IMG/VR virus record: IMGVR_UViG_3300044981_000083
Span: 1-57,064 of that record
DNA: 57,064 nucleotides
Reading direction: 5' to 3' (one strand)
Source of the DNA: a virus
Taxonomy: Duplodnaviria; Caudoviricetes
Shown: positions 1 through 57,064 of the stretch, piece by piece
How the letters are laid out: every line of letters starts with the position of its first letter
Numbering within the stretch: position 1 is the stretch's first letter
The notes under the pieces: model-generated
Databases searched by the model: none
What the model was told of the DNA's origin: nothing
What the model saw: the letters and a program-made list of their open reading frames with translations, nothing else
Position numbers and translations under genes: made by a program

Positions 1-127
1 CGCTTCTCGAATGGCGATCCTCGGGGATTTTGAGGTTTCGATCTCGCTGCCCTACGAGCCGGGCGAGTGTGGAGACCGGCCATTCAAGCCCTGATCCAGC
101 CGTGGCCGAGTCCTTTAAGCATCTTGT
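1..127. repeat. Terminal direct repeat copy 1 (circular assembly overlap)
   Basis: Identical to 56938-57064; 127 nt equals a common assembler k-mer. Confidence 0.95.
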
Positions 128-332
128 CGCGGCAGGATCGGCAGGCATATTTCATGCAAAGCGCTCCCATTTGATCATAACGGATGCGCTCTATATCAGC
201 CGTCGAATTACAGATCAATCCACTCGGCCGTGCTGACATTTCGCAATTGGCAAATTTCAAGGCCACTTGATCGATCTTTCGCATCGCCCATGCTTTGGCG
301 GCCTGGAAAGTGCGGAGGTTTGAGATATTCAT
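84..332 (-). CDS. Hypothetical protein
   Basis: 82-aa ORF directly downstream of the H-NS-like gene in the same orientation. Confidence 0.45.
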   Translation of the reverse strand: MNISNLRTFQAAKAWAMRKIDQVALKFANCEMSARPSGLICNSTADIERIRYDQMGALCMKYACRSCRDKMLKGLGHGWIRA

Positions 333-336
333 TGTC

Positions 337-663
337 TCAAGCTCTGATCTTGAACTGATCCATCGCCTTTCCCCGCTTCATCTCGGCGACGAGCCAGCGC
401 GGTTTCAGGCCGCGCCCGGCCCAGGTGGCGCCGGTCCTGGGGTGGCGGAACTTGGGGGCGACGCGGCGGATGGGGGTGGGCTGGAAGGTTGCGGTCATTC
501 TCTCCATCGTGCGATAGAACTCGGGTGGCTTAGCCAAGGCCGACGGAGCGTTGCTGATCCGTTCAAGCTCTGCAATGCGCGTCCGTATCTTCGCCTCCAG
601 GATGGTCTTGATGTTCTGCCGCAAGGCGGCGAGTTGGACGGCTGAAAGGGTGGCGAGGTTCAT
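337..663 (-). CDS. hns: H-NS family nucleoid-associated protein
   Basis: C-terminal motif PKFRHPRTGATWAGRGLKPRWL; N-terminal coiled coil; SD GAAGGAG before ATG at 663. Confidence 0.85.
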   Translation of the reverse strand: MNLATLSAVQLAALRQNIKTILEAKIRTRIAELERISNAPSALAKPPEFYRTMERMTATFQPTPIRRVAPKFRHPRTGATWAGRGLKPRWLVAEMKRGKAMDQFKIRA

Positions 664-699
664 TGTTGAGTCTCCTTCGGTTGGATGGTCTTCAAGTTT

Positions 700-743
700 T
701 GGTTCACGCCGACTCCGAACTCGCTGGCCGGCTAAACGGTCAC
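700..743 (-). repeat. Dispersed bipartite element, copy A
   Basis: Minus strand GTGACCGTTTAGCC-N19-GGCGTGAACCA. Confidence 0.75.
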
Positions 744-940
744 CCTGTCTCAGCATGGCGCTGGCCGGCCGGATTGTTGATAGCCTCGATGCAAAGCGAA
801 AGTGCCGCCTCAGTTGCATGGAAGGCGCGGTGCCATTCTCTGGCGCATCGCGCACAGAGTGCGACGTGCTGCCGGCCACATGAGATGTTGTAGTTGAAAA
901 TCACGATAGCAGGCTCCTTGCACCATCCTTGACATTTCAT
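740..940 (-). CDS. Small Cys-rich hypothetical protein
   Basis: MKCQGWC...CARC; ATGA overlap with upstream gene. Confidence 0.55.
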   Translation of the reverse strand: MKCQGWCKEPAIVIFNYNISCGRQHVALCARCAREWHRAFHATEAALSLCIEAINNPAGQRHAETG

Positions 941-1386
941 CCTGTATTTCTTTCTGTTTGGCGCTGCGCGGCCGGACTGTTGTTGACGAAAGCCGCATTC
1001 CACAAGCCCCGCAGCATCAGCGTCGTTTGCCACAACTCGGCTTTGTCGGCAATCTTCCCGGCCGCGACGTAGGCGGCGAGTACGGTGGCGACGAATGAAG
1101 CTTCGGAGCTGACGAACGGAGCGACAGAGTTTGCCGGTCCCGGCGCCTCAGATTTCGGTTCCTGTGCGCCTGCTTGATCGGCCGGGACGATCTTCGCGAT
1201 CTTGTGGATCGTGTTGCCTTCCCACTCGCGAGTCGCGAGTTCGACCGCATAGCGTCCGCCTGTTTTGAGGCCCGCGAGCTTGTTCGGCCAGATTTCCAAG
1301 CGGGCACCCGTGGTGGTGATGACCTTGGCGACCTTCTTGCCTTCCTTGGGCGGCTCGATCGCCGCGATCTCGATCAGGACGGTCAC
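937..1386 (-). CDS. Hypothetical protein, possibly OB-fold ssDNA-binding
   Basis: Beta-rich N-terminus, low-complexity linker, coupled to the nuclease gene. Confidence 0.5.
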   Translation of the reverse strand: MTVLIEIAAIEPPKEGKKVAKVITTTGARLEIWPNKLAGLKTGGRYAVELATREWEGNTIHKIAKIVPADQAGAQEPKSEAPGPANSVAPFVSSEASFVATVLAAYVAAGKIADKAELWQTTLMLRGLWNAAFVNNSPAAQRQTERNTG

Positions 1387-2186
1387 GCTGCAACCTCCTT
1401 CACATGCCCATAGGACCGCAATAGCTCGCCCATGGTGAGGGGAGGCGGCGGAAGGGCCTTCGATGCCCGTTCCTTCAATCGCGGCTTGGGCGCGGCCTTA
1501 GCCACGGCGGGCGCTGCCATCTTCGGGGCTTGCTCGACACCACACGTCTTGTCGAGGCGATAGGCTTCGAGGTAGAGCGCGAACAGGTTCCAGTGCCGGG
1601 AAAGGTCGGTATAGGCATGGTGCTGGAAGGGTGAGCCATCCTTGGGAAGGATCAGCAGATGGTAGCTCGCAATGGGATGCTGCGGGTGATTTTCCTCCCA
1701 CAGCTTGCCGTAGGCCGCGAGCGCGAGAACGTGGTCCGGATAGGGCTTGGCTGAAGTCTTGAAATCGATCAGCCCGATATCGCCGTTGATAAGCGCGATT
1801 GTGTCCGGCGTGCCTCCGAATTGATGGGTCTCGGAGACCAGCGAGGTTTCCTGGGCGATGGCGCGGACTTGGCATTGCTCGCGCCAAGCCCGGAAAGCTT
1901 CGAAGGCCACGAAAGCCTTGCGCAGATCGTCGGGCGAGGTCAGGGCGTCGTGGGCGTAGGCTTCGATTTCCCGATCGGGGCGACCGCGCAAGTCCATTTC
2001 GGCCATGCCGTGAACCGTTGAGCCGATATCGATCGCGCCCTTGTCGAACAGCGACAAGCCTTGCTGGCCACGCTTGTACGCCCAAAATTTGAGGGCGGTT
2101 TGATCCATGTAGCGCGAAATCGGATCATGGACGCCGGGGATCGGCTGGCCGGCGGCGTTGATGTATCCGTTTTTAGGCCTGGGCAT
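1383..2186 (-). CDS. PD-(D/E)XK family exonuclease (recombination)
   Basis: IGSTVH, GGTPD...IDFKTS, LAAY motifs. Confidence 0.85.
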   Translation of the reverse strand: MPRPKNGYINAAGQPIPGVHDPISRYMDQTALKFWAYKRGQQGLSLFDKGAIDIGSTVHGMAEMDLRGRPDREIEAYAHDALTSPDDLRKAFVAFEAFRAWREQCQVRAIAQETSLVSETHQFGGTPDTIALINGDIGLIDFKTSAKPYPDHVLALAAYGKLWEENHPQHPIASYHLLILPKDGSPFQHHAYTDLSRHWNLFALYLEAYRLDKTCGVEQAPKMAAPAVAKAAPKPRLKERASKALPPPPLTMGELLRSYGHVKEVAA

Positions 2187-2198
2187 CTTCCCCTCCCC

Positions 2199-2480
2199 TC
2201 ACGCGCCAACGCCGAACTGGTCGTGATACTTATTGAAATCTGCGCGGGCTTCGATAAGCGCGGCTTCAAGGGCGTAGATATGGGCGTGCTGTTTGCCGTT
2301 CTCCGCGAGCGGCAATAGGCGTTCGATCTCATCTGCAAGATCGTCCATATCATCACCAAGTTCACCGCAGCGGCACTCGGCGCAAGCATAAGCCTCGCAG
2401 CCGGCCGCCTCTCCCCGATGCAGGACGCGATTGCGTGTGCCGCAGCAATCGCATTCGCCAAAGATCATCCGATAAGTCAT
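2199..2480 (-). CDS. Cys-rich hypothetical protein
   Basis: CDCC...CAEC motifs; SD GAGG. Confidence 0.6.
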   Translation of the reverse strand: MTYRMIFGECDCCGTRNRVLHRGEAAGCEAYACAECRCGELGDDMDDLADEIERLLPLAENGKQHAHIYALEAALIEARADFNKYHDQFGVGA

Positions 2481-2548
2481 TATTGGTTCCTCATTTGTTG
2501 CCGGTATGTATTTGCTGGCTACGTCCGAAATTGACGTAGCAATATGCC

Positions 2549-2905
2549 TCACGCCGCGTCCGCGAGTTCATCCCGGATGCGCTCCTGGATGTAATCGGTG
2601 TAATCGTCCTCGATGCGATCGAGGATGATCCAATAAAGCTGGGGATGGTCTTCGCCGTTCAGGCTGACGAGCTTGCCCTGGGCGTCCTTGCCGACCTTGC
2701 CGTTGTCGAGGTCGACGGTGATATCGGAAACCCACCAATCGCCGTCGCTGTAGGAGATTTCGGCTTTGCCGGAAATGTAGCCGCCGCGCCAGCCGGCCTC
2801 GCTATAGAGCGGAAGCTCATCGAGGACGATCTCGAAGCACAGGCCTGCGGGACCATGTGACAGGCGGGGACGAATCGATGTAGGGAATGTCGTGATCTGG
2901 GTCAT
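2549..2905 (-). CDS. Hypothetical protein
   Basis: Acidic ORF with typical codon usage; first gene of the leftward operon. Confidence 0.65.
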   Translation of the reverse strand: MTQITTFPTSIRPRLSHGPAGLCFEIVLDELPLYSEAGWRGGYISGKAEISYSDGDWWVSDITVDLDNGKVGKDAQGKLVSLNGEDHPQLYWIILDRIEDDYTDYIQERIRDELADAA

Positions 2906-2974
2906 GGGGACCATCCATGGTTCGGGTTGCGTTCCGGCCGGGAGGATGTTTGCCGCATCCCCCGGCCATGTTTT

Positions 2975-3010
2975 TGTGTAGCACGTCGCTTTTCCCCTTG
3001 TCAACAAGAA
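2975..3010 (-). promoter_or_regulatory. Putative leftward sigma70-type promoter
   Basis: TTGACA on minus strand within CTTGT-CA-ACAAG palindrome at a divergent gene junction. Confidence 0.4.
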
Positions 3011-3034
3011 AAGCTTACGCTATGAACATTTTTT

Positions 3035-3439
3035 ATGACCACACAACGCATCAAGGGCGAGATTGTCTTTTCCTGTGATCGCTGTTCGGAGACATTCGAG
3101 CCGCCAAGACTCGGCACAGGCTCTGCGCAGCGCGACTGGAACGACACGTGGGAAGACGCCAAACGCGCCGGCTGGCGGGCATTAAAGAACGGCAAGGATT
3201 GGGAACACGTCTGTCCAGACTGCCTAGGCAAGCCATTACCCTTCAACGGCGCAAAGACAGAGCTTTCCGCCTACTCTCGCAGCATCTTATCCGCGATAGC
3301 CAAAAAGCCGATGCCTCGGCAGCAAATCAGTCCTGGCGTCGCCACTCGCCTATTGCACGAAAATTTGGTTCAGCCTGTCAAGATCATGTCGACCGAGTTC
3401 TTGCAAATCACTGAGGCCGGAAAGGCGATGCTCCGATGA
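3035..3439 (+). CDS. Hypothetical protein (Zn-ribbon plus possible winged helix)
   Basis: CDRC...CPDC; C-terminal QITEAGK motif. Confidence 0.6.
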   Translation: MTTQRIKGEIVFSCDRCSETFEPPRLGTGSAQRDWNDTWEDAKRAGWRALKNGKDWEHVCPDCLGKPLPFNGAKTELSAYSRSILSAIAKKPMPRQQISPGVATRLLHENLVQPVKIMSTEFLQITEAGKAMLR

Positions 3440-3675
3440 AGCGCCGCCTCACCACAGACGACGTGCGCGCCATGCTGGCGATCGCGGTCAAGTCGGAGGG
3501 CTCGCAAAGGGCATTCGGCCGCAAGCACGGCTTCACCAACGCCTACGTCTCCGACGTGATCTTGGGGCGCCGACCGCCGGCGGATGCCATTTGCAAGGTG
3601 CTGGGGATCGTCCGGAAGGTGAGCAAGACCTATGAATATGAGTTCGAGGCGCGCGTTCAATCCCGCCGGACGTAA
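3436..3675 (+). CDS. Cro/XRE-like HTH regulator
   Basis: SQRAFGRKHGFTNAYVSDVILGRR helix-turn-helix. Confidence 0.75.
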   Translation: MKRRLTTDDVRAMLAIAVKSEGSQRAFGRKHGFTNAYVSDVILGRRPPADAICKVLGIVRKVSKTYEYEFEARVQSRRT

Positions 3676-3744
3676 CGGGATTAAGCCGATGGTATGGTAT
3701 AGCCTCGGGGCGGATGGGAAGCCGCTGGAAGTCGAGAGGGGAGA

Positions 3745-4536
3745 TTGAAACCACTCGCGATAGATCTTTACTGCGGGCTCGGCGGCTGGGCGGAAGGATT
3801 GCTGGCCGAAGGCTATGACGTGATCGGCTTCGATATCGAGCGGCATGTTTACGGCGAGCACCGCTATCCTGGCCTATTGGTAATCCAGGATGTCCGCACG
3901 CTTCACGGTTCGCAATTCAAGACCGCCCAACTGATCGTCGCATCGCCGCCATGCCAGGCATACAGCTACCGGGCGATGCCGTGGTCGCGCGCCAAGGCCC
4001 TGCCGCCGCCCGACAACACGCTGTTCGAGGCGTGCTTTCGCATCCAGCGCGAGGCTTGCGAAGCAGCAGGGCGGCACATTCCGCTGATCGTCGAGAACGT
4101 GCGCGGGGCGCAGAAATGGGTCGGGCGCGCCCGCTACTCGTTCGGCAGCTTCTACCTTTGGGGCGATGTGCCGGCGCTTATGCCGATCGCGCTGCGGCGC
4201 GGGAAGTCCAGCGGGATGAATTGGAGCGACCAGACAAAACGCGGGCAGGACTTCACGCGCTTGGCATGGCAAGAGGCGATCAAAAACAACGGTGGCTCGT
4301 GGTTCAACATCGCGAACAACACCACGAGTAGCAAAGGACGCAATCCGGATGGCCGCAAAGGCAAAGGTGGGACGTGGTTCCAGGAATATGGCCCGGATCA
4401 AGGAAGCCGAAATTTCGGTTCCAAGTCTCCGCGCCGCAAGATGTACAGCGCCATGATCGCCAAGATTCCGCTGACTCTCAGCCGGCATATCGGAGCGACC
4501 TTTCGTCCGCCGCGAGAACCCTCTGCCTCGCAGTGA
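3745..4536 (+). CDS. DNA cytosine-5 methyltransferase
   Basis: Motif I DLYCGLGG, motif IV SPPCQ, motif VI ENV. Confidence 0.85.
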   Translation: MKPLAIDLYCGLGGWAEGLLAEGYDVIGFDIERHVYGEHRYPGLLVIQDVRTLHGSQFKTAQLIVASPPCQAYSYRAMPWSRAKALPPPDNTLFEACFRIQREACEAAGRHIPLIVENVRGAQKWVGRARYSFGSFYLWGDVPALMPIALRRGKSSGMNWSDQTKRGQDFTRLAWQEAIKNNGGSWFNIANNTTSSKGRNPDGRKGKGGTWFQEYGPDQGSRNFGSKSPRRKMYSAMIAKIPLTLSRHIGATFRPPREPSASQ

Positions 4537-4576
4537 CCGTCTAGCCTGCCCACCGCCGCAGCGTTGGATTGATCCA
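4533..4576 (+). repeat. Dispersed bipartite element, copy E
   Basis: GTGACCGTCTAGCC-N19-GGATTGATCCA. Confidence 0.8.
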
Positions 4577-4726
4577 TAAAAAGCCTTTCATCCCCGCCTC
4601 GAATCAGGACACTATCGCCCCCGCTGGATTGAACATCGTCGGCCCGTGGTGTGGTGGTACTAGCGCGGGCAGACGCTGGGAATCCGCTGCTTTGCGCCAG
4701 GGGCGCGAATCTGGGGAAAGTTGATC

Positions 4727-4999
4727 ATGAGCTATCCGTCAAATCCAAACCAAATCGAAACCCCCGCAGCGCCAACGTCGCTCCTTAATTCCAGCGCCGA
4801 CCTAATTGAGCGCTTGGGGAAACTTTCACATCGGATTGCTTGCCTGGGCGACAGTTTGCTTGGCGCCGAACCGACGCCGATTCAAGGTACTGGCAAGGAA
4901 AGCGAGCCTTCGCCGGCTGTGCTGCGTAACCTCAATCGTTGTCATGCTTTCATTTCCGAGTGTGAGAATCTTCTTACGCGCATCGAAAAGCGCGTGTGA
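4727..4999 (+). CDS. Hypothetical protein
   Basis: Helical ORF with upstream GGGG SD-like sequence. Confidence 0.6.
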   Translation: MSYPSNPNQIETPAAPTSLLNSSADLIERLGKLSHRIACLGDSLLGAEPTPIQGTGKESEPSPAVLRNLNRCHAFISECENLLTRIEKRV

Positions 5000-5012
5000 G
5001 GCGGCTTCCTGA

Positions 5013-5489
5013 ATGAGCGCCGACTTTCCAACCGCCGACGATGTAGCCTGGGCGATCGTCGCGGGATGCCGCGAGACCGGCGAAGACCCGATCGCGTGCG
5101 ACGGCCGCAAGATGAGCATTCGCGGAAGGCATTACGCGCTGCATGCGCTGCTGCACGTCTTTCCCGAGTTGCCGCGTTATCGCGCTGCTGAACTTGTCGG
5201 TTGTCCCGGAAAGCCGGCGGCATTCTGGAATAATTCGTGGTATCAGGTTATAAGACCGTGTGGCGCCGGGGGCGCCCTGCATATGGCGAATTGGTTTGAC
5301 GACGAAGCCTATGCCCGCGTCATCGCCATTGTCGAGCTGAGCGCGTCGGATCGCCGCGCGCTTCCAACCCGATCGCTCACCATCGACTTCCGCCGCAAGC
5401 CCTCAACAGACTACGATGACGTTACCGCCGCTCAGATGGGCGACCCGGCGCCCGGCCGCTCTGCGCTCGACCAGAGGATCAACCGATGA
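5013..5489 (+). CDS. Hypothetical protein
   Basis: 158 aa; SD GAGG; ends in a GDPAPGRSAL motif. Confidence 0.65.
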   Translation: MSADFPTADDVAWAIVAGCRETGEDPIACDGRKMSIRGRHYALHALLHVFPELPRYRAAELVGCPGKPAAFWNNSWYQVIRPCGAGGALHMANWFDDEAYARVIAIVELSASDRRALPTRSLTIDFRRKPSTDYDDVTAAQMGDPAPGRSALDQRINR

Positions 5490-5554
5490 ATTGGATTTTG
5501 ATTGCCGTTGTGAGCGGATCGAATGCGGTGTTTTGCACTGGGAGGTAAATTTTA

Positions 5555-6460
5555 ATGCTGATCTTCGACACCGCCGGCTCCGTCGTTCCATTTATCTCGC
5601 GCCTTCTTGCGATCGACAAGGACGTGGTGGCGATCCGTTACATTGCGCCTGGGCAAGCGAACCTGTGGAAAGTGATCAGCGACACCGAAGCGCGCTGCAT
5701 CGCGGCGGCGAACAGGCCGGGCTTCCGCTTCCGCATCGGGCTGGTCTATGAGACCAACGGGCGCCCGCGCGGCGCTCCGACCGGCTTCAGCGACGGCGGC
5801 TACGCCGCGACGCGAGCACAGCAGCTCGGGATGCCGCCGAACGGGTTTATGGGCTATACGAGCGACGAGGACTCACCAACGAACCTTGATCCTGTGGTGC
5901 AGGCGTTCGAGGCCTTTTTCGCCAAGGTCAAGACGACGAACCGTGCCTGCTATGGCGCCGGGCATACCTACGACGCGATGTACCCGCAAGGCATCATCAA
6001 CGTGCGCTGGCCGACCGAGAGCATGGGCTTCACCGATACGCGCGCCGACCTCAACAAGGGCGACTGGGACCTGCAGCAGACGCTTGCGTCGCCGACGAAT
6101 CCGCTCCACGCGCTCCGCATGGACTACGATGGCAACATCCAGCGAGACCCGAACGCCGATCTCGGATTCTTCGTGCCGCAGGTGGCACCCCCGGTGCTGC
6201 CCGACAGCGTCCTCCCGCACACGGCGACTACGGACAGCGTCGAGGCACTCCAGCTCGCGCTCAACAGCCTGGACAGCGCCGGCCTCGCTGCGGACGGCGC
6301 CTACGGGCCGGCGACCACGGACGCGGTGGAGGAATTTCAGCGCTCGCACGGGCTCGTGGTGGACGGCCTCGCCGGCCCCGCGACGATCGCGGCCATCAAG
6401 TCTAAGCCGAATCCGTCCATCCCGGCCGATGGTCGACCGCCGACGGGGACGATGTCATGA
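5555..6460 (+). CDS. Endolysin: DUF1906/GH25-like glycoside hydrolase with peptidoglycan-binding domain
   Basis: IRY...GLVYET motifs; C-terminal DGAYGPATTDAVEEFQRSHGLVVDGLAGPAT; SD GGAGG. Confidence 0.85.
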   Translation: MLIFDTAGSVVPFISRLLAIDKDVVAIRYIAPGQANLWKVISDTEARCIAAANRPGFRFRIGLVYETNGRPRGAPTGFSDGGYAATRAQQLGMPPNGFMGYTSDEDSPTNLDPVVQAFEAFFAKVKTTNRACYGAGHTYDAMYPQGIINVRWPTESMGFTDTRADLNKGDWDLQQTLASPTNPLHALRMDYDGNIQRDPNADLGFFVPQVAPPVLPDSVLPHTATTDSVEALQLALNSLDSAGLAADGAYGPATTDAVEEFQRSHGLVVDGLAGPATIAAIKSKPNPSIPADGRPPTGTMS

Positions 6461-7203
6461 CTGACCAGCAGATCACCGCCCTCGCTGCGACTTCATCTGC
6501 CGCGCGCTATCCGTGGCGCGCCGACGGCGTGGCGCCGATCGGCTACACCAAGGGCATGGCGCTTGCCTACGCTCGCCTGTACGCGGCGTTGAAGGCCGGC
6601 GATAAGTTCGCCGCTGCGATGGCGGTGGCCAACACGCACGATGCAGAAAGGGACGCGCTGAGCTGGTATGCCGGCATATTTGACGAACACGGAATGGCCA
6701 ACGACGTTGCAGGCTCCAACGTGCTCCGTCACGATTTCATGCTCCTATGGGGCCTCGGGATGCGTGAGAGCAGTGGGCAATATTGCTGCGGGCGCGACCA
6801 ATCCGCAAGGAACGTCTCAGCCGATACTGCGGAGGCGGGGCTTTTCCAGATGAGCTGGAATGCGCACGAAGCCTCGCCGCTGCTCCTGGACCTCTATAAT
6901 TCATGGCACGGCGAGAGCCTCCTTACGGTCTTCCAGGAAGGCGTGCGCTGCAAGCCTGCCGATGCGGAGAACTATGGGATCGGTTTAGGCCAGGCGTTTC
7001 AGGCCCGCTGCAAGCTGTCGCCGCTGTTCGCCGTATGGTTCGCCGCTTTAGGACTCCGCGTCGTACGAACGCACTGGGGACCGATCGACCTCCGTGCGGA
7101 TGAAGTGCGTCCGGAAGTTGACGAGTTGCTGCAACAGGTGCAACTGATCGTGGACGCCGCGTCGGAAGGGGCGCCCCCGAAACCTGGACCCGACACGGCA
7201 TGA
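6457..7203 (+). CDS. Second putative cell-wall hydrolase (lysozyme-like fold)
   Basis: MRESSG and AGLFQMS motifs resemble the lytic transglycosylase catalytic pattern. Confidence 0.6.
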   Translation: MTDQQITALAATSSAARYPWRADGVAPIGYTKGMALAYARLYAALKAGDKFAAAMAVANTHDAERDALSWYAGIFDEHGMANDVAGSNVLRHDFMLLWGLGMRESSGQYCCGRDQSARNVSADTAEAGLFQMSWNAHEASPLLLDLYNSWHGESLLTVFQEGVRCKPADAENYGIGLGQAFQARCKLSPLFAVWFAALGLRVVRTHWGPIDLRADEVRPEVDELLQQVQLIVDAASEGAPPKPGPDTA

Positions 7204-7382
7204 TCAAGCCCGACGCCCATATCATCGACCAGGCGTTTGTCGATTTCGTCGGCAAATTGTTCGCCAAGCTGGTCATCAATCCGAACTCGGATGAAGCCGT
7301 CGAGACGTTTCGTGCGGGTTATGCGCAGGCGCGCAAGGCGCGGGACCTGGCGATGCGTGAAATCGAGGCGGTGCAGTCGTGA
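7200..7382 (+). CDS. Hypothetical protein
   Basis: Translationally coupled short ORF. Confidence 0.55.
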   Translation: MIKPDAHIIDQAFVDFVGKLFAKLVINPNSDEAVETFRAGYAQARKARDLAMREIEAVQS

Positions 7383-7591
7383 AATCGTCGCTAAAAAAAA
7401 TGGTCTTTATCTTCGGGGATGTCACGATGACATTTTCGCCTGATGATATCGAGGTGGTTTGGAAAGAGTGGGAAGGGAAGAATCCCGGGAAGCGCGCTGA
7501 TCGGCATATGAGCAGCAAGGAATTTGCGGATGCTTGCATAAAGCTCCTCAAAGCAAACGCGCGTCCAACGCGAACTGTCATCCATAATTGA
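7379..7591 (+). CDS. Hypothetical protein
   Basis: GTGA overlap; lower GC. Confidence 0.45.
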   Translation: MKSSLKKMVFIFGDVTMTFSPDDIEVVWKEWEGKNPGKRADRHMSSKEFADACIKLLKANARPTRTVIHN

Positions 7592-7606
7592 CTAGGCGGT
7601 GCAGTC

Positions 7607-8110
7607 GTGAGCGTTTCTCTCCCCGATCTCGCCCTTTCCGTCCGCCAACCATGGGCTTGGGCGATCATCCATGCCGGCAAGGACGTTGAGAATCGCTCAT
7701 GGCAGGCCGTCAATCACGGCTTGAAGGCGCGCGGTCGCATCGCCATCCATGCTGCGAAGGGCATGAGCCGCGAGGAGTATTTTGTGGCCAAGGATTTCAT
7801 GGACGGAATCGGACTGCATACCTGTCCTGAACCGGCGCTACTCGAACGCGGCGGAATCATCGGCAGCGTGGAAGTAATCGACGTGGTTTCCGAGTATGAC
7901 AGTCCGTGGTTTTTCGGCCCGCGCGGATTGATCCTGCGGAATCCGACCCCCTGTGCATTTATTGCGATACCCGGCTCGCTCGGCTATTTCCGCTGGCGCG
8001 ATGGCGTCGGCTACGCCAAGCCGGCGCCGATCGCGAGATGGATGATTGATCGGCCGCAGAAACAGGAAGCGTTAGAGTTGCCCGGCAAACCCGAGGACGT
8101 TTTGCTGTGA
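7607..8110 (+). CDS. ASCH domain protein
   Basis: ALSVRQPWAWAIIHAGKDVENRSW...RGRIAIHA signature. Confidence 0.9.
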   Translation: MSVSLPDLALSVRQPWAWAIIHAGKDVENRSWQAVNHGLKARGRIAIHAAKGMSREEYFVAKDFMDGIGLHTCPEPALLERGGIIGSVEVIDVVSEYDSPWFFGPRGLILRNPTPCAFIAIPGSLGYFRWRDGVGYAKPAPIARWMIDRPQKQEALELPGKPEDVLL

Positions 8111-8337
8111 TCGACGTGCCTTCCATGATCTTCTGGTCCGCATGGCTCGCGCTGATCGCCGTGAGTTTCGGAGCCTATGAGGGTTTCGCGATCAAGACGG
8201 GCCGCACGACGCTCTCACGTTACGTGTGGACGCTCTCGAAGGATTGGCCGCCTTTTCCTTGGGTTGTCGGCGTGCTAACCGGGGGATTGGCCGTCCACTT
8301 TTTTTGGATCGCGCAGGATTGTCCAGTCATCAAATGA
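8107..8337 (+). CDS. Small two-TM membrane protein (possible holin)
   Basis: Two hydrophobic segments; lies in the lysis region. Confidence 0.6.
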   Translation: MIDVPSMIFWSAWLALIAVSFGAYEGFAIKTGRTTLSRYVWTLSKDWPPFPWVVGVLTGGLAVHFFWIAQDCPVIK

Positions 8338-8344
8338 GGAAATC

Positions 8345-8533
8345 ATGAAACCCTTCGAAAAGCTCGCCGCCGCTCTCACTTCGGCTCATTCCGACTTCGA
8401 CCTCGCAAAAATACCGCTGCCGGTCTTGCAAGCCGGCGTTGCCGATCTTGCGTCGCGGCTTCAGGCGTTAGAAGTCTTCGCCGCGCCGCCGCATGCGCAG
8501 CCGGCCAGTCCGACGCCGCAACAGAAATCGTGA
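8345..8533 (+). CDS. Hypothetical protein
   Basis: SD GAGG; 62 aa. Confidence 0.55.
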   Translation: MKPFEKLAAALTSAHSDFDLAKIPLPVLQAGVADLASRLQALEVFAAPPHAQPASPTPQQKS

Positions 8534-8540
8534 GATCGTC

Positions 8541-9236
8541 ATGACCCTCGACCGATACCTCGCCGTCGCGCGCCCTCTCGGTGCGGCCATCGTTGTTGCT
8601 TTCAGTCTGTCAGTAGCGCCCGCGCTCGGGCAAGCGCCCCCGGCCGATCCCACCGTGCTAACCCCCCCGGTTGGCACTCTCCCGGCGCCCCCTACCCCCC
8701 CCGTCGCGACCGCCCCCGCCACTCAGAACACCGTCACCACCACCGGCCCGGTCAACAGCACCACCAGCATCAGCGTCGGCACGTTGGCCGGACAGGTGCT
8801 CACCTGGATTGCGGCTGTGTTCTCCGTGCCGGTTGGTACGCTCATCACAGCGTGGCTCTATAGGCTGTTCGCCAAGGCAGGCATCGACATCACCGACGCG
8901 ATGCGGGCCCGACTTCAGGAGATGATCGTCAACGGACTGAACGTTGGGGCAAAGACGGCTGCCGCCGACCTACGCAACAAGGGCAACGTCGAGATTAAGA
9001 ACGCGACGATCCGGAGTACGGTGGCCTATGTCCAGGAACACGGTGCCGCCGAACTTAAAGCGATCGGCGTCGATCCCAACAGCAACATCGCAGTGGACGC
9101 GATCAAGGCGCGCATCGAGACGGCCATCAATGACGTGAATCAACCGACGCCGAAAGTGCTCACCGAACTTCCGGTAACTCCGGTTGCGCCGACCAACAGC
9201 GACAAGGTGACGACGGCAGCGCCGTCGAAAACATAG
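8541..9236 (+). CDS. Membrane protein, holin/lysis-associated, with signal peptide and Pro/Thr-rich segment
   Basis: Signal-like N-terminus ending PALG-Q, P/T-rich linker, TM helix, helical C-terminal domain. Confidence 0.6.
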   Translation: MTLDRYLAVARPLGAAIVVAFSLSVAPALGQAPPADPTVLTPPVGTLPAPPTPPVATAPATQNTVTTTGPVNSTTSISVGTLAGQVLTWIAAVFSVPVGTLITAWLYRLFAKAGIDITDAMRARLQEMIVNGLNVGAKTAAADLRNKGNVEIKNATIRSTVAYVQEHGAAELKAIGVDPNSNIAVDAIKARIETAINDVNQPTPKVLTELPVTPVAPTNSDKVTTAAPSKT

Positions 9237-9245
9237 GAGGCTAAA

Positions 9246-9437
9246 ATGCCGATCGGTTTACTGTTCTGGATGCTGATGATCTTGTGGTTGATCTTCGGCG
9301 GCATCTGGTGGCGCCAGGGCTCGGCATGGGCCTATGGATGGGGCGGCAATATGCTGCTGCTATTCGTGCTCCTCTTCCTTTTAGGGTGGCACGATTTCGG
9401 CTTTATCCTGCAAGGTGGCGGCGGCATAGGGCGCTGA
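9246..9437 (+). CDS. Small membrane protein
   Basis: Two TM segments; SD GGAGG. Confidence 0.7.
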   Translation: MPIGLLFWMLMILWLIFGGIWWRQGSAWAYGWGGNMLLLFVLLFLLGWHDFGFILQGGGGIGR

Positions 9438-9438
9438 G

Positions 9439-9597
9439 ATGGGCCTCATCCTCATCCTCCTCGTCATCCTCCTCCTGGTCGGCGTCGGAGGCTGGGGACC
9501 CGGCGGGTACGGCTACGGCTTCGGGCACGGCGGGATCGGGATCGTCGGCCTGATCCTGATCGTGCTGGTGATTCTGATGCTGACGGGGAATCTGTGA
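9439..9597 (+). CDS. DUF3309-like small membrane protein (not in the ORF track)
   Basis: MGLILILLVILLLVGVGGWGPGGYGYGFGHGGIGIVGLILIVLVILMLTGNL. Confidence 0.75.
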   Translation: MGLILILLVILLLVGVGGWGPGGYGYGFGHGGIGIVGLILIVLVILMLTGNL

Positions 9598-9791
9598 GCA
9601 TGGACCAGTCTCGGCGATACAGACTCGTGTTAAAGCGGCGTGAAATTAATTCACAACGTTTGCAACAAGAAAACAATACTATGATCGCAGCTGCGCTTGG
9701 AGCGCAGCGCTATGCCAATGACTGCGCCCAGCGGCTCCGGGCAAAAGATGGCGGCAACCTGACGCTGCCGGCCACCACGGGGCTGTGAGCG

Positions 9792-10547
9792 ATGGTTGCC
9801 GTTCGCCGCCTCCGATCTCGCGATCCCAACGGTGTCGCGTACCGCGAGACGCGCCCCGGCATCGCGGTGGACGCGCGCGGCGGCGAAGTCGTTGATCCGA
9901 CCGAGAACGTCCGCCAGCTCGTGCTTGCTGAGAGCAAGTACCAGGACGCGATGCGCGGCGAGCTGGAAAAGCAGATGACCATGTCAGTTGCCTTCTCGCG
10001 GGATACGATGAAGATTCTCTCAGATAACGTCGTGGCCTTCCAGAATGCCCAGCGCGACGCCGAGACCAAGCGCATCGACCAGCTCGCCTCGACGCGGCAG
10101 GAGTTTCAGAACACGATCCGCGACATGCTCGCCGAGTCGGTGCGCACCACATCGAACCTCGTCTCGACGCAGCTCGTGCAGATTCAGGCGACATTCGACA
10201 CGCGGGTCACCAAACTGGAGGCTGGAGCATTTACCCAGGCCGGCAAGAGCAGCGTGCAGGACCCAGCGACGGCGGACGCTCTGACGCGCATGGGTAATTC
10301 CATTTCCTCGTTCGCAACCATGACGGCCGAGATGATGAACAAGAGCCGCCTGGAAACCGCGGAGGCCATCTCCAAACTAAACACGACCATCGTTTCCATG
10401 CAAACGTCGGAGGGTCGCTCTGGCGGCAACATCATGGGCCGCGACCAGAGCAACACGCGCATGTGGGCCGTCATCATGGCCGTGGCGGCGGTGGCATCGC
10501 CCGTGATCTCAATCCTTGTCGCCGTGCTGGTCACGCGGGGACACTAA
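9792..10547 (+). CDS. Coiled-coil protein with C-terminal TM helix (lysis region)
   Basis: Long heptad-like region, hydrophobic C-terminus. Confidence 0.7.
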   Translation: MVAVRRLRSRDPNGVAYRETRPGIAVDARGGEVVDPTENVRQLVLAESKYQDAMRGELEKQMTMSVAFSRDTMKILSDNVVAFQNAQRDAETKRIDQLASTRQEFQNTIRDMLAESVRTTSNLVSTQLVQIQATFDTRVTKLEAGAFTQAGKSSVQDPATADALTRMGNSISSFATMTAEMMNKSRLETAEAISKLNTTIVSMQTSEGRSGGNIMGRDQSNTRMWAVIMAVAAVASPVISILVAVLVTRGH

Positions 10548-10608
10548 TTGGCGCTCACCACGGTCCTCCTGGCGACCGCGGCGTGGCATCCAGAAGGCGC
10601 TAACCGCT

Positions 10609-10818
10609 ATGAGCCCCGTTCCTTTGCCTAGAGTATCAAGGCCCCGCGGACACTGTGCGGTCTGCGGAAAAAGCGTTCGCTGGTCTGGATTTTCGGTGCG
10701 AGCAGCCTGCTCGGAACGCTGCCGTCGTGAGATTGGACGGCTTCATAGACGGGCATTTCGACGATACGGGCATGGCAATGGATGTTCGCCGATGCCGGCT
10801 ATAGAAATGGCGTGGTGA
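10609..10818 (+). CDS. Small Zn-finger-like protein
   Basis: CAVCGK...CSERC. Confidence 0.45.
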   Translation: MSPVPLPRVSRPRGHCAVCGKSVRWSGFSVRAACSERCRREIGRLHRRAFRRYGHGNGCSPMPAIEMAW

Positions 10819-10913
10819 TTTCCACAGCCTAAATTCCTGGACTGTGGCGGCAATGTCACGGTCTTCAATGCTAGGAATGATTTGCGCATTTCCGCGCAAA
10901 TCAGGAGACCATC

Positions 10914-11702
10914 ATGCGAATGAAGACGATCCTCCTTGCCGCTGCGGCGGTTCTCTCGCTCAATGCGGCCCGCGCCGCCGACATGCCGGTATTCAAGGCT
11001 CAACAGCCTTTCGCCGGAACGGGCTCGGGCTCGTATTGCGGCGCGGGCACCACAGCCGGCGTCGCCCAGGCGAGCGTGAGCGGCAATAATCTTTTCGCCA
11101 CGTCGCTCGTGAACGGCAATATCAACGCAATCGGCGGCTCTGTCGGTGGCGATTGCGGGTATATCTCGAACAGGGGTCCACTTGGCACATGGTGGCAAAT
11201 CGAGGGCGCCGGGAAATATCAGAACATCACGGCCTCGGACGGCCCCGTGTCGATAGCGAGCCGGTGGGCAGCGACGCAGGAACTCGACTTCGGTGCCGAG
11301 TTGTTTCAGATGGTCTTCGCCGCGGGCGGTAACGTCGGATTGACTTTTCCGAGCTTTACCCCGTCGTTGCCGGCGAACGTCGCCGTGGCCGCATTGCCGC
11401 GGCAATACTTCGGCTTCAAGGTCGAAGAGTTTGGTATTTCCGGCAACTTCTTCGGCGCCGGCGGATCGACCTGGGCTTGGGCTCCTGGCCTGACAACCGG
11501 CTACCGTTGGCAGACGCTCGGCGCTGGCGGACAGCCGAACGGCGGATCGCTCAAAATCTTCGCCGACGTATATTGGCCGCAGCGGGGCGTCACCTTCAAC
11601 AACGTCTTCGGCGTCAGCGGCCCGATCGTGCTCGGTGCGGCGGCGAAGGAAAGCACTCAGTATTTCCTTGGCGTTAATTACGATTTCTGCTTGTCCTGCT
11701 AA
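10914..11702 (+). CDS. Outer-membrane beta-barrel protein (Omp25/RopB-like)
   Basis: Signal peptide, AADMPVFKA mature N-terminus, amphipathic strands, C-terminal GVNYDF; SD GGAG. Confidence 0.8.
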   Translation: MRMKTILLAAAAVLSLNAARAADMPVFKAQQPFAGTGSGSYCGAGTTAGVAQASVSGNNLFATSLVNGNINAIGGSVGGDCGYISNRGPLGTWWQIEGAGKYQNITASDGPVSIASRWAATQELDFGAELFQMVFAAGGNVGLTFPSFTPSLPANVAVAALPRQYFGFKVEEFGISGNFFGAGGSTWAWAPGLTTGYRWQTLGAGGQPNGGSLKIFADVYWPQRGVTFNNVFGVSGPIVLGAAAKESTQYFLGVNYDFCLSC

Positions 11703-11826
11703 CAGGCCAGGGGCGGCCGGCCGGGAGCCGTGATCCCCGGCACTATTTCTCAACCCCGCCGATGAAATCCCACGGCGTCGTCCCTAAATCCTCGGCCTTC
11801 TGGCGTTTGGCGGTTGCGGATCGCCA

Positions 11827-12165
11827 TCACGCCGCCTTCACTGGCGCGTTCGCGATTTCGAGAAGCACGTCGGCATGGCACGGTTTATCGAGTGCGCAAA
11901 AGCAGGCAAGATTTTTGCCGCGGAGATTGGGAAGCATATCCAATACGGTTGCTCTTAACTGAGGATATTGGTCTGCAAAATCAACAGCGCCGCGCAACCA
12001 CTCCCGATAAGCCCATGTCGCCATTTTAGCGCCGTCCAAATAGCCCGCCTCTAACGCGCTTTCGGTTCGGAATGGATTTCCGAATGGCCCTGGCCGCGTA
12101 ACGGATACCGTATTTTCCGGCATGCGCCAGCCCCGCGTCCTGCGTCGTTGGATTCTAATTGGCAT
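11827..12165 (-). CDS. DUF4326 domain protein
   Basis: VTRPGPFGNPF, LRGKNLACFC...CHADVL. Confidence 0.9.
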   Translation of the reverse strand: MPIRIQRRRTRGWRMPENTVSVTRPGPFGNPFRTESALEAGYLDGAKMATWAYREWLRGAVDFADQYPQLRATVLDMLPNLRGKNLACFCALDKPCHADVLLEIANAPVKAA

Positions 12166-12241
12166 TGAACCGTTCCATCTGGCGGCAGCGCGCCATCATA
12201 GGCATCAAGGATCAGTCATCGGTCAGTTCTCCGGGACGTGG

Positions 12242-12781
12242 TTATGGGCCTGGGTCTCCCACGATCGACAGCACGTCGAGCTTGCCGCTCTTGCTCTCGC
12301 GCTCGAAGGCGCGGTGCAATGCGGCCATGGCGTTCAAGTAGCCGCGGCACAAGCGAAGCTTGCTCTTGTCGCCGACGCGCTCCTCGATGCGCGGAACGCC
12401 CGGCACATCGACAACAAGCGCGCGCGTCGGATAAGCGAAGCCGTGCTCCGCACCCGGTTCGATCGGGACTCCCTTGTGGCAATGAAAACTGGCGCCGCAC
12501 TTGAGTTGATCGAGCAGCAGCTTCCACTTTTCCGGGTCCGCCTGTTCGGGCGATCCCGGCCGGAACGCGCAGTTGTTGCAGGGCTCCCTGAAGGAGCAGT
12601 GCGGGTCGCTGGTGTCCCAAATCTGCTCAGGGTCAAACGGCTCCCACAGCGTCTTACAATTCCGGCAAACGGCGAGGCCCGGACCGTAGCCTTTGGCGCG
12701 CAAGGTAGGATCGTGAGCGACTTTCCGGCTACCGCATTTCGGGCAGTGGAGCGTCGAGCCTCGCAGGTGTCGCGGGATCAT
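12242..12781 (-). CDS. Cys-rich hypothetical protein
   Basis: CPKC, CRNC, CNNCAFRPGS, FHCH, LCRG. Confidence 0.7.
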   Translation of the reverse strand: MIPRHLRGSTLHCPKCGSRKVAHDPTLRAKGYGPGLAVCRNCKTLWEPFDPEQIWDTSDPHCSFREPCNNCAFRPGSPEQADPEKWKLLLDQLKCGASFHCHKGVPIEPGAEHGFAYPTRALVVDVPGVPRIEERVGDKSKLRLCRGYLNAMAALHRAFERESKSGKLDVLSIVGDPGP

Positions 12782-12993
12782 GTCATCCCCTCAGTGTGAG
12801 CGGTAGCGGTTGGTCGATGGACGGCATAGAGTTGGTCGGACGCGAACGGGATGAGCCGACCGCTGGAATCCATCCGCACCATCACGGATGATCCGTCGAA
12901 AGCCTCTATCTTTCCGTGTTTATCGCCGCAGAAGTGCGCCAACGTGCCAGCTTTGGCTTGGACCAGATCGCCGATCTTAAAATCTGCGCTCAT
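12778..12993 (-). CDS. Small SH3/KOW-like hypothetical protein
   Basis: FKIGDLVQ start; SD GGAGG. Confidence 0.6.
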   Translation of the reverse strand: MSADFKIGDLVQAKAGTLAHFCGDKHGKIEAFDGSSVMVRMDSSGRLIPFASDQLYAVHRPTATAHTEGMT

Positions 12994-13026
12994 GTGACGT
13001 TCCTCCAGTGATTGAGAGCTTGCTAA

Positions 13027-13449
13027 TTAATCCTCAGTGTCAGCGGCGGCCGGGGAGGGGAGCGGTTGCCAGTGGGATGGCGGAAGCCCCTTGTTGCTGT
13101 TGAAGTCTGTCACCCAACATTCGTAGTGATGGCGCGGGTTGCGTGTTTCACCACCAGGATCATGCCGCGAGACGATGCCAATTTCACCATCTGGACACAT
13201 AGCTAAAAAGCGCGTCCCATCCCTCGGTGCGCTCTCAATCGTGCGCCACTCGCGCTCGCGCAGCGCGGCCTCGAGCTTGACCACGCGGGCACCTAGAGCC
13301 GTCACCGTCTGATTAGCGATGATTTCCTCAAGCTCCGCGATCCTCGCGTCCCGCTGCGCGAGTTCGGCGCGGAGGCGAATTATCTCAGAGCGGGCTTCTC
13401 GCAGTGTGTCGCCACCGAGATCATTCAGCCGCTCGACGATATCGCTCAT
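13027..13449 (-). CDS. DUF551-like phage protein
   Basis: MSDIVERL start; WRTIESAPRDGT...PSHWQPLP. Confidence 0.75.
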   Translation of the reverse strand: MSDIVERLNDLGGDTLREARSEIIRLRAELAQRDARIAELEEIIANQTVTALGARVVKLEAALREREWRTIESAPRDGTRFLAMCPDGEIGIVSRHDPGGETRNPRHHYECWVTDFNSNKGLPPSHWQPLPSPAAADTED

Positions 13450-13477
13450 CCTACCTCCTCGCCGGATCATGGACGGA

Positions 13478-13996
13478 TCAGGAGCGGAAATCATTGCGCG
13501 CTTCGGCGGCATCCAACTCCTTATCCAGGTTATCGAGCGCGTCGCGTACATCTTTCATCTCGCGTCGAACCCAGCGCAGATTGCTTTCGCGCTTGTCGTA
13601 CGGAAGCTCTGGATTGGTGCTTAGCCAACCCCAGCGCAGGACTTTTCCTAGCGCGGCTTGCAGTTCGCCGAGTTCTTCAACGGCTTTGCCGACCGCGAAC
13701 GGTAGCCCAGGTCGTATGTATTTCGGATCGGTCATCCCTTCACTCCATCTATTCTCGCCGGATTTCCCTCCATCGACCTGCGCCGGATCAAGGGCGGCGA
13801 CCTCGACCATCTTCTCGTCCTTAAACCAACAGAAGCGCTCTCGCGGCCAATGAATATAACGATGCTCTCCGCTGGAAACATCGGTATATTGCGCTACGCA
13901 AAGCACTGAGTTGCCGGCCAACCAGAACAGGTGCTTAACCTGCTCGTAAACCACCTGCACAGTACTATCGTCCCGGTAGATCGTAACTCGCCTCAT
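13478..13996 (-). CDS. MazG-like nucleotide pyrophosphohydrolase (domain from 13735), in frame with an upstream small domain
   Basis: KAVEELGELQAALGK...REMKDV (EExxE...ExxD); internal ATG at 13735. Confidence 0.6.
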   Translation of the reverse strand: MRRVTIYRDDSTVQVVYEQVKHLFWLAGNSVLCVAQYTDVSSGEHRYIHWPRERFCWFKDEKMVEVAALDPAQVDGGKSGENRWSEGMTDPKYIRPGLPFAVGKAVEELGELQAALGKVLRWGWLSTNPELPYDKRESNLRWVRREMKDVRDALDNLDKELDAAEARNDFRS

Positions 13997-14432
13997 CGCC
14001 CCTTCCCTCCATCGACCTGCGCTTCGGCAACCCTTGAAACTGTTCCTATCTCGAAGGGCTCTTTTCCGCTCGGCAGTAGATCACGCTCACGGCACCAATA
14101 TACTTTTGGGCTGTCATGCTCGCAAAGAATGTAGGTCACAACGCGCCGACCGACCTGCTTCAATAGAGGTCGCGACTCCCCAAATAGATCGGCGAGCGCG
14201 TCATCAGGTGAAAATCCAGGTGGAACGGCTACCAAGACAATCAGTTCTGCCGGAAAATGCCGGACTGCGCGATTTCGGCGCGTGCGCACCACGTCGCCGC
14301 GCTTGAACTTGGCGTCATGGCATGTTGGCGTTTCGCCGAGCTCTCCGATGAGGCGACAAATCTTGCCGTCTCCAATCAAGAACGCCTCAGTTGTCTCGCA
14401 GCGTTTCATTGCTTCCCTCCATCGACCTGCGC
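13764..14432 (-). repeat. Three identical 20-bp gene-junction repeats (13764-13783, 14003-14022, 14413-14432)
   Basis: Minus strand GCGCAGGTCGATGGAGGGAA; encodes AQVDGG and contains an SD. Confidence 0.9.
13993..14409 (-). CDS. Hypothetical protein
   Basis: ATGA-coupled; KFKRGDVV motif. Confidence 0.6.
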   Translation of the reverse strand: MKRCETTEAFLIGDGKICRLIGELGETPTCHDAKFKRGDVVRTRRNRAVRHFPAELIVLVAVPPGFSPDDALADLFGESRPLLKQVGRRVVTYILCEHDSPKVYWCRERDLLPSGKEPFEIGTVSRVAEAQVDGGKGR

Positions 14433-15071
14433 GAGGGCGGCGAGGGCTATTGAAATGATCCGCTGGTGACGTTTTATCTCTACTCGCATATCACCAGTTG
14501 TCATTCCAGCTTCGGCACAAACCAGATCAAGCGCCGCCGCGAGCCGGTCGCGCCCTGCGGTCAGGTGCTCTATCATCCGGCCGTCCGTAGCAATGCGCGC
14601 CTCTGCTTCGCCGAGACGTTGATAGAGGCTCTCGCGCTCGGCGGCGAGGGATGGGGCGGCGGCGATCAGGCGGGCATTGGCCTTACCAATTTCATCTGAA
14701 CCGAAAGCCGTCGCAATTCCCTGCTGGCAGGCATCAGCGACAACCAAACAACCAGAGGCATCATAGCGACCTATGCGCCATGGCCCTTCTATGTGCCCCG
14801 CGAACCGCTCGCTCTGGATGGGGGCGGCAGCAAGCCGGTCAGCGGTGAAGCGCAACACCCAATAGCCATCAGGCCGATGTATCCACTCACCAAACTTGAT
14901 GCTCTTGCCTGTTCCGTCCTCAACCTCAACAAATCGGCCGCTCTCGTGTGACGGTGGTCCATCGAACACGATATCAATATGCGCCTCGCCCTCGGCATTG
15001 GCGCCGGGACGGGGCGGCGTGGCAACGGTTCGTGTTTCTGCAACTGGCACCACCTCCTTTGGTTCGGTCAT
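14406..15071 (-). CDS. Hypothetical mosaic phage protein
   Basis: DIVFDGPPSHESGRFVEVED and ANARLIAAAP modules common in phages. Confidence 0.7.
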   Translation of the reverse strand: MTEPKEVVPVAETRTVATPPRPGANAEGEAHIDIVFDGPPSHESGRFVEVEDGTGKSIKFGEWIHRPDGYWVLRFTADRLAAAPIQSERFAGHIEGPWRIGRYDASGCLVVADACQQGIATAFGSDEIGKANARLIAAAPSLAAERESLYQRLGEAEARIATDGRMIEHLTAGRDRLAAALDLVCAEAGMTTGDMRVEIKRHQRIISIALAALAQVDGGKQ

Positions 15072-15403
15072 GGCTTCACCCCACCTTCCACCAGTGTTTC
15101 GGCGTCCGTCAGCGGACGCAACATGTTCGCGACCCCAGCCAATTCGCCATCGACAAAGAACTGCACCGGCTTCCCCGCCTTCACCCTTTCCTCGAAGGCG
15201 GCTCGTGCCGCCTCGTAGTTGTAGAACTGGAAGATGACGTTATTCCCCGGCTCGACCACTACAAAGCCTGGAGCGGGAGATTGCGAACAAAGACGCATGG
15301 TGGACTCCGTGATGGTAAGGGATGGATTGGCCAGATAGGCGGCGATGTCCGAGATGGGGGCGAAGGGGTTGAGGCCGAGGGGGAGTTTATGCTTCATCAT
15401 CAT
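15068..15403 (-). CDS. Hypothetical protein
   Basis: Coupled ORF in the leftward operon. Confidence 0.55.
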   Translation of the reverse strand: MMMKHKLPLGLNPFAPISDIAAYLANPSLTITESTMRLCSQSPAPGFVVVEPGNNVIFQFYNYEAARAAFEERVKAGKPVQFFVDGELAGVANMLRPLTDAETLVEGGVKP

Positions 15404-15902
15404 CCGTAAATTCCTCGACTCCGTAACGCAATTTGTGAAGACGCCGATGCTCTTCGTTCGTCAGCGGCCGTTCTTTCCACGGCTCGAATCTCAAATCGTT
15501 GTCATCTTTGGGCCACTCAAATATACCCATGGCTTCGCCGCCGCCTTCGCTCATCCAGGCATGTTCGAACCGATTTTTGAGAGTATTGAAAAGGGCTGCG
15601 AGCCAAGGATAAGGCGGCGACCACGCTGTCTCAAATCGCAAGATAAGCGTGTCTTCTGTCTGTTCCGTTGGTTGGTGGCTATAAGCGTTCCATTTTGTAC
15701 CCCAGTTTTCGCGCGACCAATCTAAAGCGTTCCGCACGAATGTCTTTTCGTGCTTTTGCGACACGCTGAATAACCAAAGATTTAGCGGCGTCGGCACAAG
15801 AATGTCAAAGTTAACCGGATCGCCAGTGAGCGCCAGAATATATCGTTTCTTTGCTAAGTCCACGTCACGGAAAGTAAGTTCATTTAACACGTGATTCGGC
15901 AT
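15387..15902 (-). CDS. YubB/DUF1281 ferredoxin-like domain protein
   Basis: MPNH..N, WSRENWGTKWN, FETAWSPP. Confidence 0.8.
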   Translation of the reverse strand: MPNHVLNELTFRDVDLAKKRYILALTGDPVNFDILVPTPLNLWLFSVSQKHEKTFVRNALDWSRENWGTKWNAYSHQPTEQTEDTLILRFETAWSPPYPWLAALFNTLKNRFEHAWMSEGGGEAMGIFEWPKDDNDLRFEPWKERPLTNEEHRRLHKLRYGVEEFTDDDEA

Positions 15903-16347
15903 TTCCACCCCCCATCCCCGCCACTGCATGAACCGCAAACACCGCCGCCCGCATCGCCTCGACATTGGGCGACAGCCTGTAGAGCGCATCCGCCAGCCTC
16001 AACGGGTCGATTCCGAGCCCATGCCACCATGAGGCTTCGCCCACCCGGTGCTGCTCCATGTGGCAGTCGTGGCATCCAGGAGCGGTGAACTGGTCGTCGG
16101 GCTTGGTGGCAATGCCCGTAATAGGCTTGCCGGCCCGCGTCATCCTGACGTGCATCGCCTCTCCGCAGGGGTCGCGCCCGCACTTGACGCATGGGCACTG
16201 GCGGATCGCCTCGAGGTGCTCTTGATCATGCTGGCGTGGAGCGCGGCCCATGGAAGTCTTCGCCTTGCGGGCGGGGGCCGGCACTTTGAACAAGGAGCCG
16301 GGCGCGTGCGGTAGCCTAATGCGGCCTGCTATGCTCATCGGGCTCAT
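15880..16347 (-). CDS. DUF968-like HNH-type nuclease
   Basis: HLEAIRQCPCVKC...H...KPDD...CHDCHMEQH.VGE. Confidence 0.8.
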   Translation of the reverse strand: MSPMSIAGRIRLPHAPGSLFKVPAPARKAKTSMGRAPRQHDQEHLEAIRQCPCVKCGRDPCGEAMHVRMTRAGKPITGIATKPDDQFTAPGCHDCHMEQHRVGEASWWHGLGIDPLRLADALYRLSPNVEAMRAAVFAVHAVAGMGGGNAESRVK

Positions 16348-16640
16348 GCCGCCAAGGCTGTATCGATTGCGGCTTGAACGCGCGTCACGTCCGAGGACAA
16401 GTTGAACGATCCCGCGCGCTCCATCTGCTCGGCAATCGAAAAACGGATGAAGCACATATTCGGCTGGTTGTGGTCGTTCGGACGCCCGTAGCATGAACGA
16501 ATCAGCCGTTCTAGCGTCGAAGCGGCGAGGTTGTAGTCATCCTCTGACCATGCTTTGCGGCCAGCCTGACGCATCGCCATATCGGCGGCGTCGAAGGCGG
16601 AAGCGCGGATCAGCGATGGCAGCGGGTTCATGGCTCTCAT
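16344..16640 (-). CDS. Hypothetical protein
   Basis: First gene of the leftward operon; SD GGGGAG. Confidence 0.65.
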   Translation of the reverse strand: MRAMNPLPSLIRASAFDAADMAMRQAGRKAWSEDDYNLAASTLERLIRSCYGRPNDHNQPNMCFIRFSIAEQMERAGSFNLSSDVTRVQAAIDTALAA

Positions 16641-16664
16641 GATCGACTCCCCTAGCAACACGAA

Positions 16665-16770
16665 TAGCGTACCTCACAATCTGTTAGCTTGCAAGTCTTT
16701 TCCACAGGGATTATTTTCACCACTTGTCAACAGTGGGCATTGCCAGCCTAACAGCGCGTGAGGTAAAGCC
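16665..16770. promoter_or_regulatory. Divergent promoter pair sharing an operator-like sequence
   Basis: Minus TTGCAA-N17-TACGCT and plus TTGCCA-N18-TAAAGC; both spacers contain CTAACAG-N3-GTGAGG. Confidence 0.6.
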
Positions 16771-16776
16771 AAGGTC

Positions 16777-17004
16777 ATGACTGATTCGCAACATCTCAAG
16801 TCTGAAAATGGCGTCATCCTAGCCTTGGGCGGATTTCGTTCGGTTGCGGAGTTGTGTGGCGTCACACCGGAAGCGGTGATGAACTGGCGCCGGGAGCGCG
16901 GCTTTCCCGCCGATACGTTCGTGTTGTTGACGAAGGAGCTGGCAAAGCGCGGCTATCGGGCGCCGGAAAAGTTGTGGAAGATGCGCACGAAAAGTACGAT
17001 TTAA
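16777..17004 (+). CDS. Cro-like HTH regulator
   Basis: LGGFRSVAELCGVTPEAVMNWRR.RGFP. Confidence 0.8.
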   Translation: MTDSQHLKSENGVILALGGFRSVAELCGVTPEAVMNWRRERGFPADTFVLLTKELAKRGYRAPEKLWKMRTKSTI

Positions 17005-17046
17005 TTCAAACCGAGGCCCTTACGCGATGCGAGGCTAAACGGTCAC
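17002..17046 (-). repeat. Dispersed bipartite element, copy B
   Basis: Minus strand GTGACCGTTTAGCC-N20-GGTTTGAATTA. Confidence 0.7.
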
Positions 17047-17094
17047 CCCATCTCAGAGGGTTCAAGGAAGATGGCAGGTTTTACGGCATTGAAA

Positions 17095-17167
17095 GCACTC
17101 GTAGCTCAGTGGATAGAGCGTCGGCCTTCTAAGCCGAAGGTCGCAGGTTCAAATCCTGCCGAGTGCG
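17095..17167 (+). tRNA. tRNA-Arg(TCT)
   Basis: Acceptor GCACTCG/CGAGTGC, D-arm TAGCTCAGTGGATAGAGC, anticodon arm TCGGC-CTTCTAA-GCCGA, T-loop GGTTCAAATCC; CCA not encoded. Confidence 0.95.
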
Positions 17168-17285
17168 CCCAGTATACGGTATGCTGTGGTTGCGGCGGAT
17201 ATACGCGGAGAATCAAAGGTCGCTGCGAAACATGCGGCGATATTATCCCCAATTAGCCGGCCGTCATAACGTCTTCTGCCCCAGG

Positions 17286-17329
17286 GTGACCGTTCAGCCG
17301 CCCCGCCATCTCAGAGCCGGATTGATCCA
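17286..17329 (+). repeat. Dispersed bipartite element, copy C
   Basis: GTGACCGTTCAGCC-N19-GGATTGATCCA. Confidence 0.8.
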
Positions 17330-17333
17330 GATC

Positions 17334-17684
17334 ATGCCCATCAAATCCACCGTCCCCCGCAAGATTTCCGCGCTCCTGCTTGAGCTTATCGCACTGGCCG
17401 ACTATGCGCTTGCCGCGCCCTTCATCTCCTACCTTAACCTCGCCGACCAGATCGAGCGCCTCCATTCCGATCTCGTCTCAGCCAAGATGCGCGCCAACCA
17501 TCTCGGCATCAACTTCGCCGCCGCGGACATGCTCCTGCAAGCGATCGAGCACCTCGCCGAAGCTGATCCGTCCTCCGAAGACGGCCGCTGGGGCCTCCTT
17601 GTCGAACAGCTTGCCATCTATGTGCGAGCCGACATGAAACGGGCGGGTGAACTCGAACTGCAACAGATGCGGGAGCGGGTATGA
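17334..17684 (+). CDS. Hypothetical protein
   Basis: Helical ORF with typical codon usage. Confidence 0.65.
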   Translation: MPIKSTVPRKISALLLELIALADYALAAPFISYLNLADQIERLHSDLVSAKMRANHLGINFAAADMLLQAIEHLAEADPSSEDGRWGLLVEQLAIYVRADMKRAGELELQQMRERV

Positions 17685-18094
17685 GCGCTGGACCTTTCGC
17701 GAATGAATTTCATTGTGATCTGTGCTGTTTCTATTGTGAAACTCCATTATATATATTGGGGCGCGTATCTATTGCCATATACTGCGCGCGCGCTGGAGTA
17801 TATCGCGCCAAGCAGCTATTCGCGCGTTACGCTCGCTGTTCGAGAGAGCATTTGGTGCGAAAAGCCGATGGTGGAGTAAGCCTGCCAAATAACATCGTGT
17901 CTGCATGCGTGTGGTGTAATACGACTCGGGGCGAGTCGAGTCCGAGCGCGCACAAAAGCAGAATTGCAAAATTACTCTCAAGAAACCGCCATCCCGTGGG
18001 CACGCCATGGCGAAAATATGAGCGGTGGCGAAGGATTGCTAGGAAATCAAGAATGGCAATGCCGACTATTCATCGTTCTTTTCATCTCGCGTGA
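17681..18094 (+). CDS. HNH endonuclease
   Basis: CFYC...SREHLVRKADGG...NIVSACVWCNTTRG; lower GC. Confidence 0.8.
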   Translation: MSAGPFANEFHCDLCCFYCETPLYILGRVSIAIYCARAGVYRAKQLFARYARCSREHLVRKADGGVSLPNNIVSACVWCNTTRGESSPSAHKSRIAKLLSRNRHPVGTPWRKYERWRRIARKSRMAMPTIHRSFHLA

Positions 18095-19473
18095 CAAAGA
18101 CGATCGCCATGACCGACGACTTCCCCACCAAAATCCGCACCCTGATGCAAGCCGGCCATGGCAGCGTCTATATCGGCCGCCAGCTCGGCATCTCCAAGGA
18201 CGCCGCGTTGCGCCTGATGCGCAAGGCCAAGGCCGAAGACCTTTCCTCTACCTCCTGCATCACCACCCTTCCCCTCGACCGCATCATCGTCGGCGAGCGC
18301 ATCCGCGAGAAATTCGACAACATCCCACAACTCGCACAATCGATTTCCGACCGCGGCGGCCTCATCAACCCCATCACCGTCGGCCCCGCCCTCCCCGACG
18401 GAACGCACGAGCTCATCGCCGGCGACCGGAGAATGCGGGCCTGGCAGCATGAGAACTGCCGGTTCAAGGGCGAACCGATCCCGGTCACGATCTTCAACCC
18501 CGACGACAAGACTCGCGCGGAGTTTGACGAAAACGAACAACGCGATGCACTGAAACCCTCGGAATACCTCAAAGCGATGCGCATCTTCGAGCGCGCAAAG
18601 GACGCCTGGGAAGCCAATACTAAGGCCAAGCGTTCCACGGAATCAAAGCCCGCTCCCGGCCGTCCCGCCGATCCCGAGGCACCCCGCGCGGGGCGCTTCA
18701 AGGACCAGATCGCAGCTTATGTCGGACGTGACCGCAAGACGGTGGAGAAGGCTGTCGAAGTCGCCATGGCCGCAGAAGAAAACCCCGAGCGCTTCGGCAA
18801 GCTCCTCTCCGACATGGACCGCACGGAGAACGTCAACGGTCCCTACCGCCGCCTCAAGATCATGCAGCAGACCGATGCGCTCAAGGCGCAGCCGCCTTCG
18901 CTCCCAGGCCAGGGTCCCTATTCTGTGATGGTGATCGACTATCCGTGGCCGCATGAACCGGACATGAGCCAAGAGGAAATCGATGCGGCAGGACGTTCGC
19001 TGCGGCCCTATCCGCCCATGGCGTTGGATATCGGCCGAAGCTTCATGCTGGATCATGTCGGACCGCTGGTCGCCGATGATGCAATCGTTTTCTTCTGGAC
19101 CACGAATTTCCATATGCCGCACGCATTCTCTTTGCTGGCGCCATTGGGATTTCCGGTGCATTCCACTATCGGAACGTGGGTCAAACAACGCCAGGGCCGC
19201 GGCCAAGTCCTGCGCGACAAGACCGAGCACTGCATCGTTGCCAAGCGCGGCAAGCCGCTTATCAACTTGACCCACCAGACCACCGCCTGGGAAGGCTGGA
19301 GCCAGCCGCGGGAAAACTCGATGAAGCCTCCGGAGTTCTACCGCATGGTGGAGACACTGTGCCCGGCCAAGCGATATTCGGATATTTTCTCGTTCGGTCC
19401 GCGCGGAGCGCTGTGGGACTGCTACGGCGATCAGGCGCAGCTATTGGCGGTGCAGGAGGAGGCGGCGGAATGA
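18091..19473 (+). CDS. ParB-N domain fused to MT-A70-family methyltransferase
   Basis: GLINPITV...LIAGDRRMRA...ENEQR; IDYPW; FWTTN; TEHCIVAKRG; NSMKP. Confidence 0.85.
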   Translation: MTKTIAMTDDFPTKIRTLMQAGHGSVYIGRQLGISKDAALRLMRKAKAEDLSSTSCITTLPLDRIIVGERIREKFDNIPQLAQSISDRGGLINPITVGPALPDGTHELIAGDRRMRAWQHENCRFKGEPIPVTIFNPDDKTRAEFDENEQRDALKPSEYLKAMRIFERAKDAWEANTKAKRSTESKPAPGRPADPEAPRAGRFKDQIAAYVGRDRKTVEKAVEVAMAAEENPERFGKLLSDMDRTENVNGPYRRLKIMQQTDALKAQPPSLPGQGPYSVMVIDYPWPHEPDMSQEEIDAAGRSLRPYPPMALDIGRSFMLDHVGPLVADDAIVFFWTTNFHMPHAFSLLAPLGFPVHSTIGTWVKQRQGRGQVLRDKTEHCIVAKRGKPLINLTHQTTAWEGWSQPRENSMKPPEFYRMVETLCPAKRYSDIFSFGPRGALWDCYGDQAQLLAVQEEAAE

Positions 19474-19706
19474 ACCGCGATAAAATCACGTCTTATCAGC
19501 GCGCGCTGTTGCGATTGCGGGCGTTTGAGCTTCTGAGGGGATTCGAACGGCCTGGAGAGCAAGAGGAAATTGCCGGGAAATTCGTGAGATTGAACAAGCC
19601 GTTGCCATACCTTGAATTGAGAAAGATTGCTTTCGAATTGGCAGATTTAGCTGCTGACGACCCGTCTGCTTCAACGATAGAAGAAGACGCGGAGGCGGCG
19701 GAATGA
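19470..19706 (+). CDS. Hypothetical protein
   Basis: MNRDKITSYQ...EAAE between junction repeats. Confidence 0.6.
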   Translation: MNRDKITSYQRALLRLRAFELLRGFERPGEQEEIAGKFVRLNKPLPYLELRKIAFELADLAADDPSASTIEEDAEAAE

Positions 19707-20068
19707 AAGACAGTCTGAACCAGATTCTCGCCGAGCGCCAAGCCGTCATCGAAAAGCGTCTCACGGAATTGCGCGACGAACTAATACCGCTTGAAAGTGA
19801 GTTGAGTTTTATCAAGCAATATCGAAATGCCAGCGCAAACCGCTTTACTCTCGAAAGTGCTACCATTAAGCAATTGATCACCGCCGCATTGTCTCGCATG
19901 CGCGGTGGCGGAAAGCCGGTGGCGATCAGAAATTTCATTTTCGAGGAGTTTTCCCGCGATATCGACCGCAATACTATCGGGCCTCAAATCTCGCGTATGG
20001 TTGTGGATGGTTCGGTTCGTCGTGACAGCGATGGCATTTATCATTTGACCGCCGAGGCGGCGGAATGA
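19703..20068 (+). CDS. Coiled-coil plus winged-helix DNA-binding protein
   Basis: TIGPQISRMVVDGSVRR..DGIYHL wHTH pattern. Confidence 0.65.
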   Translation: MKDSLNQILAERQAVIEKRLTELRDELIPLESELSFIKQYRNASANRFTLESATIKQLITAALSRMRGGGKPVAIRNFIFEEFSRDIDRNTIGPQISRMVVDGSVRRDSDGIYHLTAEAAE

Positions 20069-20178
20069 AAACGCTGTTCTGCCGGCTATGCTATTGGATC
20101 GTGACCGTTTGGCCGATCGGTTTCAGCTCATGGCAACCACGTTCCATGCGTTATCCTAGCGAGGAGGCGGCGGAATGA
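20065..20178 (+). CDS. 37-aa hypothetical peptide (not in the ORF track)
   Basis: Open frame from ATG in repeat 3 to TGA in repeat 4, ending EEAAE. Confidence 0.45.
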   Translation: MKTLFCRLCYWIVTVWPIGFSSWQPRSMRYPSEEAAE

Positions 20179-21257
20179 GCGATCGCAGCGCCATAGAATG
20201 GACCGACGCGACATGGAATCCGGTGCGCGCATCATTTAGAACGACAGTGCGATACCCTAATCTCGGTGCGATGGAAACCCGCATCGGCTGGCACTGTGAG
20301 CACATCTCCGAAGGTTGCCGCTACTGCTATGCCGAATCCATGAATCGCCGCTTCGGCACCGGCCTCGACTACAAGCCCGGTCATCGCGGCGACATCGAAA
20401 TCTTCCTCGACGAGACGACGCTGCTCGCGCCGCTGCGCTGGAAGAAGCCGCACATGATCTTCGTTTGCTCGATGACCGACTTATTTGCCTCGTTCGTCAC
20501 GGACGAATGGATCGACCGCATCTTTGCCGTGATGGCGCTCTGCTCGCGGCATACGTTCCAGGTGCTGACGAAGCGACCGGAACGGATGCGGGAATACTGC
20601 TGCGCGATGATAGCCGGCAAGCGCAACATCATTCAAGCTGCGAAGGACTTTCGTAACTCAATCACGGATGCAGCGGTCGCGCGAGGCAGTTTGATCGTTG
20701 ACTACCCGGAAGAGGGAGAGCCGATAAAAATCCGCCCCCTCCCCAACGTTTGGCTCGGCACTTCCTGCGAAGATCAGGCAGCCGCCGACGAACGCATTCC
20801 GCATCTGCTGGCGACGCCGGCGGCGATTAAGTTCGTGAGCGCGGAGCCGCTATTGGGATCGATCGACCTAACTGAACTTTATCCGGATATCCAATCCGAG
20901 AATGCGCTTCACGCTCTAGCTGGCATCCGAGCAAATCCAAATGGAACAGCGAGTTTCTGCCGTGGCCTCGATTGGGTAATCGTCGGCGGCGAGAGTGGCC
21001 CGCACGCGCGGCCAATGAATCCGGATTGGGCTCGTTCGATTCGAGAGCAGTGCAAGGCGGCAAACGTACCTTTCTTTTTCAAGCAAAACGGTGAGTTTAG
21101 ACCAGTCAGTGATATTCCGATCGAAGAAATACCGAATGGCGGTTACATTTATAAATTTGGTCCCACGGGCGAATCCGTCTGCCGCATCGGCAAGAAGCGC
21201 GCCGGGCGCCTCCTCGATGGCGTCGAACATAACGGAATGCCGTTGCGCCCATGCTGA
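20175..21257 (+). CDS. Phage Gp37/Gp68 (DUF5131) family protein
   Basis: IEWTDATWNP, CEHISEGCRYCYAE, FVCSMTDLF, LTKRPER, WVIVGGESG, FFFKQ. Confidence 0.9.
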   Translation: MSDRSAIEWTDATWNPVRASFRTTVRYPNLGAMETRIGWHCEHISEGCRYCYAESMNRRFGTGLDYKPGHRGDIEIFLDETTLLAPLRWKKPHMIFVCSMTDLFASFVTDEWIDRIFAVMALCSRHTFQVLTKRPERMREYCCAMIAGKRNIIQAAKDFRNSITDAAVARGSLIVDYPEEGEPIKIRPLPNVWLGTSCEDQAAADERIPHLLATPAAIKFVSAEPLLGSIDLTELYPDIQSENALHALAGIRANPNGTASFCRGLDWVIVGGESGPHARPMNPDWARSIREQCKAANVPFFFKQNGEFRPVSDIPIEEIPNGGYIYKFGPTGESVCRIGKKRAGRLLDGVEHNGMPLRPC

Positions 21258-22441
21258 CCGACGCCGAACTCTCCGATCTCAAATCGCGCCCCGAGAACGA
21301 CTGCGGCGCACTCGCCCAGCGCTTCGGCGTCACGCTGCATCGTTCCGGCTCGCGCACCGTTGGCCCGTGCCCGCTGTGTTGCACTGATCTATCCTCGCGC
21401 CGGAAGGCGTGCTTTGAAATCAAGGAGAACGGATATGCCTTCGTTTGCGCGAAGTGCCATCAAGGTGGAGACTGCATCGAACTCGTTTCGCGTTATCTTA
21501 ACATCGAGTTCCTTGCCGCCGTTGAATGGCTCGGCGGGACCAAGGCGGTGGATCCCGCTATCGCTGCGGCCCGAGAGCGCGAACGTAAAGCCCAACAGGA
21601 CAAACGCGACCGCGCTGCCGCTTATTTTCGCGAACGCGCCCGCACCAACCTCTACACGACATGGAACAAAGCCCACAAACTCCCGGGCACTCCCGCCGAA
21701 GCCTATCTGAAGCTGAGAGGCATCGACGTTCCACCTCATGAATATGAGAAACTACGTTTACGCTACATGGACAACTGCCCATTCTTTCACGGCGAGGAAA
21801 TCGGCCCCGATGGCAAAAAGTATCAGAGGATCATCCACCGCGGGCCCGCGATGCTCGCCCCGATCACCGACAACGAAGGAAAATTCAGGGGACTCCAGTT
21901 CACTTGGATCGACCTCGCGCAGCCGAAAGGTAAAGCGGCCATCATCGACCCCGACACGGGAGAAGAAGCTTCGACGAAAGGTCGAAAGACTCGAGGCTCG
22001 GTTGCGGGAAATCATATCGATCTCGTTGGCCCTCGCGCGCCGAAGCAAATCATCGTCGGCGAAGGCACGGAATCGACGCTCTCAATCTGGCAAACCATGA
22101 TCGCCTGCGGCATCGACATTTCCACCACCGCCTTCTGGTCGGCGCTCGACCTGGGCAATCTCGGTGGACCCGCACAAGATTCGCTGACCTACCGGACCGA
22201 AGACAACAAGCCGCGCCGCTGCCCCGGTCTCACTCCAGCTTTGGACAAGCCCCAGATTATATTGCCCGACTCAACGGAAAGTGTCGTGATGGTCGGTGAC
22301 GGTGATTCTCATCCGTTGCTGACGCAAGCCGCGATCTACAGGGGCGTGCAGCGGTGGCGAATCGCGCGGCCCGATGTATTGGTGCGCGTGGCGTGGGCGG
22401 ACAAGGGGACAGACTTCAACGACATGCTGCGGGGGAGCTGA
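21251..22441 (+). CDS. DNA primase (Zn-finger plus TOPRIM)
   Basis: GPCPLC...CAKC..GGD.I; VGEGTES; GDGD; DFND. Confidence 0.85.
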   Translation: MLTDAELSDLKSRPENDCGALAQRFGVTLHRSGSRTVGPCPLCCTDLSSRRKACFEIKENGYAFVCAKCHQGGDCIELVSRYLNIEFLAAVEWLGGTKAVDPAIAAARERERKAQQDKRDRAAAYFRERARTNLYTTWNKAHKLPGTPAEAYLKLRGIDVPPHEYEKLRLRYMDNCPFFHGEEIGPDGKKYQRIIHRGPAMLAPITDNEGKFRGLQFTWIDLAQPKGKAAIIDPDTGEEASTKGRKTRGSVAGNHIDLVGPRAPKQIIVGEGTESTLSIWQTMIACGIDISTTAFWSALDLGNLGGPAQDSLTYRTEDNKPRRCPGLTPALDKPQIILPDSTESVVMVGDGDSHPLLTQAAIYRGVQRWRIARPDVLVRVAWADKGTDFNDMLRGS

Positions 22442-22445
22442 TACC

Positions 22446-22613
22446 ATGGGCAAACGGAAGATCATCCAGATTGCGGTTGCGGTGTCACATCAATCAAGTC
22501 GCGCCGACGACCTTTTTCTTTACGCGCTTTCCGACGACGGCACTGTATGGCGCAAAATCCAAGCGCATCCAGGCTGGGTGCAAGTCGACACCGACGCCAT
22601 CACCGCCCCCTGA
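22446..22613 (+). CDS. Hypothetical protein
   Basis: RKIIQIA...LYALSDDGTVW; SD GGGAG. Confidence 0.6.
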   Translation: MGKRKIIQIAVAVSHQSSRADDLFLYALSDDGTVWRKIQAHPGWVQVDTDAITAP

Positions 22614-22691
22614 TCTGCTATCCTCCCCGGTTTAGCAACTGATTCTCTTGCCTCAAGGCCAGCGAAGCGATTCGCGGGAGCGGGGTGGACT

Positions 22692-22895
22692 TTGCGCATC
22701 GTTGAACCGATCCCGTTTTGCTGCGGCATGCCTTGGCACGCACGATATTTCGAGGATTTCGAAACGATTAGCGCAGCCTGTATGTATTGCGATCGAGCGA
22801 TTGCCGTGCCTTTGGAGGCGAAGGACAAAAAGGTCGCCTGCATTTATTGCGGACTCGATAAAGGCTTTCTTCCCGCGGTTGAGATCGAGCCGTGA
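22692..22895 (+). CDS. Small Cys-rich protein
   Basis: CMYC...CIYC. Confidence 0.5.
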   Translation: MRIVEPIPFCCGMPWHARYFEDFETISAACMYCDRAIAVPLEAKDKKVACIYCGLDKGFLPAVEIEP

Positions 22896-24655
22896 CTCCC
22901 CACCGCCCCCCCACCCCGCAGGAACTTCGCATCGCCCAAATCCTGCGCGACGCGAAGCCCCCGGAGCGTCCCGATATCGAGGCCCTGTCATCCCCTCCCC
23001 GCAAGCGCAGCGCGCCCCGTGCGCCATTTGCCGCTGTTGGCGACAGCAAAGAATCACCACCCTCCCAAACGGGAGGATCGCCGTCGAATGAAAAAACACG
23101 ACCGGCGGGAGAAGCCGGCCGCGGCGAAGCCTCGCCATCATCGAGCACCCTTACAAATCAGCGCCTCGCTTTCCTGCCCCTGACAGATCTTGGCAATGCG
23201 GAGCGGTTCGTCGAGCGTAACCGCGGGAAATTCATCGCTTGTTCGGCGATCGGTTGGCTGCGGTGGGACAACCGCCGATGGTGTAAGGATGGCGTTGACG
23301 AGAGGGTCAGGATCGCCGCCCATGAGACCGTGAGAGCGATCCAGGACGAAGCGGATGCAATCGCGGATACCGATCTCGATACGAAAGTGGGAAAGAAAGG
23401 CCCTGCCAAGGATAAGCAGGCCGTGATGCTCTCCGACAAGCTCCGCGCCTGGGGCCGCAGATCAGAAGCAAATTCGGCCCTCAACCAACTCGCCGACCAG
23501 GCGCAGGCCTATCTTTCCGTGCTCCCCCATCAGCTCGACGCCGACGGCTATGCGATCAATGTCAGGAACGGTACGCTCCGAGTGAAACGTGATGCGTCCT
23601 CCGACGAACCCGCCATCACCTTCACGCCACACGATCCCGCAGATTTTATCACCAAGCTGTGTCCTGTGGACTACGACCAGGATGCCACCTGCCCGCGCTA
23701 CGATGAATTTCTCTCCGAGGTGCAGCCGACTGTGGAAATGCGTCGATTCCTGCACCAATGGATGGGCCTGAGCCTCACCGGGGAGACCGGGGAAGCGCGC
23801 ATGGCGATCTTCTGGGGCGTGGGACGGAATGGCAAGAGTGTGTTCATGGAGACCGCGGCCCACATCGCCGGAGACTATTCGACCACCGTTCCTGTGGAGA
23901 CGTTCGTGTCCGACTCCCGCGGCCGTAATGCCGGCCAGGCCACCCCAGACCTCGCCAAGCTTCCCGGTGTCAGGTTGTTAAGGGCATCCGAGGCCGAACG
24001 CGGCGGGTCCCTGCAAGAAACACTGATCAAGTCCGTGACCGGGGGCGACCAGATCACCGCACGAAATCTCAACCGTCCCTATTTCGATTTTTATCCCCAG
24101 TTCAAACTCACGATCACCGGGAACCAGCGCCCTAATATCAAAGGTACAGACGAAGGCATATGGTCTCGGGTGACCCTTGTGCCCTGGACCGTGGTGATCG
24201 CACAAGAGAAGCGCGATCCGCAACTCCTCTCCAAACTCAAGGCGGAAGCTTCCGGCATCCTCAACCGCTATCTCGATGGTCTCCGCGACTGGCTCGATCA
24301 CGGCTTGAAGCTCCCCGACGAGGTGAAGGAAGCCACCGCTGAATACCGGCGCGACCACGATGCCTTGGGGAGATTCCTGGAGGAGGCGACTCGCCGCAAG
24401 GAAGGCTCCCGCGTCGGCGTCACCGAAGCCTTGAACGTCTTCAACGGCTGGGCCATCGCCAATGGCATCAATGAATGGAAAGGCAAGGGCTTTTCCAACG
24501 CCATGACTGAGCGCGGCTACCGCAAGATCAAGTCCGACGTGATGCAGTTCCTCGATATCGAGCTCATCAAATCAAGATTGGATTATGTGGACTATGAAAA
24601 CAAGCCGATACGGCAGCACCAGATGGGCATGAGCTATGAGGAGGCGTCGTCGTGA
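22892..24655 (+). CDS. P4/D5-family primase-associated SF3 helicase
   Basis: TDLGNAERF, Walker A GVGRNGKS, IKSVTGGDQITAR, GNQRP. Confidence 0.92.
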   Translation: MTPHRPPTPQELRIAQILRDAKPPERPDIEALSSPPRKRSAPRAPFAAVGDSKESPPSQTGGSPSNEKTRPAGEAGRGEASPSSSTLTNQRLAFLPLTDLGNAERFVERNRGKFIACSAIGWLRWDNRRWCKDGVDERVRIAAHETVRAIQDEADAIADTDLDTKVGKKGPAKDKQAVMLSDKLRAWGRRSEANSALNQLADQAQAYLSVLPHQLDADGYAINVRNGTLRVKRDASSDEPAITFTPHDPADFITKLCPVDYDQDATCPRYDEFLSEVQPTVEMRRFLHQWMGLSLTGETGEARMAIFWGVGRNGKSVFMETAAHIAGDYSTTVPVETFVSDSRGRNAGQATPDLAKLPGVRLLRASEAERGGSLQETLIKSVTGGDQITARNLNRPYFDFYPQFKLTITGNQRPNIKGTDEGIWSRVTLVPWTVVIAQEKRDPQLLSKLKAEASGILNRYLDGLRDWLDHGLKLPDEVKEATAEYRRDHDALGRFLEEATRRKEGSRVGVTEALNVFNGWAIANGINEWKGKGFSNAMTERGYRKIKSDVMQFLDIELIKSRLDYVDYENKPIRQHQMGMSYEEASS

Positions 24656-24856
24656 GCGTTAGCTGCGCTCGCCAAACGAAACGGCTTCCGCTCTCATTCA
24701 AAAAGCGGAAGCCGTGGGCTGAGACAAGGTGTCTCTTCCGGTCCACCAGCCCTAGCGGGGTGTGTCGGCCGACACTGGTGGCCCAACTACGGGCGAAATT
24801 CGTTTACCCATTCCCACGTGACGGGTCAATATCTGTCTCGAAAGCAACTCACTGAT

Positions 24857-25150
24857 CTTCCCAAAATTTGGGAGGATGGGAGGATCATTCCGACTTATCC
24901 ACAAGAGGACGAAGCGCAAAAGTGAAATGTAAGCACATAGGCAGGCACAATCCTCCGCTCCATCCTCCCATCCTCCCGGTTTTGGGAGCATTGCCCCATG
25001 GCGCAAGCCGTTGAAATCATGAGCGATGGGAGGGTGAGGGAGGATAGACGCGGTTTTTATGTATGAGGACTCACGCGAGGACGTAAAAACAGATTCTATA
25101 CGCGATATAGTAAAAACAGGAATCATCCTCCCAACCTCCCAAAGGGAGAT
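24857..25150. other. Putative replication origin with iterated inverted GGGAGG repeats
   Basis: 25-bp inverted repeat 24867-24891/25119-25143 (2 mismatches), inner copies at 24950-24977 and 25028-25045, directly after the helicase gene. Confidence 0.6.
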
Positions 25151-25244
25151 TCAAGTCTGATGATCTTTAGCCTCGATAAGCTTTGCCGCGCGCCGGCGCG
25201 CGGACCACAACCCCTAAGCCCTTGAAATGACTCACCCCGCCTTG

Positions 25245-25275
25245 TAACGCCGCGGGGAATTTCCCCGCCGCGTTA
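25245..25275. promoter_or_regulatory. Near-perfect 31-bp palindrome
   Basis: TAACGC-C-GCGGGGAA-T-TTCCCCGC-C-GCGTTA. Confidence 0.55.
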
Positions 25276-25301
25276 AAAACCGAATCGGTGTAGGATCAGG
25301 A

Positions 25302-25438
25302 ATCTCGCGGCGGCGTGGAAGGACACGCGCAGTATGCGATGCCGGCCTTTCGAGCATTAGGTTGTCTCGACTGTCGAAAGGGGAAGCTAGCGCCCAACGC
25401 AAAGCCGGTAGTCAGTTGTCGAGGCTGACCCGCGAGAT
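25302..25438 (+). ncRNA. Putative tRNA-like structured RNA with expanded central domain
   Basis: Closing stem ATCTCGCGG/CCGCGAGAT, D-like arm GCGT-GGAAGGAC-ACGC, T-like arm GTCAG...CTGAC. Confidence 0.5.
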
Positions 25439-25724
25439 AACTGTTCACTCCCCGGCAGGCGTCCTGGACCGGCCACGCTCACGGTCACTGTGTATGCTAG
25501 ACACCTCGCAAGCCGCCGTGGCGGGCCGGGGGCGAATCAGGCTAAAGGCTGATTGGGCGCTGATCGACTGGGGGGAAACTTCGATGCCATCGAGCCTATG
25601 GATGTCTGGCGCGGCGATGCTGGGGCGCTTGTTGCGCTCTCATGGCGTGCGACTGCCGATCCTCAGCAAGGGGCGCGTCAGGATAGTGATTGGCGTGTTG
25701 TTCTCTCCTCCAGGCTCAGAACCA

Positions 25725-25745
25725 TGGGCCCCTCCTCCCGGCTCA
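25725..25745 (+). ncRNA. Cuckoo-like CCUCCUCCC-loop hairpin
   Basis: TGGGCC-CCTCCTCCC-GGCTCA. Confidence 0.45.
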
Positions 25746-25756
25746 AACGACAATCG

Positions 25757-25915
25757 ATGCTTCTGATGGTCCCGATTCTTGCCGCGGTGATCTTTCCCGT
25801 GACAATGATTGCGCTCGATTGCGCGGCGGCGGTCGCTTACGGCTTCGCCGGCGATTGGCGGCGCTGCGTCTATTGGCTTGCCGCTGCTGTCCTGACGCTT
25901 TGCGTGACGGTGTGA
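25757..25915 (+). CDS. Small membrane protein
   Basis: IFPVTMIALD..AA..Y...GDWRRCVYWLAAAVLT. Confidence 0.65.
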   Translation: MLLMVPILAAVIFPVTMIALDCAAAVAYGFAGDWRRCVYWLAAAVLTLCVTV

Positions 25916-25919
25916 GTTT

Positions 25920-26105
25920 ATGGCGAGCGCTCTTGATCGCCGCACCGTTCACCGCCGCTACGGCGAGTTCATACCACTCGCGGAAGTCCCCATTGCTCTG
26001 GCGAACGGCTGGTGCCTGATCGATGATTTGGGCGGCGGTCCGATGAGTGACGGCTATGCGCTGCTTGCTCCACCTCGGACATTCCAGATGGAACATGCCG
26101 CATGA
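25920..26105 (+). CDS. Hypothetical protein
   Basis: Coupled to the NusG-like gene. Confidence 0.5.
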   Translation: MASALDRRTVHRRYGEFIPLAEVPIALANGWCLIDDLGGGPMSDGYALLAPPRTFQMEHAA

Positions 26106-26653
26106 CATGGCACATCGGGCGCACCGAAGCCCATCGCGAGCATATAGCCGCTGCGGGATTGATCGCGCGCCATGTGCGGGTTTATCTCCCGGAAATTCCC
26201 TGCCATCGGAGATGCGGCAGGCGATCGCGCAATGTGCTCGAACCATTATTCCCAGGCTATCTGTTTCTCAATTTGCATCCATGGGATTCGTGGACCTTGA
26301 TCCGGAGCGTCAACGGGATGCTCGTTCATCGTCCCTATCTCGGCAACGGAGTGCCTGCGATTATTTCTCCCGCGATCGTCGATGCCATAAAATCTCACGA
26401 ACAGGAATTGATCCAGGGTCCAAAGCCCTCGCCATTTCGGGTCGGACAGGCCGTCGAGGTCGCATTGGAAGATCATTTCGGCAGGCTGTCCGAGTTGCAT
26501 GCCATAATTGAGTCCCTCGCAAAACTCGACCGGCAAGGTCGGATCAAAGTCGGAACCGCCTTTCTCGGCCAGATTGTATCGATGGAAGTGGACGCTTCGA
26601 AAGTGCGCCTTGCGGATGCCTCCGAATCGGCCTATGGACGGAAAGTCAGCTAG
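26102..26653 (+). CDS. NusG/RfaH-family antitermination factor
   Basis: WH, VYLP, EPLFPGYLFL (NGN domain); FRVGQAVEV (KOW); FLGQ. Confidence 0.85.
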   Translation: MTWHIGRTEAHREHIAAAGLIARHVRVYLPEIPCHRRCGRRSRNVLEPLFPGYLFLNLHPWDSWTLIRSVNGMLVHRPYLGNGVPAIISPAIVDAIKSHEQELIQGPKPSPFRVGQAVEVALEDHFGRLSELHAIIESLAKLDRQGRIKVGTAFLGQIVSMEVDASKVRLADASESAYGRKVS

Positions 26654-26799
26654 GCCCAGCGGCCGAAGTCACGGCGAGCGAGCTAGAGCGAGAGCGGACG
26701 GCGCCCGTGGCGGCAGGTTCTCCCCTGCTCGCTAATTCCAGACACTCTCCGGAGTTATGGGATGGCCGCGCATGCCCGCCTGCCCTTTCATGCAAAACT

Positions 26800-26828
26800 G
26801 GCCCGCATTCGTTACGGGCCTTTTTTTT
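26800..26828 (+). terminator. Intrinsic terminator before the late genes
   Basis: GGCCCG-CATTCGTTA-CGGGCC followed by T8. Confidence 0.75.
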
Positions 26829-26876
26829 AGGGGCAGATGAAACATTAACTCACGGAATCGCGGCGGAATCGGTTTT

Positions 26877-27374
26877 ATGGGCGTTCTCGGAAATCCGGAT
26901 CATGAGCGCTTTTGCAAGGCATTGCGCACCCGACTCGCCGCCCGCGAAAAGCGCAGCAAAGCCCGCATCAACGCCTATCGCGAAACGATCTATGCCGGCG
27001 AGCCCGATGTTCCCGACAAAAAGATCGAATCGAACGCCCGCAAGCTCTCGAACAAGCCCCACATCAGGGCGCGACTGGACGAACTCGCCGAACTCGAAGC
27101 GAAGATCGCTGGAATCGAACGCGCTTGGTTGCTGGTCGAAGCCAAGGATCAGCTTGACCGGATCAAAGGGGCCGATATTGTTGAACGCACGTCCGAGCTG
27201 CTTTCGATCCTCGATTTCATCGCCCGCGTTGGCGGTTTCTCCGCGCCGATCAAGGTCGCCCCCACCAATCCCCAGGGCGATGGTCCTGCGGAAATGATCG
27301 TGACCGACGAACAGCGCGCCAAGGCTCTTGCTGCGCTGATGGCCAAGACCGGACTGATGATCGCCGCACCATGA
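26877..27374 (+). CDS. terS: Terminase small subunit
   Basis: HERFC...AY...NARKLSNKPHIRARLDEL; first late gene. Confidence 0.75.
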   Translation: MGVLGNPDHERFCKALRTRLAAREKRSKARINAYRETIYAGEPDVPDKKIESNARKLSNKPHIRARLDELAELEAKIAGIERAWLLVEAKDQLDRIKGADIVERTSELLSILDFIARVGGFSAPIKVAPTNPQGDGPAEMIVTDEQRAKALAALMAKTGLMIAAP

Positions 27375-27658
27375 GCGCCAACCCCCAAGGCACGCGCCTG
27401 ATGGTCGAATCGATGGCCGAAGATATTGACCGCGAGAAGCAGACGCACAAAGCTGCGGGATACGGCGAGAGCAAAGTCGGAAGCAACGAGCGTTGCGACA
27501 ACTGCTACTGGTTTTCGATGAAACTCGGCAAAACATGCTGTGGACTCGTTCAGGACCCGATTCATCCGACCGGATGGTGCAAATACTGGTCGCCGAAGGC
27601 GGGGATCGAGATGACGGCGAAGACGATGCGGGGTCGACCGGCTGGCGCCCGCCGTTAA
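27371..27658 (+). CDS. HiPIP-like (high-potential Fe-S) domain protein
   Basis: AGY...ERCDNCYWF...CGLVQDPIHPTGWCKYW. Confidence 0.7.
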   Translation: MSANPQGTRLMVESMAEDIDREKQTHKAAGYGESKVGSNERCDNCYWFSMKLGKTCCGLVQDPIHPTGWCKYWSPKAGIEMTAKTMRGRPAGARR

Positions 27659-27707
27659 GCAAAACCCGCCGGACCTCCCGGCAATTCCCGAAACCTGGAG
27701 AAATATC

Positions 27708-29129
27708 ATGCGGATTTCAAAGACGCGCGGCGCTTTGATCGGACTTGCCGTTTTGGGCATCGGCTCCGGTCTTGCCTATGCGGCGGGCATGTGGAGCACC
27801 TTGCCGATCGTCGGCAATCCGTCCTTCTGCGCCTCGAATGTCTCCGGCGTTGGTCTTCCGGCCTCCCAGGGTCCGTTCGGCATCGTTCCCGGCTCTACGC
27901 AGGGCAACAGTTCGGGCATCTGCGGGCAGACTGTACCGGCCGGACCTCCCACGCTTACGGGCAATGAACTCATTCCCGCGGATACCGGCGGTCAAAGCGT
28001 CGGCCCGACCGGCGCCGCACCGGCGACCGTTACCATCCCGTCGCCGTTGCTTTTCAACCGGGTGAATTGGCTGGTCGGCTCCGATTATGGTCAGAGCCTC
28101 TGGCAGCGCGGCACCACTCCGGTCAATGCCGGGACTCCGGCGGGGAATGCCCTTTACACCGCCGATGGCTGGTATGTTTACACGACCGGCACGCAACAGG
28201 TCACGGTGTCGAAACAGACCGGATCGACCGATCAGCCGCCGGCTTCGCTCGCGTCAATGCGTGTACAGCGCCCGTCCACACAAGCCGGCGTGGCACCGAT
28301 TTGCGTCGGACAGCTTATCCCGGATGATTCCTCGCAGAGCTTCATCGGCCGCACGGCGGTCTTCTCGATCGACGCGATAGCGGGGGCACTCTTCTCGCCG
28401 AACCAAGACGCGGTGTCGATGATCATCGCGTATCATTCCGCTGCTGATGCGACCGCGGCGGCCAACGGGCAGGGCACCAATACCGCGACTTTCGCGTCGT
28501 CGGCCGGGGCGACGCAAAATATCACGAATTACACCGAGGCGGTGAATACGCTGGTTCCGCTCGGAACCGCATGGAATACGCGCTATTCCGTCGCTGCCGT
28601 GATCCCCGCTTTGATTCCAGGCACTTCGACGGCGACGACGGGTGTTGGCGTCAAGATTTGCTTCACCCCGGTAGGTACAGCAGGCGCAACCGACTGGTTT
28701 GAATTCGGCAAGGCACAGTTGGAGTCTCGTGCCGGCGGTGCGGTTGGTCCGTCTCCCTACGTGCCCAATCTTTTGTCGGCCGAATGGGCCTACGAACAAG
28801 CACGGTATTTCCAGGTCAATGAAGGCGTCGGGGGAACTCCGATCGTCGGTTACGGAATGGTCAATGGGACCAACAATGAACTGATCGGAATCAACTTTCC
28901 GGTGACGATGCGAATAACTCCCGTGACCTCGCCGATCACGGCAGGCGGCTTCCGCCTCGATATCGCCGGAACGTTGACAGCGACGGGAACCATTGGCGCC
29001 CCGGCAAACGGCAACACCAAGCAGATCGGCGAGTTGAATACGACCGCCGTTGCGACCTCCGGCCAGGCGACTTGGCTGACCGGCGGCCAGCTCGGGACAG
29101 GCGTGCTTGGCTTCAGCGCCGAGCCGTGA
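27708..29129 (+). CDS. Putative virion structural or tail protein with signal peptide
   Basis: MRISKTRGALIGLAVLGIGSGLAYA-AG; LWQRGT, YTADGW, AQLE, ARYFQ, FPVTMRITP tail-fibre-like motifs. Confidence 0.7.
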   Translation: MRISKTRGALIGLAVLGIGSGLAYAAGMWSTLPIVGNPSFCASNVSGVGLPASQGPFGIVPGSTQGNSSGICGQTVPAGPPTLTGNELIPADTGGQSVGPTGAAPATVTIPSPLLFNRVNWLVGSDYGQSLWQRGTTPVNAGTPAGNALYTADGWYVYTTGTQQVTVSKQTGSTDQPPASLASMRVQRPSTQAGVAPICVGQLIPDDSSQSFIGRTAVFSIDAIAGALFSPNQDAVSMIIAYHSAADATAAANGQGTNTATFASSAGATQNITNYTEAVNTLVPLGTAWNTRYSVAAVIPALIPGTSTATTGVGVKICFTPVGTAGATDWFEFGKAQLESRAGGAVGPSPYVPNLLSAEWAYEQARYFQVNEGVGGTPIVGYGMVNGTNNELIGINFPVTMRITPVTSPITAGGFRLDIAGTLTATGTIGAPANGNTKQIGELNTTAVATSGQATWLTGGQLGTGVLGFSAEP

Positions 29130-29141
29130 AGCAATGCCGGC

Positions 29142-30515
29142 GTGGCTCTCGATCGAAAGCCTTGCCGTCATGGCTCTCGCTTTATTGGGTATAAGCCTTC
29201 TGATCTGGCGCCGCCCGCGTTACCTGCCGCCAAGACGGCGTGGCAGGAAAAAGCGGCGCCCTTTCTAGGCTTCCTGGTCATGGTTGCCTTCTGGCCAGGA
29301 ATGCTGGGCGCCGGGCTGACGCCGCGCTGGGCGGTGTTGTGGGTAGGGTTGCCGATCTTGGCGGTGCCGCCGCGCATGACGGCGATTGGATGGGTCGGAG
29401 CTTCGTTTCTGGCGTTTGCTGTTCTATCTCTCGCGTGGTCGCCGTTTCCGTTTGATGGTGTTTATGAGTTAGCGGTCTTCGGTGCGGGAGCGCTCGCATT
29501 CTGTCTCGGGTCCAACCTTGAACGGCTCGGTCATGTGTTTTATGGTGCGGCGCTGGGGCTCCTCCCGTCATCCACCATTGCGGTGATCCAATGGTTTCAT
29601 GGTCCGATAGCGGATATCCTGCAACTGACGCCGCATCCGAGCGGGCTGTTCGTCAACGCGAACATGATGGCGGAAGCGAGTGCGTTAGTAGTGTGTGGAC
29701 TGATCGCGACGCATCGGCATTTCACGCTTTGTCGTTACGCGGCAGTGTTTGCAAGCTTGCCAGTTCTCCCGCCGATGCGGCATTCGCAGATAGCGGACCA
29801 TGCCGCCGAACGGCAAAAATCCGCATTCCGTGTCCTTGCGGCGAAACCGATTTTTACGGCAAGCTCATCGGTTATCAGTGCGGTCGCTGTCGCGGCATCT
29901 TTACCCGCACTTATATTCCCGATGCAGCGCGCGTCGATGATCGCTTTGGCGATTGTGGGTATGATCTCCATCGCTTTGATCGCGATCAAAAGACACGCAT
30001 GGAAATGGCACGGCGCTTCAGTCGGTCCCATGATTACGCTGTGCGCGACAGGGCTTTGCACGATTCTCTTTATCGCGCTTTCAAAACCGACGGGATCGTT
30101 GTCTGAACGCTTTGATATCTGGCGCGCTACGCTTTCCGGCCTGACTCCCTTCGGCCACGGCTCCGGTTCGTTCGAGGGCCTGTTTCCGATCTACAGTAAT
30201 GACCTTCTGAATGGCCTCTATCTGCGTCCGCTCTACGCCCACAATGACCTCCTACATCTGGCATTCGAATATGGGATGTTTTCGCTTATTCCCGCCGCGA
30301 TGGCGGCCCTGCTATTGGCTCGCTCGGTATCGCCGCTGCGCTGTGTTCTTGCGGTGTTCGTGATTGTGGGGTTATTCGGGTTTCCGCTTTTCATGCCGGC
30401 GACGTTGTTCTTGGCAAGCATTGTTGCGGGGCATCTTAGTCGCGAGTGGCCTGAGCTTCGCTGGGCTGAACTGTATCGCGGAATATTACGCTACCGAAGG
30501 CTGGGCCACGCTTGA
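29142..30515 (+). CDS. O-antigen ligase / O-oligosaccharyltransferase (Wzy_C) family membrane protein
   Basis: Many TM helices; GLFVNAN, ERFDIW, FGHGSGSF, AHNDLLHLAFEYG. Confidence 0.85.
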   Translation: MALDRKPCRHGSRFIGYKPSDLAPPALPAAKTAWQEKAAPFLGFLVMVAFWPGMLGAGLTPRWAVLWVGLPILAVPPRMTAIGWVGASFLAFAVLSLAWSPFPFDGVYELAVFGAGALAFCLGSNLERLGHVFYGAALGLLPSSTIAVIQWFHGPIADILQLTPHPSGLFVNANMMAEASALVVCGLIATHRHFTLCRYAAVFASLPVLPPMRHSQIADHAAERQKSAFRVLAAKPIFTASSSVISAVAVAASLPALIFPMQRASMIALAIVGMISIALIAIKRHAWKWHGASVGPMITLCATGLCTILFIALSKPTGSLSERFDIWRATLSGLTPFGHGSGSFEGLFPIYSNDLLNGLYLRPLYAHNDLLHLAFEYGMFSLIPAAMAALLLARSVSPLRCVLAVFVIVGLFGFPLFMPATLFLASIVAGHLSREWPELRWAELYRGILRYRRLGHA

Positions 30516-30804
30516 CCTCGATAAGACGGATGTTGCGAGAAAGTTGTTTCCATTCCGGTCTAACTACAGGGTGGCATCCGCGCATTTATCGTTGAACGGT
30601 CCAAGTGACGCGGCGACCCTGCAAATTCTCGAACGCGCAATTGCGACCGATCCGAACGACATGACCATCCGCGAGGCGATCCTGATCCATCATCTTCGGC
30701 GCGGCGACCGCAAGGAAGCGGAAGCTGCGTTGCTCGACCTCAAGCGCATCGCCCCCTATTCGCCCGTCGCGCGGTCACTCTTACAGGTGCGGCCCGATCC
30801 ATGA
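30424..30804 (+). CDS. TPR-like protein with hydrophobic N-terminus overlapping the ligase gene
   Basis: LERAIATDPND...GDRKEAEAALLDLKRIAP; start codon uncertain. Confidence 0.6.
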   Translation: MRGILVASGLSFAGLNCIAEYYATEGWATLDLDKTDVARKLFPFRSNYRVASAHLSLNGPSDAATLQILERAIATDPNDMTIREAILIHHLRRGDRKEAEAALLDLKRIAPYSPVARSLLQVRPDP

Positions 30805-31256
30805 AGATCAGCAAAAACAGTGCGCGTGGGCTTGTCGTGGCCATGGTATTGGGTATTGCCGCGATGGCGCCCGGCATCTATGGCGCATTCGTTTCGCGTC
30901 TATTTGCCCAGGGCAACCAGTCTGGCGCGTCCGTCGAGGGCATCCCCGTCAATCGCTCGACCGTCAACGGTTCAATCACGATCACCACGGGGAATACCTT
31001 TCAGACAGTATTGGCATCGAATCTCACAACGCAATTCGGCCAAACCGTCACGCCGCGCTACGCGCTCACGATCGAAAATAACAATGCGAGCGACAGTTGC
31101 TGGCTTTATCTTGGGAACGGAATCGCGACGAAAGCGATTTCGATCCTCTTGCTTCCCGGCGGGTCATATACGCGATACTGGCCATTTGTACCTTCCGATC
31201 AAATCCAGGCGACCTGCTCCACGACCTCGGACACGCTGTATGTCGATACGCAATAA
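30801..31256 (+). CDS. Small beta-rich putative structural protein with signal or anchor sequence
   Basis: Basic plus hydrophobic N-terminus; LTIENN...LLPGGSY. Confidence 0.65.
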   Translation: MKISKNSARGLVVAMVLGIAAMAPGIYGAFVSRLFAQGNQSGASVEGIPVNRSTVNGSITITTGNTFQTVLASNLTTQFGQTVTPRYALTIENNNASDSCWLYLGNGIATKAISILLLPGGSYTRYWPFVPSDQIQATCSTTSDTLYVDTQ

Positions 31257-32505
31257 GATATTCGAAGTCGTCGCGGCGCTTCTCGTTTCTGCTTTTCCTG
31301 CGCTTGCCGATGGGATCAGCAATCCTGGAGGCAGTGGCGCGGGCTTGACTCTCACGGTTAATTCAACCGCCGTTTCCGGCGCCACGGCTGGGCAGGCGCT
31401 CTACTCGGATGGCACGAAGCTACAAGCCAGTGGGATTCTCATAGGCAGTGGTGGCAATATCTATGGCGGCTCTGCGGTCGGCTCGACCGTCACCGTCAAC
31501 GGCACTTCGAACGGTTCGCCCTCGGCGGCCTACGTGTTCATCGACACGATCGGCAACAAGGTCTCAATCGGCCAAGCGGTAAACCCGGACGCAAGCCTCA
31601 CGATCTATGGAGGCACCCAGGGCGCACAGACAGTGGCGCCGCCCAATACAGCGCACTTGCACATCGTCGGTCCGGACGGCACCTTCACCGTGATGCTGGT
31701 GGATGATTTCAGTTCCGGCGCTGCTAACGGCAATAATCTCCAGTTTCGCAGGGCGGATGGCACCCTAGCCAGCAAGACCGCGCTGCAAGCCAACGACGTG
31801 ATCGCCAACATCGGCGCTTTAGGTTTCGACGGCACTGCCTATAGCGGTGGACAGGCGAGTATCAGGTTCATCGCGCAGGACAACTGGGTGAACGGTTCGG
31901 ACCACGCTACTTTCATCGACTTCAGGACCACGCCCGCCGGGTCCGTTACGTTGGGTGTGGCCGCGAAGTTATTTGGCTCCGGTGGCTTTTCGATCGGGCC
32001 GACGCCGGTCGATCCCGGCGCGGGCGGCATCTACGCGGCCGGTCAAATCGCCGCGCCCAATATCACCGCAACATCGGCCGGTGTTACTGGCACTGTATGC
32101 TGGACGACCGGCACCGGCGCGTTCACGATCGATACCACCACGACATGCCTCCTTTCGTTGGAAGAGCTAAAAGACAAGCGCGGGCCGATTATAGGCGCCC
32201 TCGATATTGTCAAGCGCCTCGATCCGTTCTGGTTCTCGTGGCGAGAGGGAACCACACAACGCGCTGGCGATACGCAGGTACAGCCCGGTTTCGGTGCGCA
32301 TCAAGTTGCGAGCGTCGATCCGCGGCTCGCTGCCTACGACAAGGACGGCAATCTACGCGGCGTGCGCTACCAGGAAATGACCGCCGTGCTCGCTGCGGCA
32401 CTCAAGGAAGCTGAATTCCGGATTGCTGAACTCGAAAGGAAGGCTATATGGTCCGAGTCGCCGCCGCTTACCTGCTGTATGCCCTCTTTTGCGCCGTTGC
32501 ATTAG
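31240..32505 (+). CDS. Tail fibre/spike with C-terminal Peptidase_S74 intramolecular chaperone and N-terminal signal peptide
   Basis: MSIRNKIFEVVAALLVSAFPALA-DG; G/T/S-rich body; SLEELK...ALD.V..L...GFGAHQV...VRYQEMTAVL..ALKE. Confidence 0.85.
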   Translation: MSIRNKIFEVVAALLVSAFPALADGISNPGGSGAGLTLTVNSTAVSGATAGQALYSDGTKLQASGILIGSGGNIYGGSAVGSTVTVNGTSNGSPSAAYVFIDTIGNKVSIGQAVNPDASLTIYGGTQGAQTVAPPNTAHLHIVGPDGTFTVMLVDDFSSGAANGNNLQFRRADGTLASKTALQANDVIANIGALGFDGTAYSGGQASIRFIAQDNWVNGSDHATFIDFRTTPAGSVTLGVAAKLFGSGGFSIGPTPVDPGAGGIYAAGQIAAPNITATSAGVTGTVCWTTGTGAFTIDTTTTCLLSLEELKDKRGPIIGALDIVKRLDPFWFSWREGTTQRAGDTQVQPGFGAHQVASVDPRLAAYDKDGNLRGVRYQEMTAVLAAALKEAEFRIAELERKAIWSESPPLTCCMPSFAPLH

Positions 32506-32693
32506 CCGAAGACAAAAACATCCTCGCCGTTATCGAGCCGGCCGATGCGCAGGCGTTAAGCCAAATCATCGACGACCAGTTGCCGCCGCGCTATGGGCGC
32601 ATCGTAGTCGAATGGTTCAATCGTTTGGTCATGCGCCAACAGCAGCGCGATAAGGAATCACTCAAACCTCCTATCGAATCACCCCCGAACTGA
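32448..32693 (+). CDS. Small protein with signal peptide (possible fibre chaperone)
   Basis: MVRVAAAYLLYALFCAVALA-ED; directly follows the fibre gene. Confidence 0.6.
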   Translation: MVRVAAAYLLYALFCAVALAEDKNILAVIEPADAQALSQIIDDQLPPRYGRIVVEWFNRLVMRQQQRDKESLKPPIESPPN

Positions 32694-32707
32694 AAGGAAA
32701 CCTCCCA

Positions 32708-32875
32708 ATGCCCAACGATATCGGCGACGTGAAAGGCATCACCGGCACCTCCATGAACCTCAATACGCAGCCGGGTTATGGCGCGGAGAAGCCGTCCGCA
32801 ACCGCCGGCACGGCGAATCCCGGCAATACCAAGCCATCGAAGCCGGCGGAAAAGCCGGTCCCAATGCCGAAGTAA
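32708..32875 (+). CDS. Small low-complexity protein (not in the ORF track)
   Basis: SD AAGGA; MPNDIGDVKG...PMPK. Confidence 0.55.
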   Translation: MPNDIGDVKGITGTSMNLNTQPGYGAEKPSATAGTANPGNTKPSKPAEKPVPMPK

Positions 32876-32879
32876 TCTC

Positions 32880-34565
32880 ATGCTGCAATCGATCGCCAAC
32901 GCCTATTCCTTTGTGTCCGGCCTCAATGCGGCCGGCATGGCGGCGTTGGACAAGCTCCTCGCTCCCGAGCTCAAGGCACCCTGGCTTCCCGACCCGCGCA
33001 ACGAACCGCAGTTGCAGGCCTACTACTCGGAAGCGGGTCTAATGCTCTACGGCGGGGCGGCCGGCGGGGGCAAGACCGACCTCCTGATCGGGCTTGCCCT
33101 CACCGCTCACCAGAACGCGGTGATTTTCCGAAAACAGAGCACCGACCTTCGGGGCATCGAGGAACGCCTGACCCAGCTTGCCGGCCGCGATGGCTGGAAC
33201 GGCACGCTCAAGACCTTGCGCCGCGATCAGAGGTTGATCGAGCTCGGACACCTCGAAAAGCCGGGTTCGGAGGAAAGCTGGCGCGGTCGGCCCCACGATT
33301 TTATCGGCTTCGACGAGGGCGGCCAACTTTCGAAACACAAGGTCCGCTTTGTTCTGGGCTGGCTGCGCTCGGTCGATCCGAAACAAAGGCGCCGCGCCAT
33401 CATCGCCAGCAACCCTCCGACCGGCGGCGAAGGCGAATGGCTTATCGAATGGTTCGCGCCCTGGCTCGATCCGAAATACGATAAGCCCGCTCTACAGGGT
33501 GAATTGCGCTGGGCGGTGACGGCGCCCGACAAGGACGGCACCACGATCTGGCTTCCTGACGGCTCCCCCATCGTCTTCACTGGGCAGCGCGAGTGGCGCT
33601 ATGCCAGCGAAGCCGAAATCGCTCAGGGCGATTCCAACAATGATGTGGTGCAACCGCAGACGCGCACCTTCATCCAATCGTTGTTGCGAAATAACCCTTA
33701 TCTGGCGAATACCGGCTACCGGGCGCAGATTCAGTTGCTCCCGGAGCCCTTGCGGACCCAGCTTCTCAATGGCGATTTTATTGTTGGGCGGGAAGACCAC
33801 GAATGGCAAGTGATTCCGACGGCCTGGGTAAGGATGGCGCAGGAGCGCTGGAAGCCGAATCCCCCAGTTGGAGCCATGATGACGGCCATCGGTGTCGATG
33901 TGGCTCAAGGGGGTGGCGATCGTACCGTGTTGGCCCCGAGGTTTGGGCCATGGTTTGCGCCGCTTGTCGAGCGGCCTGGAATCTTGACGCCGACCGGTTC
34001 GCATGTTGCGGCCCTTGTGGTTGAGCACCGAAGGGACCGGGCCATCATCGTCATCGACATGGGCGGCGGCTATGGCGGGGCGGTGAAAATGCGATTGAAC
34101 GACAATGGGATTGGCGTTGGCGAGACTATCGAGCACCTGCGGCCCTTCAATGGGGCGAATGCGTCGGACGAACGCTCGAAAGACCGCCAGTTGGGCTTTG
34201 CCAATAAGCGCGCGGAGGCAATGTGGCGATTTCGCGAAGCCCTTGATCCCGATCAGAACGGAGGCTCCCCGATCGCATTACCGCCTGATCCGCAGATTCT
34301 CGGGGATTTGACCGCTCCACGGTGGAAATTGACTCCCCGCGGAATCCAGATCGAGGACAAGGACGAGTTGAAAAAGCCCGAACGGTTGGGACGTTCTCCC
34401 GACAAGGGAGATGCTATCATCCAAGCGTGGTCGGAAGGTGAAAAGGGGTTGGTGCTTGCGGCGAGAAAAGCCGCAAGGATCGGCGACAATAAATCCATGC
34501 CTAAATTTCCACGTTCCGATGATCTTCCGAGCGAGCGCGGCACCGGATGGCTGGGACGGAGTTAG
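32880..34565 (+). CDS. terL: Terminase large subunit
   Basis: YGGAAGGGKT, FIGFDE, ASNP, IGVDVA.GG.D, SPDKGDA. Confidence 0.95.
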   Translation: MLQSIANAYSFVSGLNAAGMAALDKLLAPELKAPWLPDPRNEPQLQAYYSEAGLMLYGGAAGGGKTDLLIGLALTAHQNAVIFRKQSTDLRGIEERLTQLAGRDGWNGTLKTLRRDQRLIELGHLEKPGSEESWRGRPHDFIGFDEGGQLSKHKVRFVLGWLRSVDPKQRRRAIIASNPPTGGEGEWLIEWFAPWLDPKYDKPALQGELRWAVTAPDKDGTTIWLPDGSPIVFTGQREWRYASEAEIAQGDSNNDVVQPQTRTFIQSLLRNNPYLANTGYRAQIQLLPEPLRTQLLNGDFIVGREDHEWQVIPTAWVRMAQERWKPNPPVGAMMTAIGVDVAQGGGDRTVLAPRFGPWFAPLVERPGILTPTGSHVAALVVEHRRDRAIIVIDMGGGYGGAVKMRLNDNGIGVGETIEHLRPFNGANASDERSKDRQLGFANKRAEAMWRFREALDPDQNGGSPIALPPDPQILGDLTAPRWKLTPRGIQIEDKDELKKPERLGRSPDKGDAIIQAWSEGEKGLVLAARKAARIGDNKSMPKFPRSDDLPSERGTGWLGRS

Positions 34566-36743
34566 ATGGATTACGGCTCGACATCGTCCGATCCGCCTCT
34601 CCCCGGCAACGAAGGGATTGTGCAGGAAGCCCTTGAGCGCTGGAAGGCCTGCAAGGAATTCCAGGGCACCCAGGACGAAAGAACGCGCGAGGATATCAAG
34701 TTCGCCAATGCTGATTCCAGGAACGCTTGGCAGTGGCCGACGAAGATTTATGCGCAGCGCACCGGGGGCGAATCCGAACTGCCGACGCTCACCATAAATA
34801 AGACGAGGGTGCATAACGACCTCATTATCAATGAAATCTCGAAGAATACCTTTTCCCCGAAGGTGCGGCCCACGGCGGGCAAGGCCTCCTATCAATCCGC
34901 GAAAGTGATGGAAAGCCTATTCCGCAGGACGTTCGATATTTCTCGGTTTGGAACGCATAAAAGGAAAGTCTGCGAGCAGCAGGTCGATGGGGGAATTGGG
35001 TACATACTGCTTGAAACTGCATTCATTTCCGAACGGTCGATGGACCAGGATATTTTTTTGAGGGCTTCGACCGATCCCACGGGGGTTTATATCGATCGCT
35101 ATATTCGCCAGCCTGACGGGTCGGACGCAAAATTCGGTTTTGTCTTCGACAATATGCCGCGAAAGGAGTTCAACCGCCGCTACCCGGAATGGAAGGACAA
35201 GGTTGGTGCCGCTCCGCTCGATAGTGCATTTGCAGACTGGCTTTCCGACAAGGAAATCATGCTTTGCAAGTATTGGCGCAAAGAGGAAAAGAAGGACACG
35301 TTAGTCTGGTTCAAACGCGCCGAAACCGGTGATCCGGAACTGAAACTCGCATCCGAGATCAAAAGCGAAAGCGGCCGAGAGATTTTCGACGCCTTGATGG
35401 CGGATATCAAGGAAGGCCGCATCGACGGCAAAACCCGATCGGTGACTAACGACAAAGTGCGGTGGTATCTGATCGCGGGTGACAAGATTGTCGATGAGGG
35501 AGACTGGGCCGGAAAATATATTCCGATCTGCCGTTGCGTCGGTCGTGAACTCGTCATCGATAAGACGCTTGACCGAAAGGGCCATACGCGACCGTTGATC
35601 GACGCCAACCGGATGCTGAATTACTCGAATTCGGTGGCCGTACAATACGTCGCGTCGTCGATGAAATCGCAATGGCTGGCGCCGGCAAGGGCGACGGAGG
35701 GACAAGAACAATGGAAGACGCAAAACGTCGATAATTACGCCGTGATGCTTTATAATGACGTGGATGACGAGGCGCCGGAAAATCTTCAGACTATTGCGCC
35801 TCCGCAGCGCATCGACCCGCCTTCTCCGTCTCTCGGCTGGCTCAAAGTCGCCGAAGACGCCGAAAAGCACATGATGATGATCTCGGGCCAATACCAAGCG
35901 CAGCTCGGGGAAAACGACCAGCAGTCCGCGATTTCTGGCAAAGCCATCAACGAGCGCAAGGAACAGGGCGATACCGCGACCTACCATTTTCCCGAGCACA
36001 TGAGCGACATGCTACGCTTTATTGGCGTGCAGTTGCTCGACCTTTATCCGAAAATTTATGACACCAAGCGTGCCCTTCACGTCATCGGCGAAGACGGCGA
36101 GAAATTCTGGCTCCAAGTCGATCCCAACATGGACGACGTGGTGCAGGAGGTAGCCGAGCAGCGAAACGACGAAGAGGCGATCAAGCTCGCCTTCAATCCG
36201 AAGCTCGGGGAATACGAATGCGTTTCCGACCCGGGACCCGATTATGCTACCCAGCGTCAGGAAGCCTGGAACGCCTTGTCGCAAATCCTCGCTGCAAATA
36301 AAGAACTAGGCGCCGTGTGCGCCGACCTCCTGTTCAAGTACGGGGATTTCGAGGGCGCGGAGGAATTGCGCGAACGGCTGTTGAAGGAAATCAAGGCCAC
36401 CAAGCCCTACCTTTTCAACGACCAGATCGAACCGCAGATGGTGCAGTTGCAGGAGCAGAACAAGCGTTTGATCGCTATCAATTCCGACCTCATGATGAAG
36501 GCTGCGGAATCCAATCTGAAGCTTAGGGGCAGGGATGAACGCCGCGATATCGACGCCTTCAACGCCGACACCAAGCGTCTCGAAATGCAAGTCAACGCGC
36601 TGTCGAAGCTTCTCCTCACCCCGCAGCAGCGGGCGCAGATGGAGCATGAATTGAACGTCGGCGTTCACGAGCATGTGTTCGATATGATCCGCGAGGCCAA
36701 TGCAACGCGGGTACTGGCCGGATTTGACGCGAACCCGGCCTGA
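34566..36743 (+). CDS. Portal protein (P22-like)
   Basis: 725 aa after TerL; QW, PTLTINK, SGKAINERK, GPDYATQRQEA. Confidence 0.9.
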   Translation: MDYGSTSSDPPLPGNEGIVQEALERWKACKEFQGTQDERTREDIKFANADSRNAWQWPTKIYAQRTGGESELPTLTINKTRVHNDLIINEISKNTFSPKVRPTAGKASYQSAKVMESLFRRTFDISRFGTHKRKVCEQQVDGGIGYILLETAFISERSMDQDIFLRASTDPTGVYIDRYIRQPDGSDAKFGFVFDNMPRKEFNRRYPEWKDKVGAAPLDSAFADWLSDKEIMLCKYWRKEEKKDTLVWFKRAETGDPELKLASEIKSESGREIFDALMADIKEGRIDGKTRSVTNDKVRWYLIAGDKIVDEGDWAGKYIPICRCVGRELVIDKTLDRKGHTRPLIDANRMLNYSNSVAVQYVASSMKSQWLAPARATEGQEQWKTQNVDNYAVMLYNDVDDEAPENLQTIAPPQRIDPPSPSLGWLKVAEDAEKHMMMISGQYQAQLGENDQQSAISGKAINERKEQGDTATYHFPEHMSDMLRFIGVQLLDLYPKIYDTKRALHVIGEDGEKFWLQVDPNMDDVVQEVAEQRNDEEAIKLAFNPKLGEYECVSDPGPDYATQRQEAWNALSQILAANKELGAVCADLLFKYGDFEGAEELRERLLKEIKATKPYLFNDQIEPQMVQLQEQNKRLIAINSDLMMKAAESNLKLRGRDERRDIDAFNADTKRLEMQVNALSKLLLTPQQRAQMEHELNVGVHEHVFDMIREANATRVLAGFDANPA

Positions 36744-36846
36744 TCCGGCGCCATTTCTGTCGGCGCGCGCGGCGCGACTGCAAGAGCCGCATCGATAAGT
36801 TCGCCGATCGACTACGAAACCGCAAAAAATAAAGCAGAGCGTAAAA

Positions 36847-37215
36847 ATGATCGAAGTGGCACACTCCATTAATTTGGAGCTTCTTGAACAGTTGAAAGAT
36901 CGGGAATACCGTCAAAAGTTCTTTTTGGCGGAATCCTCAGCACAAATTGCTGCGCAACTAATTGCGCTAAGGAAGAAACGTGACCTAAATCAGCAAGAAG
37001 TTGCAGAATTAATCGGTACTCAACAGCCTGCAATTTCTCGCATCGAAAAGGCTGACTATCAAAGCTGGAGCTTTAGCATTCTGCGCAAGATTGCCGGCGC
37101 CCTTGATGCGCGTATTCGCGTCTTAATAGAACCTTCTGAGGATATTATTGCCGCGCCTGATGATATCAGTTCACTCGGTCTTCTCGCCAAGATTTCTGCT
37201 GGGCTCGCTGAATGA
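36847..37215 (+). CDS. XRE-family HTH protein (HigA antitoxin-like)
   Basis: LRKKRDLNQQEVAELIGTQQPAISRIEK; AT-rich insert. Confidence 0.8.
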   Translation: MIEVAHSINLELLEQLKDREYRQKFFLAESSAQIAAQLIALRKKRDLNQQEVAELIGTQQPAISRIEKADYQSWSFSILRKIAGALDARIRVLIEPSEDIIAAPDDISSLGLLAKISAGLAE

Positions 37216-37490
37216 GCGACTTCGCCGAAGAACTGAGGATCATCGCCCACGACCGTCCGCGCTTGAAAGAGCGCGAATGTGCGTTGCTGAATCTTGCCGC
37301 CGATACGGTCGATGAACTGGAACGGTCGCAGCAGGCTTTGATCAAGGCTCAGCAGCGCGAAATCGAGATGAACAACAGGCTGCTTGCCATCCAAGCGCAG
37401 TTGATGCGCGCGAGCTTGGCTCCCATGTCGGGGAGAGTAACCGTCATCGGCTACAATCCGTCGTGGATCATGTGGGGGCAGGCAAAATGA
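37212..37490 (+). CDS. Hypothetical coiled-coil protein
   Basis: ATGA-coupled ORF. Confidence 0.6.
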   Translation: MSDFAEELRIIAHDRPRLKERECALLNLAADTVDELERSQQALIKAQQREIEMNNRLLAIQAQLMRASLAPMSGRVTVIGYNPSWIMWGQAK

Positions 37491-38104
37491 AAGTCGCCGC
37501 CAATGTCAAGGACCTCGCCCATCGGATCACGCGAGAATTCCACGATATGACTCCGGACCAGGAGATCAAGCGAGTTTATCCCGATGCTGAGCGGTTCGTA
37601 CGGCAAAATTGGAAAAGCTTCATTGATGCCGCCCGCAAGATGATCGCGGAGCATAGGGGCGAGGAATTTCTGATCATCAACGGCGAGAAGATCGATAAGG
37701 CCGAAGCGATGGCGCTTCTCAAGGGCCTCTATCACGAAGCCGAAGAATGCGCCGGCGAGTTTCACGGCAAGAACCGTTCCGAGAAATTCCGCGCGAACTG
37801 GCCGGATGAAACTCTCTTCGCCAAGGCGAACTGGAAAAGCTTCGTCCAGGAAGCGCGCCGGAAGTATGCAGGGAAACTTGGCGATCTGCAGGTTCCCGAA
37901 GCCGAAAAGCGGCGAATCCATCTTGCCCTTGTCATCGAGCACGAAATCGCCGGCGGCCGGGAAAAAGACGCGAGGCTCCAACTCGCCCCCAATACCCAGC
38001 AGTTCGAGGGTGACAAATACGAAAACCGCAAGATACTTGAAAAGTTCGGCAAGCAGCCGGACTCGCTCAAGGACTTGCTGATGACTTCGACCCGCTTTCA
38101 CTGA
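37487..38104 (+). CDS. Hypothetical protein with internal duplication
   Basis: PD...F...NWKSF...AR repeated twice. Confidence 0.7.
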   Translation: MKVAANVKDLAHRITREFHDMTPDQEIKRVYPDAERFVRQNWKSFIDAARKMIAEHRGEEFLIINGEKIDKAEAMALLKGLYHEAEECAGEFHGKNRSEKFRANWPDETLFAKANWKSFVQEARRKYAGKLGDLQVPEAEKRRIHLALVIEHEIAGGREKDARLQLAPNTQQFEGDKYENRKILEKFGKQPDSLKDLLMTSTRFH

Positions 38105-38112
38105 GGACGCAC

Positions 38113-38952
38113 ATGGATATTCTCGGAAAATACAGAGTGCCATTGTTTCAGGCGCCAGATATAGCGCCGGGCGCGACGCCTCCCGTTGTGATGCCGCCTG
38201 ATCCTTCGGTAATCCCGCCGGTTGAGCCGCCGGCCGGTGCCACAATCGAGCCGCAGAAAACGCCTCAACTTCCGTCCGGCGTCATCGACGAATTGACGAA
38301 GCTGCGCGCGGAAAAGCGTGAACTCGGCGAACGTGCTGCGCGTCTCGAACGCGAGGCTTCCGAAGCTCGAGCGCTTGCCGAGCGGGCTGTCGCGGCTGAC
38401 AAGGCGATTTCTCCGCCCACCGCGCCGCGCGTTCCTCCGGCTCCGACCGAAGAGGCCGAAATCGACCGACGCGCCGAATACAAACTGTTTCAGCGCGAAG
38501 TATCCTCGGTCATCACTCGCGGCCAGAAGGAATTCGGGCTTGCGGATTTCAACGAGACCGTTCGAGCGCTTCAAGCCTACGGTGCCGACAGCGACCAGTT
38601 CGTCTCCGAAGTGATGGCCGTCGATCGCGATAACGCGCACAAGCTTCTACACACCCTCGCCCATGACGGCGCGCAGACGATCGGATTGCTGGGCATGACG
38701 CCCGCGCAACGCCTCGCCGAACTCACAAGGATGCACATGGCCGCAAAATCCGCTGAGCCTGCTACGTCCGCCATTCCAGTCGTTCCGGCAAAGCCGGCCG
38801 TCGCTGCGACTGTCAGCGCAGCTCCCCGCCCCGCTCCCGTGGTCGAACCGTCTGCCGGAAAGACCGTCATGCGCTACGGCGACGAACGTTCGGACGCGGA
38901 ATTCACGGAAGACTTCAAGAAATGGGAAACGCGCAAGATGCGCCGACGTTGA
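38113..38952 (+). CDS. Scaffolding protein
   Basis: Pro-rich N-terminus, coiled coil, directly before the coat gene. Confidence 0.75.
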   Translation: MDILGKYRVPLFQAPDIAPGATPPVVMPPDPSVIPPVEPPAGATIEPQKTPQLPSGVIDELTKLRAEKRELGERAARLEREASEARALAERAVAADKAISPPTAPRVPPAPTEEAEIDRRAEYKLFQREVSSVITRGQKEFGLADFNETVRALQAYGADSDQFVSEVMAVDRDNAHKLLHTLAHDGAQTIGLLGMTPAQRLAELTRMHMAAKSAEPATSAIPVVPAKPAVAATVSAAPRPAPVVEPSAGKTVMRYGDERSDAEFTEDFKKWETRKMRRR

Positions 38953-38962
38953 TTCCTGTTTC

Positions 38963-39075
38963 ATGTCGCGACCTGAGCGTCATCAGGGATCGGGCGTAAC
39001 GCGACATCGCCCTTCGCCGCCGACCTGAGCGATATCAGGGTGCTCCCGTCCTTGTCAGATTCGGGACCTGACATG
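38963..39075 (+). promoter_or_regulatory. Structured leader of the capsid gene with duplicated hairpin
   Basis: CGACCTGAGCG(TC/AT)ATCAGGG at 38969 and 39021; outer stem ATGTCGCG/CGCGACAT. Confidence 0.55.
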
Positions 39076-39149
39076 CACCGCGGCTCTTATGCCGCTTCCC
39101 TTTTCCGCGCCTTGGAGATGGCGCACGACAATCCTCAGGAGCCATCCCG

Positions 39150-40409
39150 ATGGCGAACAATATCCTCACCCCGTCGATGATCACGCGGTTTTCCATCCGC
39201 ATGTTTCTCAATACCAACTATTTCCTTCAAAACGTAAGTCGACAGTTCGAGTCACAGTTCGGCATCGAAGGCGCGAGGATCGGCGCCCAGCTTCGTATCC
39301 GCTATCCAAACCAATATACCGTGACCGATGGTCCCGGCATTTCGATCCAGGACACCACGGAAGAACAGTTCCTCCTCACCGTCGCGACGCAACGCCATGT
39401 GGACGTGGCATTCACGTCGGCGGAAACCACTCTCGATATCGACGACTACATGGAGCGCATCGTCCTTCCGAGGGTCAACGCCCTGGCCGCGAACGTTGCC
39501 TATCAGGTGATGATCAATACCGCTTCGTCGGTCAAGAACGCGGTCGCAAACGTCGATGCCAATAACAATATCCTCCCGATTACGGACGCTCCCATTGCGC
39601 TTGCAAGAGGTATCCTGGAGGAAAACTCATCTCCGAATTTCGGCGAGATGGGGATGCGCAAGACCGCTTTGGCTCCGCGCTCCGACGTGCGCATGCAACA
39701 GGCATTGCGTGGCTTGCTGAATCCCGTCGATGAAATCTCCCGCCAATACAACTCGGGAATGATGTATGACGCCCTTGGGCTCAGGTTCTTCGAGGATCAG
39801 ACGGTCATCAGCCACACGACCGGGACGTTCACCACGGCGACCGTTAATGGTGCCAACCAGACCGGGCAGGCCCTCACGGTCAATGCTCTGAATGGTACGG
39901 TGAACCAAGGCGACGTGTTCTCGATCGCCGGAGTGAACGCCGTCAACCGGACGAGTTTCCAGTCCTTAGGTATCGCCGCGCAGTTCGTTGCGGTTCAGAA
40001 TGCCGCAGCCGGTGCAGTCTCGATCTCGATCTATCCGGCGATCATCCCGCCGGCATCCAATGCGCCCTATGCGGGCCTGCCCTATACCCCGCAACAATAT
40101 CAGACCGTCACTGCTTCGCCGGCGAACAATGCCACCATCACTCCCTTCGCAAATGCCGGGGTGACCTACCGCGAAAACCTCGTCTATGCGCCGGACGCGA
40201 TCACGCTGGTTGTCGCTCCGCTGTGGATTCCGCCCAACGAAAAGGGCGTCATCGCCGCAGCGAGGCACAATTACGACAGTCTGTCGATGCGCTCTCTCGT
40301 CTGCTATGAGCCGACTACCGATCAGCCGATCGACCGGCTCGATATTCTGTTCGGGTCCGGTGTGCCGAGACCGGAATGGATCGTGCAAGCTATGGATTCG
40401 GTGCCGTAA
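39150..40409 (+). CDS. Major capsid protein (P22 gp5 coat family)
   Basis: MANNILTPSMITR, IG..LRIR.P, QRHVD..F...E.TL, RLDILFG...RPEW. Confidence 0.92.
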   Translation: MANNILTPSMITRFSIRMFLNTNYFLQNVSRQFESQFGIEGARIGAQLRIRYPNQYTVTDGPGISIQDTTEEQFLLTVATQRHVDVAFTSAETTLDIDDYMERIVLPRVNALAANVAYQVMINTASSVKNAVANVDANNNILPITDAPIALARGILEENSSPNFGEMGMRKTALAPRSDVRMQQALRGLLNPVDEISRQYNSGMMYDALGLRFFEDQTVISHTTGTFTTATVNGANQTGQALTVNALNGTVNQGDVFSIAGVNAVNRTSFQSLGIAAQFVAVQNAAAGAVSISIYPAIIPPASNAPYAGLPYTPQQYQTVTASPANNATITPFANAGVTYRENLVYAPDAITLVVAPLWIPPNEKGVIAAARHNYDSLSMRSLVCYEPTTDQPIDRLDILFGSGVPRPEWIVQAMDSVP

Positions 40410-40413
40410 GGTT

Positions 40414-40456
40414 CGGATCACGCTCACTCTGCGGTGGCGATCGGCTAGACGGTCAC
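40414..40456 (-). repeat. Dispersed bipartite element, copy D
   Basis: Minus strand GTGACCGTCTAGCC-N18-AGCGTGATCCG. Confidence 0.7.
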
Positions 40457-40502
40457 CCCGATGCGGCACTGTGCTGCGCGACTGAAAAAAAGGAGACTCA
40501 CA

Positions 40503-41126
40503 ATGGCGTACGACTCCGAAAAGCACGAAATCGATCCCGTGACGGGGTTTGCGGTGCATAAGGATACCGAGAGTATCGTGGGCGTTGTTCCGCGCCCGCG
40601 CCGCCCCACCGAGCCCGTCATCTATCCGGCCTGGATCAAGCCGCATCAGAGTCACATTATTCGGAAGAAGGTCGAAGGGGCGCCGGATGACGTCTCATGT
40701 CCGGGGTTTGAGAGCCGCGTCGATCCGGTCAACGGCGAGGTAACAGTGCTCGTGAACGACGCCGCCCACGAGGCCGTCGCTACGCTGCCGAGAAACGAAC
40801 GCAAGAACGTGCCCACCGGCGACTATCCGACCTGGGTAGCGCCCCACGAAAGCCATGTGGAACGCAAGAAAACCGAAGGCGCGCCGGATCACGTCTCGTG
40901 TCCCGGCTTCGAAACCTCTGTGAATCGCGTCAACGGCGAGGTCAGGGTGCTCGTGCTCGATGCCGACCACGAAAAGGTCGCAACGGACGCGAAGCAGGAG
41001 GCGAAGGTCCCGGATCCTCCTCTTCACGCGCCCCCGAATCCTTCCAGCAGCGCCGGCGCCTCTCCTCCCCCTCCGGTTCCTCCTCTTCGCCCATCCGAAC
41101 CCCCGCAGGCCGCCGCAACGGGCTGA
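40503..41126 (+). CDS. Hypothetical protein with tandem ~55-aa repeat
   Basis: YP.W..PH.SH..RKK.EGAPD.VSCPGFE..V..VNGEV.VLV.DA.HE.VAT twice; SD AGGAG. Confidence 0.75.
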   Translation: MAYDSEKHEIDPVTGFAVHKDTESIVGVVPRPRRPTEPVIYPAWIKPHQSHIIRKKVEGAPDDVSCPGFESRVDPVNGEVTVLVNDAAHEAVATLPRNERKNVPTGDYPTWVAPHESHVERKKTEGAPDHVSCPGFETSVNRVNGEVRVLVLDADHEKVATDAKQEAKVPDPPLHAPPNPSSSAGASPPPPVPPLRPSEPPQAAATG

Positions 41127-41173
41127 AGGTTCGGATCGCCGCGCGGGTTGGTTCCCTCCCGTCCGCGCGGCGT

Positions 41174-41193
41174 AATGTTTCACGTGAAACATT
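41174..41193. other. parS centromere-like site
   Basis: Perfect palindrome AATGTTTCACGTGAAACATT containing the consensus TGTTTCACGTGAAACA; intergenic. Confidence 0.85.
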
Positions 41194-41208
41194 TTTAGGA
41201 GACTTCCT

Positions 41209-41988
41209 ATGTTTGTCATGCCGACCCGTGAGCAGGCGGGCTATCTTCCCCCCGAAATCGCCGGCGAAGGTCAAAAAGTCATCCTCGGCGATGGCGAGAC
41301 CGTCAACTGGTCGCCCCCGCCGAACAAACCGATCATTCCCGACATTTCCAATGTCAAGAGCATCCGTAAATACTTCAACCGCATTGGTTACCAAGTATGG
41401 CCGGCATGGCTCTACCATCCAACCGAGCCCGCGAGACTGGCGAAGACGGCCCATGAAGCCGCGGAGCTGGGTGTCTGCTATCGCGAAGCCTCGAACGACG
41501 AAAAAGGTCGCTATGGCCGTTCCCATGTGTGGGACTGGAAGGACGATTCGTTGTGGCGCCCGACGCCCTACGCGGTAAGCAAGGCGAGGGTCTATGATCC
41601 CCTTCGCCCCGAACAGGGCAAGGAATTTCGTCCAACCCCGCCGAATCCCATCGTGGCACAGGATGCGCTGCTCGAAAGACTTCTGCCCGCGATCGCCGCC
41701 GCAGTGGCGAAGGAGGTCCGTAAGCCCGACGGCATCGACCCGCGCCAGTGGGACTCGTTCCTCAAATTCCAGGCCTTCCAGAAGGCACAGGAAGCCCTGG
41801 AGAACGCGAACAGCGAATCGAGGGAGGAAGATGCCCCCGCGAGCGAACTCGCGCTCAGTACCCTCTCCCCCGAGCAGGAACGGGCGGCCTATGAGGCGGA
41901 AGCCGAAAAGCTTGGGATCAAGACGGATGGTCGCTGGTCGCTCGATAAGCTCAAGAACATGGTCAAGCAGGCCCAGAAGGCGGCGTGA
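41209..41988 (+). CDS. Hypothetical head-module protein with C-terminal HeH/LEM-like motif
   Basis: WPAWLYHP; AEKLGIKTDGRWSLDKL. Confidence 0.7.
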   Translation: MFVMPTREQAGYLPPEIAGEGQKVILGDGETVNWSPPPNKPIIPDISNVKSIRKYFNRIGYQVWPAWLYHPTEPARLAKTAHEAAELGVCYREASNDEKGRYGRSHVWDWKDDSLWRPTPYAVSKARVYDPLRPEQGKEFRPTPPNPIVAQDALLERLLPAIAAAVAKEVRKPDGIDPRQWDSFLKFQAFQKAQEALENANSESREEDAPASELALSTLSPEQERAAYEAEAEKLGIKTDGRWSLDKLKNMVKQAQKAA

Positions 41989-42212
41989 TGCTCACGTTCT
42001 CAGCCTTAGAATCTGCGGCCCGTGAGCGGTTCGGCCAAGCTGTGACGATCGCTCCCTCGGGGGATGGATTTCGCCTCGCTTTTCCCGATGGCCGCCATGT
42101 GGCATTTCCATTCGGCCGTGCCGATCGGGAACGCATGGCCGATGAATTCATGACCAACACGGTTGCCCCGATCGTCGCTTCGTTGGAGGCGAAGCCTCCA
42201 AACCCTCCCTAG
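41985..42212 (+). CDS. Hypothetical protein
   Basis: Coupled ORF. Confidence 0.55.
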   Translation: MMLTFSALESAARERFGQAVTIAPSGDGFRLAFPDGRHVAFPFGRADRERMADEFMTNTVAPIVASLEAKPPNPP

Positions 42213-42313
42213 GGCCGGGACCCCCAACCCCGGCCCCGGCGGCGGCGCCACGTCGTCCCCCTCAGCCCGTTGTGCCGCCGCCATCCTTCCCGCTTCCGAA
42301 TGTTAGGCGAATA

Positions 42314-42577
42314 ATGTCGATCACCGATAAGCTCGCCCTGATCGCGACGCGACGCACGGAATTCAATGCCGCGCTGCATGCGGATGCGGACGCTTTGCTG
42401 GCGCGCTATGCGGAAGTGGAAGCAAAGAAAAGCGCGGCCTTCACCAAGCATCACGCCCAACTCGAAACCGAGGAAACCGAACTCGCGACAGTCGAGGCCG
42501 CAATCGACCGCATGAGCAACATGGGAAACGCGCCAGGCTCGGAGCCATCCTCCGAGAAGCCCAAAAACGGCGGATAA
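42314..42577 (+). CDS. Hypothetical coiled-coil protein
   Basis: Helical ORF upstream of the adaptor gene. Confidence 0.55.
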   Translation: MSITDKLALIATRRTEFNAALHADADALLARYAEVEAKKSAAFTKHHAQLETEETELATVEAAIDRMSNMGNAPGSEPSSEKPKNGG

Positions 42578-42583
42578 GGTGAG

Positions 42584-43366
42584 ATGGCCGGACCTCCCGC
42601 CGAAGGCCCCATACCGGTCGATACCGTTTCGGCTTTATTGATCAATGCACTGACCGATGCCGGGGTGGTGGGAATCGACGAGGCTATCGAGCAGCCGATC
42701 CTCAACCGGGCCTTCACGCAAGCGAATTGGCTGTTAGCACAATGGGCAAGAAAACGTTGGCTTTGTTATCGACTCCAGGATTATTCGTTCGTCTCGACGG
42801 GAGCACTAACATACAGCGTGGGGTTGACGGCTCCGAATGCTCCCACGGCCATCAATATCAATCCTCGACCCGACCGTTTGGAATATGCCTTCCTGAGGTT
42901 TCTCAACCAGAATCCTCCCTCGGGGTTATTCGTCGATATTCCGATCGACATTATCCAGTCCCACGAGGATTATTCAGGCATCACGGTAAAGAACATCGGC
43001 ACCTTGCCATGGCGGATATTCTACGATCCGGTATGGCCGGTAGGGGTGCTGTTTCCCTGGCCGGTCCCGCAGCCGACGATCTATGAGATACATTGCGGCT
43101 TCAAGGTCGTCCTTCCCCGGTTTGCAAATCTCCAGCAGGCGATCAATTTCCCCCCCGAGTATGAAGCCGCGTTGAATTGGTGTCTGGCGCGACGGTTTCG
43201 TGCGAGCTATCAGATGCCGCCTGATCCGACCATCGATTCGCTTGCAAGAGATGGTCTCAATGTGATCCGCCTCGCGAACCAACAAATGCCGACGCTGCGC
43301 ATGCCGCAGTTCCTTCGTGGAGGAAACCGGGCGTATGATTACCGCGGCGATTCCGATTCATACTGA
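42584..43366 (+). CDS. Head-to-tail adaptor (P22 gp4-like)
   Basis: LLINAL.DAGV.G...LLAQW; WPVP; FPPEYEAAL.W.LA; synteny. Confidence 0.75.
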   Translation: MAGPPAEGPIPVDTVSALLINALTDAGVVGIDEAIEQPILNRAFTQANWLLAQWARKRWLCYRLQDYSFVSTGALTYSVGLTAPNAPTAININPRPDRLEYAFLRFLNQNPPSGLFVDIPIDIIQSHEDYSGITVKNIGTLPWRIFYDPVWPVGVLFPWPVPQPTIYEIHCGFKVVLPRFANLQQAINFPPEYEAALNWCLARRFRASYQMPPDPTIDSLARDGLNVIRLANQQMPTLRMPQFLRGGNRAYDYRGDSDSY

Positions 43367-43382
43367 CAAAGGAGACCAATCG

Positions 43383-43880
43383 ATGAACCTCATTCGAGCC
43401 TGCCGCGCCTTCGGCGCCGGATTCGCCTTGGTGTTGCTCGGCTTCATTGCTCACGCTGCTGTCGGCACGCCGCCGCTCGGCGGTATCGGTCCTGCTTTGC
43501 AGGACGGCCAATGGCTGCTCGGTCTCGCGGGAGGCACGAATTACGGCTACCAGTCGGGGATCACGGCCCATGCCGGGGGCACCCAGGCCGCAGCCACCGT
43601 ACTGCCGACGAACATTGCCCTAGTCGAGGTGGATACAGTCGCCACGACCGGCGATAGCGTGGCGCTGCCGCAATGTATTCAGGGCACGTGGTTGTTTCTT
43701 CGCAATGCCGGCGCCGGAACGCTCGACGTGTACGGCAATACGATCACCAACCCCCTGAGTGCGACGCTCGATACCATCAACGCGACGGCGGGGACGAGCG
43801 CTTACACCCTCACGACCAACACCAACGCGATCTTCTTCTGCGCCAAAAACGGCGCATGGTCGGCGGGCAAGGTCAGTTGA
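43383..43880 (+). CDS. Putative decoration or structural protein with signal peptide
   Basis: MNLIRACRAFGAGFALVLLGFIAHA-AV; ITAHAGGTQAAAT, VATTGDSVALP. Confidence 0.7.
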   Translation: MNLIRACRAFGAGFALVLLGFIAHAAVGTPPLGGIGPALQDGQWLLGLAGGTNYGYQSGITAHAGGTQAAATVLPTNIALVEVDTVATTGDSVALPQCIQGTWLFLRNAGAGTLDVYGNTITNPLSATLDTINATAGTSAYTLTTNTNAIFFCAKNGAWSAGKVS

Positions 43881-43883
43881 ACG

Positions 43884-45425
43884 ATGCGCGGTTTCCAGCG
43901 GGACGGCTTTATTCCGCTGACCTCCGGCGCCTATGCGCAACGAGCCTTAATCGCGGATGCACAGCGCTGCATCAACCTTGTGCCCGAGTTGAATCCGGAG
44001 GACACGACGCCGGCCGCAGCGGTGACGCATTATCCGCGCGCAGGACTGAGCGGACTGGGTGCCGGTCCTCCTAATCCCGCCACGGGCCGGGGAGTCTTCA
44101 CTGCCAGCAACGGCAATCTCTATGGTGCGGTTGCCAACAACTTCTATTTCATCAACCAGGATTGGAAATACAACCTTCTCGGCCAGATCAATAACGGGCC
44201 GAATCCGGTTTCCTTTGCCGACAACGGTACGTCCGGAATCATCGTCGATGGTTCGCCGAACGGCTACAGTTTCAACATCACCAACAATCAATGGAATGGA
44301 CTATACCAGGACCCGACTGGAACCTTTATCGGTTCGGTGAGGGCCGATTATGTCGATACGTTTCTCACCTTTGACGCACCGAACAGCAATGAGTGGTATG
44401 CCTCGCTGAGCCTTCAGCTCGCGTTCAATGCGCTGGCAGTCGGGGGTGCGACGAGTTTCCCGGATAAGATCATTACTCATGCGGTGAATTTGAGACAGGT
44501 TTTCCTGCTCAAGGAGTTCACGACCGAAGCATGGTATCTTTCCGGTGCGGTTCCTTTTCCTTTCGAGGAATGGCCGAACGTCTTCGTTCCCTATGGATGC
44601 GCGGCGGCTTATTCTCTGGCGAAAGCCGATACCTTTCTGTTTTGGATTTCACGAAACAGGGATGGCCAAGCGATGGCCGTCATGCTCGACGGCTATGGGG
44701 TCAAGATCATCTCGACCAGGGCATTGGAATATCGCTGGACGAATTACGCCAAAGTTCAGGATTGCATCGCCTATTCGTATCAGCAGGCGGGACATACCTT
44801 CGTCGTATTTCATTTTCCGAGCGCCGATGAAGCCTGGGCCTACGACCTCTCGACAAGGCAATGGCACCAAAGGGTGTGGATCGACAATAACGGTGTGTTT
44901 CATCGCGAGCGTGTCGCATTCCATGCCTTCGTTTCCACGACCAATGGATATCCTGATACGAACGTCGGAATGGACTGGGCGACTGGGCAAATCTACAAGA
45001 TCGACCAGAAGGCATACACCGACGTTGGCATGCCGATCGCGTGTATCCGGTCGTTTCCCCATGTGACGGGCGAGCTCAAGGAAATGACTATCCCCTCTTT
45101 CGTCGCCGACATGGCGACCGGAGATATCCCGAACACCGGGGAAATCAATCAAACCCTGTCTCCCTGGTCGAATGGCTGGAGCAATGGGTTTGGTCCGCTT
45201 ATTGTCCAAGAATCTCCGCAGGTCGCGTGCCGTATTTCGAGGGATGGCGGGGGCACATGGGGGAACTATCGCAAAAAATGGTTTATTTCCGCCGGACGAT
45301 ATCGCTCGATGATGCGATGGCGTAATTGGGGCATGGGACGAGATTTGGTATATGAGTTGGCGTTTCCGGCCTACAATCTCGCTCTCCAAGGCGCCTATAT
45401 CGAGCCGATCAAGCATGCAGCGTGA
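43884..45425 (+). CDS. Packaged DNA stabilization / tail hub protein (P22 gp10-like)
   Basis: QRCINLVPE, VSFADNG, GCAAAYS, ISTRALE, YQQAGHTF, SRDGG.TW. Confidence 0.88.
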   Translation: MRGFQRDGFIPLTSGAYAQRALIADAQRCINLVPELNPEDTTPAAAVTHYPRAGLSGLGAGPPNPATGRGVFTASNGNLYGAVANNFYFINQDWKYNLLGQINNGPNPVSFADNGTSGIIVDGSPNGYSFNITNNQWNGLYQDPTGTFIGSVRADYVDTFLTFDAPNSNEWYASLSLQLAFNALAVGGATSFPDKIITHAVNLRQVFLLKEFTTEAWYLSGAVPFPFEEWPNVFVPYGCAAAYSLAKADTFLFWISRNRDGQAMAVMLDGYGVKIISTRALEYRWTNYAKVQDCIAYSYQQAGHTFVVFHFPSADEAWAYDLSTRQWHQRVWIDNNGVFHRERVAFHAFVSTTNGYPDTNVGMDWATGQIYKIDQKAYTDVGMPIACIRSFPHVTGELKEMTIPSFVADMATGDIPNTGEINQTLSPWSNGWSNGFGPLIVQESPQVACRISRDGGGTWGNYRKKWFISAGRYRSMMRWRNWGMGRDLVYELAFPAYNLALQGAYIEPIKHAA

Positions 45426-45428
45426 TTC

Positions 45429-46259
45429 ATGGCCAACTCGCAAACCGGCGTTCCCGGCATTCCGCAAGGTCCCTTGGTGGACCGTAACGGCGTGCCGATG
45501 CCGATATGGTGGCAGTTTTTCAATAATCTGTGGGTGCGTACCGGGGCCGCTTCGGGTACGCCATCGCTCGTTCTTGATAATATCTCGTCAACGCCCGGAG
45601 CGACGCTTTATCGCGGCAGTGCAATCTGGTCGGGACTTGCGCCCGCTGCGCGTTATAAAGTCCTGCGGATGGGCGTCACCTATCCGGAATGGGATACGCT
45701 CGACGGCAATTCATTCGGGGCACAAGCCAAGTCAAGTTTCTTCGTTTCGCCGGATAATGCGTCCGGCGTTCCGGCATTCCGTCCGATCGCCTCTCTCGAC
45801 CTTGGTCCGGTCGCCGGACAGATTCCGGGCACGGGCACGAACGACGATGCGACTGCGGGAAATACCGGGGAATTCATCTCGCAATCGATTCCACTTGGTC
45901 ACGCGGTTGCGCTTGCCAGCGGCGTCGCTGCCGATATCGCATCAATCGTATTGACTCCGGGTGATTGGGACGTATGGGCAAACATCGCAAACATTCCCGA
46001 TCCCACCACGACAACCTCGATCATAAGGGCGTGGATCAACACAGTCCCGGCGACCGATCCGGCGGCGCCGAACTCGGGAGCGTATCTGTTGATGCAACAG
46101 GCAATCGGGGCCGGATTGGCTCAGGCGTTTCCGGTGGGAATGAAACGCATCACAGTTCCGACCGCAACGACAACAACGGCCTACATGTCAACGAAAATGA
46201 CATTCGCGGTTGCGAACCTGGGGGCTTACGGATTCCTCGGGGCGCGGAGGCCGCGATAG
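45429..46259 (+). CDS. Tail-associated structural protein
   Basis: PLVD..G....WWQFF N-terminus; AGNTGE, LTPGDWDV, ARR.R C-terminus. Confidence 0.7.
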   Translation: MANSQTGVPGIPQGPLVDRNGVPMPIWWQFFNNLWVRTGAASGTPSLVLDNISSTPGATLYRGSAIWSGLAPAARYKVLRMGVTYPEWDTLDGNSFGAQAKSSFFVSPDNASGVPAFRPIASLDLGPVAGQIPGTGTNDDATAGNTGEFISQSIPLGHAVALASGVAADIASIVLTPGDWDVWANIANIPDPTTTTSIIRAWINTVPATDPAAPNSGAYLLMQQAIGAGLAQAFPVGMKRITVPTATTTTAYMSTKMTFAVANLGAYGFLGARRPR

Positions 46260-46268
46260 ACCCATCCG

Positions 46269-46541
46269 TTGGATTTTCGATTGGATTATCGGTCAAAGAA
46301 AATGTTCCGCCGCCAGTATTTCGCGTGGTTCGATCTGAGACGGAAGGAATTCCGGCTGAGCCTCTTTCCGCCGGACTCTCCGGTCCGTCCGTCATTGGGG
46401 TTTCCGACCAAGAGCGATCTTCTGACCTTCGCGGATCGGAAGCGCGGCAACGTGCTATGGTCGCCGCCGTTAACCCGGCAACAAGAACAGGCTGGCTTGT
46501 CGGTCGAAGCTTCGATGCAAGAGAATTCAACCGCATATTGA
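46269..46541 (+). CDS. Hypothetical protein
   Basis: Short ORF filling the gap. Confidence 0.4.
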   Translation: MDFRLDYRSKKMFRRQYFAWFDLRRKEFRLSLFPPDSPVRPSLGFPTKSDLLTFADRKRGNVLWSPPLTRQQEQAGLSVEASMQENSTAY

Positions 46542-47278
46542 ATGATCCGGCGGTTTATCCGTTCGTTACCTTGCCTCACCTTAAAACTCTCGATGCGTCG
46601 CCCCTGGTCGATGATCCCCGAAATTTCCTTTTGATGGCCGATGGCGGCGGTATCATTTTTCACTGTCTCGATGCCGGGGTTTATGAAGTCCATACCGCAT
46701 TCCTCAAACCTGACCGGGAAAAACTATCGCAGCAAGGTCCGCATATCCGCAATGCGTGCCTTGAAGCCTATCGTTTCATGTTCACGCATTCAGACTGCGT
46801 GGAGTTGCTGACTAAGATTCCGGCGCATAACAGGGCCGCGACAATCTTCGCTCCGCTAGTGGGTTGGACGAAAGAATATCAACGAGAAGCGGTATGGCCG
46901 ACGCCTGATGGAAATGTGGGACTTTCCTACTGGTCGCTGCGCTATGACGACTGGGTGAGGAAGACCCCCGACCTCATGAGCGCGGGGCGGTGGTTTCACG
47001 ACCGGCTCGAACAGGAATGCGAGCGCCTAGGCCATACTCTACCCCACCATGACGATGATGCTGCCCACGATCTTCATGTCGGTTCTGCAGTAGAAATGAT
47101 CTATGGCGGCCAGACGGAAAAGGCCGTGATCCTCTATAATCGATGGGCGCGATTTGCGGGGTATGGGCTGATCGCATTGCTGTGCAAGAATCCCCTGCTG
47201 ATCGATATTGGCGATGCGCTGATCGAAATCCTCCCGGAGACCTTCAAGGTGCTGAAATGCCGGTTGCCGCAGGCATAA
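46457..47278 (+). CDS. GNAT-like (DUF2824-like) tail-module protein
   Basis: NRILNDPAV...YEVHTAFL...MFT; position before the ejection genes. Confidence 0.65.
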   Translation: MVAAVNPATRTGWLVGRSFDAREFNRILNDPAVYPFVTLPHLKTLDASPLVDDPRNFLLMADGGGIIFHCLDAGVYEVHTAFLKPDREKLSQQGPHIRNACLEAYRFMFTHSDCVELLTKIPAHNRAATIFAPLVGWTKEYQREAVWPTPDGNVGLSYWSLRYDDWVRKTPDLMSAGRWFHDRLEQECERLGHTLPHHDDDAAHDLHVGSAVEMIYGGQTEKAVILYNRWARFAGYGLIALLCKNPLLIDIGDALIEILPETFKVLKCRLPQA

Positions 47279-47937
47279 GCGCCGCCGGATCGCTCGGCGG
47301 AAGCCTGATGAGCTATCTCGGCTCGCAAGGCGCCGCCGGTAAGATTTCCGGCATGGGCGGCCAAGCGATCTCCGCACTCGAATCGATGTTTAACACCGCG
47401 CAAGGCGCGCTCAATCCTTTCATTTCGGCCGGGCAGGGTGTCCTGCCCGCATTATCGAAACTTCTTACGCCCGGTCCCTCACAAACCTCGACCCTCCAAA
47501 ACCTTCCTGGTTTCCAGTTTCAATCGCAATATGGCACCATGGCAGCGACGAATGCGCTTGCTGCCCGTGGTCTCGGGGGTTCAAGTGGTCCGCTCGGAAC
47601 GGCAATCTCCAATTACAACCAGGGACTCGCCGGAACCTCATTCGGAAATCTTACCGGCATGCTGCAAAATTACGCCAACATGGGATCGGGTGCCGCAGGG
47701 TCGCTGGCCCAAGCCGCAGGACAAGCGGGCGGCAACCTTGCCTCGACGTTCACTAGTTTGGGAAACAGCCTAGCTCAGACGACCATGGGCGGGTTCAATG
47801 CGATCGGGAGTGGAATCAGCGGCGGGGCGAACTCGATCGCGAATTATCTCGCGCTCGGGCCCTTGATTCAGAAGCTCATGGGCGGCGGTGGGGGTGGCGG
47901 GGGCGCCTACCAGGTTGCGCCGGGGGCCGACCAATGA
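47257..47937 (+). CDS. DNA ejection protein (P22 gp7-like)
   Basis: G/A/S-rich; PFISAG, PGFQFQ...G...AARGL..SG. Confidence 0.75.
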   Translation: MPVAAGISAAGSLGGSLMSYLGSQGAAGKISGMGGQAISALESMFNTAQGALNPFISAGQGVLPALSKLLTPGPSQTSTLQNLPGFQFQSQYGTMAATNALAARGLGGSSGPLGTAISNYNQGLAGTSFGNLTGMLQNYANMGSGAAGSLAQAAGQAGGNLASTFTSLGNSLAQTTMGGFNAIGSGISGGANSIANYLALGPLIQKLMGGGGGGGGAYQVAPGADQ

Positions 47938-48497
47938 ACAATTCGACGCTGCGCCGCTCTTTGATGCCGGCCCCTCCTGACCTCGCGGGGAGTGATGGGC
48001 CGTTGGCCTCCGCGATGCCCCAAGGCATGCCGCAAATGGCTCCTGGCGCCGCCCCCAATGCGCCGCCGCAAGAAGGTCCCCCGCAACAGCCGGCGCCCTC
48101 CCACGAACAGACTGTCGCAGCCCTGCGGCATTTCCAGGCGCTGCTTGCCGAAGGTAGGACGCTGTTGAAGAACCCCGACCTCGGCAAGTCCAATGTCAAG
48201 TCCGCGATACAGGATGGCGCCATCAAGCTCGTGGCCGACGGCATCATTTCCCCGGCCGATGCCGTGACCCAGCTCGCAACAGTGCCGGAACGCCCGATCG
48301 AACAGAAGAAATGGGTGGAGAACCTTTACGCGCAAGCGGTGACTGCACAATCCAATGTGCTGGACCATCATCGCATGGCGCATATCGGAACCGGAGACTA
48401 CGGGATTGAAAGCGCGCTGCATCAAAGCAATCCCGATGCCCATAAGCAGACGATGCAAGGGATGATGGAAGCGCATTACGGGGGCGGACGTGGCTGA
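47934..48497 (+). CDS. Hypothetical ejection-module protein
   Basis: P/Q-rich N-terminus; coupled. Confidence 0.65.
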   Translation: MNNSTLRRSLMPAPPDLAGSDGPLASAMPQGMPQMAPGAAPNAPPQEGPPQQPAPSHEQTVAALRHFQALLAEGRTLLKNPDLGKSNVKSAIQDGAIKLVADGIISPADAVTQLATVPERPIEQKKWVENLYAQAVTAQSNVLDHHRMAHIGTGDYGIESALHQSNPDAHKQTMQGMMEAHYGGGRG

Positions 48498-49809
48498 CCT
48501 CTCTTCGCTTCTCCCCCAGCCTCCGCAGCCGACGCAAGGCTTGCTCTCTGATCCGAGCAAGCTTCTGAGCGTATTGGGGCAATTCAACCAGTTGATGCAG
48601 TTCTCGGGCAAGGTGAATGCTGCGCGGGCATTTCAAAGCGCTCTCAAACCCGACGGTACGATCGACAGCGAGAAGCTTGCTGCGGGAATGAAAAGCCCCG
48701 GCGTTTCCATGGGCGGCCCGGAAGCTATCGCGTCGATGCTGGATTTGCACAATCGATCTATTGCAAATGATACTGCGGCGTTTGAGCAATGGGCGAAGCA
48801 GAGCGACTATGCACGGGCAAATTTCACGGCGCGGGCCAACCAGACGACGCCGATCACTTCCGAACAGATTTTTCATGATGCTGTGTCGCTCACGCGCAAT
48901 GCCGATCCGCGCGTCATGCCATCCTCGATCGTCGCGGGAATGACGAACTCCATTCTGAGCGATCCATCGGGCGTCGATCAAGCCTACCGCAACATGGCGA
49001 ATCGCGTATTGGGTGCCGGCGCGTTTGCTCCGGTGCCTGGACCTCCGGGGGTTGGGGGCGCGCCAACCGCGCCGCCGCTTGGGGCCACGGTGCGCGGCGG
49101 TGTCAATGCGCCCCCTGTCGGCCCGCAAAGCCGTGGTTTCAGTCCAATGGTTGTCGGCCAGCCGCCTGGCGAACAGGGCGTGCAGGAAGCTGGCGCCGCA
49201 CGTGCTTCCGACCTCCAGGCCACTGCGAGCACGACGGCGCAATATCATTCGGACTTGGAAAATCTGAAACAGGATTCGCGGATTCTCGAAAACCTGCAAG
49301 GTCCGACCGTCGAGGTTGAAAAAAAACTCAATGCGCTTTCGAGCCGGCTAGGCGGTTTTGGCGTGACGATGACGCCCGACCAGATGCGAGCGGCCGATAG
49401 CTTCGACAAGATCGTCAATCAAATCTCGCTCAACCAATCGAAACTATTTCACGGATCGGATGCGAGCTTGCATACCGTCGTCGGGGCGACCCCTTCCTTG
49501 AGCATGTCGCGGTTTGGCCGCGAAGGCGTGATCGATATGCTCCAGGGCAACCAGGATGCGGTCGATCTCTTACGCAAGCAGTGGCTGGATGCGAGAGCTA
49601 AGGGAGCGCCGGCGAATTCGTACGACACCTTCGTCAACGAATGGTCGAAGAAACTCGATCCGAGAGTATTCCAGTTCAATCGGTTGAACCGGGAAAACCA
49701 ACAGAAGTTTCTTGGTCAAATCGACCCGGAAGATTTCGAGGCATTCAAACAGAAGTATAATGTCGCGATGGAAAACGGCTGGGTGAAGAAGCCAAAACCG
49801 GCGCAATGA
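48490..49809 (+). CDS. Putative DNA ejection protein
   Basis: Helical A/Q-rich 439 aa in the gp20-like position. Confidence 0.65.
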   Translation: MADLSSLLPQPPQPTQGLLSDPSKLLSVLGQFNQLMQFSGKVNAARAFQSALKPDGTIDSEKLAAGMKSPGVSMGGPEAIASMLDLHNRSIANDTAAFEQWAKQSDYARANFTARANQTTPITSEQIFHDAVSLTRNADPRVMPSSIVAGMTNSILSDPSGVDQAYRNMANRVLGAGAFAPVPGPPGVGGAPTAPPLGATVRGGVNAPPVGPQSRGFSPMVVGQPPGEQGVQEAGAARASDLQATASTTAQYHSDLENLKQDSRILENLQGPTVEVEKKLNALSSRLGGFGVTMTPDQMRAADSFDKIVNQISLNQSKLFHGSDASLHTVVGATPSLSMSRFGREGVIDMLQGNQDAVDLLRKQWLDARAKGAPANSYDTFVNEWSKKLDPRVFQFNRLNRENQQKFLGQIDPEDFEAFKQKYNVAMENGWVKKPKPAQ

Positions 49810-49810
49810 C

Positions 49811-50482
49811 ATGGCCGATACGCAGCAACAGCGAAAAGCCGGCCGAACCGTCTACATCATCCGCCATGGCCAAACCATGCTCAACGTGGATGACAAGATC
49901 AGGTCATGGCTCGATATTCCCCTGACCGATGACGGATTCGAGGAAGCGAAGAAACTGGGATGGGAATTGCGCAATGCGAATATAAAATTGACGGGGCTGT
50001 TTTCGTCCGACCTCTTGCGCTCGCTGCAAACCACGCTGGAAATTTCAGGCATAGCCGGGTTTCCGATCCTGGGCGCGACGCATGCCTTGCGACCGTGGAA
50101 TGTCGGGACCTATGCGGGAAAGAATGGTCCGACTGTCCATAAGAAGATGATGGAGTATGCCGAGAACTCGCCGGACAAGGTTCTAGGCGGCGGGGAGTCC
50201 TTCAATATCTTCAAGTATCGGGTGTTGTGCGGGATCATAGGGTTACTCAATTCCACTCCTGGTATATTAGGCTTGGTCTCGCATTCCAGGGGCGAGCGTA
50301 TTCTTCATGCCTGGGTAGCGGCGGGATGCCCGGAAAACCTCGACGTTGACCTCGACGTGTTCGGAGAGCGCGGGGAAGAGACTGCGAGCGCGCAGAAGCT
50401 GGAAGTGAATTGCGCCCTGATCGAACAGAATGATGACGAAGGCCATCCCGAAGACGCTTTAAGCGCCAGACCAAATGCCTGA
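49811..50482 (+). CDS. Histidine phosphatase (phosphoglycerate mutase-like) family protein
   Basis: IIRHGQT, DIPLT, SSDLLRS.QT, GGES, VSH. Confidence 0.9.
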   Translation: MADTQQQRKAGRTVYIIRHGQTMLNVDDKIRSWLDIPLTDDGFEEAKKLGWELRNANIKLTGLFSSDLLRSLQTTLEISGIAGFPILGATHALRPWNVGTYAGKNGPTVHKKMMEYAENSPDKVLGGGESFNIFKYRVLCGIIGLLNSTPGILGLVSHSRGERILHAWVAAGCPENLDVDLDVFGERGEETASAQKLEVNCALIEQNDDEGHPEDALSARPNA

Positions 50483-53039
50483 CCTTTCCCCCCAGGACCG
50501 CGACCTTATCACCCGCACCGTCATCGGCGAGGCTGACGACCAGTCGTCCGAGGGACAGGCGGCGGTCGCGCATGTGATCCTCAACCGCTTGAACTCAGGC
50601 CAATATGGCAAGGGCGCGAGCGACGTGATTCTGCAACGCCACGCCTTCGAGCCGTGGTCCACAAGGGCGCGCGAACTTTCCACCATCGATCCGCGCTCTG
50701 ATCATTATCAGAAGGTGGCGCAGAACATCGCCCCTGTCCTAGCTGGCGACCATGAGGACAATACCGGAGGCGCGACGCATTTCCTCAGTCCGAAGATCAT
50801 GGCCTCCCGTGGCAAGCCGCTTCCGTATTGGGCTCGCGGAGCCGGAACGACCATTGGCGATCATCGTTTCTTCGCGCCCGACAACCCGAGCTATGGTGGT
50901 TCAGCTCTCGACGCGATTCACGCCGCGATCGGCGGTGCGTCCGTCCTTCCTGGATCGGCCTTGGCGTTTGACGAGCCTGCCAAGCCCAAAGGAAAGGCCG
51001 CCGGCGATCCATTCAAGGATGCGGGGTTTGATATCCCGACTGCAAACAGCGCATCCACACAAGCCGGCAGCGCCGTCTCAGGCGATCCGTTCAAAGATGC
51101 GGGATTTACGTTGCCGGGGGAGAAAATCGCGGCTCCCTCAACGCCTGCATCCGACAGGCCTCCAGGTGCTTCCGGATATGTGGAAATGCCCGGAAGCGGC
51201 ACCCGGCACTATATCGATGCGGCGGGGAAGTTTATCGAAGTGCCCAATTATCAGGCGCCTTCCGCGCTGTCGCAAGTCGGCCAATTCGCTTCCGAGCTTC
51301 CCGGCCGATACAGCGAAGCAGTGAAGGAAAGCGCGGCGTCGTCCGCGGCGCTAGGCCAAAGCGGGCTTGAAGATTTGCGCAAAGGACTTTACGGCTCGGC
51401 GTCCTGGAAAACGCCACTTGGCGCGCTTGGCTTTCTCACATCGCCACTCTCCGGAGCGATCAATATTGCAGGCCAGGAAATCGACAAGGCGACCGGCGTT
51501 CCAGGCACCGGAGAGAAGGCAGCGCTGGTCTTGCCGATTCCGAAGGCCGGGGCCATCGCCAATGCGGTGCGCCCTTCCGCGAGCGCGCTCAGCCAACTTG
51601 TTGCGGATATCGGCCGCGAAAATCTTCCCGGTGTGCTGAAACGGCTCGAATCGAATCCGACGCTTGCTTTGATGGACGTTGCGCCCGGAGTGCAGACACG
51701 GGCAATGGGCATCGCTACAGGCGAGCCGTCGCGCGGGCAGACGCAACTATTCGAGACCGCGGCGCAGCGGGTCGCCGATCGGCGCAACCAGACCCGCAGC
51801 GCCTTCGGGGAAACGATCGGCGAACCTCCGAACACGGTTGAACTCCTCGACAAGATGAAAGCCGATGCGCGCAAGGTCGGAACAGAGCAAATCGAGCCGG
51901 CCTTGGCGGGAGCAAAGCCAGTCGATGTCACGGGCGTGGTCAAGGCGATCGATGACGAAATCGGCGAGAACGCCTTGCGGAATTTACGCAAGAACAAGGC
52001 GCCCGCGCTCGCTCTAACGCCGATCCAACAGCGGCTTTTGGAGTTGCGCCAGCAACTCACCTATCGCGACAAGAGCGCCAATGCGTTTCCGAAAAAGGAT
52101 CAGTATTTCCTCGATGCGACCGGCGAGCCCAATGCCGGCGCTGCGGATGCGGGTGCGCATGGCGTGCAATCGCGCTTGAGGTATCAAGCGGAAACCTTGC
52201 TGAATTCGAGCGGTTCGGATCGGTTGCAGGGCGGGACCTTGATGAATATCCGCGGCAAGCTTGTTGATGCGATCGATGAAGCCGCGAATGGAAAATATCG
52301 TCCCGCCCTCGCCGCCTATCGCGATGAGATGCACATTCAAGAAGCCTTTGACAAAGGCATGAGCGTGACAAGCGGAGCGCGCACCGGAGACATGGGCCTC
52401 GAAAACCGTCCGGAAGCCTGGGAAAAATGGGCCAAGGGCGCGACCGACAAGGAAATGGAAGCCGCAAGACTCGGCGCCCGGACTGTAATCGACAACACCA
52501 TTGGCACCATCCGCCAGGCCGGACGGGCGGGAACCGATATTCCCGATGCACCGTTTACCAGAGCCAAGCTCGAACTCCTGTTCGGAAAACAGGAAACCGA
52601 CCGCCTGACAAGTCTTCTGGCCGATGAAAAGGCCAAGGCGCAAACCAATGCGCTTTTGACGGCGAATTCGAAGACGGCGCGGTCACAAGCGGCGCAACGC
52701 GAGACGACACCGCGCGAAGTCAAGCCGATCGGCGAAAACGTCAAGAGCTTCTTGCCTTCGGCCCTTGCCGAGATGGTAATGACGCCGGCTTTGGGGATTC
52801 CCGGCTTGGGTGCTGCCGGCGTCTTTGCTGTCGGGGGAGCTCGCAAAGCCGGACAAGCCGTGATGCGCGCCCGTGACGTAGCGCGCAACACCGCCTATGC
52901 GCATCTAGCCTCGACGGCCGCGCCGGAAGAACGCAATGCGCTGTTGTCCGTGCTGCGGGCGCACGTTCAACCTCCTGGAAAGCGCAATAAAGTCGGCAAT
53001 GCGCTTTCGACGTTGGGCAGATTGCCACTCCCGCAATAG
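50475..53039 (+). CDS. Large ejection protein with N-terminal SleB/Hydrolase_2 cell-wall hydrolase
   Basis: RTVIGEA..Q..EGQAAVAHVILNR, FEPW, DNTGGATHF, IGDHRF. Confidence 0.85.
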   Translation: MPDLSPQDRDLITRTVIGEADDQSSEGQAAVAHVILNRLNSGQYGKGASDVILQRHAFEPWSTRARELSTIDPRSDHYQKVAQNIAPVLAGDHEDNTGGATHFLSPKIMASRGKPLPYWARGAGTTIGDHRFFAPDNPSYGGSALDAIHAAIGGASVLPGSALAFDEPAKPKGKAAGDPFKDAGFDIPTANSASTQAGSAVSGDPFKDAGFTLPGEKIAAPSTPASDRPPGASGYVEMPGSGTRHYIDAAGKFIEVPNYQAPSALSQVGQFASELPGRYSEAVKESAASSAALGQSGLEDLRKGLYGSASWKTPLGALGFLTSPLSGAINIAGQEIDKATGVPGTGEKAALVLPIPKAGAIANAVRPSASALSQLVADIGRENLPGVLKRLESNPTLALMDVAPGVQTRAMGIATGEPSRGQTQLFETAAQRVADRRNQTRSAFGETIGEPPNTVELLDKMKADARKVGTEQIEPALAGAKPVDVTGVVKAIDDEIGENALRNLRKNKAPALALTPIQQRLLELRQQLTYRDKSANAFPKKDQYFLDATGEPNAGAADAGAHGVQSRLRYQAETLLNSSGSDRLQGGTLMNIRGKLVDAIDEAANGKYRPALAAYRDEMHIQEAFDKGMSVTSGARTGDMGLENRPEAWEKWAKGATDKEMEAARLGARTVIDNTIGTIRQAGRAGTDIPDAPFTRAKLELLFGKQETDRLTSLLADEKAKAQTNALLTANSKTARSQAAQRETTPREVKPIGENVKSFLPSALAEMVMTPALGIPGLGAAGVFAVGGARKAGQAVMRARDVARNTAYAHLASTAAPEERNALLSVLRAHVQPPGKRNKVGNALSTLGRLPLPQ

Positions 53040-53141
53040 GAACCAATACCAGCGCACCATGAAAATGAATTGCGCCCATAACCAAAGCAACGGAATGAAG
53101 CCGATCGGCACAAGCCGAAATCGCATGGAACCTTCCCCGCA

Positions 53142-54848
53142 ATGAAGCGCATCCAAGTCTTCCTCATCCTAGCATTTTGCGCCTTGGCCTCGCAAGCCTT
53201 GGGGCAGGCCGCCCAGTTGATTCCGGGCGAACAGTGCTTCCAGGCCACCACCGGAATCAACGGCATGGTGGGCCTCCTGGGAACGATTACGGGGGGCACT
53301 GGGGGCACCACCGGGACCTATGGGGGCGTCCCCCTCACGGGTGGGTCCGGATCGGGCGCTACAGCGAATATCACGGTCTCCGGGGGAACCGTGACGGGGG
53401 TGGCGATTCTCAACCCAGGGACACAGTATGTTGTCGCGGACGTGCTTTCCGCGGCTTCAGCCAACATCGGCAACGTGACCGGCTTCTCGGTTTCCGTGTC
53501 CTCCGTTGCAATCAATTCGAGCCTCGCAGGCGGTACGGTATCCTACTACATTCCGTCCACTAACACCTTTAAGCAGACGTGGCAGAATGCGCTTCAGACG
53601 GTCCTGAACACGAACCCCGTCAACCTCGATTCCAACGGCTGTGCGATCGTCTATGGCACCGGGACCTATCGCCAGATTCTCAAGGACTCGCTTGGAAATA
53701 CGGTCTGGGATCAACTCACGACCGCGATTTCCACAGGAAATCCTCCATATTGGGCGAATCTCGCTGGGGGAACTGCGAATGCGATCACGGTCACGGATAC
53801 CGGCTTTGCGGCCCAGGATGGGGCGCAGATAAATTTCATTGCGTTGCTGACGAATACCGGAGCGGCAACCCTCAATCCATCAGGCTACGGGAATATCCCC
53901 ATCGTCAAGGATACCACGGCGGGACCCGTGGCTCTGACCGGGGGCGAGATCGTCGCCCGCAATCTCATCCAGCTGCAGTACTCGGCGACCAACAATAATT
54001 TCACCCTCCTGAATCCCCCGATTCAGTCCGCAGCGGGGGCAACGCCGGCTCCGCTGTGCGGGGCGCAGATGCTGGTCTTGACCAATGGGACAGTTCCAGC
54101 GGCCGATATCAACGTCACCGCTGCCACGCTGGTCATGGTCTCCTCGACCGGGCTCGTCATCAATCGCTCCAACGTCTCTCTTGTCCTCAATATCGCGACG
54201 GGCTCTGCGAGCTCGATCGCCAATGGCATGGATGGGGAGGCGCCGGGGACCAATGCCTGGATCGATGTCTTCGGGATAGATAATGGAGCCGCCCCCGCGA
54301 CCCTTGGATCGTTGGCGGCCGGCAACGGCCTATCGCCGCAACTCCCGACCGGCTACACCTATATCTGCTATCTCGGGGCGGCGAGAGTCGACGGTTCCGG
54401 AAATCTCCTGACCTGGACGCAACGGGGCCGGGAATCGCAATATCTCGTCGGTTCGGCCAATGTTCCCATTGCTCCCAATATTGCAAATGGAGTCGCGGGC
54501 ACTTGGAGTGTAACGAGTCCTGCGCTCGCGTCTGTGGCGGTGGCAGCGTTTGTGCCCCCGACGGCAACCCAGATTAAGGTCTTGGCCGCGGTGCGCTGGA
54601 AGGGAGCTGCGGGCGATGGCAGCGGGTTATTGGTGGCTCCTAACGTAAACTGGGGCGGCACCAACAACGGTCCGCAAGGGTCGGCGGGGCAAATCTGGCC
54701 GATCTCATTCGACGACAGCATATACAACAATCTCAACATCTCGGCGTGGCTGCTGCTTGAGGCTACGCAAACCATCGGCTGGGCTTCGAACAGGGCGAGT
54801 GGGGCGATCTCGGCACTCGGATGGACGGATGCGGTCAATGCGAATTAA
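53142..54848 (+). CDS. Tail spike/fibre with head-binding-like domain and signal peptide
   Basis: MKRIQVFLILAFCALASQALG-QA; LAGG.V..Y...T...KQTW...NTNPVNLDSNG...Y..G.YR.ILKD..GN..WD. Confidence 0.8.
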   Translation: MKRIQVFLILAFCALASQALGQAAQLIPGEQCFQATTGINGMVGLLGTITGGTGGTTGTYGGVPLTGGSGSGATANITVSGGTVTGVAILNPGTQYVVADVLSAASANIGNVTGFSVSVSSVAINSSLAGGTVSYYIPSTNTFKQTWQNALQTVLNTNPVNLDSNGCAIVYGTGTYRQILKDSLGNTVWDQLTTAISTGNPPYWANLAGGTANAITVTDTGFAAQDGAQINFIALLTNTGAATLNPSGYGNIPIVKDTTAGPVALTGGEIVARNLIQLQYSATNNNFTLLNPPIQSAAGATPAPLCGAQMLVLTNGTVPAADINVTAATLVMVSSTGLVINRSNVSLVLNIATGSASSIANGMDGEAPGTNAWIDVFGIDNGAAPATLGSLAAGNGLSPQLPTGYTYICYLGAARVDGSGNLLTWTQRGRESQYLVGSANVPIAPNIANGVAGTWSVTSPALASVAVAAFVPPTATQIKVLAAVRWKGAAGDGSGLLVAPNVNWGGTNNGPQGSAGQIWPISFDDSIYNNLNISAWLLLEATQTIGWASNRASGAISALGWTDAVNAN

Positions 54849-56376
54849 AACGATCATCGCCGCGCTTGCGGTTACGCTCGCGCTTTCGGCGCCGGTCTGC
54901 GCGCAAACCGGCTCGTCGAAAACCGTCACTGCGCTTAACAACGAGGTCAATTCGCTCTTTCCCGATCAAAACACCGGAGCGATTACACCCTTCGATGCGC
55001 GGCAGACGTTTCTCGATATTATCGCGTCTTCGGCCAATCTCAACGGTACGGTCTTTCTCGGCAATACGGCTTTCATCAATACCTATCTGCCCGGCTTCCT
55101 CGATCCCGGCGTGGCCAACATCACCGCAGCGGCGCCGCAAGCCAACATCTCGATGCTGCTGGCGGCGCAGTCATCGCAAAAGACGCTGGCGGATGGCTAT
55201 CTTGGTCAGATTCCACTTACGATTCTCAACGTAGTCGATACCACCGTCGCGACATACGGGGGCATCTTCGGCGCCTACGTCCAAAACACCCTGCTCGCCA
55301 CTTCTGATCCGGTTGTGGTCGGTGGTGGCAGGACCTACGGTGCCATCCTGGCTGAGTTCTCGACCAGCAATTTATGGGCCGTGGTCGGGTCCGATCCTTA
55401 TACCATCAATGCCAACGGCAGCGTCCACGGCCTCCGGGTCGATTGCGGCCTAGGTCCTAGTGGCCCCAACAACTGCGGAGGTTATGCTTTCGAGGTCGTC
55501 AATAACGGTGCCCAATTCGGTGGCGGCCTCTTGTGCGGGTCGAATGCGCTCATCGTGACGGCTGGTGTTTCCTATTGCATAGCGGCCGTCAACGATCAGT
55601 TTCTCGCATGGTTTTATGGCGCCGGAAATGTCGGGTTTTCGATTACGTCGGAAGTCACGGCATCGGCCGACGCGCAGGTCCTCAAGGCCGTTAACACCGG
55701 GCTGAATTATTATTTCGACGGGTCGCTGTCCGTCAGCTTGCAAAGCAGCGGCGTCATCAACCTTGCATCTGGCGGTAATGTTCAGATCGCTTCGAATTTT
55801 ATCCTCGGCATGAGCGAAATCTGCACTTATGGCAGCATCAGCGGCAGCGTGTGCCAGGCGGTGGGAGCCACGGTCGGCGGCAACTATGTTCTGCGCTGGC
55901 CGGGCGGCTCGACGGATTTCACCGGCACGGGCGGCACGTCGCAGGTTGTCAAGCAGACGACGAGCGGAGGCGCCTTCACGGTGGCGCAGCTTGCCTGCGC
56001 CGACCTCTCGAATGCTGCGGCGTCGTGTGCGACCGATGCCACCAATGCGGCGAACATCGGGTCGGGCACGCTGCCGAGCGGCCGACTGTCCGGTGCCTAT
56101 ACGGGAATCACGGAGCTTGCCGCCGCGGTCGGCATCGGCACCGCAGCGACGGCCGCCACGGGGCTGACCATCAACGGTCCCGGCACTGACGGCACTACCT
56201 TTCCCTTCATCCTGCGCAATTCCGGTAGCGTCAATTTGTTTTATGTCGATGACGCCGGCGATATATTCACAACAGGTGCGAAGCAGGGCGTGACCACGGT
56301 TTGCACCGAAACAGTGGGAAACACGCTGACCTTCACCAATGGACTTCTGACCACAAAAGGCGCAAACTGCACATGA
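54838..56376 (+). CDS. Tail fibre / receptor-binding protein with signal peptide
   Basis: MRIKTIIAALAVTLALSAPVCA-QT; ATNAANIGSGTLPSGRL; TLTFTNGLLT. Confidence 0.75.
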   Translation: MRIKTIIAALAVTLALSAPVCAQTGSSKTVTALNNEVNSLFPDQNTGAITPFDARQTFLDIIASSANLNGTVFLGNTAFINTYLPGFLDPGVANITAAAPQANISMLLAAQSSQKTLADGYLGQIPLTILNVVDTTVATYGGIFGAYVQNTLLATSDPVVVGGGRTYGAILAEFSTSNLWAVVGSDPYTINANGSVHGLRVDCGLGPSGPNNCGGYAFEVVNNGAQFGGGLLCGSNALIVTAGVSYCIAAVNDQFLAWFYGAGNVGFSITSEVTASADAQVLKAVNTGLNYYFDGSLSVSLQSSGVINLASGGNVQIASNFILGMSEICTYGSISGSVCQAVGATVGGNYVLRWPGGSTDFTGTGGTSQVVKQTTSGGAFTVAQLACADLSNAAASCATDATNAANIGSGTLPSGRLSGAYTGITELAAAVGIGTAATAATGLTINGPGTDGTTFPFILRNSGSVNLFYVDDAGDIFTTGAKQGVTTVCTETVGNTLTFTNGLLTTKGANCT

Positions 56377-56849
56377 AGACCACCCTGCAAATTTCTGTCC
56401 TCGTCGGATTCGTTCTTGTCTCTATCATCGGCGCATTTGTCGAGCACCTGCCGCGCTCCTATGCGGCAGAGGAACCGCGCCGCGTCACCGTGGACATGAC
56501 CATAGTGATGCTCGATCTCGACGGCAAACCGCTGAAGGATTCATTCCAGGCGACGGCAGAAGACCCGAATTGCAAGAAATGCGATGACCTGACTCTGGGG
56601 GGCGCCGTCATGCACGCGCTAGCGCAGGTTCTTCGCGACGACCAGGCCGTCACTGCCCAACGGCCGGCGTGGCTCGCGCTTGCCTTGCGCATCCAGGGCA
56701 AGAGCGATGCGACATTGAACTCCCGCGAGCAGACGCTGATCATTGATCGCATCGAGAAGGTCTATGCGTTGCTGCCGGGGAGTGTCGCGGTGACGCTGCG
56801 CGCGCCGCCGCTAATCGATGCAAATTGGAGTCCGCCGGAACTGAAATGA
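56373..56849 (+). CDS. Putative fibre assembly chaperone with signal peptide
   Basis: Hydrophobic N-terminus ending SYA-AE; DLDGKPL...LTLG...AL...LALRI. Confidence 0.6.
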   Translation: MKTTLQISVLVGFVLVSIIGAFVEHLPRSYAAEEPRRVTVDMTIVMLDLDGKPLKDSFQATAEDPNCKKCDDLTLGGAVMHALAQVLRDDQAVTAQRPAWLALALRIQGKSDATLNSREQTLIIDRIEKVYALLPGSVAVTLRAPPLIDANWSPPELK

Positions 56850-57031
56850 TCAAGCACGTCGGTGATAAATCTGCGGGACTTATGGATTACCTAACAACGC
56901 CGCCGGCATCCATGGGAACTTGGATCGATGCCGGCGGCGCTTCTCGAATGGCGATCCTCGGGGATTTTGAGGTTTCGATCTCGCTGCCCTACGAGCCGGG
57001 CGAGTGTGGAGACCGGCCATTCAAGCCCTGA
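56846..57031 (+). CDS. Hypothetical protein
   Basis: ATGA-coupled 61-aa ORF. Confidence 0.4.
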   Translation: MIKHVGDKSAGLMDYLTTPPASMGTWIDAGGASRMAILGDFEVSISLPYEPGECGDRPFKP

Positions 57032-57064
57032 TCCAGCCGTGGCCGAGTCCTTTAAGCATCTTGT
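56938..57064. repeat. Terminal direct repeat copy 2
   Basis: Identical to 1-127. Confidence 0.95.

What the first reader, a model, noticed from the sequence alone, without database searches (positions are those of the whole stretch)
27708..56849. Virion appendage proteins systematically carry Sec signal peptides, suggesting periplasmic maturation of tail spikes and fibres
Seen: eight late-region proteins start with a basic n-region, hydrophobic h-region and small-residue cleavage site: 27708 (AYA-AG), 30801 (LFA-QG), 31240 (ALA-DG), 32448 (ALA-ED), 43383 (AHA-AV), 53142 (ALG-QA), 54838 (VCA-QT) and 56373 (SYA-AE). These include a fibre with an S74 chaperone domain, a protein with a tailspike head-binding-like domain, and the small genes directly after two fibres. 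Portal, scaffold, coat, gp4/gp10-like and ejection proteins lack such N-termini. Established: tailed-phage virions, including P22 tailspikes, normally assemble in the cytoplasm. Inference: this phage splits assembly between compartments, folding appendages in the periplasm and joining them to heads at or after lysis. Alternatively, exported receptor-binding proteins could mask receptors (exclusion).
Basis: partly seen in the sequence, partly recalled or inferred. Interest (0 to 1): 0.92.

Follow-up and report, generated by a model that had tools for sequence, protein, structure and literature searches.

The report
Phage tailspikes carrying export signals
A soil-type P22-like phage, and hundreds of its uncultured relatives, put classic secretion signals and paired cysteines on their tailspike and fibre proteins, so parts of the virus particle may be made outside the cytoplasm, which no tailed phage is known to do.

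Summary
The window is a complete 57-kb P22-like podophage genome with terminal repeats; its relatives lie in Hyphomicrobiales contigs. All eight named proteins start with signal-peptide-like N-termini (9 of 74 ORFs pass my rule, against 8 of 919 internal control windows). SignalP was not available.

The signals are conserved in function but not in sequence:
- A family: 116 of 120 homologues carry one.
- F family: 109 of 120.
- E family: 85 of 107.

Mature parts carry even cysteine numbers: 120 of 120 for A, 105 of 109 for F, 81 of 85 for E. Signal-less E forms reach only 7 of 22. This is a disulfide signature of real export.

F is a true tailspike orthologue. Its mature N-terminus aligns from residue 2-3 of signal-less tailspikes of cultured phages, with two cysteines replacing their Ser/His and Glu. 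E sits between gp4 and gp10 in 43 of 46 related loci, and its domain heads tailspike-like proteins elsewhere.

Export is well supported. Joining of periplasm-matured appendages to heads after the membrane is breached is the best reading (about 0.45) but remains inference. I found no precedent in the literature searched.

The parts
27708..29129 (+). A: exported fibre-like protein, 473 aa. Signal peptide is residues 1-24 (nt 27708-27779). The mature N-terminus holds a conserved motif with a Cys pair.
   Evidence: PHROG 4492 'tail fiber protein', E 5.3e-14, over residues 97-471. Among the best 120 homologues, 116 have a signal peptide by rule and 120 have an even Cys number in the mature part. 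The gene lies upstream of TerL in relatives.
29142..30515 (+). Polytopic membrane protein with a Wzy_C (O-antigen ligase/polymerase-like) domain. The start may be 29280.
   Evidence: Pfam PF04932, E 1.2e-9, 38.5 bits against a cut-off of 31.7. Homologues sit in the same cassette in 5 loci.
30364..30804 (+). Small TPR-repeat protein with a hydrophobic N-terminal segment. The start is uncertain.
   Evidence: Several TPR Pfam models match, each below its cut-off (best E 2.4e-4). Homologues follow the Wzy_C gene in 2 loci.
30801..31256 (+). B: small exported beta-rich protein, 151 aa, with 2 Cys in the mature part.
   Evidence: Homologues occur in 8 loci at 54-69% identity. All carry classic signal peptides of unrelated sequence. 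Cys count.
31240..32505 (+). C: exported fibre, 421 aa, with a C-terminal region resembling an intramolecular-chaperone (S74-like) domain.
   Evidence: Pfam Peptidase_S74 E 0.011, below cut-off. PHROG 1699 E 0.0037. Residues 311-418 match tail-fibre genes of Aeromonas phage ST4 and Burkholderia phage BcepIL02. Homologues in G002 and G004 have signal peptides.
32448..32693 (+). D: 81-aa protein with a signal-peptide-like N-terminus, directly after C.
   Evidence: Passes the rule. No homologue in the 56 loci. No family hit.
42584..43366 (+). gp4-like tail adaptor with no signal peptide.
   Evidence: PHROG 12985. Conserved at 53-84% identity in 46 loci. Even Cys in 12 of 25 homologues, about chance.
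43383..43880 (+). E: 165-aa exported beta-sandwich protein between gp4-like and gp10-like genes. Signal peptide is residues 1-25 (nt 43383-43457); the mature part is nt 43458-43877.
   Evidence: Found in 43 of the 46 loci that hold gp4. Of 107 close homologues, 85 have a signal peptide and 22 start with Met at the mature N-terminus. AlphaFold pLDDT 81. There are 127 BFVD fold matches at E<=0.001, including fibre, collagen-repeat and pectate-lyase proteins. The domain heads longer tailspike-like proteins.
43884..45425 (+). gp10-like tail hub (head closure Hc3) with no signal peptide.
   Evidence: PHROG 578, E 9.8e-69. Nearest cultured phages are 27-35% identical.
45429..46259 (+). Protein at the needle (gp26) position, 276 aa, no signal peptide, with a fibre-like C-terminal part.
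   Evidence: PHROG 11393 'tail fiber protein', E 8.6e-10, over residues 127-276. ORFs at the equivalent position with a visibly similar N-terminus are 141-152 aa in G001, G003 and G004; BLAST against the window found no match for them.
53142..54848 (+). F: exported tailspike/fibre orthologue, 568 aa.
- Signal peptide, residues 1-21: nt 53142-53204.
- Conserved N-peptide, residues 22-37: nt 53205-53252.
- Gly-rich domain, residues 38-125: nt 53253-53516.
- Particle-binding (head-binding-like) domain, residues 126-200: nt 53517-53741.
- Body and variable C-terminus: nt 53742-54845.
   Evidence: tblastn of residues 128-195 hits the N-termini of podophage tailspikes. BLASTP of family member P0343 residues 22-93 matches residues 2-74 of signal-less tailspikes. 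Foldseek hits fibre N-domains in the Pan3 and Pam1 tail complexes. A signal peptide is present in 109 of the best 120 homologues. Cys32 and Cys167 are invariant in 61 sequences.
54838..56376 (+). G: exported 512-aa protein with 10 Cys in five closely spaced pairs. The N-terminal about 80 residues are shared with larger exported proteins of relatives.
   Evidence: Cys positions 203/213, 233/247, 329/339, 387/397, 489/511. Residues 3-82 are 52% identical to a 407-aa exported protein that follows the F homologue in G003. No family or cultured-phage hit.
56373..56849 (+). H: 158-aa protein with an N-terminal hydrophobic segment (signal peptide or signal anchor). It is the last gene of the late operon.
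   Evidence: Passes the rule. Start overlaps the stop of G as ATGA. No homologue in the 56 loci.

Best explanation
The phage is a P22-like podovirus of Hyphomicrobiales. Its receptor-binding appendages have been moved to the Sec pathway. These are the tailspike orthologue F, the small fibre-type module E, and probably the fibres A, C and G.

Proposed steps:
1. Each protein is made with a cleavable signal peptide and exported.
2. Signal peptidase I cuts it to the same N-terminus that signal-less relatives have.
3. It folds with disulfide bonds in the oxidising periplasm.
4. DNA-filled heads, closed by gp4, gp10 and the needle, accumulate without spikes in the cytoplasm.
5. When the holin breaches the inner membrane (or at lysis), the two compartments mix.
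6. The spikes dock on the tail hub through the conserved N-terminal anchor domain.

Shown here:
- The signal peptides, and their conservation in function with divergence in sequence.
- The cysteine signature.
- The orthology of F to tailspikes.
- The position of E and the context in which its domain occurs.

Inferred:
- Actual export and cleavage.
- Presence of the processed proteins on virions.
- The time and place of joining.
For: 1. Signal peptides are conserved.
- A family: 116 of the best 120 homologues pass the rule. Two more have visibly weaker ones.
- F family: 109 of 120.
- E family: 85 of 107.
- Signal regions are the least conserved part. Mean column identity is 0.45 for the F signal against 0.77-0.79 for the next 180 residues, and 0.34 against 0.61-0.63 in E.

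2. Disulfide signature.
- All 10 signal-bearing proteins of the window have even Cys counts in the mature part (0, 4, 4, 2, 4, 0, 2, 4, 10, 2).
- They hold 11.6 Cys per 1000 aa, against 3.9 in 21 signal-less late proteins.
- Even Cys counts: 120 of 120 for A, 105 of 109 for F, 81 of 85 for signal-bearing E, but 7 of 22 for signal-less E (Fisher p 6e-10, rows not independent).
- Controls are near chance: gp4-like 12 of 25, gp10-like 17 of 26.

3. F is a tailspike orthologue.
- Family member P0343 residues 22/23-93, right after its predicted cleavage site, align to residues 2/3-74 of the signal-less tailspike-position proteins of Rhodoferax phage P26218 (46% identity, E 4e-14) and Pseudomonas phage PAE2 (43%, E 1e-16).
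- The two family-invariant Cys stand where those proteins have Ser/His and Glu.
- The same domain starts at about residue 20 of the annotated Shewanella phage X14 tailspike.
- Foldseek places it on fibre N-domains of the solved Pan3 and Pam1 tail complexes (72-76 columns, rmsd 1.6-2.7, probability 1.00).
- F has a conserved N-terminus and a variable C-terminus, as receptor-binding proteins do.

4. E behaves as a core gene.
- It is tightly packed between gp4 and gp10, with gaps of 16 and 3 nt.
- It is present in 43 of the 46 loci that hold gp4.
- The signal was gained or lost at least 5 times on its tree.
- Signal-less forms begin with Met exactly at the mature N-terminus.
- The domain forms the N-terminus of longer proteins, among them a 1019-aa protein with a pectate-lyase-like domain.

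5. The Gly-rich domain of F also occurs as an insert in the gp10 hub protein of two relatives.

6. No rival spike in four of the five genomes. In the five complete genomes I gene-called, every large protein at the tail-fibre position that I could assess has a signal peptide. The exceptions are one 590-aa fibre-like ORF in G004 and an unchecked 921-aa ORF in G001.

7. Recalled, not from a call: P22 tailspikes add last and spontaneously to finished heads in vitro.
Against: - There is no experimental datum. No virion proteome, no processed N-terminus and no localisation exists for any member.
- SignalP was not run; my rule is a heuristic.
- Joining after lysis must compete with rapid dilution of the components.
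- No cultured relative has this architecture, so nothing anchors the model.
- Pfam's Head_binding model does not detect F even at E<=5.
- The cassette with A, B and C also holds a Wzy_C membrane protein and a TPR protein. That points to envelope glycan chemistry rather than virion building.
- One relative (G003) has eight exported proteins in a row, one with a Tat-type motif. That is more than a tail should need.
- D and H have no homologues, so nothing can be said for them.
Confidence: 0.45

Rival explanations
1. The proteins are truly exported but are not virion parts. In this reading they are late-expressed envelope-active factors. Possibilities are receptor-destroying or receptor-masking proteins, periplasmic glycan-modifying enzymes working with the Wzy_C protein, or release factors. 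They would derive from receptor-binding proteins because they recognise the same glycans. The particle itself would adsorb with the needle-position protein or some unrecognised protein.
For: - The Wzy_C and TPR genes lie inside the A-B-C cassette.
- G003 has a run of eight exported proteins, including one with a Tat-type motif.
- Small exported genes D and H sit directly after fibre genes. This resembles receptor-blocking genes next to receptor-binding genes in T5-like and lambdoid phages (recalled, not from a call).
- The needle-position protein of the window has a fibre-like C-terminal part and no signal.
- Export itself is well supported.
Against: - F keeps the tail-hub anchor domain as one of its most conserved parts (0.77 mean column identity, with 16 invariant columns between residues 125 and 190). 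It is 43-46% identical to tailspikes of phages whose gp10 is only 31-35% identical. A protein that never meets the hub should lose this domain.
- No signal-less second copy exists in the window.
- The ORFs at the needle position are only 141-152 aa in G001, G003 and G004.
- 22 of 107 E homologues lack the signal yet keep the mature domain. A protein that acts in the periplasm could not tolerate that.
- The genes are not moron-like. They are tightly packed, have the same GC3 as their neighbours, and show no excess of promoter- or terminator-like sites.
Confidence: 0.27
2. Dual localisation. The signal peptides work, but only part of each protein is exported. A cytoplasmic pool, uncleaved or made late when Sec is saturated or blocked by the phage, assembles on the particle in the usual way. 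The exported pool would serve another purpose, such as exclusion or debris masking.
For: - This needs no new assembly route.
- Both signal-bearing and signal-less E forms occur in nature, so the mature domain can fold in either compartment.
- A few database entries of the F family start at an internal Met (5 of 120).
Against: - The internal Met of F is not conserved. Other residues stand there in many homologues listed. The five entries lack the whole N-terminus and may be gene-call or contig-end artefacts.
- The near-universal even-Cys pattern and the invariant Cys32/Cys167 pair suggest that the functional form is the oxidised, exported one.
- An uncleaved hydrophobic N-terminus directly before the anchor domain would probably disturb docking (inference).
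Confidence: 0.15
3. Artefact: the true starts lie downstream, or the hydrophobic N-termini are not signal peptides.
For: - SignalP was not run.
- B and H have atypically long hydrophobic stretches.
- Weak Shine-Dalgarno motifs precede F and C.
Against: - The same architecture recurs in hundreds of independently called homologues, with unrelated signal sequences and a conserved small-residue site just before a conserved mature N-terminus.
- The false-positive rate of the rule is 8 of 919.
- The cysteine parity follows the presence of the signal.
Confidence: 0.03

Closest known systems
Tailspike-position proteins of podophages with a P22-type hub: Rhodoferax phage P26218 gp26, the unannotated Pseudomonas phage PAE2 ORF, and the annotated Shewanella phage X14 tailspike
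   Same: - The N-terminal peptide and particle-binding domain are homologous (43-46% identity over about 72-95 residues).
- The gene follows the ejection genes.
- These phages have gp4- and gp10-type hub genes.
- The N-terminus is conserved and the C-terminus is variable.
   Different: - Those proteins start with Met directly before the conserved peptide and have no signal peptide.
- They lack the two cysteines.
- They lack the Gly-rich domain.
- P26218 has no E gene between its gp4-like and gp10-like genes.
Salmonella phage P22 tail machine (gp4, gp10, gp26, gp9)
   Same: - Gene order runs portal, scaffold, coat, gp4-like, gp10-like, needle position, ejection proteins, spike.
- The spike bears an N-terminal hub-binding domain.
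- Recalled, not from a call: gp9 adds last and can be added in vitro.
   Different: - P22 assembles wholly in the cytoplasm (recalled).
- Here the spike orthologue is predicted to be exported.
- An extra exported gene (E) sits inside the hub operon.
- Pfam's Head_binding model is not matched.
Exported accessory proteins encoded among late or tail genes: lambda Lom and Bor, T5 Llp, Cor (recalled, not from a call)
   Same: They are signal-peptide proteins encoded in or beside tail genes. The small genes D and H, placed directly after fibres, fit this picture by position.
   Different: - Those are outer-membrane proteins or lipoproteins, are not homologous to virion parts, and vary among relatives.
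- None of the eight proteins has a clear lipobox Cys at +1; D has a poor lipobox-like Cys inside its hydrophobic stretch.
- E, A and F are conserved core genes of the clade.
Filamentous phage coat proteins (Ff pIII, pVIII) (recalled, not from a call)
   Same: These are virion proteins made with Sec signal peptides and matured outside the cytoplasm. pIII has disulfide bonds.
   Different: They belong to a different virus realm. Assembly is by extrusion through the envelope without lysis, not by addition to a preformed icosahedral head.
Fibres with a C-terminal intramolecular chaperone (Peptidase_S74, endosialidase type)
   Same: The C-terminus of protein C resembles this domain.
   Different: The match is below Pfam's cut-off. 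Known examples are cytoplasmic, whereas C carries a signal peptide.

Membership tests
Sec-type (signal peptidase I) signal peptides | Positively charged n-region, a hydrophobic h-region of about 7-15 residues, and small residues at -3 and -1 | tested here: met
   Heuristic rule: 8 of the 8 named proteins pass. Background is 8 of 919 internal windows. B and H have over-long h-regions.
Sec-type (signal peptidase I) signal peptides | The feature is kept in homologues while its sequence drifts, and the cleavage site sits just before a conserved mature N-terminus | tested here: met
   A 116 of 120, F 109 of 120, E 85 of 107. Column identity of the signal regions is 0.34-0.45, against 0.61-0.79 after them.
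Sec-type (signal peptidase I) signal peptides | Score from a trained predictor (SignalP, DeepTMHMM), or experimental export and cleavage | not testable with these tools
   No such predictor was on hand, and there are no experiments.
Exported disulfide-bonded proteins | Bias to even cysteine numbers in the mature part (criterion recalled from the literature on Dsb systems) | tested here: met
   Window: 10 of 10 even. A 120 of 120, F 105 of 109, E with signal 81 of 85, E without signal 7 of 22. Controls: gp4-like 12 of 25, gp10-like 17 of 26.
Podophage tailspike/fibre with an N-terminal particle-binding domain (P22 gp9 type) | Homologous N-terminal hub-binding domain | tested here: met
   tblastn, BLASTP, and Foldseek to the Pan3 and Pam1 tail-complex chains.
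Podophage tailspike/fibre with an N-terminal particle-binding domain (P22 gp9 type) | Match to Pfam Head_binding | tested here: not met
   No Pfam family for F at E<=5.
Podophage tailspike/fibre with an N-terminal particle-binding domain (P22 gp9 type) | Gene downstream of the ejection genes in a gp4/gp10-type tail module, with a conserved N-terminus and a variable C-terminus | tested here: met
   Gene order. Homologues in 5 of 5 related records align over residues 4-445 only. Conservation profile.
Podophage tailspike/fibre with an N-terminal particle-binding domain (P22 gp9 type) | Synthesis and assembly in the cytoplasm (no signal peptide) | tested here: not met
   F and 109 of 120 homologues have a signal peptide. 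This is the point of departure from the family.
Podophage tailspike/fibre with an N-terminal particle-binding domain (P22 gp9 type) | Presence in the virion and binding to the hub | not testable with these tools
   No proteome exists.
Peptidase_S74 intramolecular-chaperone fibres (protein C) | Pfam PF13884 above its gathering score | tested here: inconclusive
   16.5 bits against a cut-off of 22, E 0.011. Supporting weak hits.
Morons / lysogenic-conversion genes | Own promoter and terminator, patchy presence among relatives, deviant composition | tested here: not met
   No excess of promoter- or terminator-like sites. E is in 43 of the 46 loci with gp4. GC3 of A, E and F is 0.72-0.74, like the neighbours. 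The sigma-70 consensus may not fit this host.
Receptor-blocking lipoproteins (Llp/Cor type) | Lipobox with Cys at +1 | tested here: not met
   None of the eight N-termini has a clear lipobox. D has a Cys within its hydrophobic stretch preceded by Ala-Leu-Phe, a poor lipobox match (translations).
O-antigen ligase/polymerase (Wzy_C) family (29142-30515) | Pfam PF04932 above cut-off in a polytopic membrane protein | tested here: met
   38.5 bits against 31.7. Whether it is a ligase, a polymerase or a protein O-glycosyltransferase was not tested.

The most novel reading that the evidence does not exclude
A whole clade of tailed phages builds its virion in two compartments. Heads and the tail hub form in the cytoplasm. 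The tailspike and fibres are exported by Sec, cleaved, disulfide-bonded in the periplasm, and added only when the holin merges the compartments or after lysis. They may also be glycosylated there by the phage's own Wzy_C/PglL-like enzyme. That would be the first periplasmic step in Caudoviricetes morphogenesis. It would also make particles that are not yet infectious inside the cell.
Probability: 0.4. Interest if true: 0.92.

Novelty: new variant of a known kind. Interest (0 to 1): 0.82.

Why it matters
Textbook tailed-phage assembly is entirely cytoplasmic. Here the only tailspike orthologue of a complete phage genome carries a conserved cleavable signal peptide and an added cysteine pair. 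So do hundreds of homologues from soil and freshwater metagenomes.

If the processed protein is on the virion, several things follow:
- Morphogenesis crosses a membrane.
- Lysis becomes an assembly step.
- Infectivity of intracellular particles, burst-size measurements and spike engineering would all need rethinking for this clade.
- It would show how phages obtain disulfide-stabilised, possibly glycosylated appendages for harsh environments.

If the proteins are not on the virion, a large family of late-expressed, exported tailspike derivatives with an intact hub-binding domain needs another explanation.

Either way the question is directly testable, because a related prophage lies in a 634-kb Xanthobacteraceae contig.

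Tried and rejected
- **Close cultured relatives.** Megablast of 32700-56900 against cultured phages found no match. tblastn of A, E and G against cultured phages also found none.
- **Related loci.** The search for related loci with the 854-aa ejection protein found no relative. I reached the F region of relatives through the genome search instead.
- **Family scans.** NCBIfam gave nothing for the eight proteins, only weak TPR hits for 30364. Pfam at E<=5 gave nothing for F or G.
- **Solved structures.** A profile of E against PDB sequences gave only a chance-level hit, E 1.3.
- **Complex prediction.** Complex prediction with F residues 126-200 in three copies plus gp10-like plus gp4-like returned no verdict (score 0.00). 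This is neither support for nor evidence against binding.
- **Internal start in F.** I considered that a conserved internal Met in F gives a cytoplasmic form. I rejected this because that Met is replaced by other residues in many homologues (listing).
- **E as a moron.** Rejected. E is tightly packed, is conserved in 43 of 46 loci, and has no promoter or terminator signal.
- **Lipoproteins.** None of the eight N-termini has a clear lipobox; D has only a poor lipobox-like Cys.

**Literature.** Five searches found no report of a tailed-phage tailspike or fibre with a Sec signal peptide, or of periplasmic appendage maturation (listings and abstract starts only).
- Passages read by term search concerned lysis proteins or methods only: PMC3556154, PMC5026251, PMC13452462 (a signal peptide on a NosD-like viral protein in archaeal-associated contigs), PMC9144972, PMC3517404 and PMC11599138.
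- PMC10386132 held none of the six terms.
- Supplements were not seen.
- The library lacks most subscription journals, so absence there is weak evidence.
- Recalled without any call: in vitro addition of P22 tailspikes to heads, the even-cysteine criterion, large holin lesions, T5 Llp, Cor, lambda Lom and Bor, and Ff coat proteins.

Full report
**What the window is.** The 57,064-bp window is a whole IMG/VR virus record with direct terminal repeats, estimated 100% complete. PHROG and Pfam scans give a P22-like podovirus late module:
- TerL, probably starting at 32880
- portal, 34566
- scaffold, 38113
- coat, 39150
- gp4-like adaptor, 42584
- gp10-like hub, 43884
- a needle-position protein, 45429
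- ejection proteins, 47143-49809
- a histidine-phosphatase-family protein, 49811
- an 854-aa ejection protein with a cell-wall hydrolase domain, 50475

Lysis genes lie far away at about 5555-9600. Replication genes and a Q-like antiterminator (26102) precede the late region. Coat relatives occur in 50 IMG/VR loci. They also occur in two MAG contigs, one labelled Beijerinckiaceae and one Xanthobacteraceae; the latter is a 634-kb contig, so that copy is a prophage. No cultured phage is close. The best gp10 match is 35% identical.

**The observation.** I had no SignalP, so I used a simple rule:
- net positive charge before the hydrophobic window
- a 10-residue hydrophobic window of at least 2.0 on the Kyte-Doolittle scale, starting within 16 residues
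- a small-residue -3/-1 site within range

Results of the rule:
These are the eight plus an outer-membrane-protein-like gene at 10914/10920.
- The rule passes 8 of 919 internal windows of the same proteomes.
- It passes 1 of 44 annotated proteins of Rhodoferax phage P26218, the one cultured control I ran.
- Four complete relatives have 7 of 74, 11 of 78, 13 of 71 and 9 of 75.

B and H have long hydrophobic stretches and may be signal anchors.

**Are the signals real? Conservation.**
- *Protein A.* 192 database proteins match at E<=0.001. Of the best 120, 116 pass an alignment-based signal test. Two more have visible but weaker signals. Two begin with Met at the mature N-terminus.
- *Protein F.* 481 proteins match at E<=1e-5. 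Of the best 120, 109 pass. Five lack the N-terminus altogether. Four have short or partial N-termini. Two were scored as starting at the mature end, and one of those (P0360) is an alignment artefact.
- *Protein E.* 139 proteins match. Of 107 close ones, 85 have a signal and 22 start with Met exactly where the others are predicted to be cleaved. In the fetched loci, 38 of 43 have the signal and 5 do not. In those five, in-frame stops lie just upstream.
- The signal regions are the least conserved part of each family, and small residues at -3 and -1 precede a conserved mature N-terminus (alignment). This is how true signal peptides evolve.

**Are the signals real? Cysteines.** The criterion that exported, disulfide-bonded proteins tend to have even numbers of cysteines is recalled, not from a call.
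- In the window, the ten signal-bearing proteins have 0, 4, 4, 2, 4, 0, 2, 4, 10 and 2 Cys in their mature parts. All counts are even.
- That is 11.6 Cys per 1000 aa, against 3.9 in 21 signal-less late proteins, where odd counts are common.
- G has five closely spaced pairs.
- Across families, even counts occur in 120 of 120 A homologues, 105 of 109 signal-bearing F homologues and 81 of 85 signal-bearing E homologues. Only 7 of 22 signal-less E homologues have even counts.
- Hub proteins are near chance: 12 of 25 and 17 of 26.
- The rows are related, so the p-values overstate independence. The contrast inside the E family is still informative, because the signal changed state at least five times on the tree, at least four forced by well-supported branches.

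**What F is.** Residues 128-195 match the N-termini of tailspike-position proteins in 28 cultured-phage records. Among the 20 listed rows are ones annotated tailspike, colanidase and SGNH esterase. In Shewanella phage X14, the match begins 57 nt after the start of the annotated tailspike gene.

The tailspike-position protein of Rhodoferax phage P26218 begins with Met followed by the very peptide that follows the predicted cleavage site in the F family. BLASTP of family member P0343, which lacks the Gly-rich domain, aligns its residues 22/23-93 with residues 2/3-74 of the P26218 and PAE2 proteins (46% and 43% identity). The two cysteines that are invariant in 61 F-family sequences (Cys32, Cys167) stand where those proteins have Ser or His, and Glu.

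An AlphaFold model (pLDDT 87) matches fibre N-domains in the solved Pan3 and Pam1 podophage tail complexes and a Pa193 fibre. Homologues in five of five related records align only over the first about 330-445 residues. The C-terminus is the variable part.

So F is a tailspike or fibre orthologue. A signal peptide was added precisely in front of the native N-terminus, and a cysteine pair was added in and next to the anchor domain. Its Gly-rich domain (residues 38-125) also occurs as an insert in the gp10 hub protein of two relatives.

**What E is.** E lies 16 nt after gp4 and 3 nt before gp10. It is present in 43 of the 46 loci that hold gp4. It has no Pfam, PHROG or NCBIfam family and no cultured-phage match.
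- Its model is a beta-sandwich after the signal helix (pLDDT 81).
- PDB matches are weak. The best is a tailspike depolymerase, E 1.2e-3.
- There are 127 matches at E<=0.001 among predicted viral structures. Named ones include collagen-repeat, tail-fibre-like, tail-collar, minor-tail and pectate-lyase proteins.
- A profile search of 1.84 billion representatives finds 3040 proteins. In many of them the core domain occurs 2-10 times in proteins up to 2832 aa. In others, the full E sequence, including its N-terminal peptide, forms the N-terminus of 320-1019-aa proteins.
- One of these, 1019 aa and signal-less, continues into a pectate-lyase-like domain. Three others carry a signal peptide before the E domain.

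E is therefore a fibre-type module that can serve as the head of tailspike-like proteins. The stand-alone form may be an adaptor or a small knob on the hub. This last step is inference.

**The cassette upstream of TerL.** A, a Wzy_C membrane protein, a TPR protein, B, C and D lie between the Q-like gene and TerL.
- Relatives keep A and B there, sometimes with Wzy_C plus TPR or with C.
- A matches the C-terminal 325 positions of a 1096-position tail-fibre PHROG.
- C has a fibre C-terminus with a sub-threshold S74 match.
- The Wzy_C protein could be a seroconverting polymerase or ligase, or a protein O-glycosylating enzyme acting on its exported neighbours. I could not tell which.

**Weighing the readings.** Export and oxidation are well supported; I put them at about 0.85. 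Whether the exported proteins are virion parts is the open step.

In favour:
- F keeps the hub-anchor domain as one of its most conserved parts.
- No signal-less copy exists in the window. The needle-position ORFs are short in three relatives.
- E toggles between exported and cytoplasmic forms with the same mature end. That fits a protein that acts after the compartments have merged or outside the cell, not one that acts in the periplasm.
- From recalled knowledge, P22 spikes add last, without help, to stable heads.

Against:
- There are no data on virions.
- Components dilute quickly at lysis.
- Envelope-glycan genes sit in the cassette.
- Relative G003 has eight exported proteins in a row, including one with a Tat-type motif.
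- G004 has a 590-aa fibre-like protein without a signal, and G001 has an unchecked 921-aa ORF without a flagged signal.

My estimates are about 0.45 for two-compartment assembly, 0.27 for exported non-virion factors, 0.15 for dual localisation and 0.03 for artefact. The remainder goes to something not considered.

**Novelty.** Five full-text searches and seven papers read by term search gave no report of a Sec signal on a tailed-phage tailspike or of periplasmic appendage maturation. The library is incomplete and supplements were closed. I file the finding as a new variant of a known kind: tailspikes and fibres, here exported. If the assembly model holds, it would be a new kind of morphogenesis for tailed phages.

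Noticed in passing
window 29142-30804: A Wzy_C (O-antigen ligase/polymerase-like) membrane protein and a TPR protein lie inside the exported-fibre cassette of the late operon. The pair recurs in relatives L025 and L042. It could be seroconversion, or periplasmic O-glycosylation of the neighbouring exported proteins.
   Followed up: partly
L006:15914-17842 and L038:12391-14274: The gp10-like hub proteins of two relatives carry an insert of about 100 aa. It is homologous to the Gly-rich domain of F (residues 38-147, about 50% identity).
   Followed up: partly
G003 29420-39852 (loci L071): Eight consecutive exported proteins follow the ejection genes: 640, 407, 294, 299, 429, 208, 257 and 825 aa. 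The 429-aa one has a twin-arginine (Tat-type) N-terminal motif, which my Sec rule did not flag.
   Followed up: no
proteins P0364, P0370, P0373, P0393: The core of the E domain occurs as 7-10 tandem copies in giant proteins of 1905-2832 aa from metagenomes. Their nature (phage fibres or bacterial adhesins) is unknown.
   Followed up: no
window 49811-50482: A histidine-phosphatase-superfamily protein (Pfam His_Phos_1, E 3e-22) is encoded among the ejection proteins. In relative L005 its homologue sits next to the portal gene instead.
   Followed up: no
window 50475-53039: The 854-aa ejection protein starts with a Hydrolase_2 (SleB-type cell-wall hydrolase) domain rather than a lytic transglycosylase. 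It has no cysteine at all.
   Followed up: no
window 36847-37215: An XRE-type HTH regulator gene with very low GC3 (0.41, against about 0.7 for neighbours) sits between portal and scaffold. It is absent from all related loci, so it is a likely recent insertion.
   Followed up: no
window 10920-11702 and G002 26307-27026: An exported protein resembling an outer-membrane beta-barrel protein lies in the early/lysis arm. A similar N-terminus occurs in relative G002 after its fibre genes. It is a probable conversion gene.
   Followed up: no
window 9246-9597: Two tiny, extremely hydrophobic Gly-rich proteins (63 and 52 aa) lie beside the lysis genes. A similar 52-53-aa protein occurs in G003 and G004.
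   Followed up: no
window 8541-9236: A further signal-peptide-like protein (231 aa, no Cys) lies in the lysis region. It is 47% identical to a signal-bearing protein next to the lysis genes of G004. It may be a lysis accessory or spanin-like component.
   Followed up: no
window 46500-47278 and G003 21895-22686: An ORF of about 260 aa overlaps another frame after the needle gene, and its start is unclear. An ORF with a visibly similar N-terminus sits between E and gp10 in G003, but BLAST against the window ORFs found no match for it. If related, the gene moves within the tail module.
   Followed up: no
window 32708-32875: A conserved 55-aa ORF lies directly before TerL (57% identical in G004). 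TerL probably starts at 32880 rather than 32778.
   Followed up: partly
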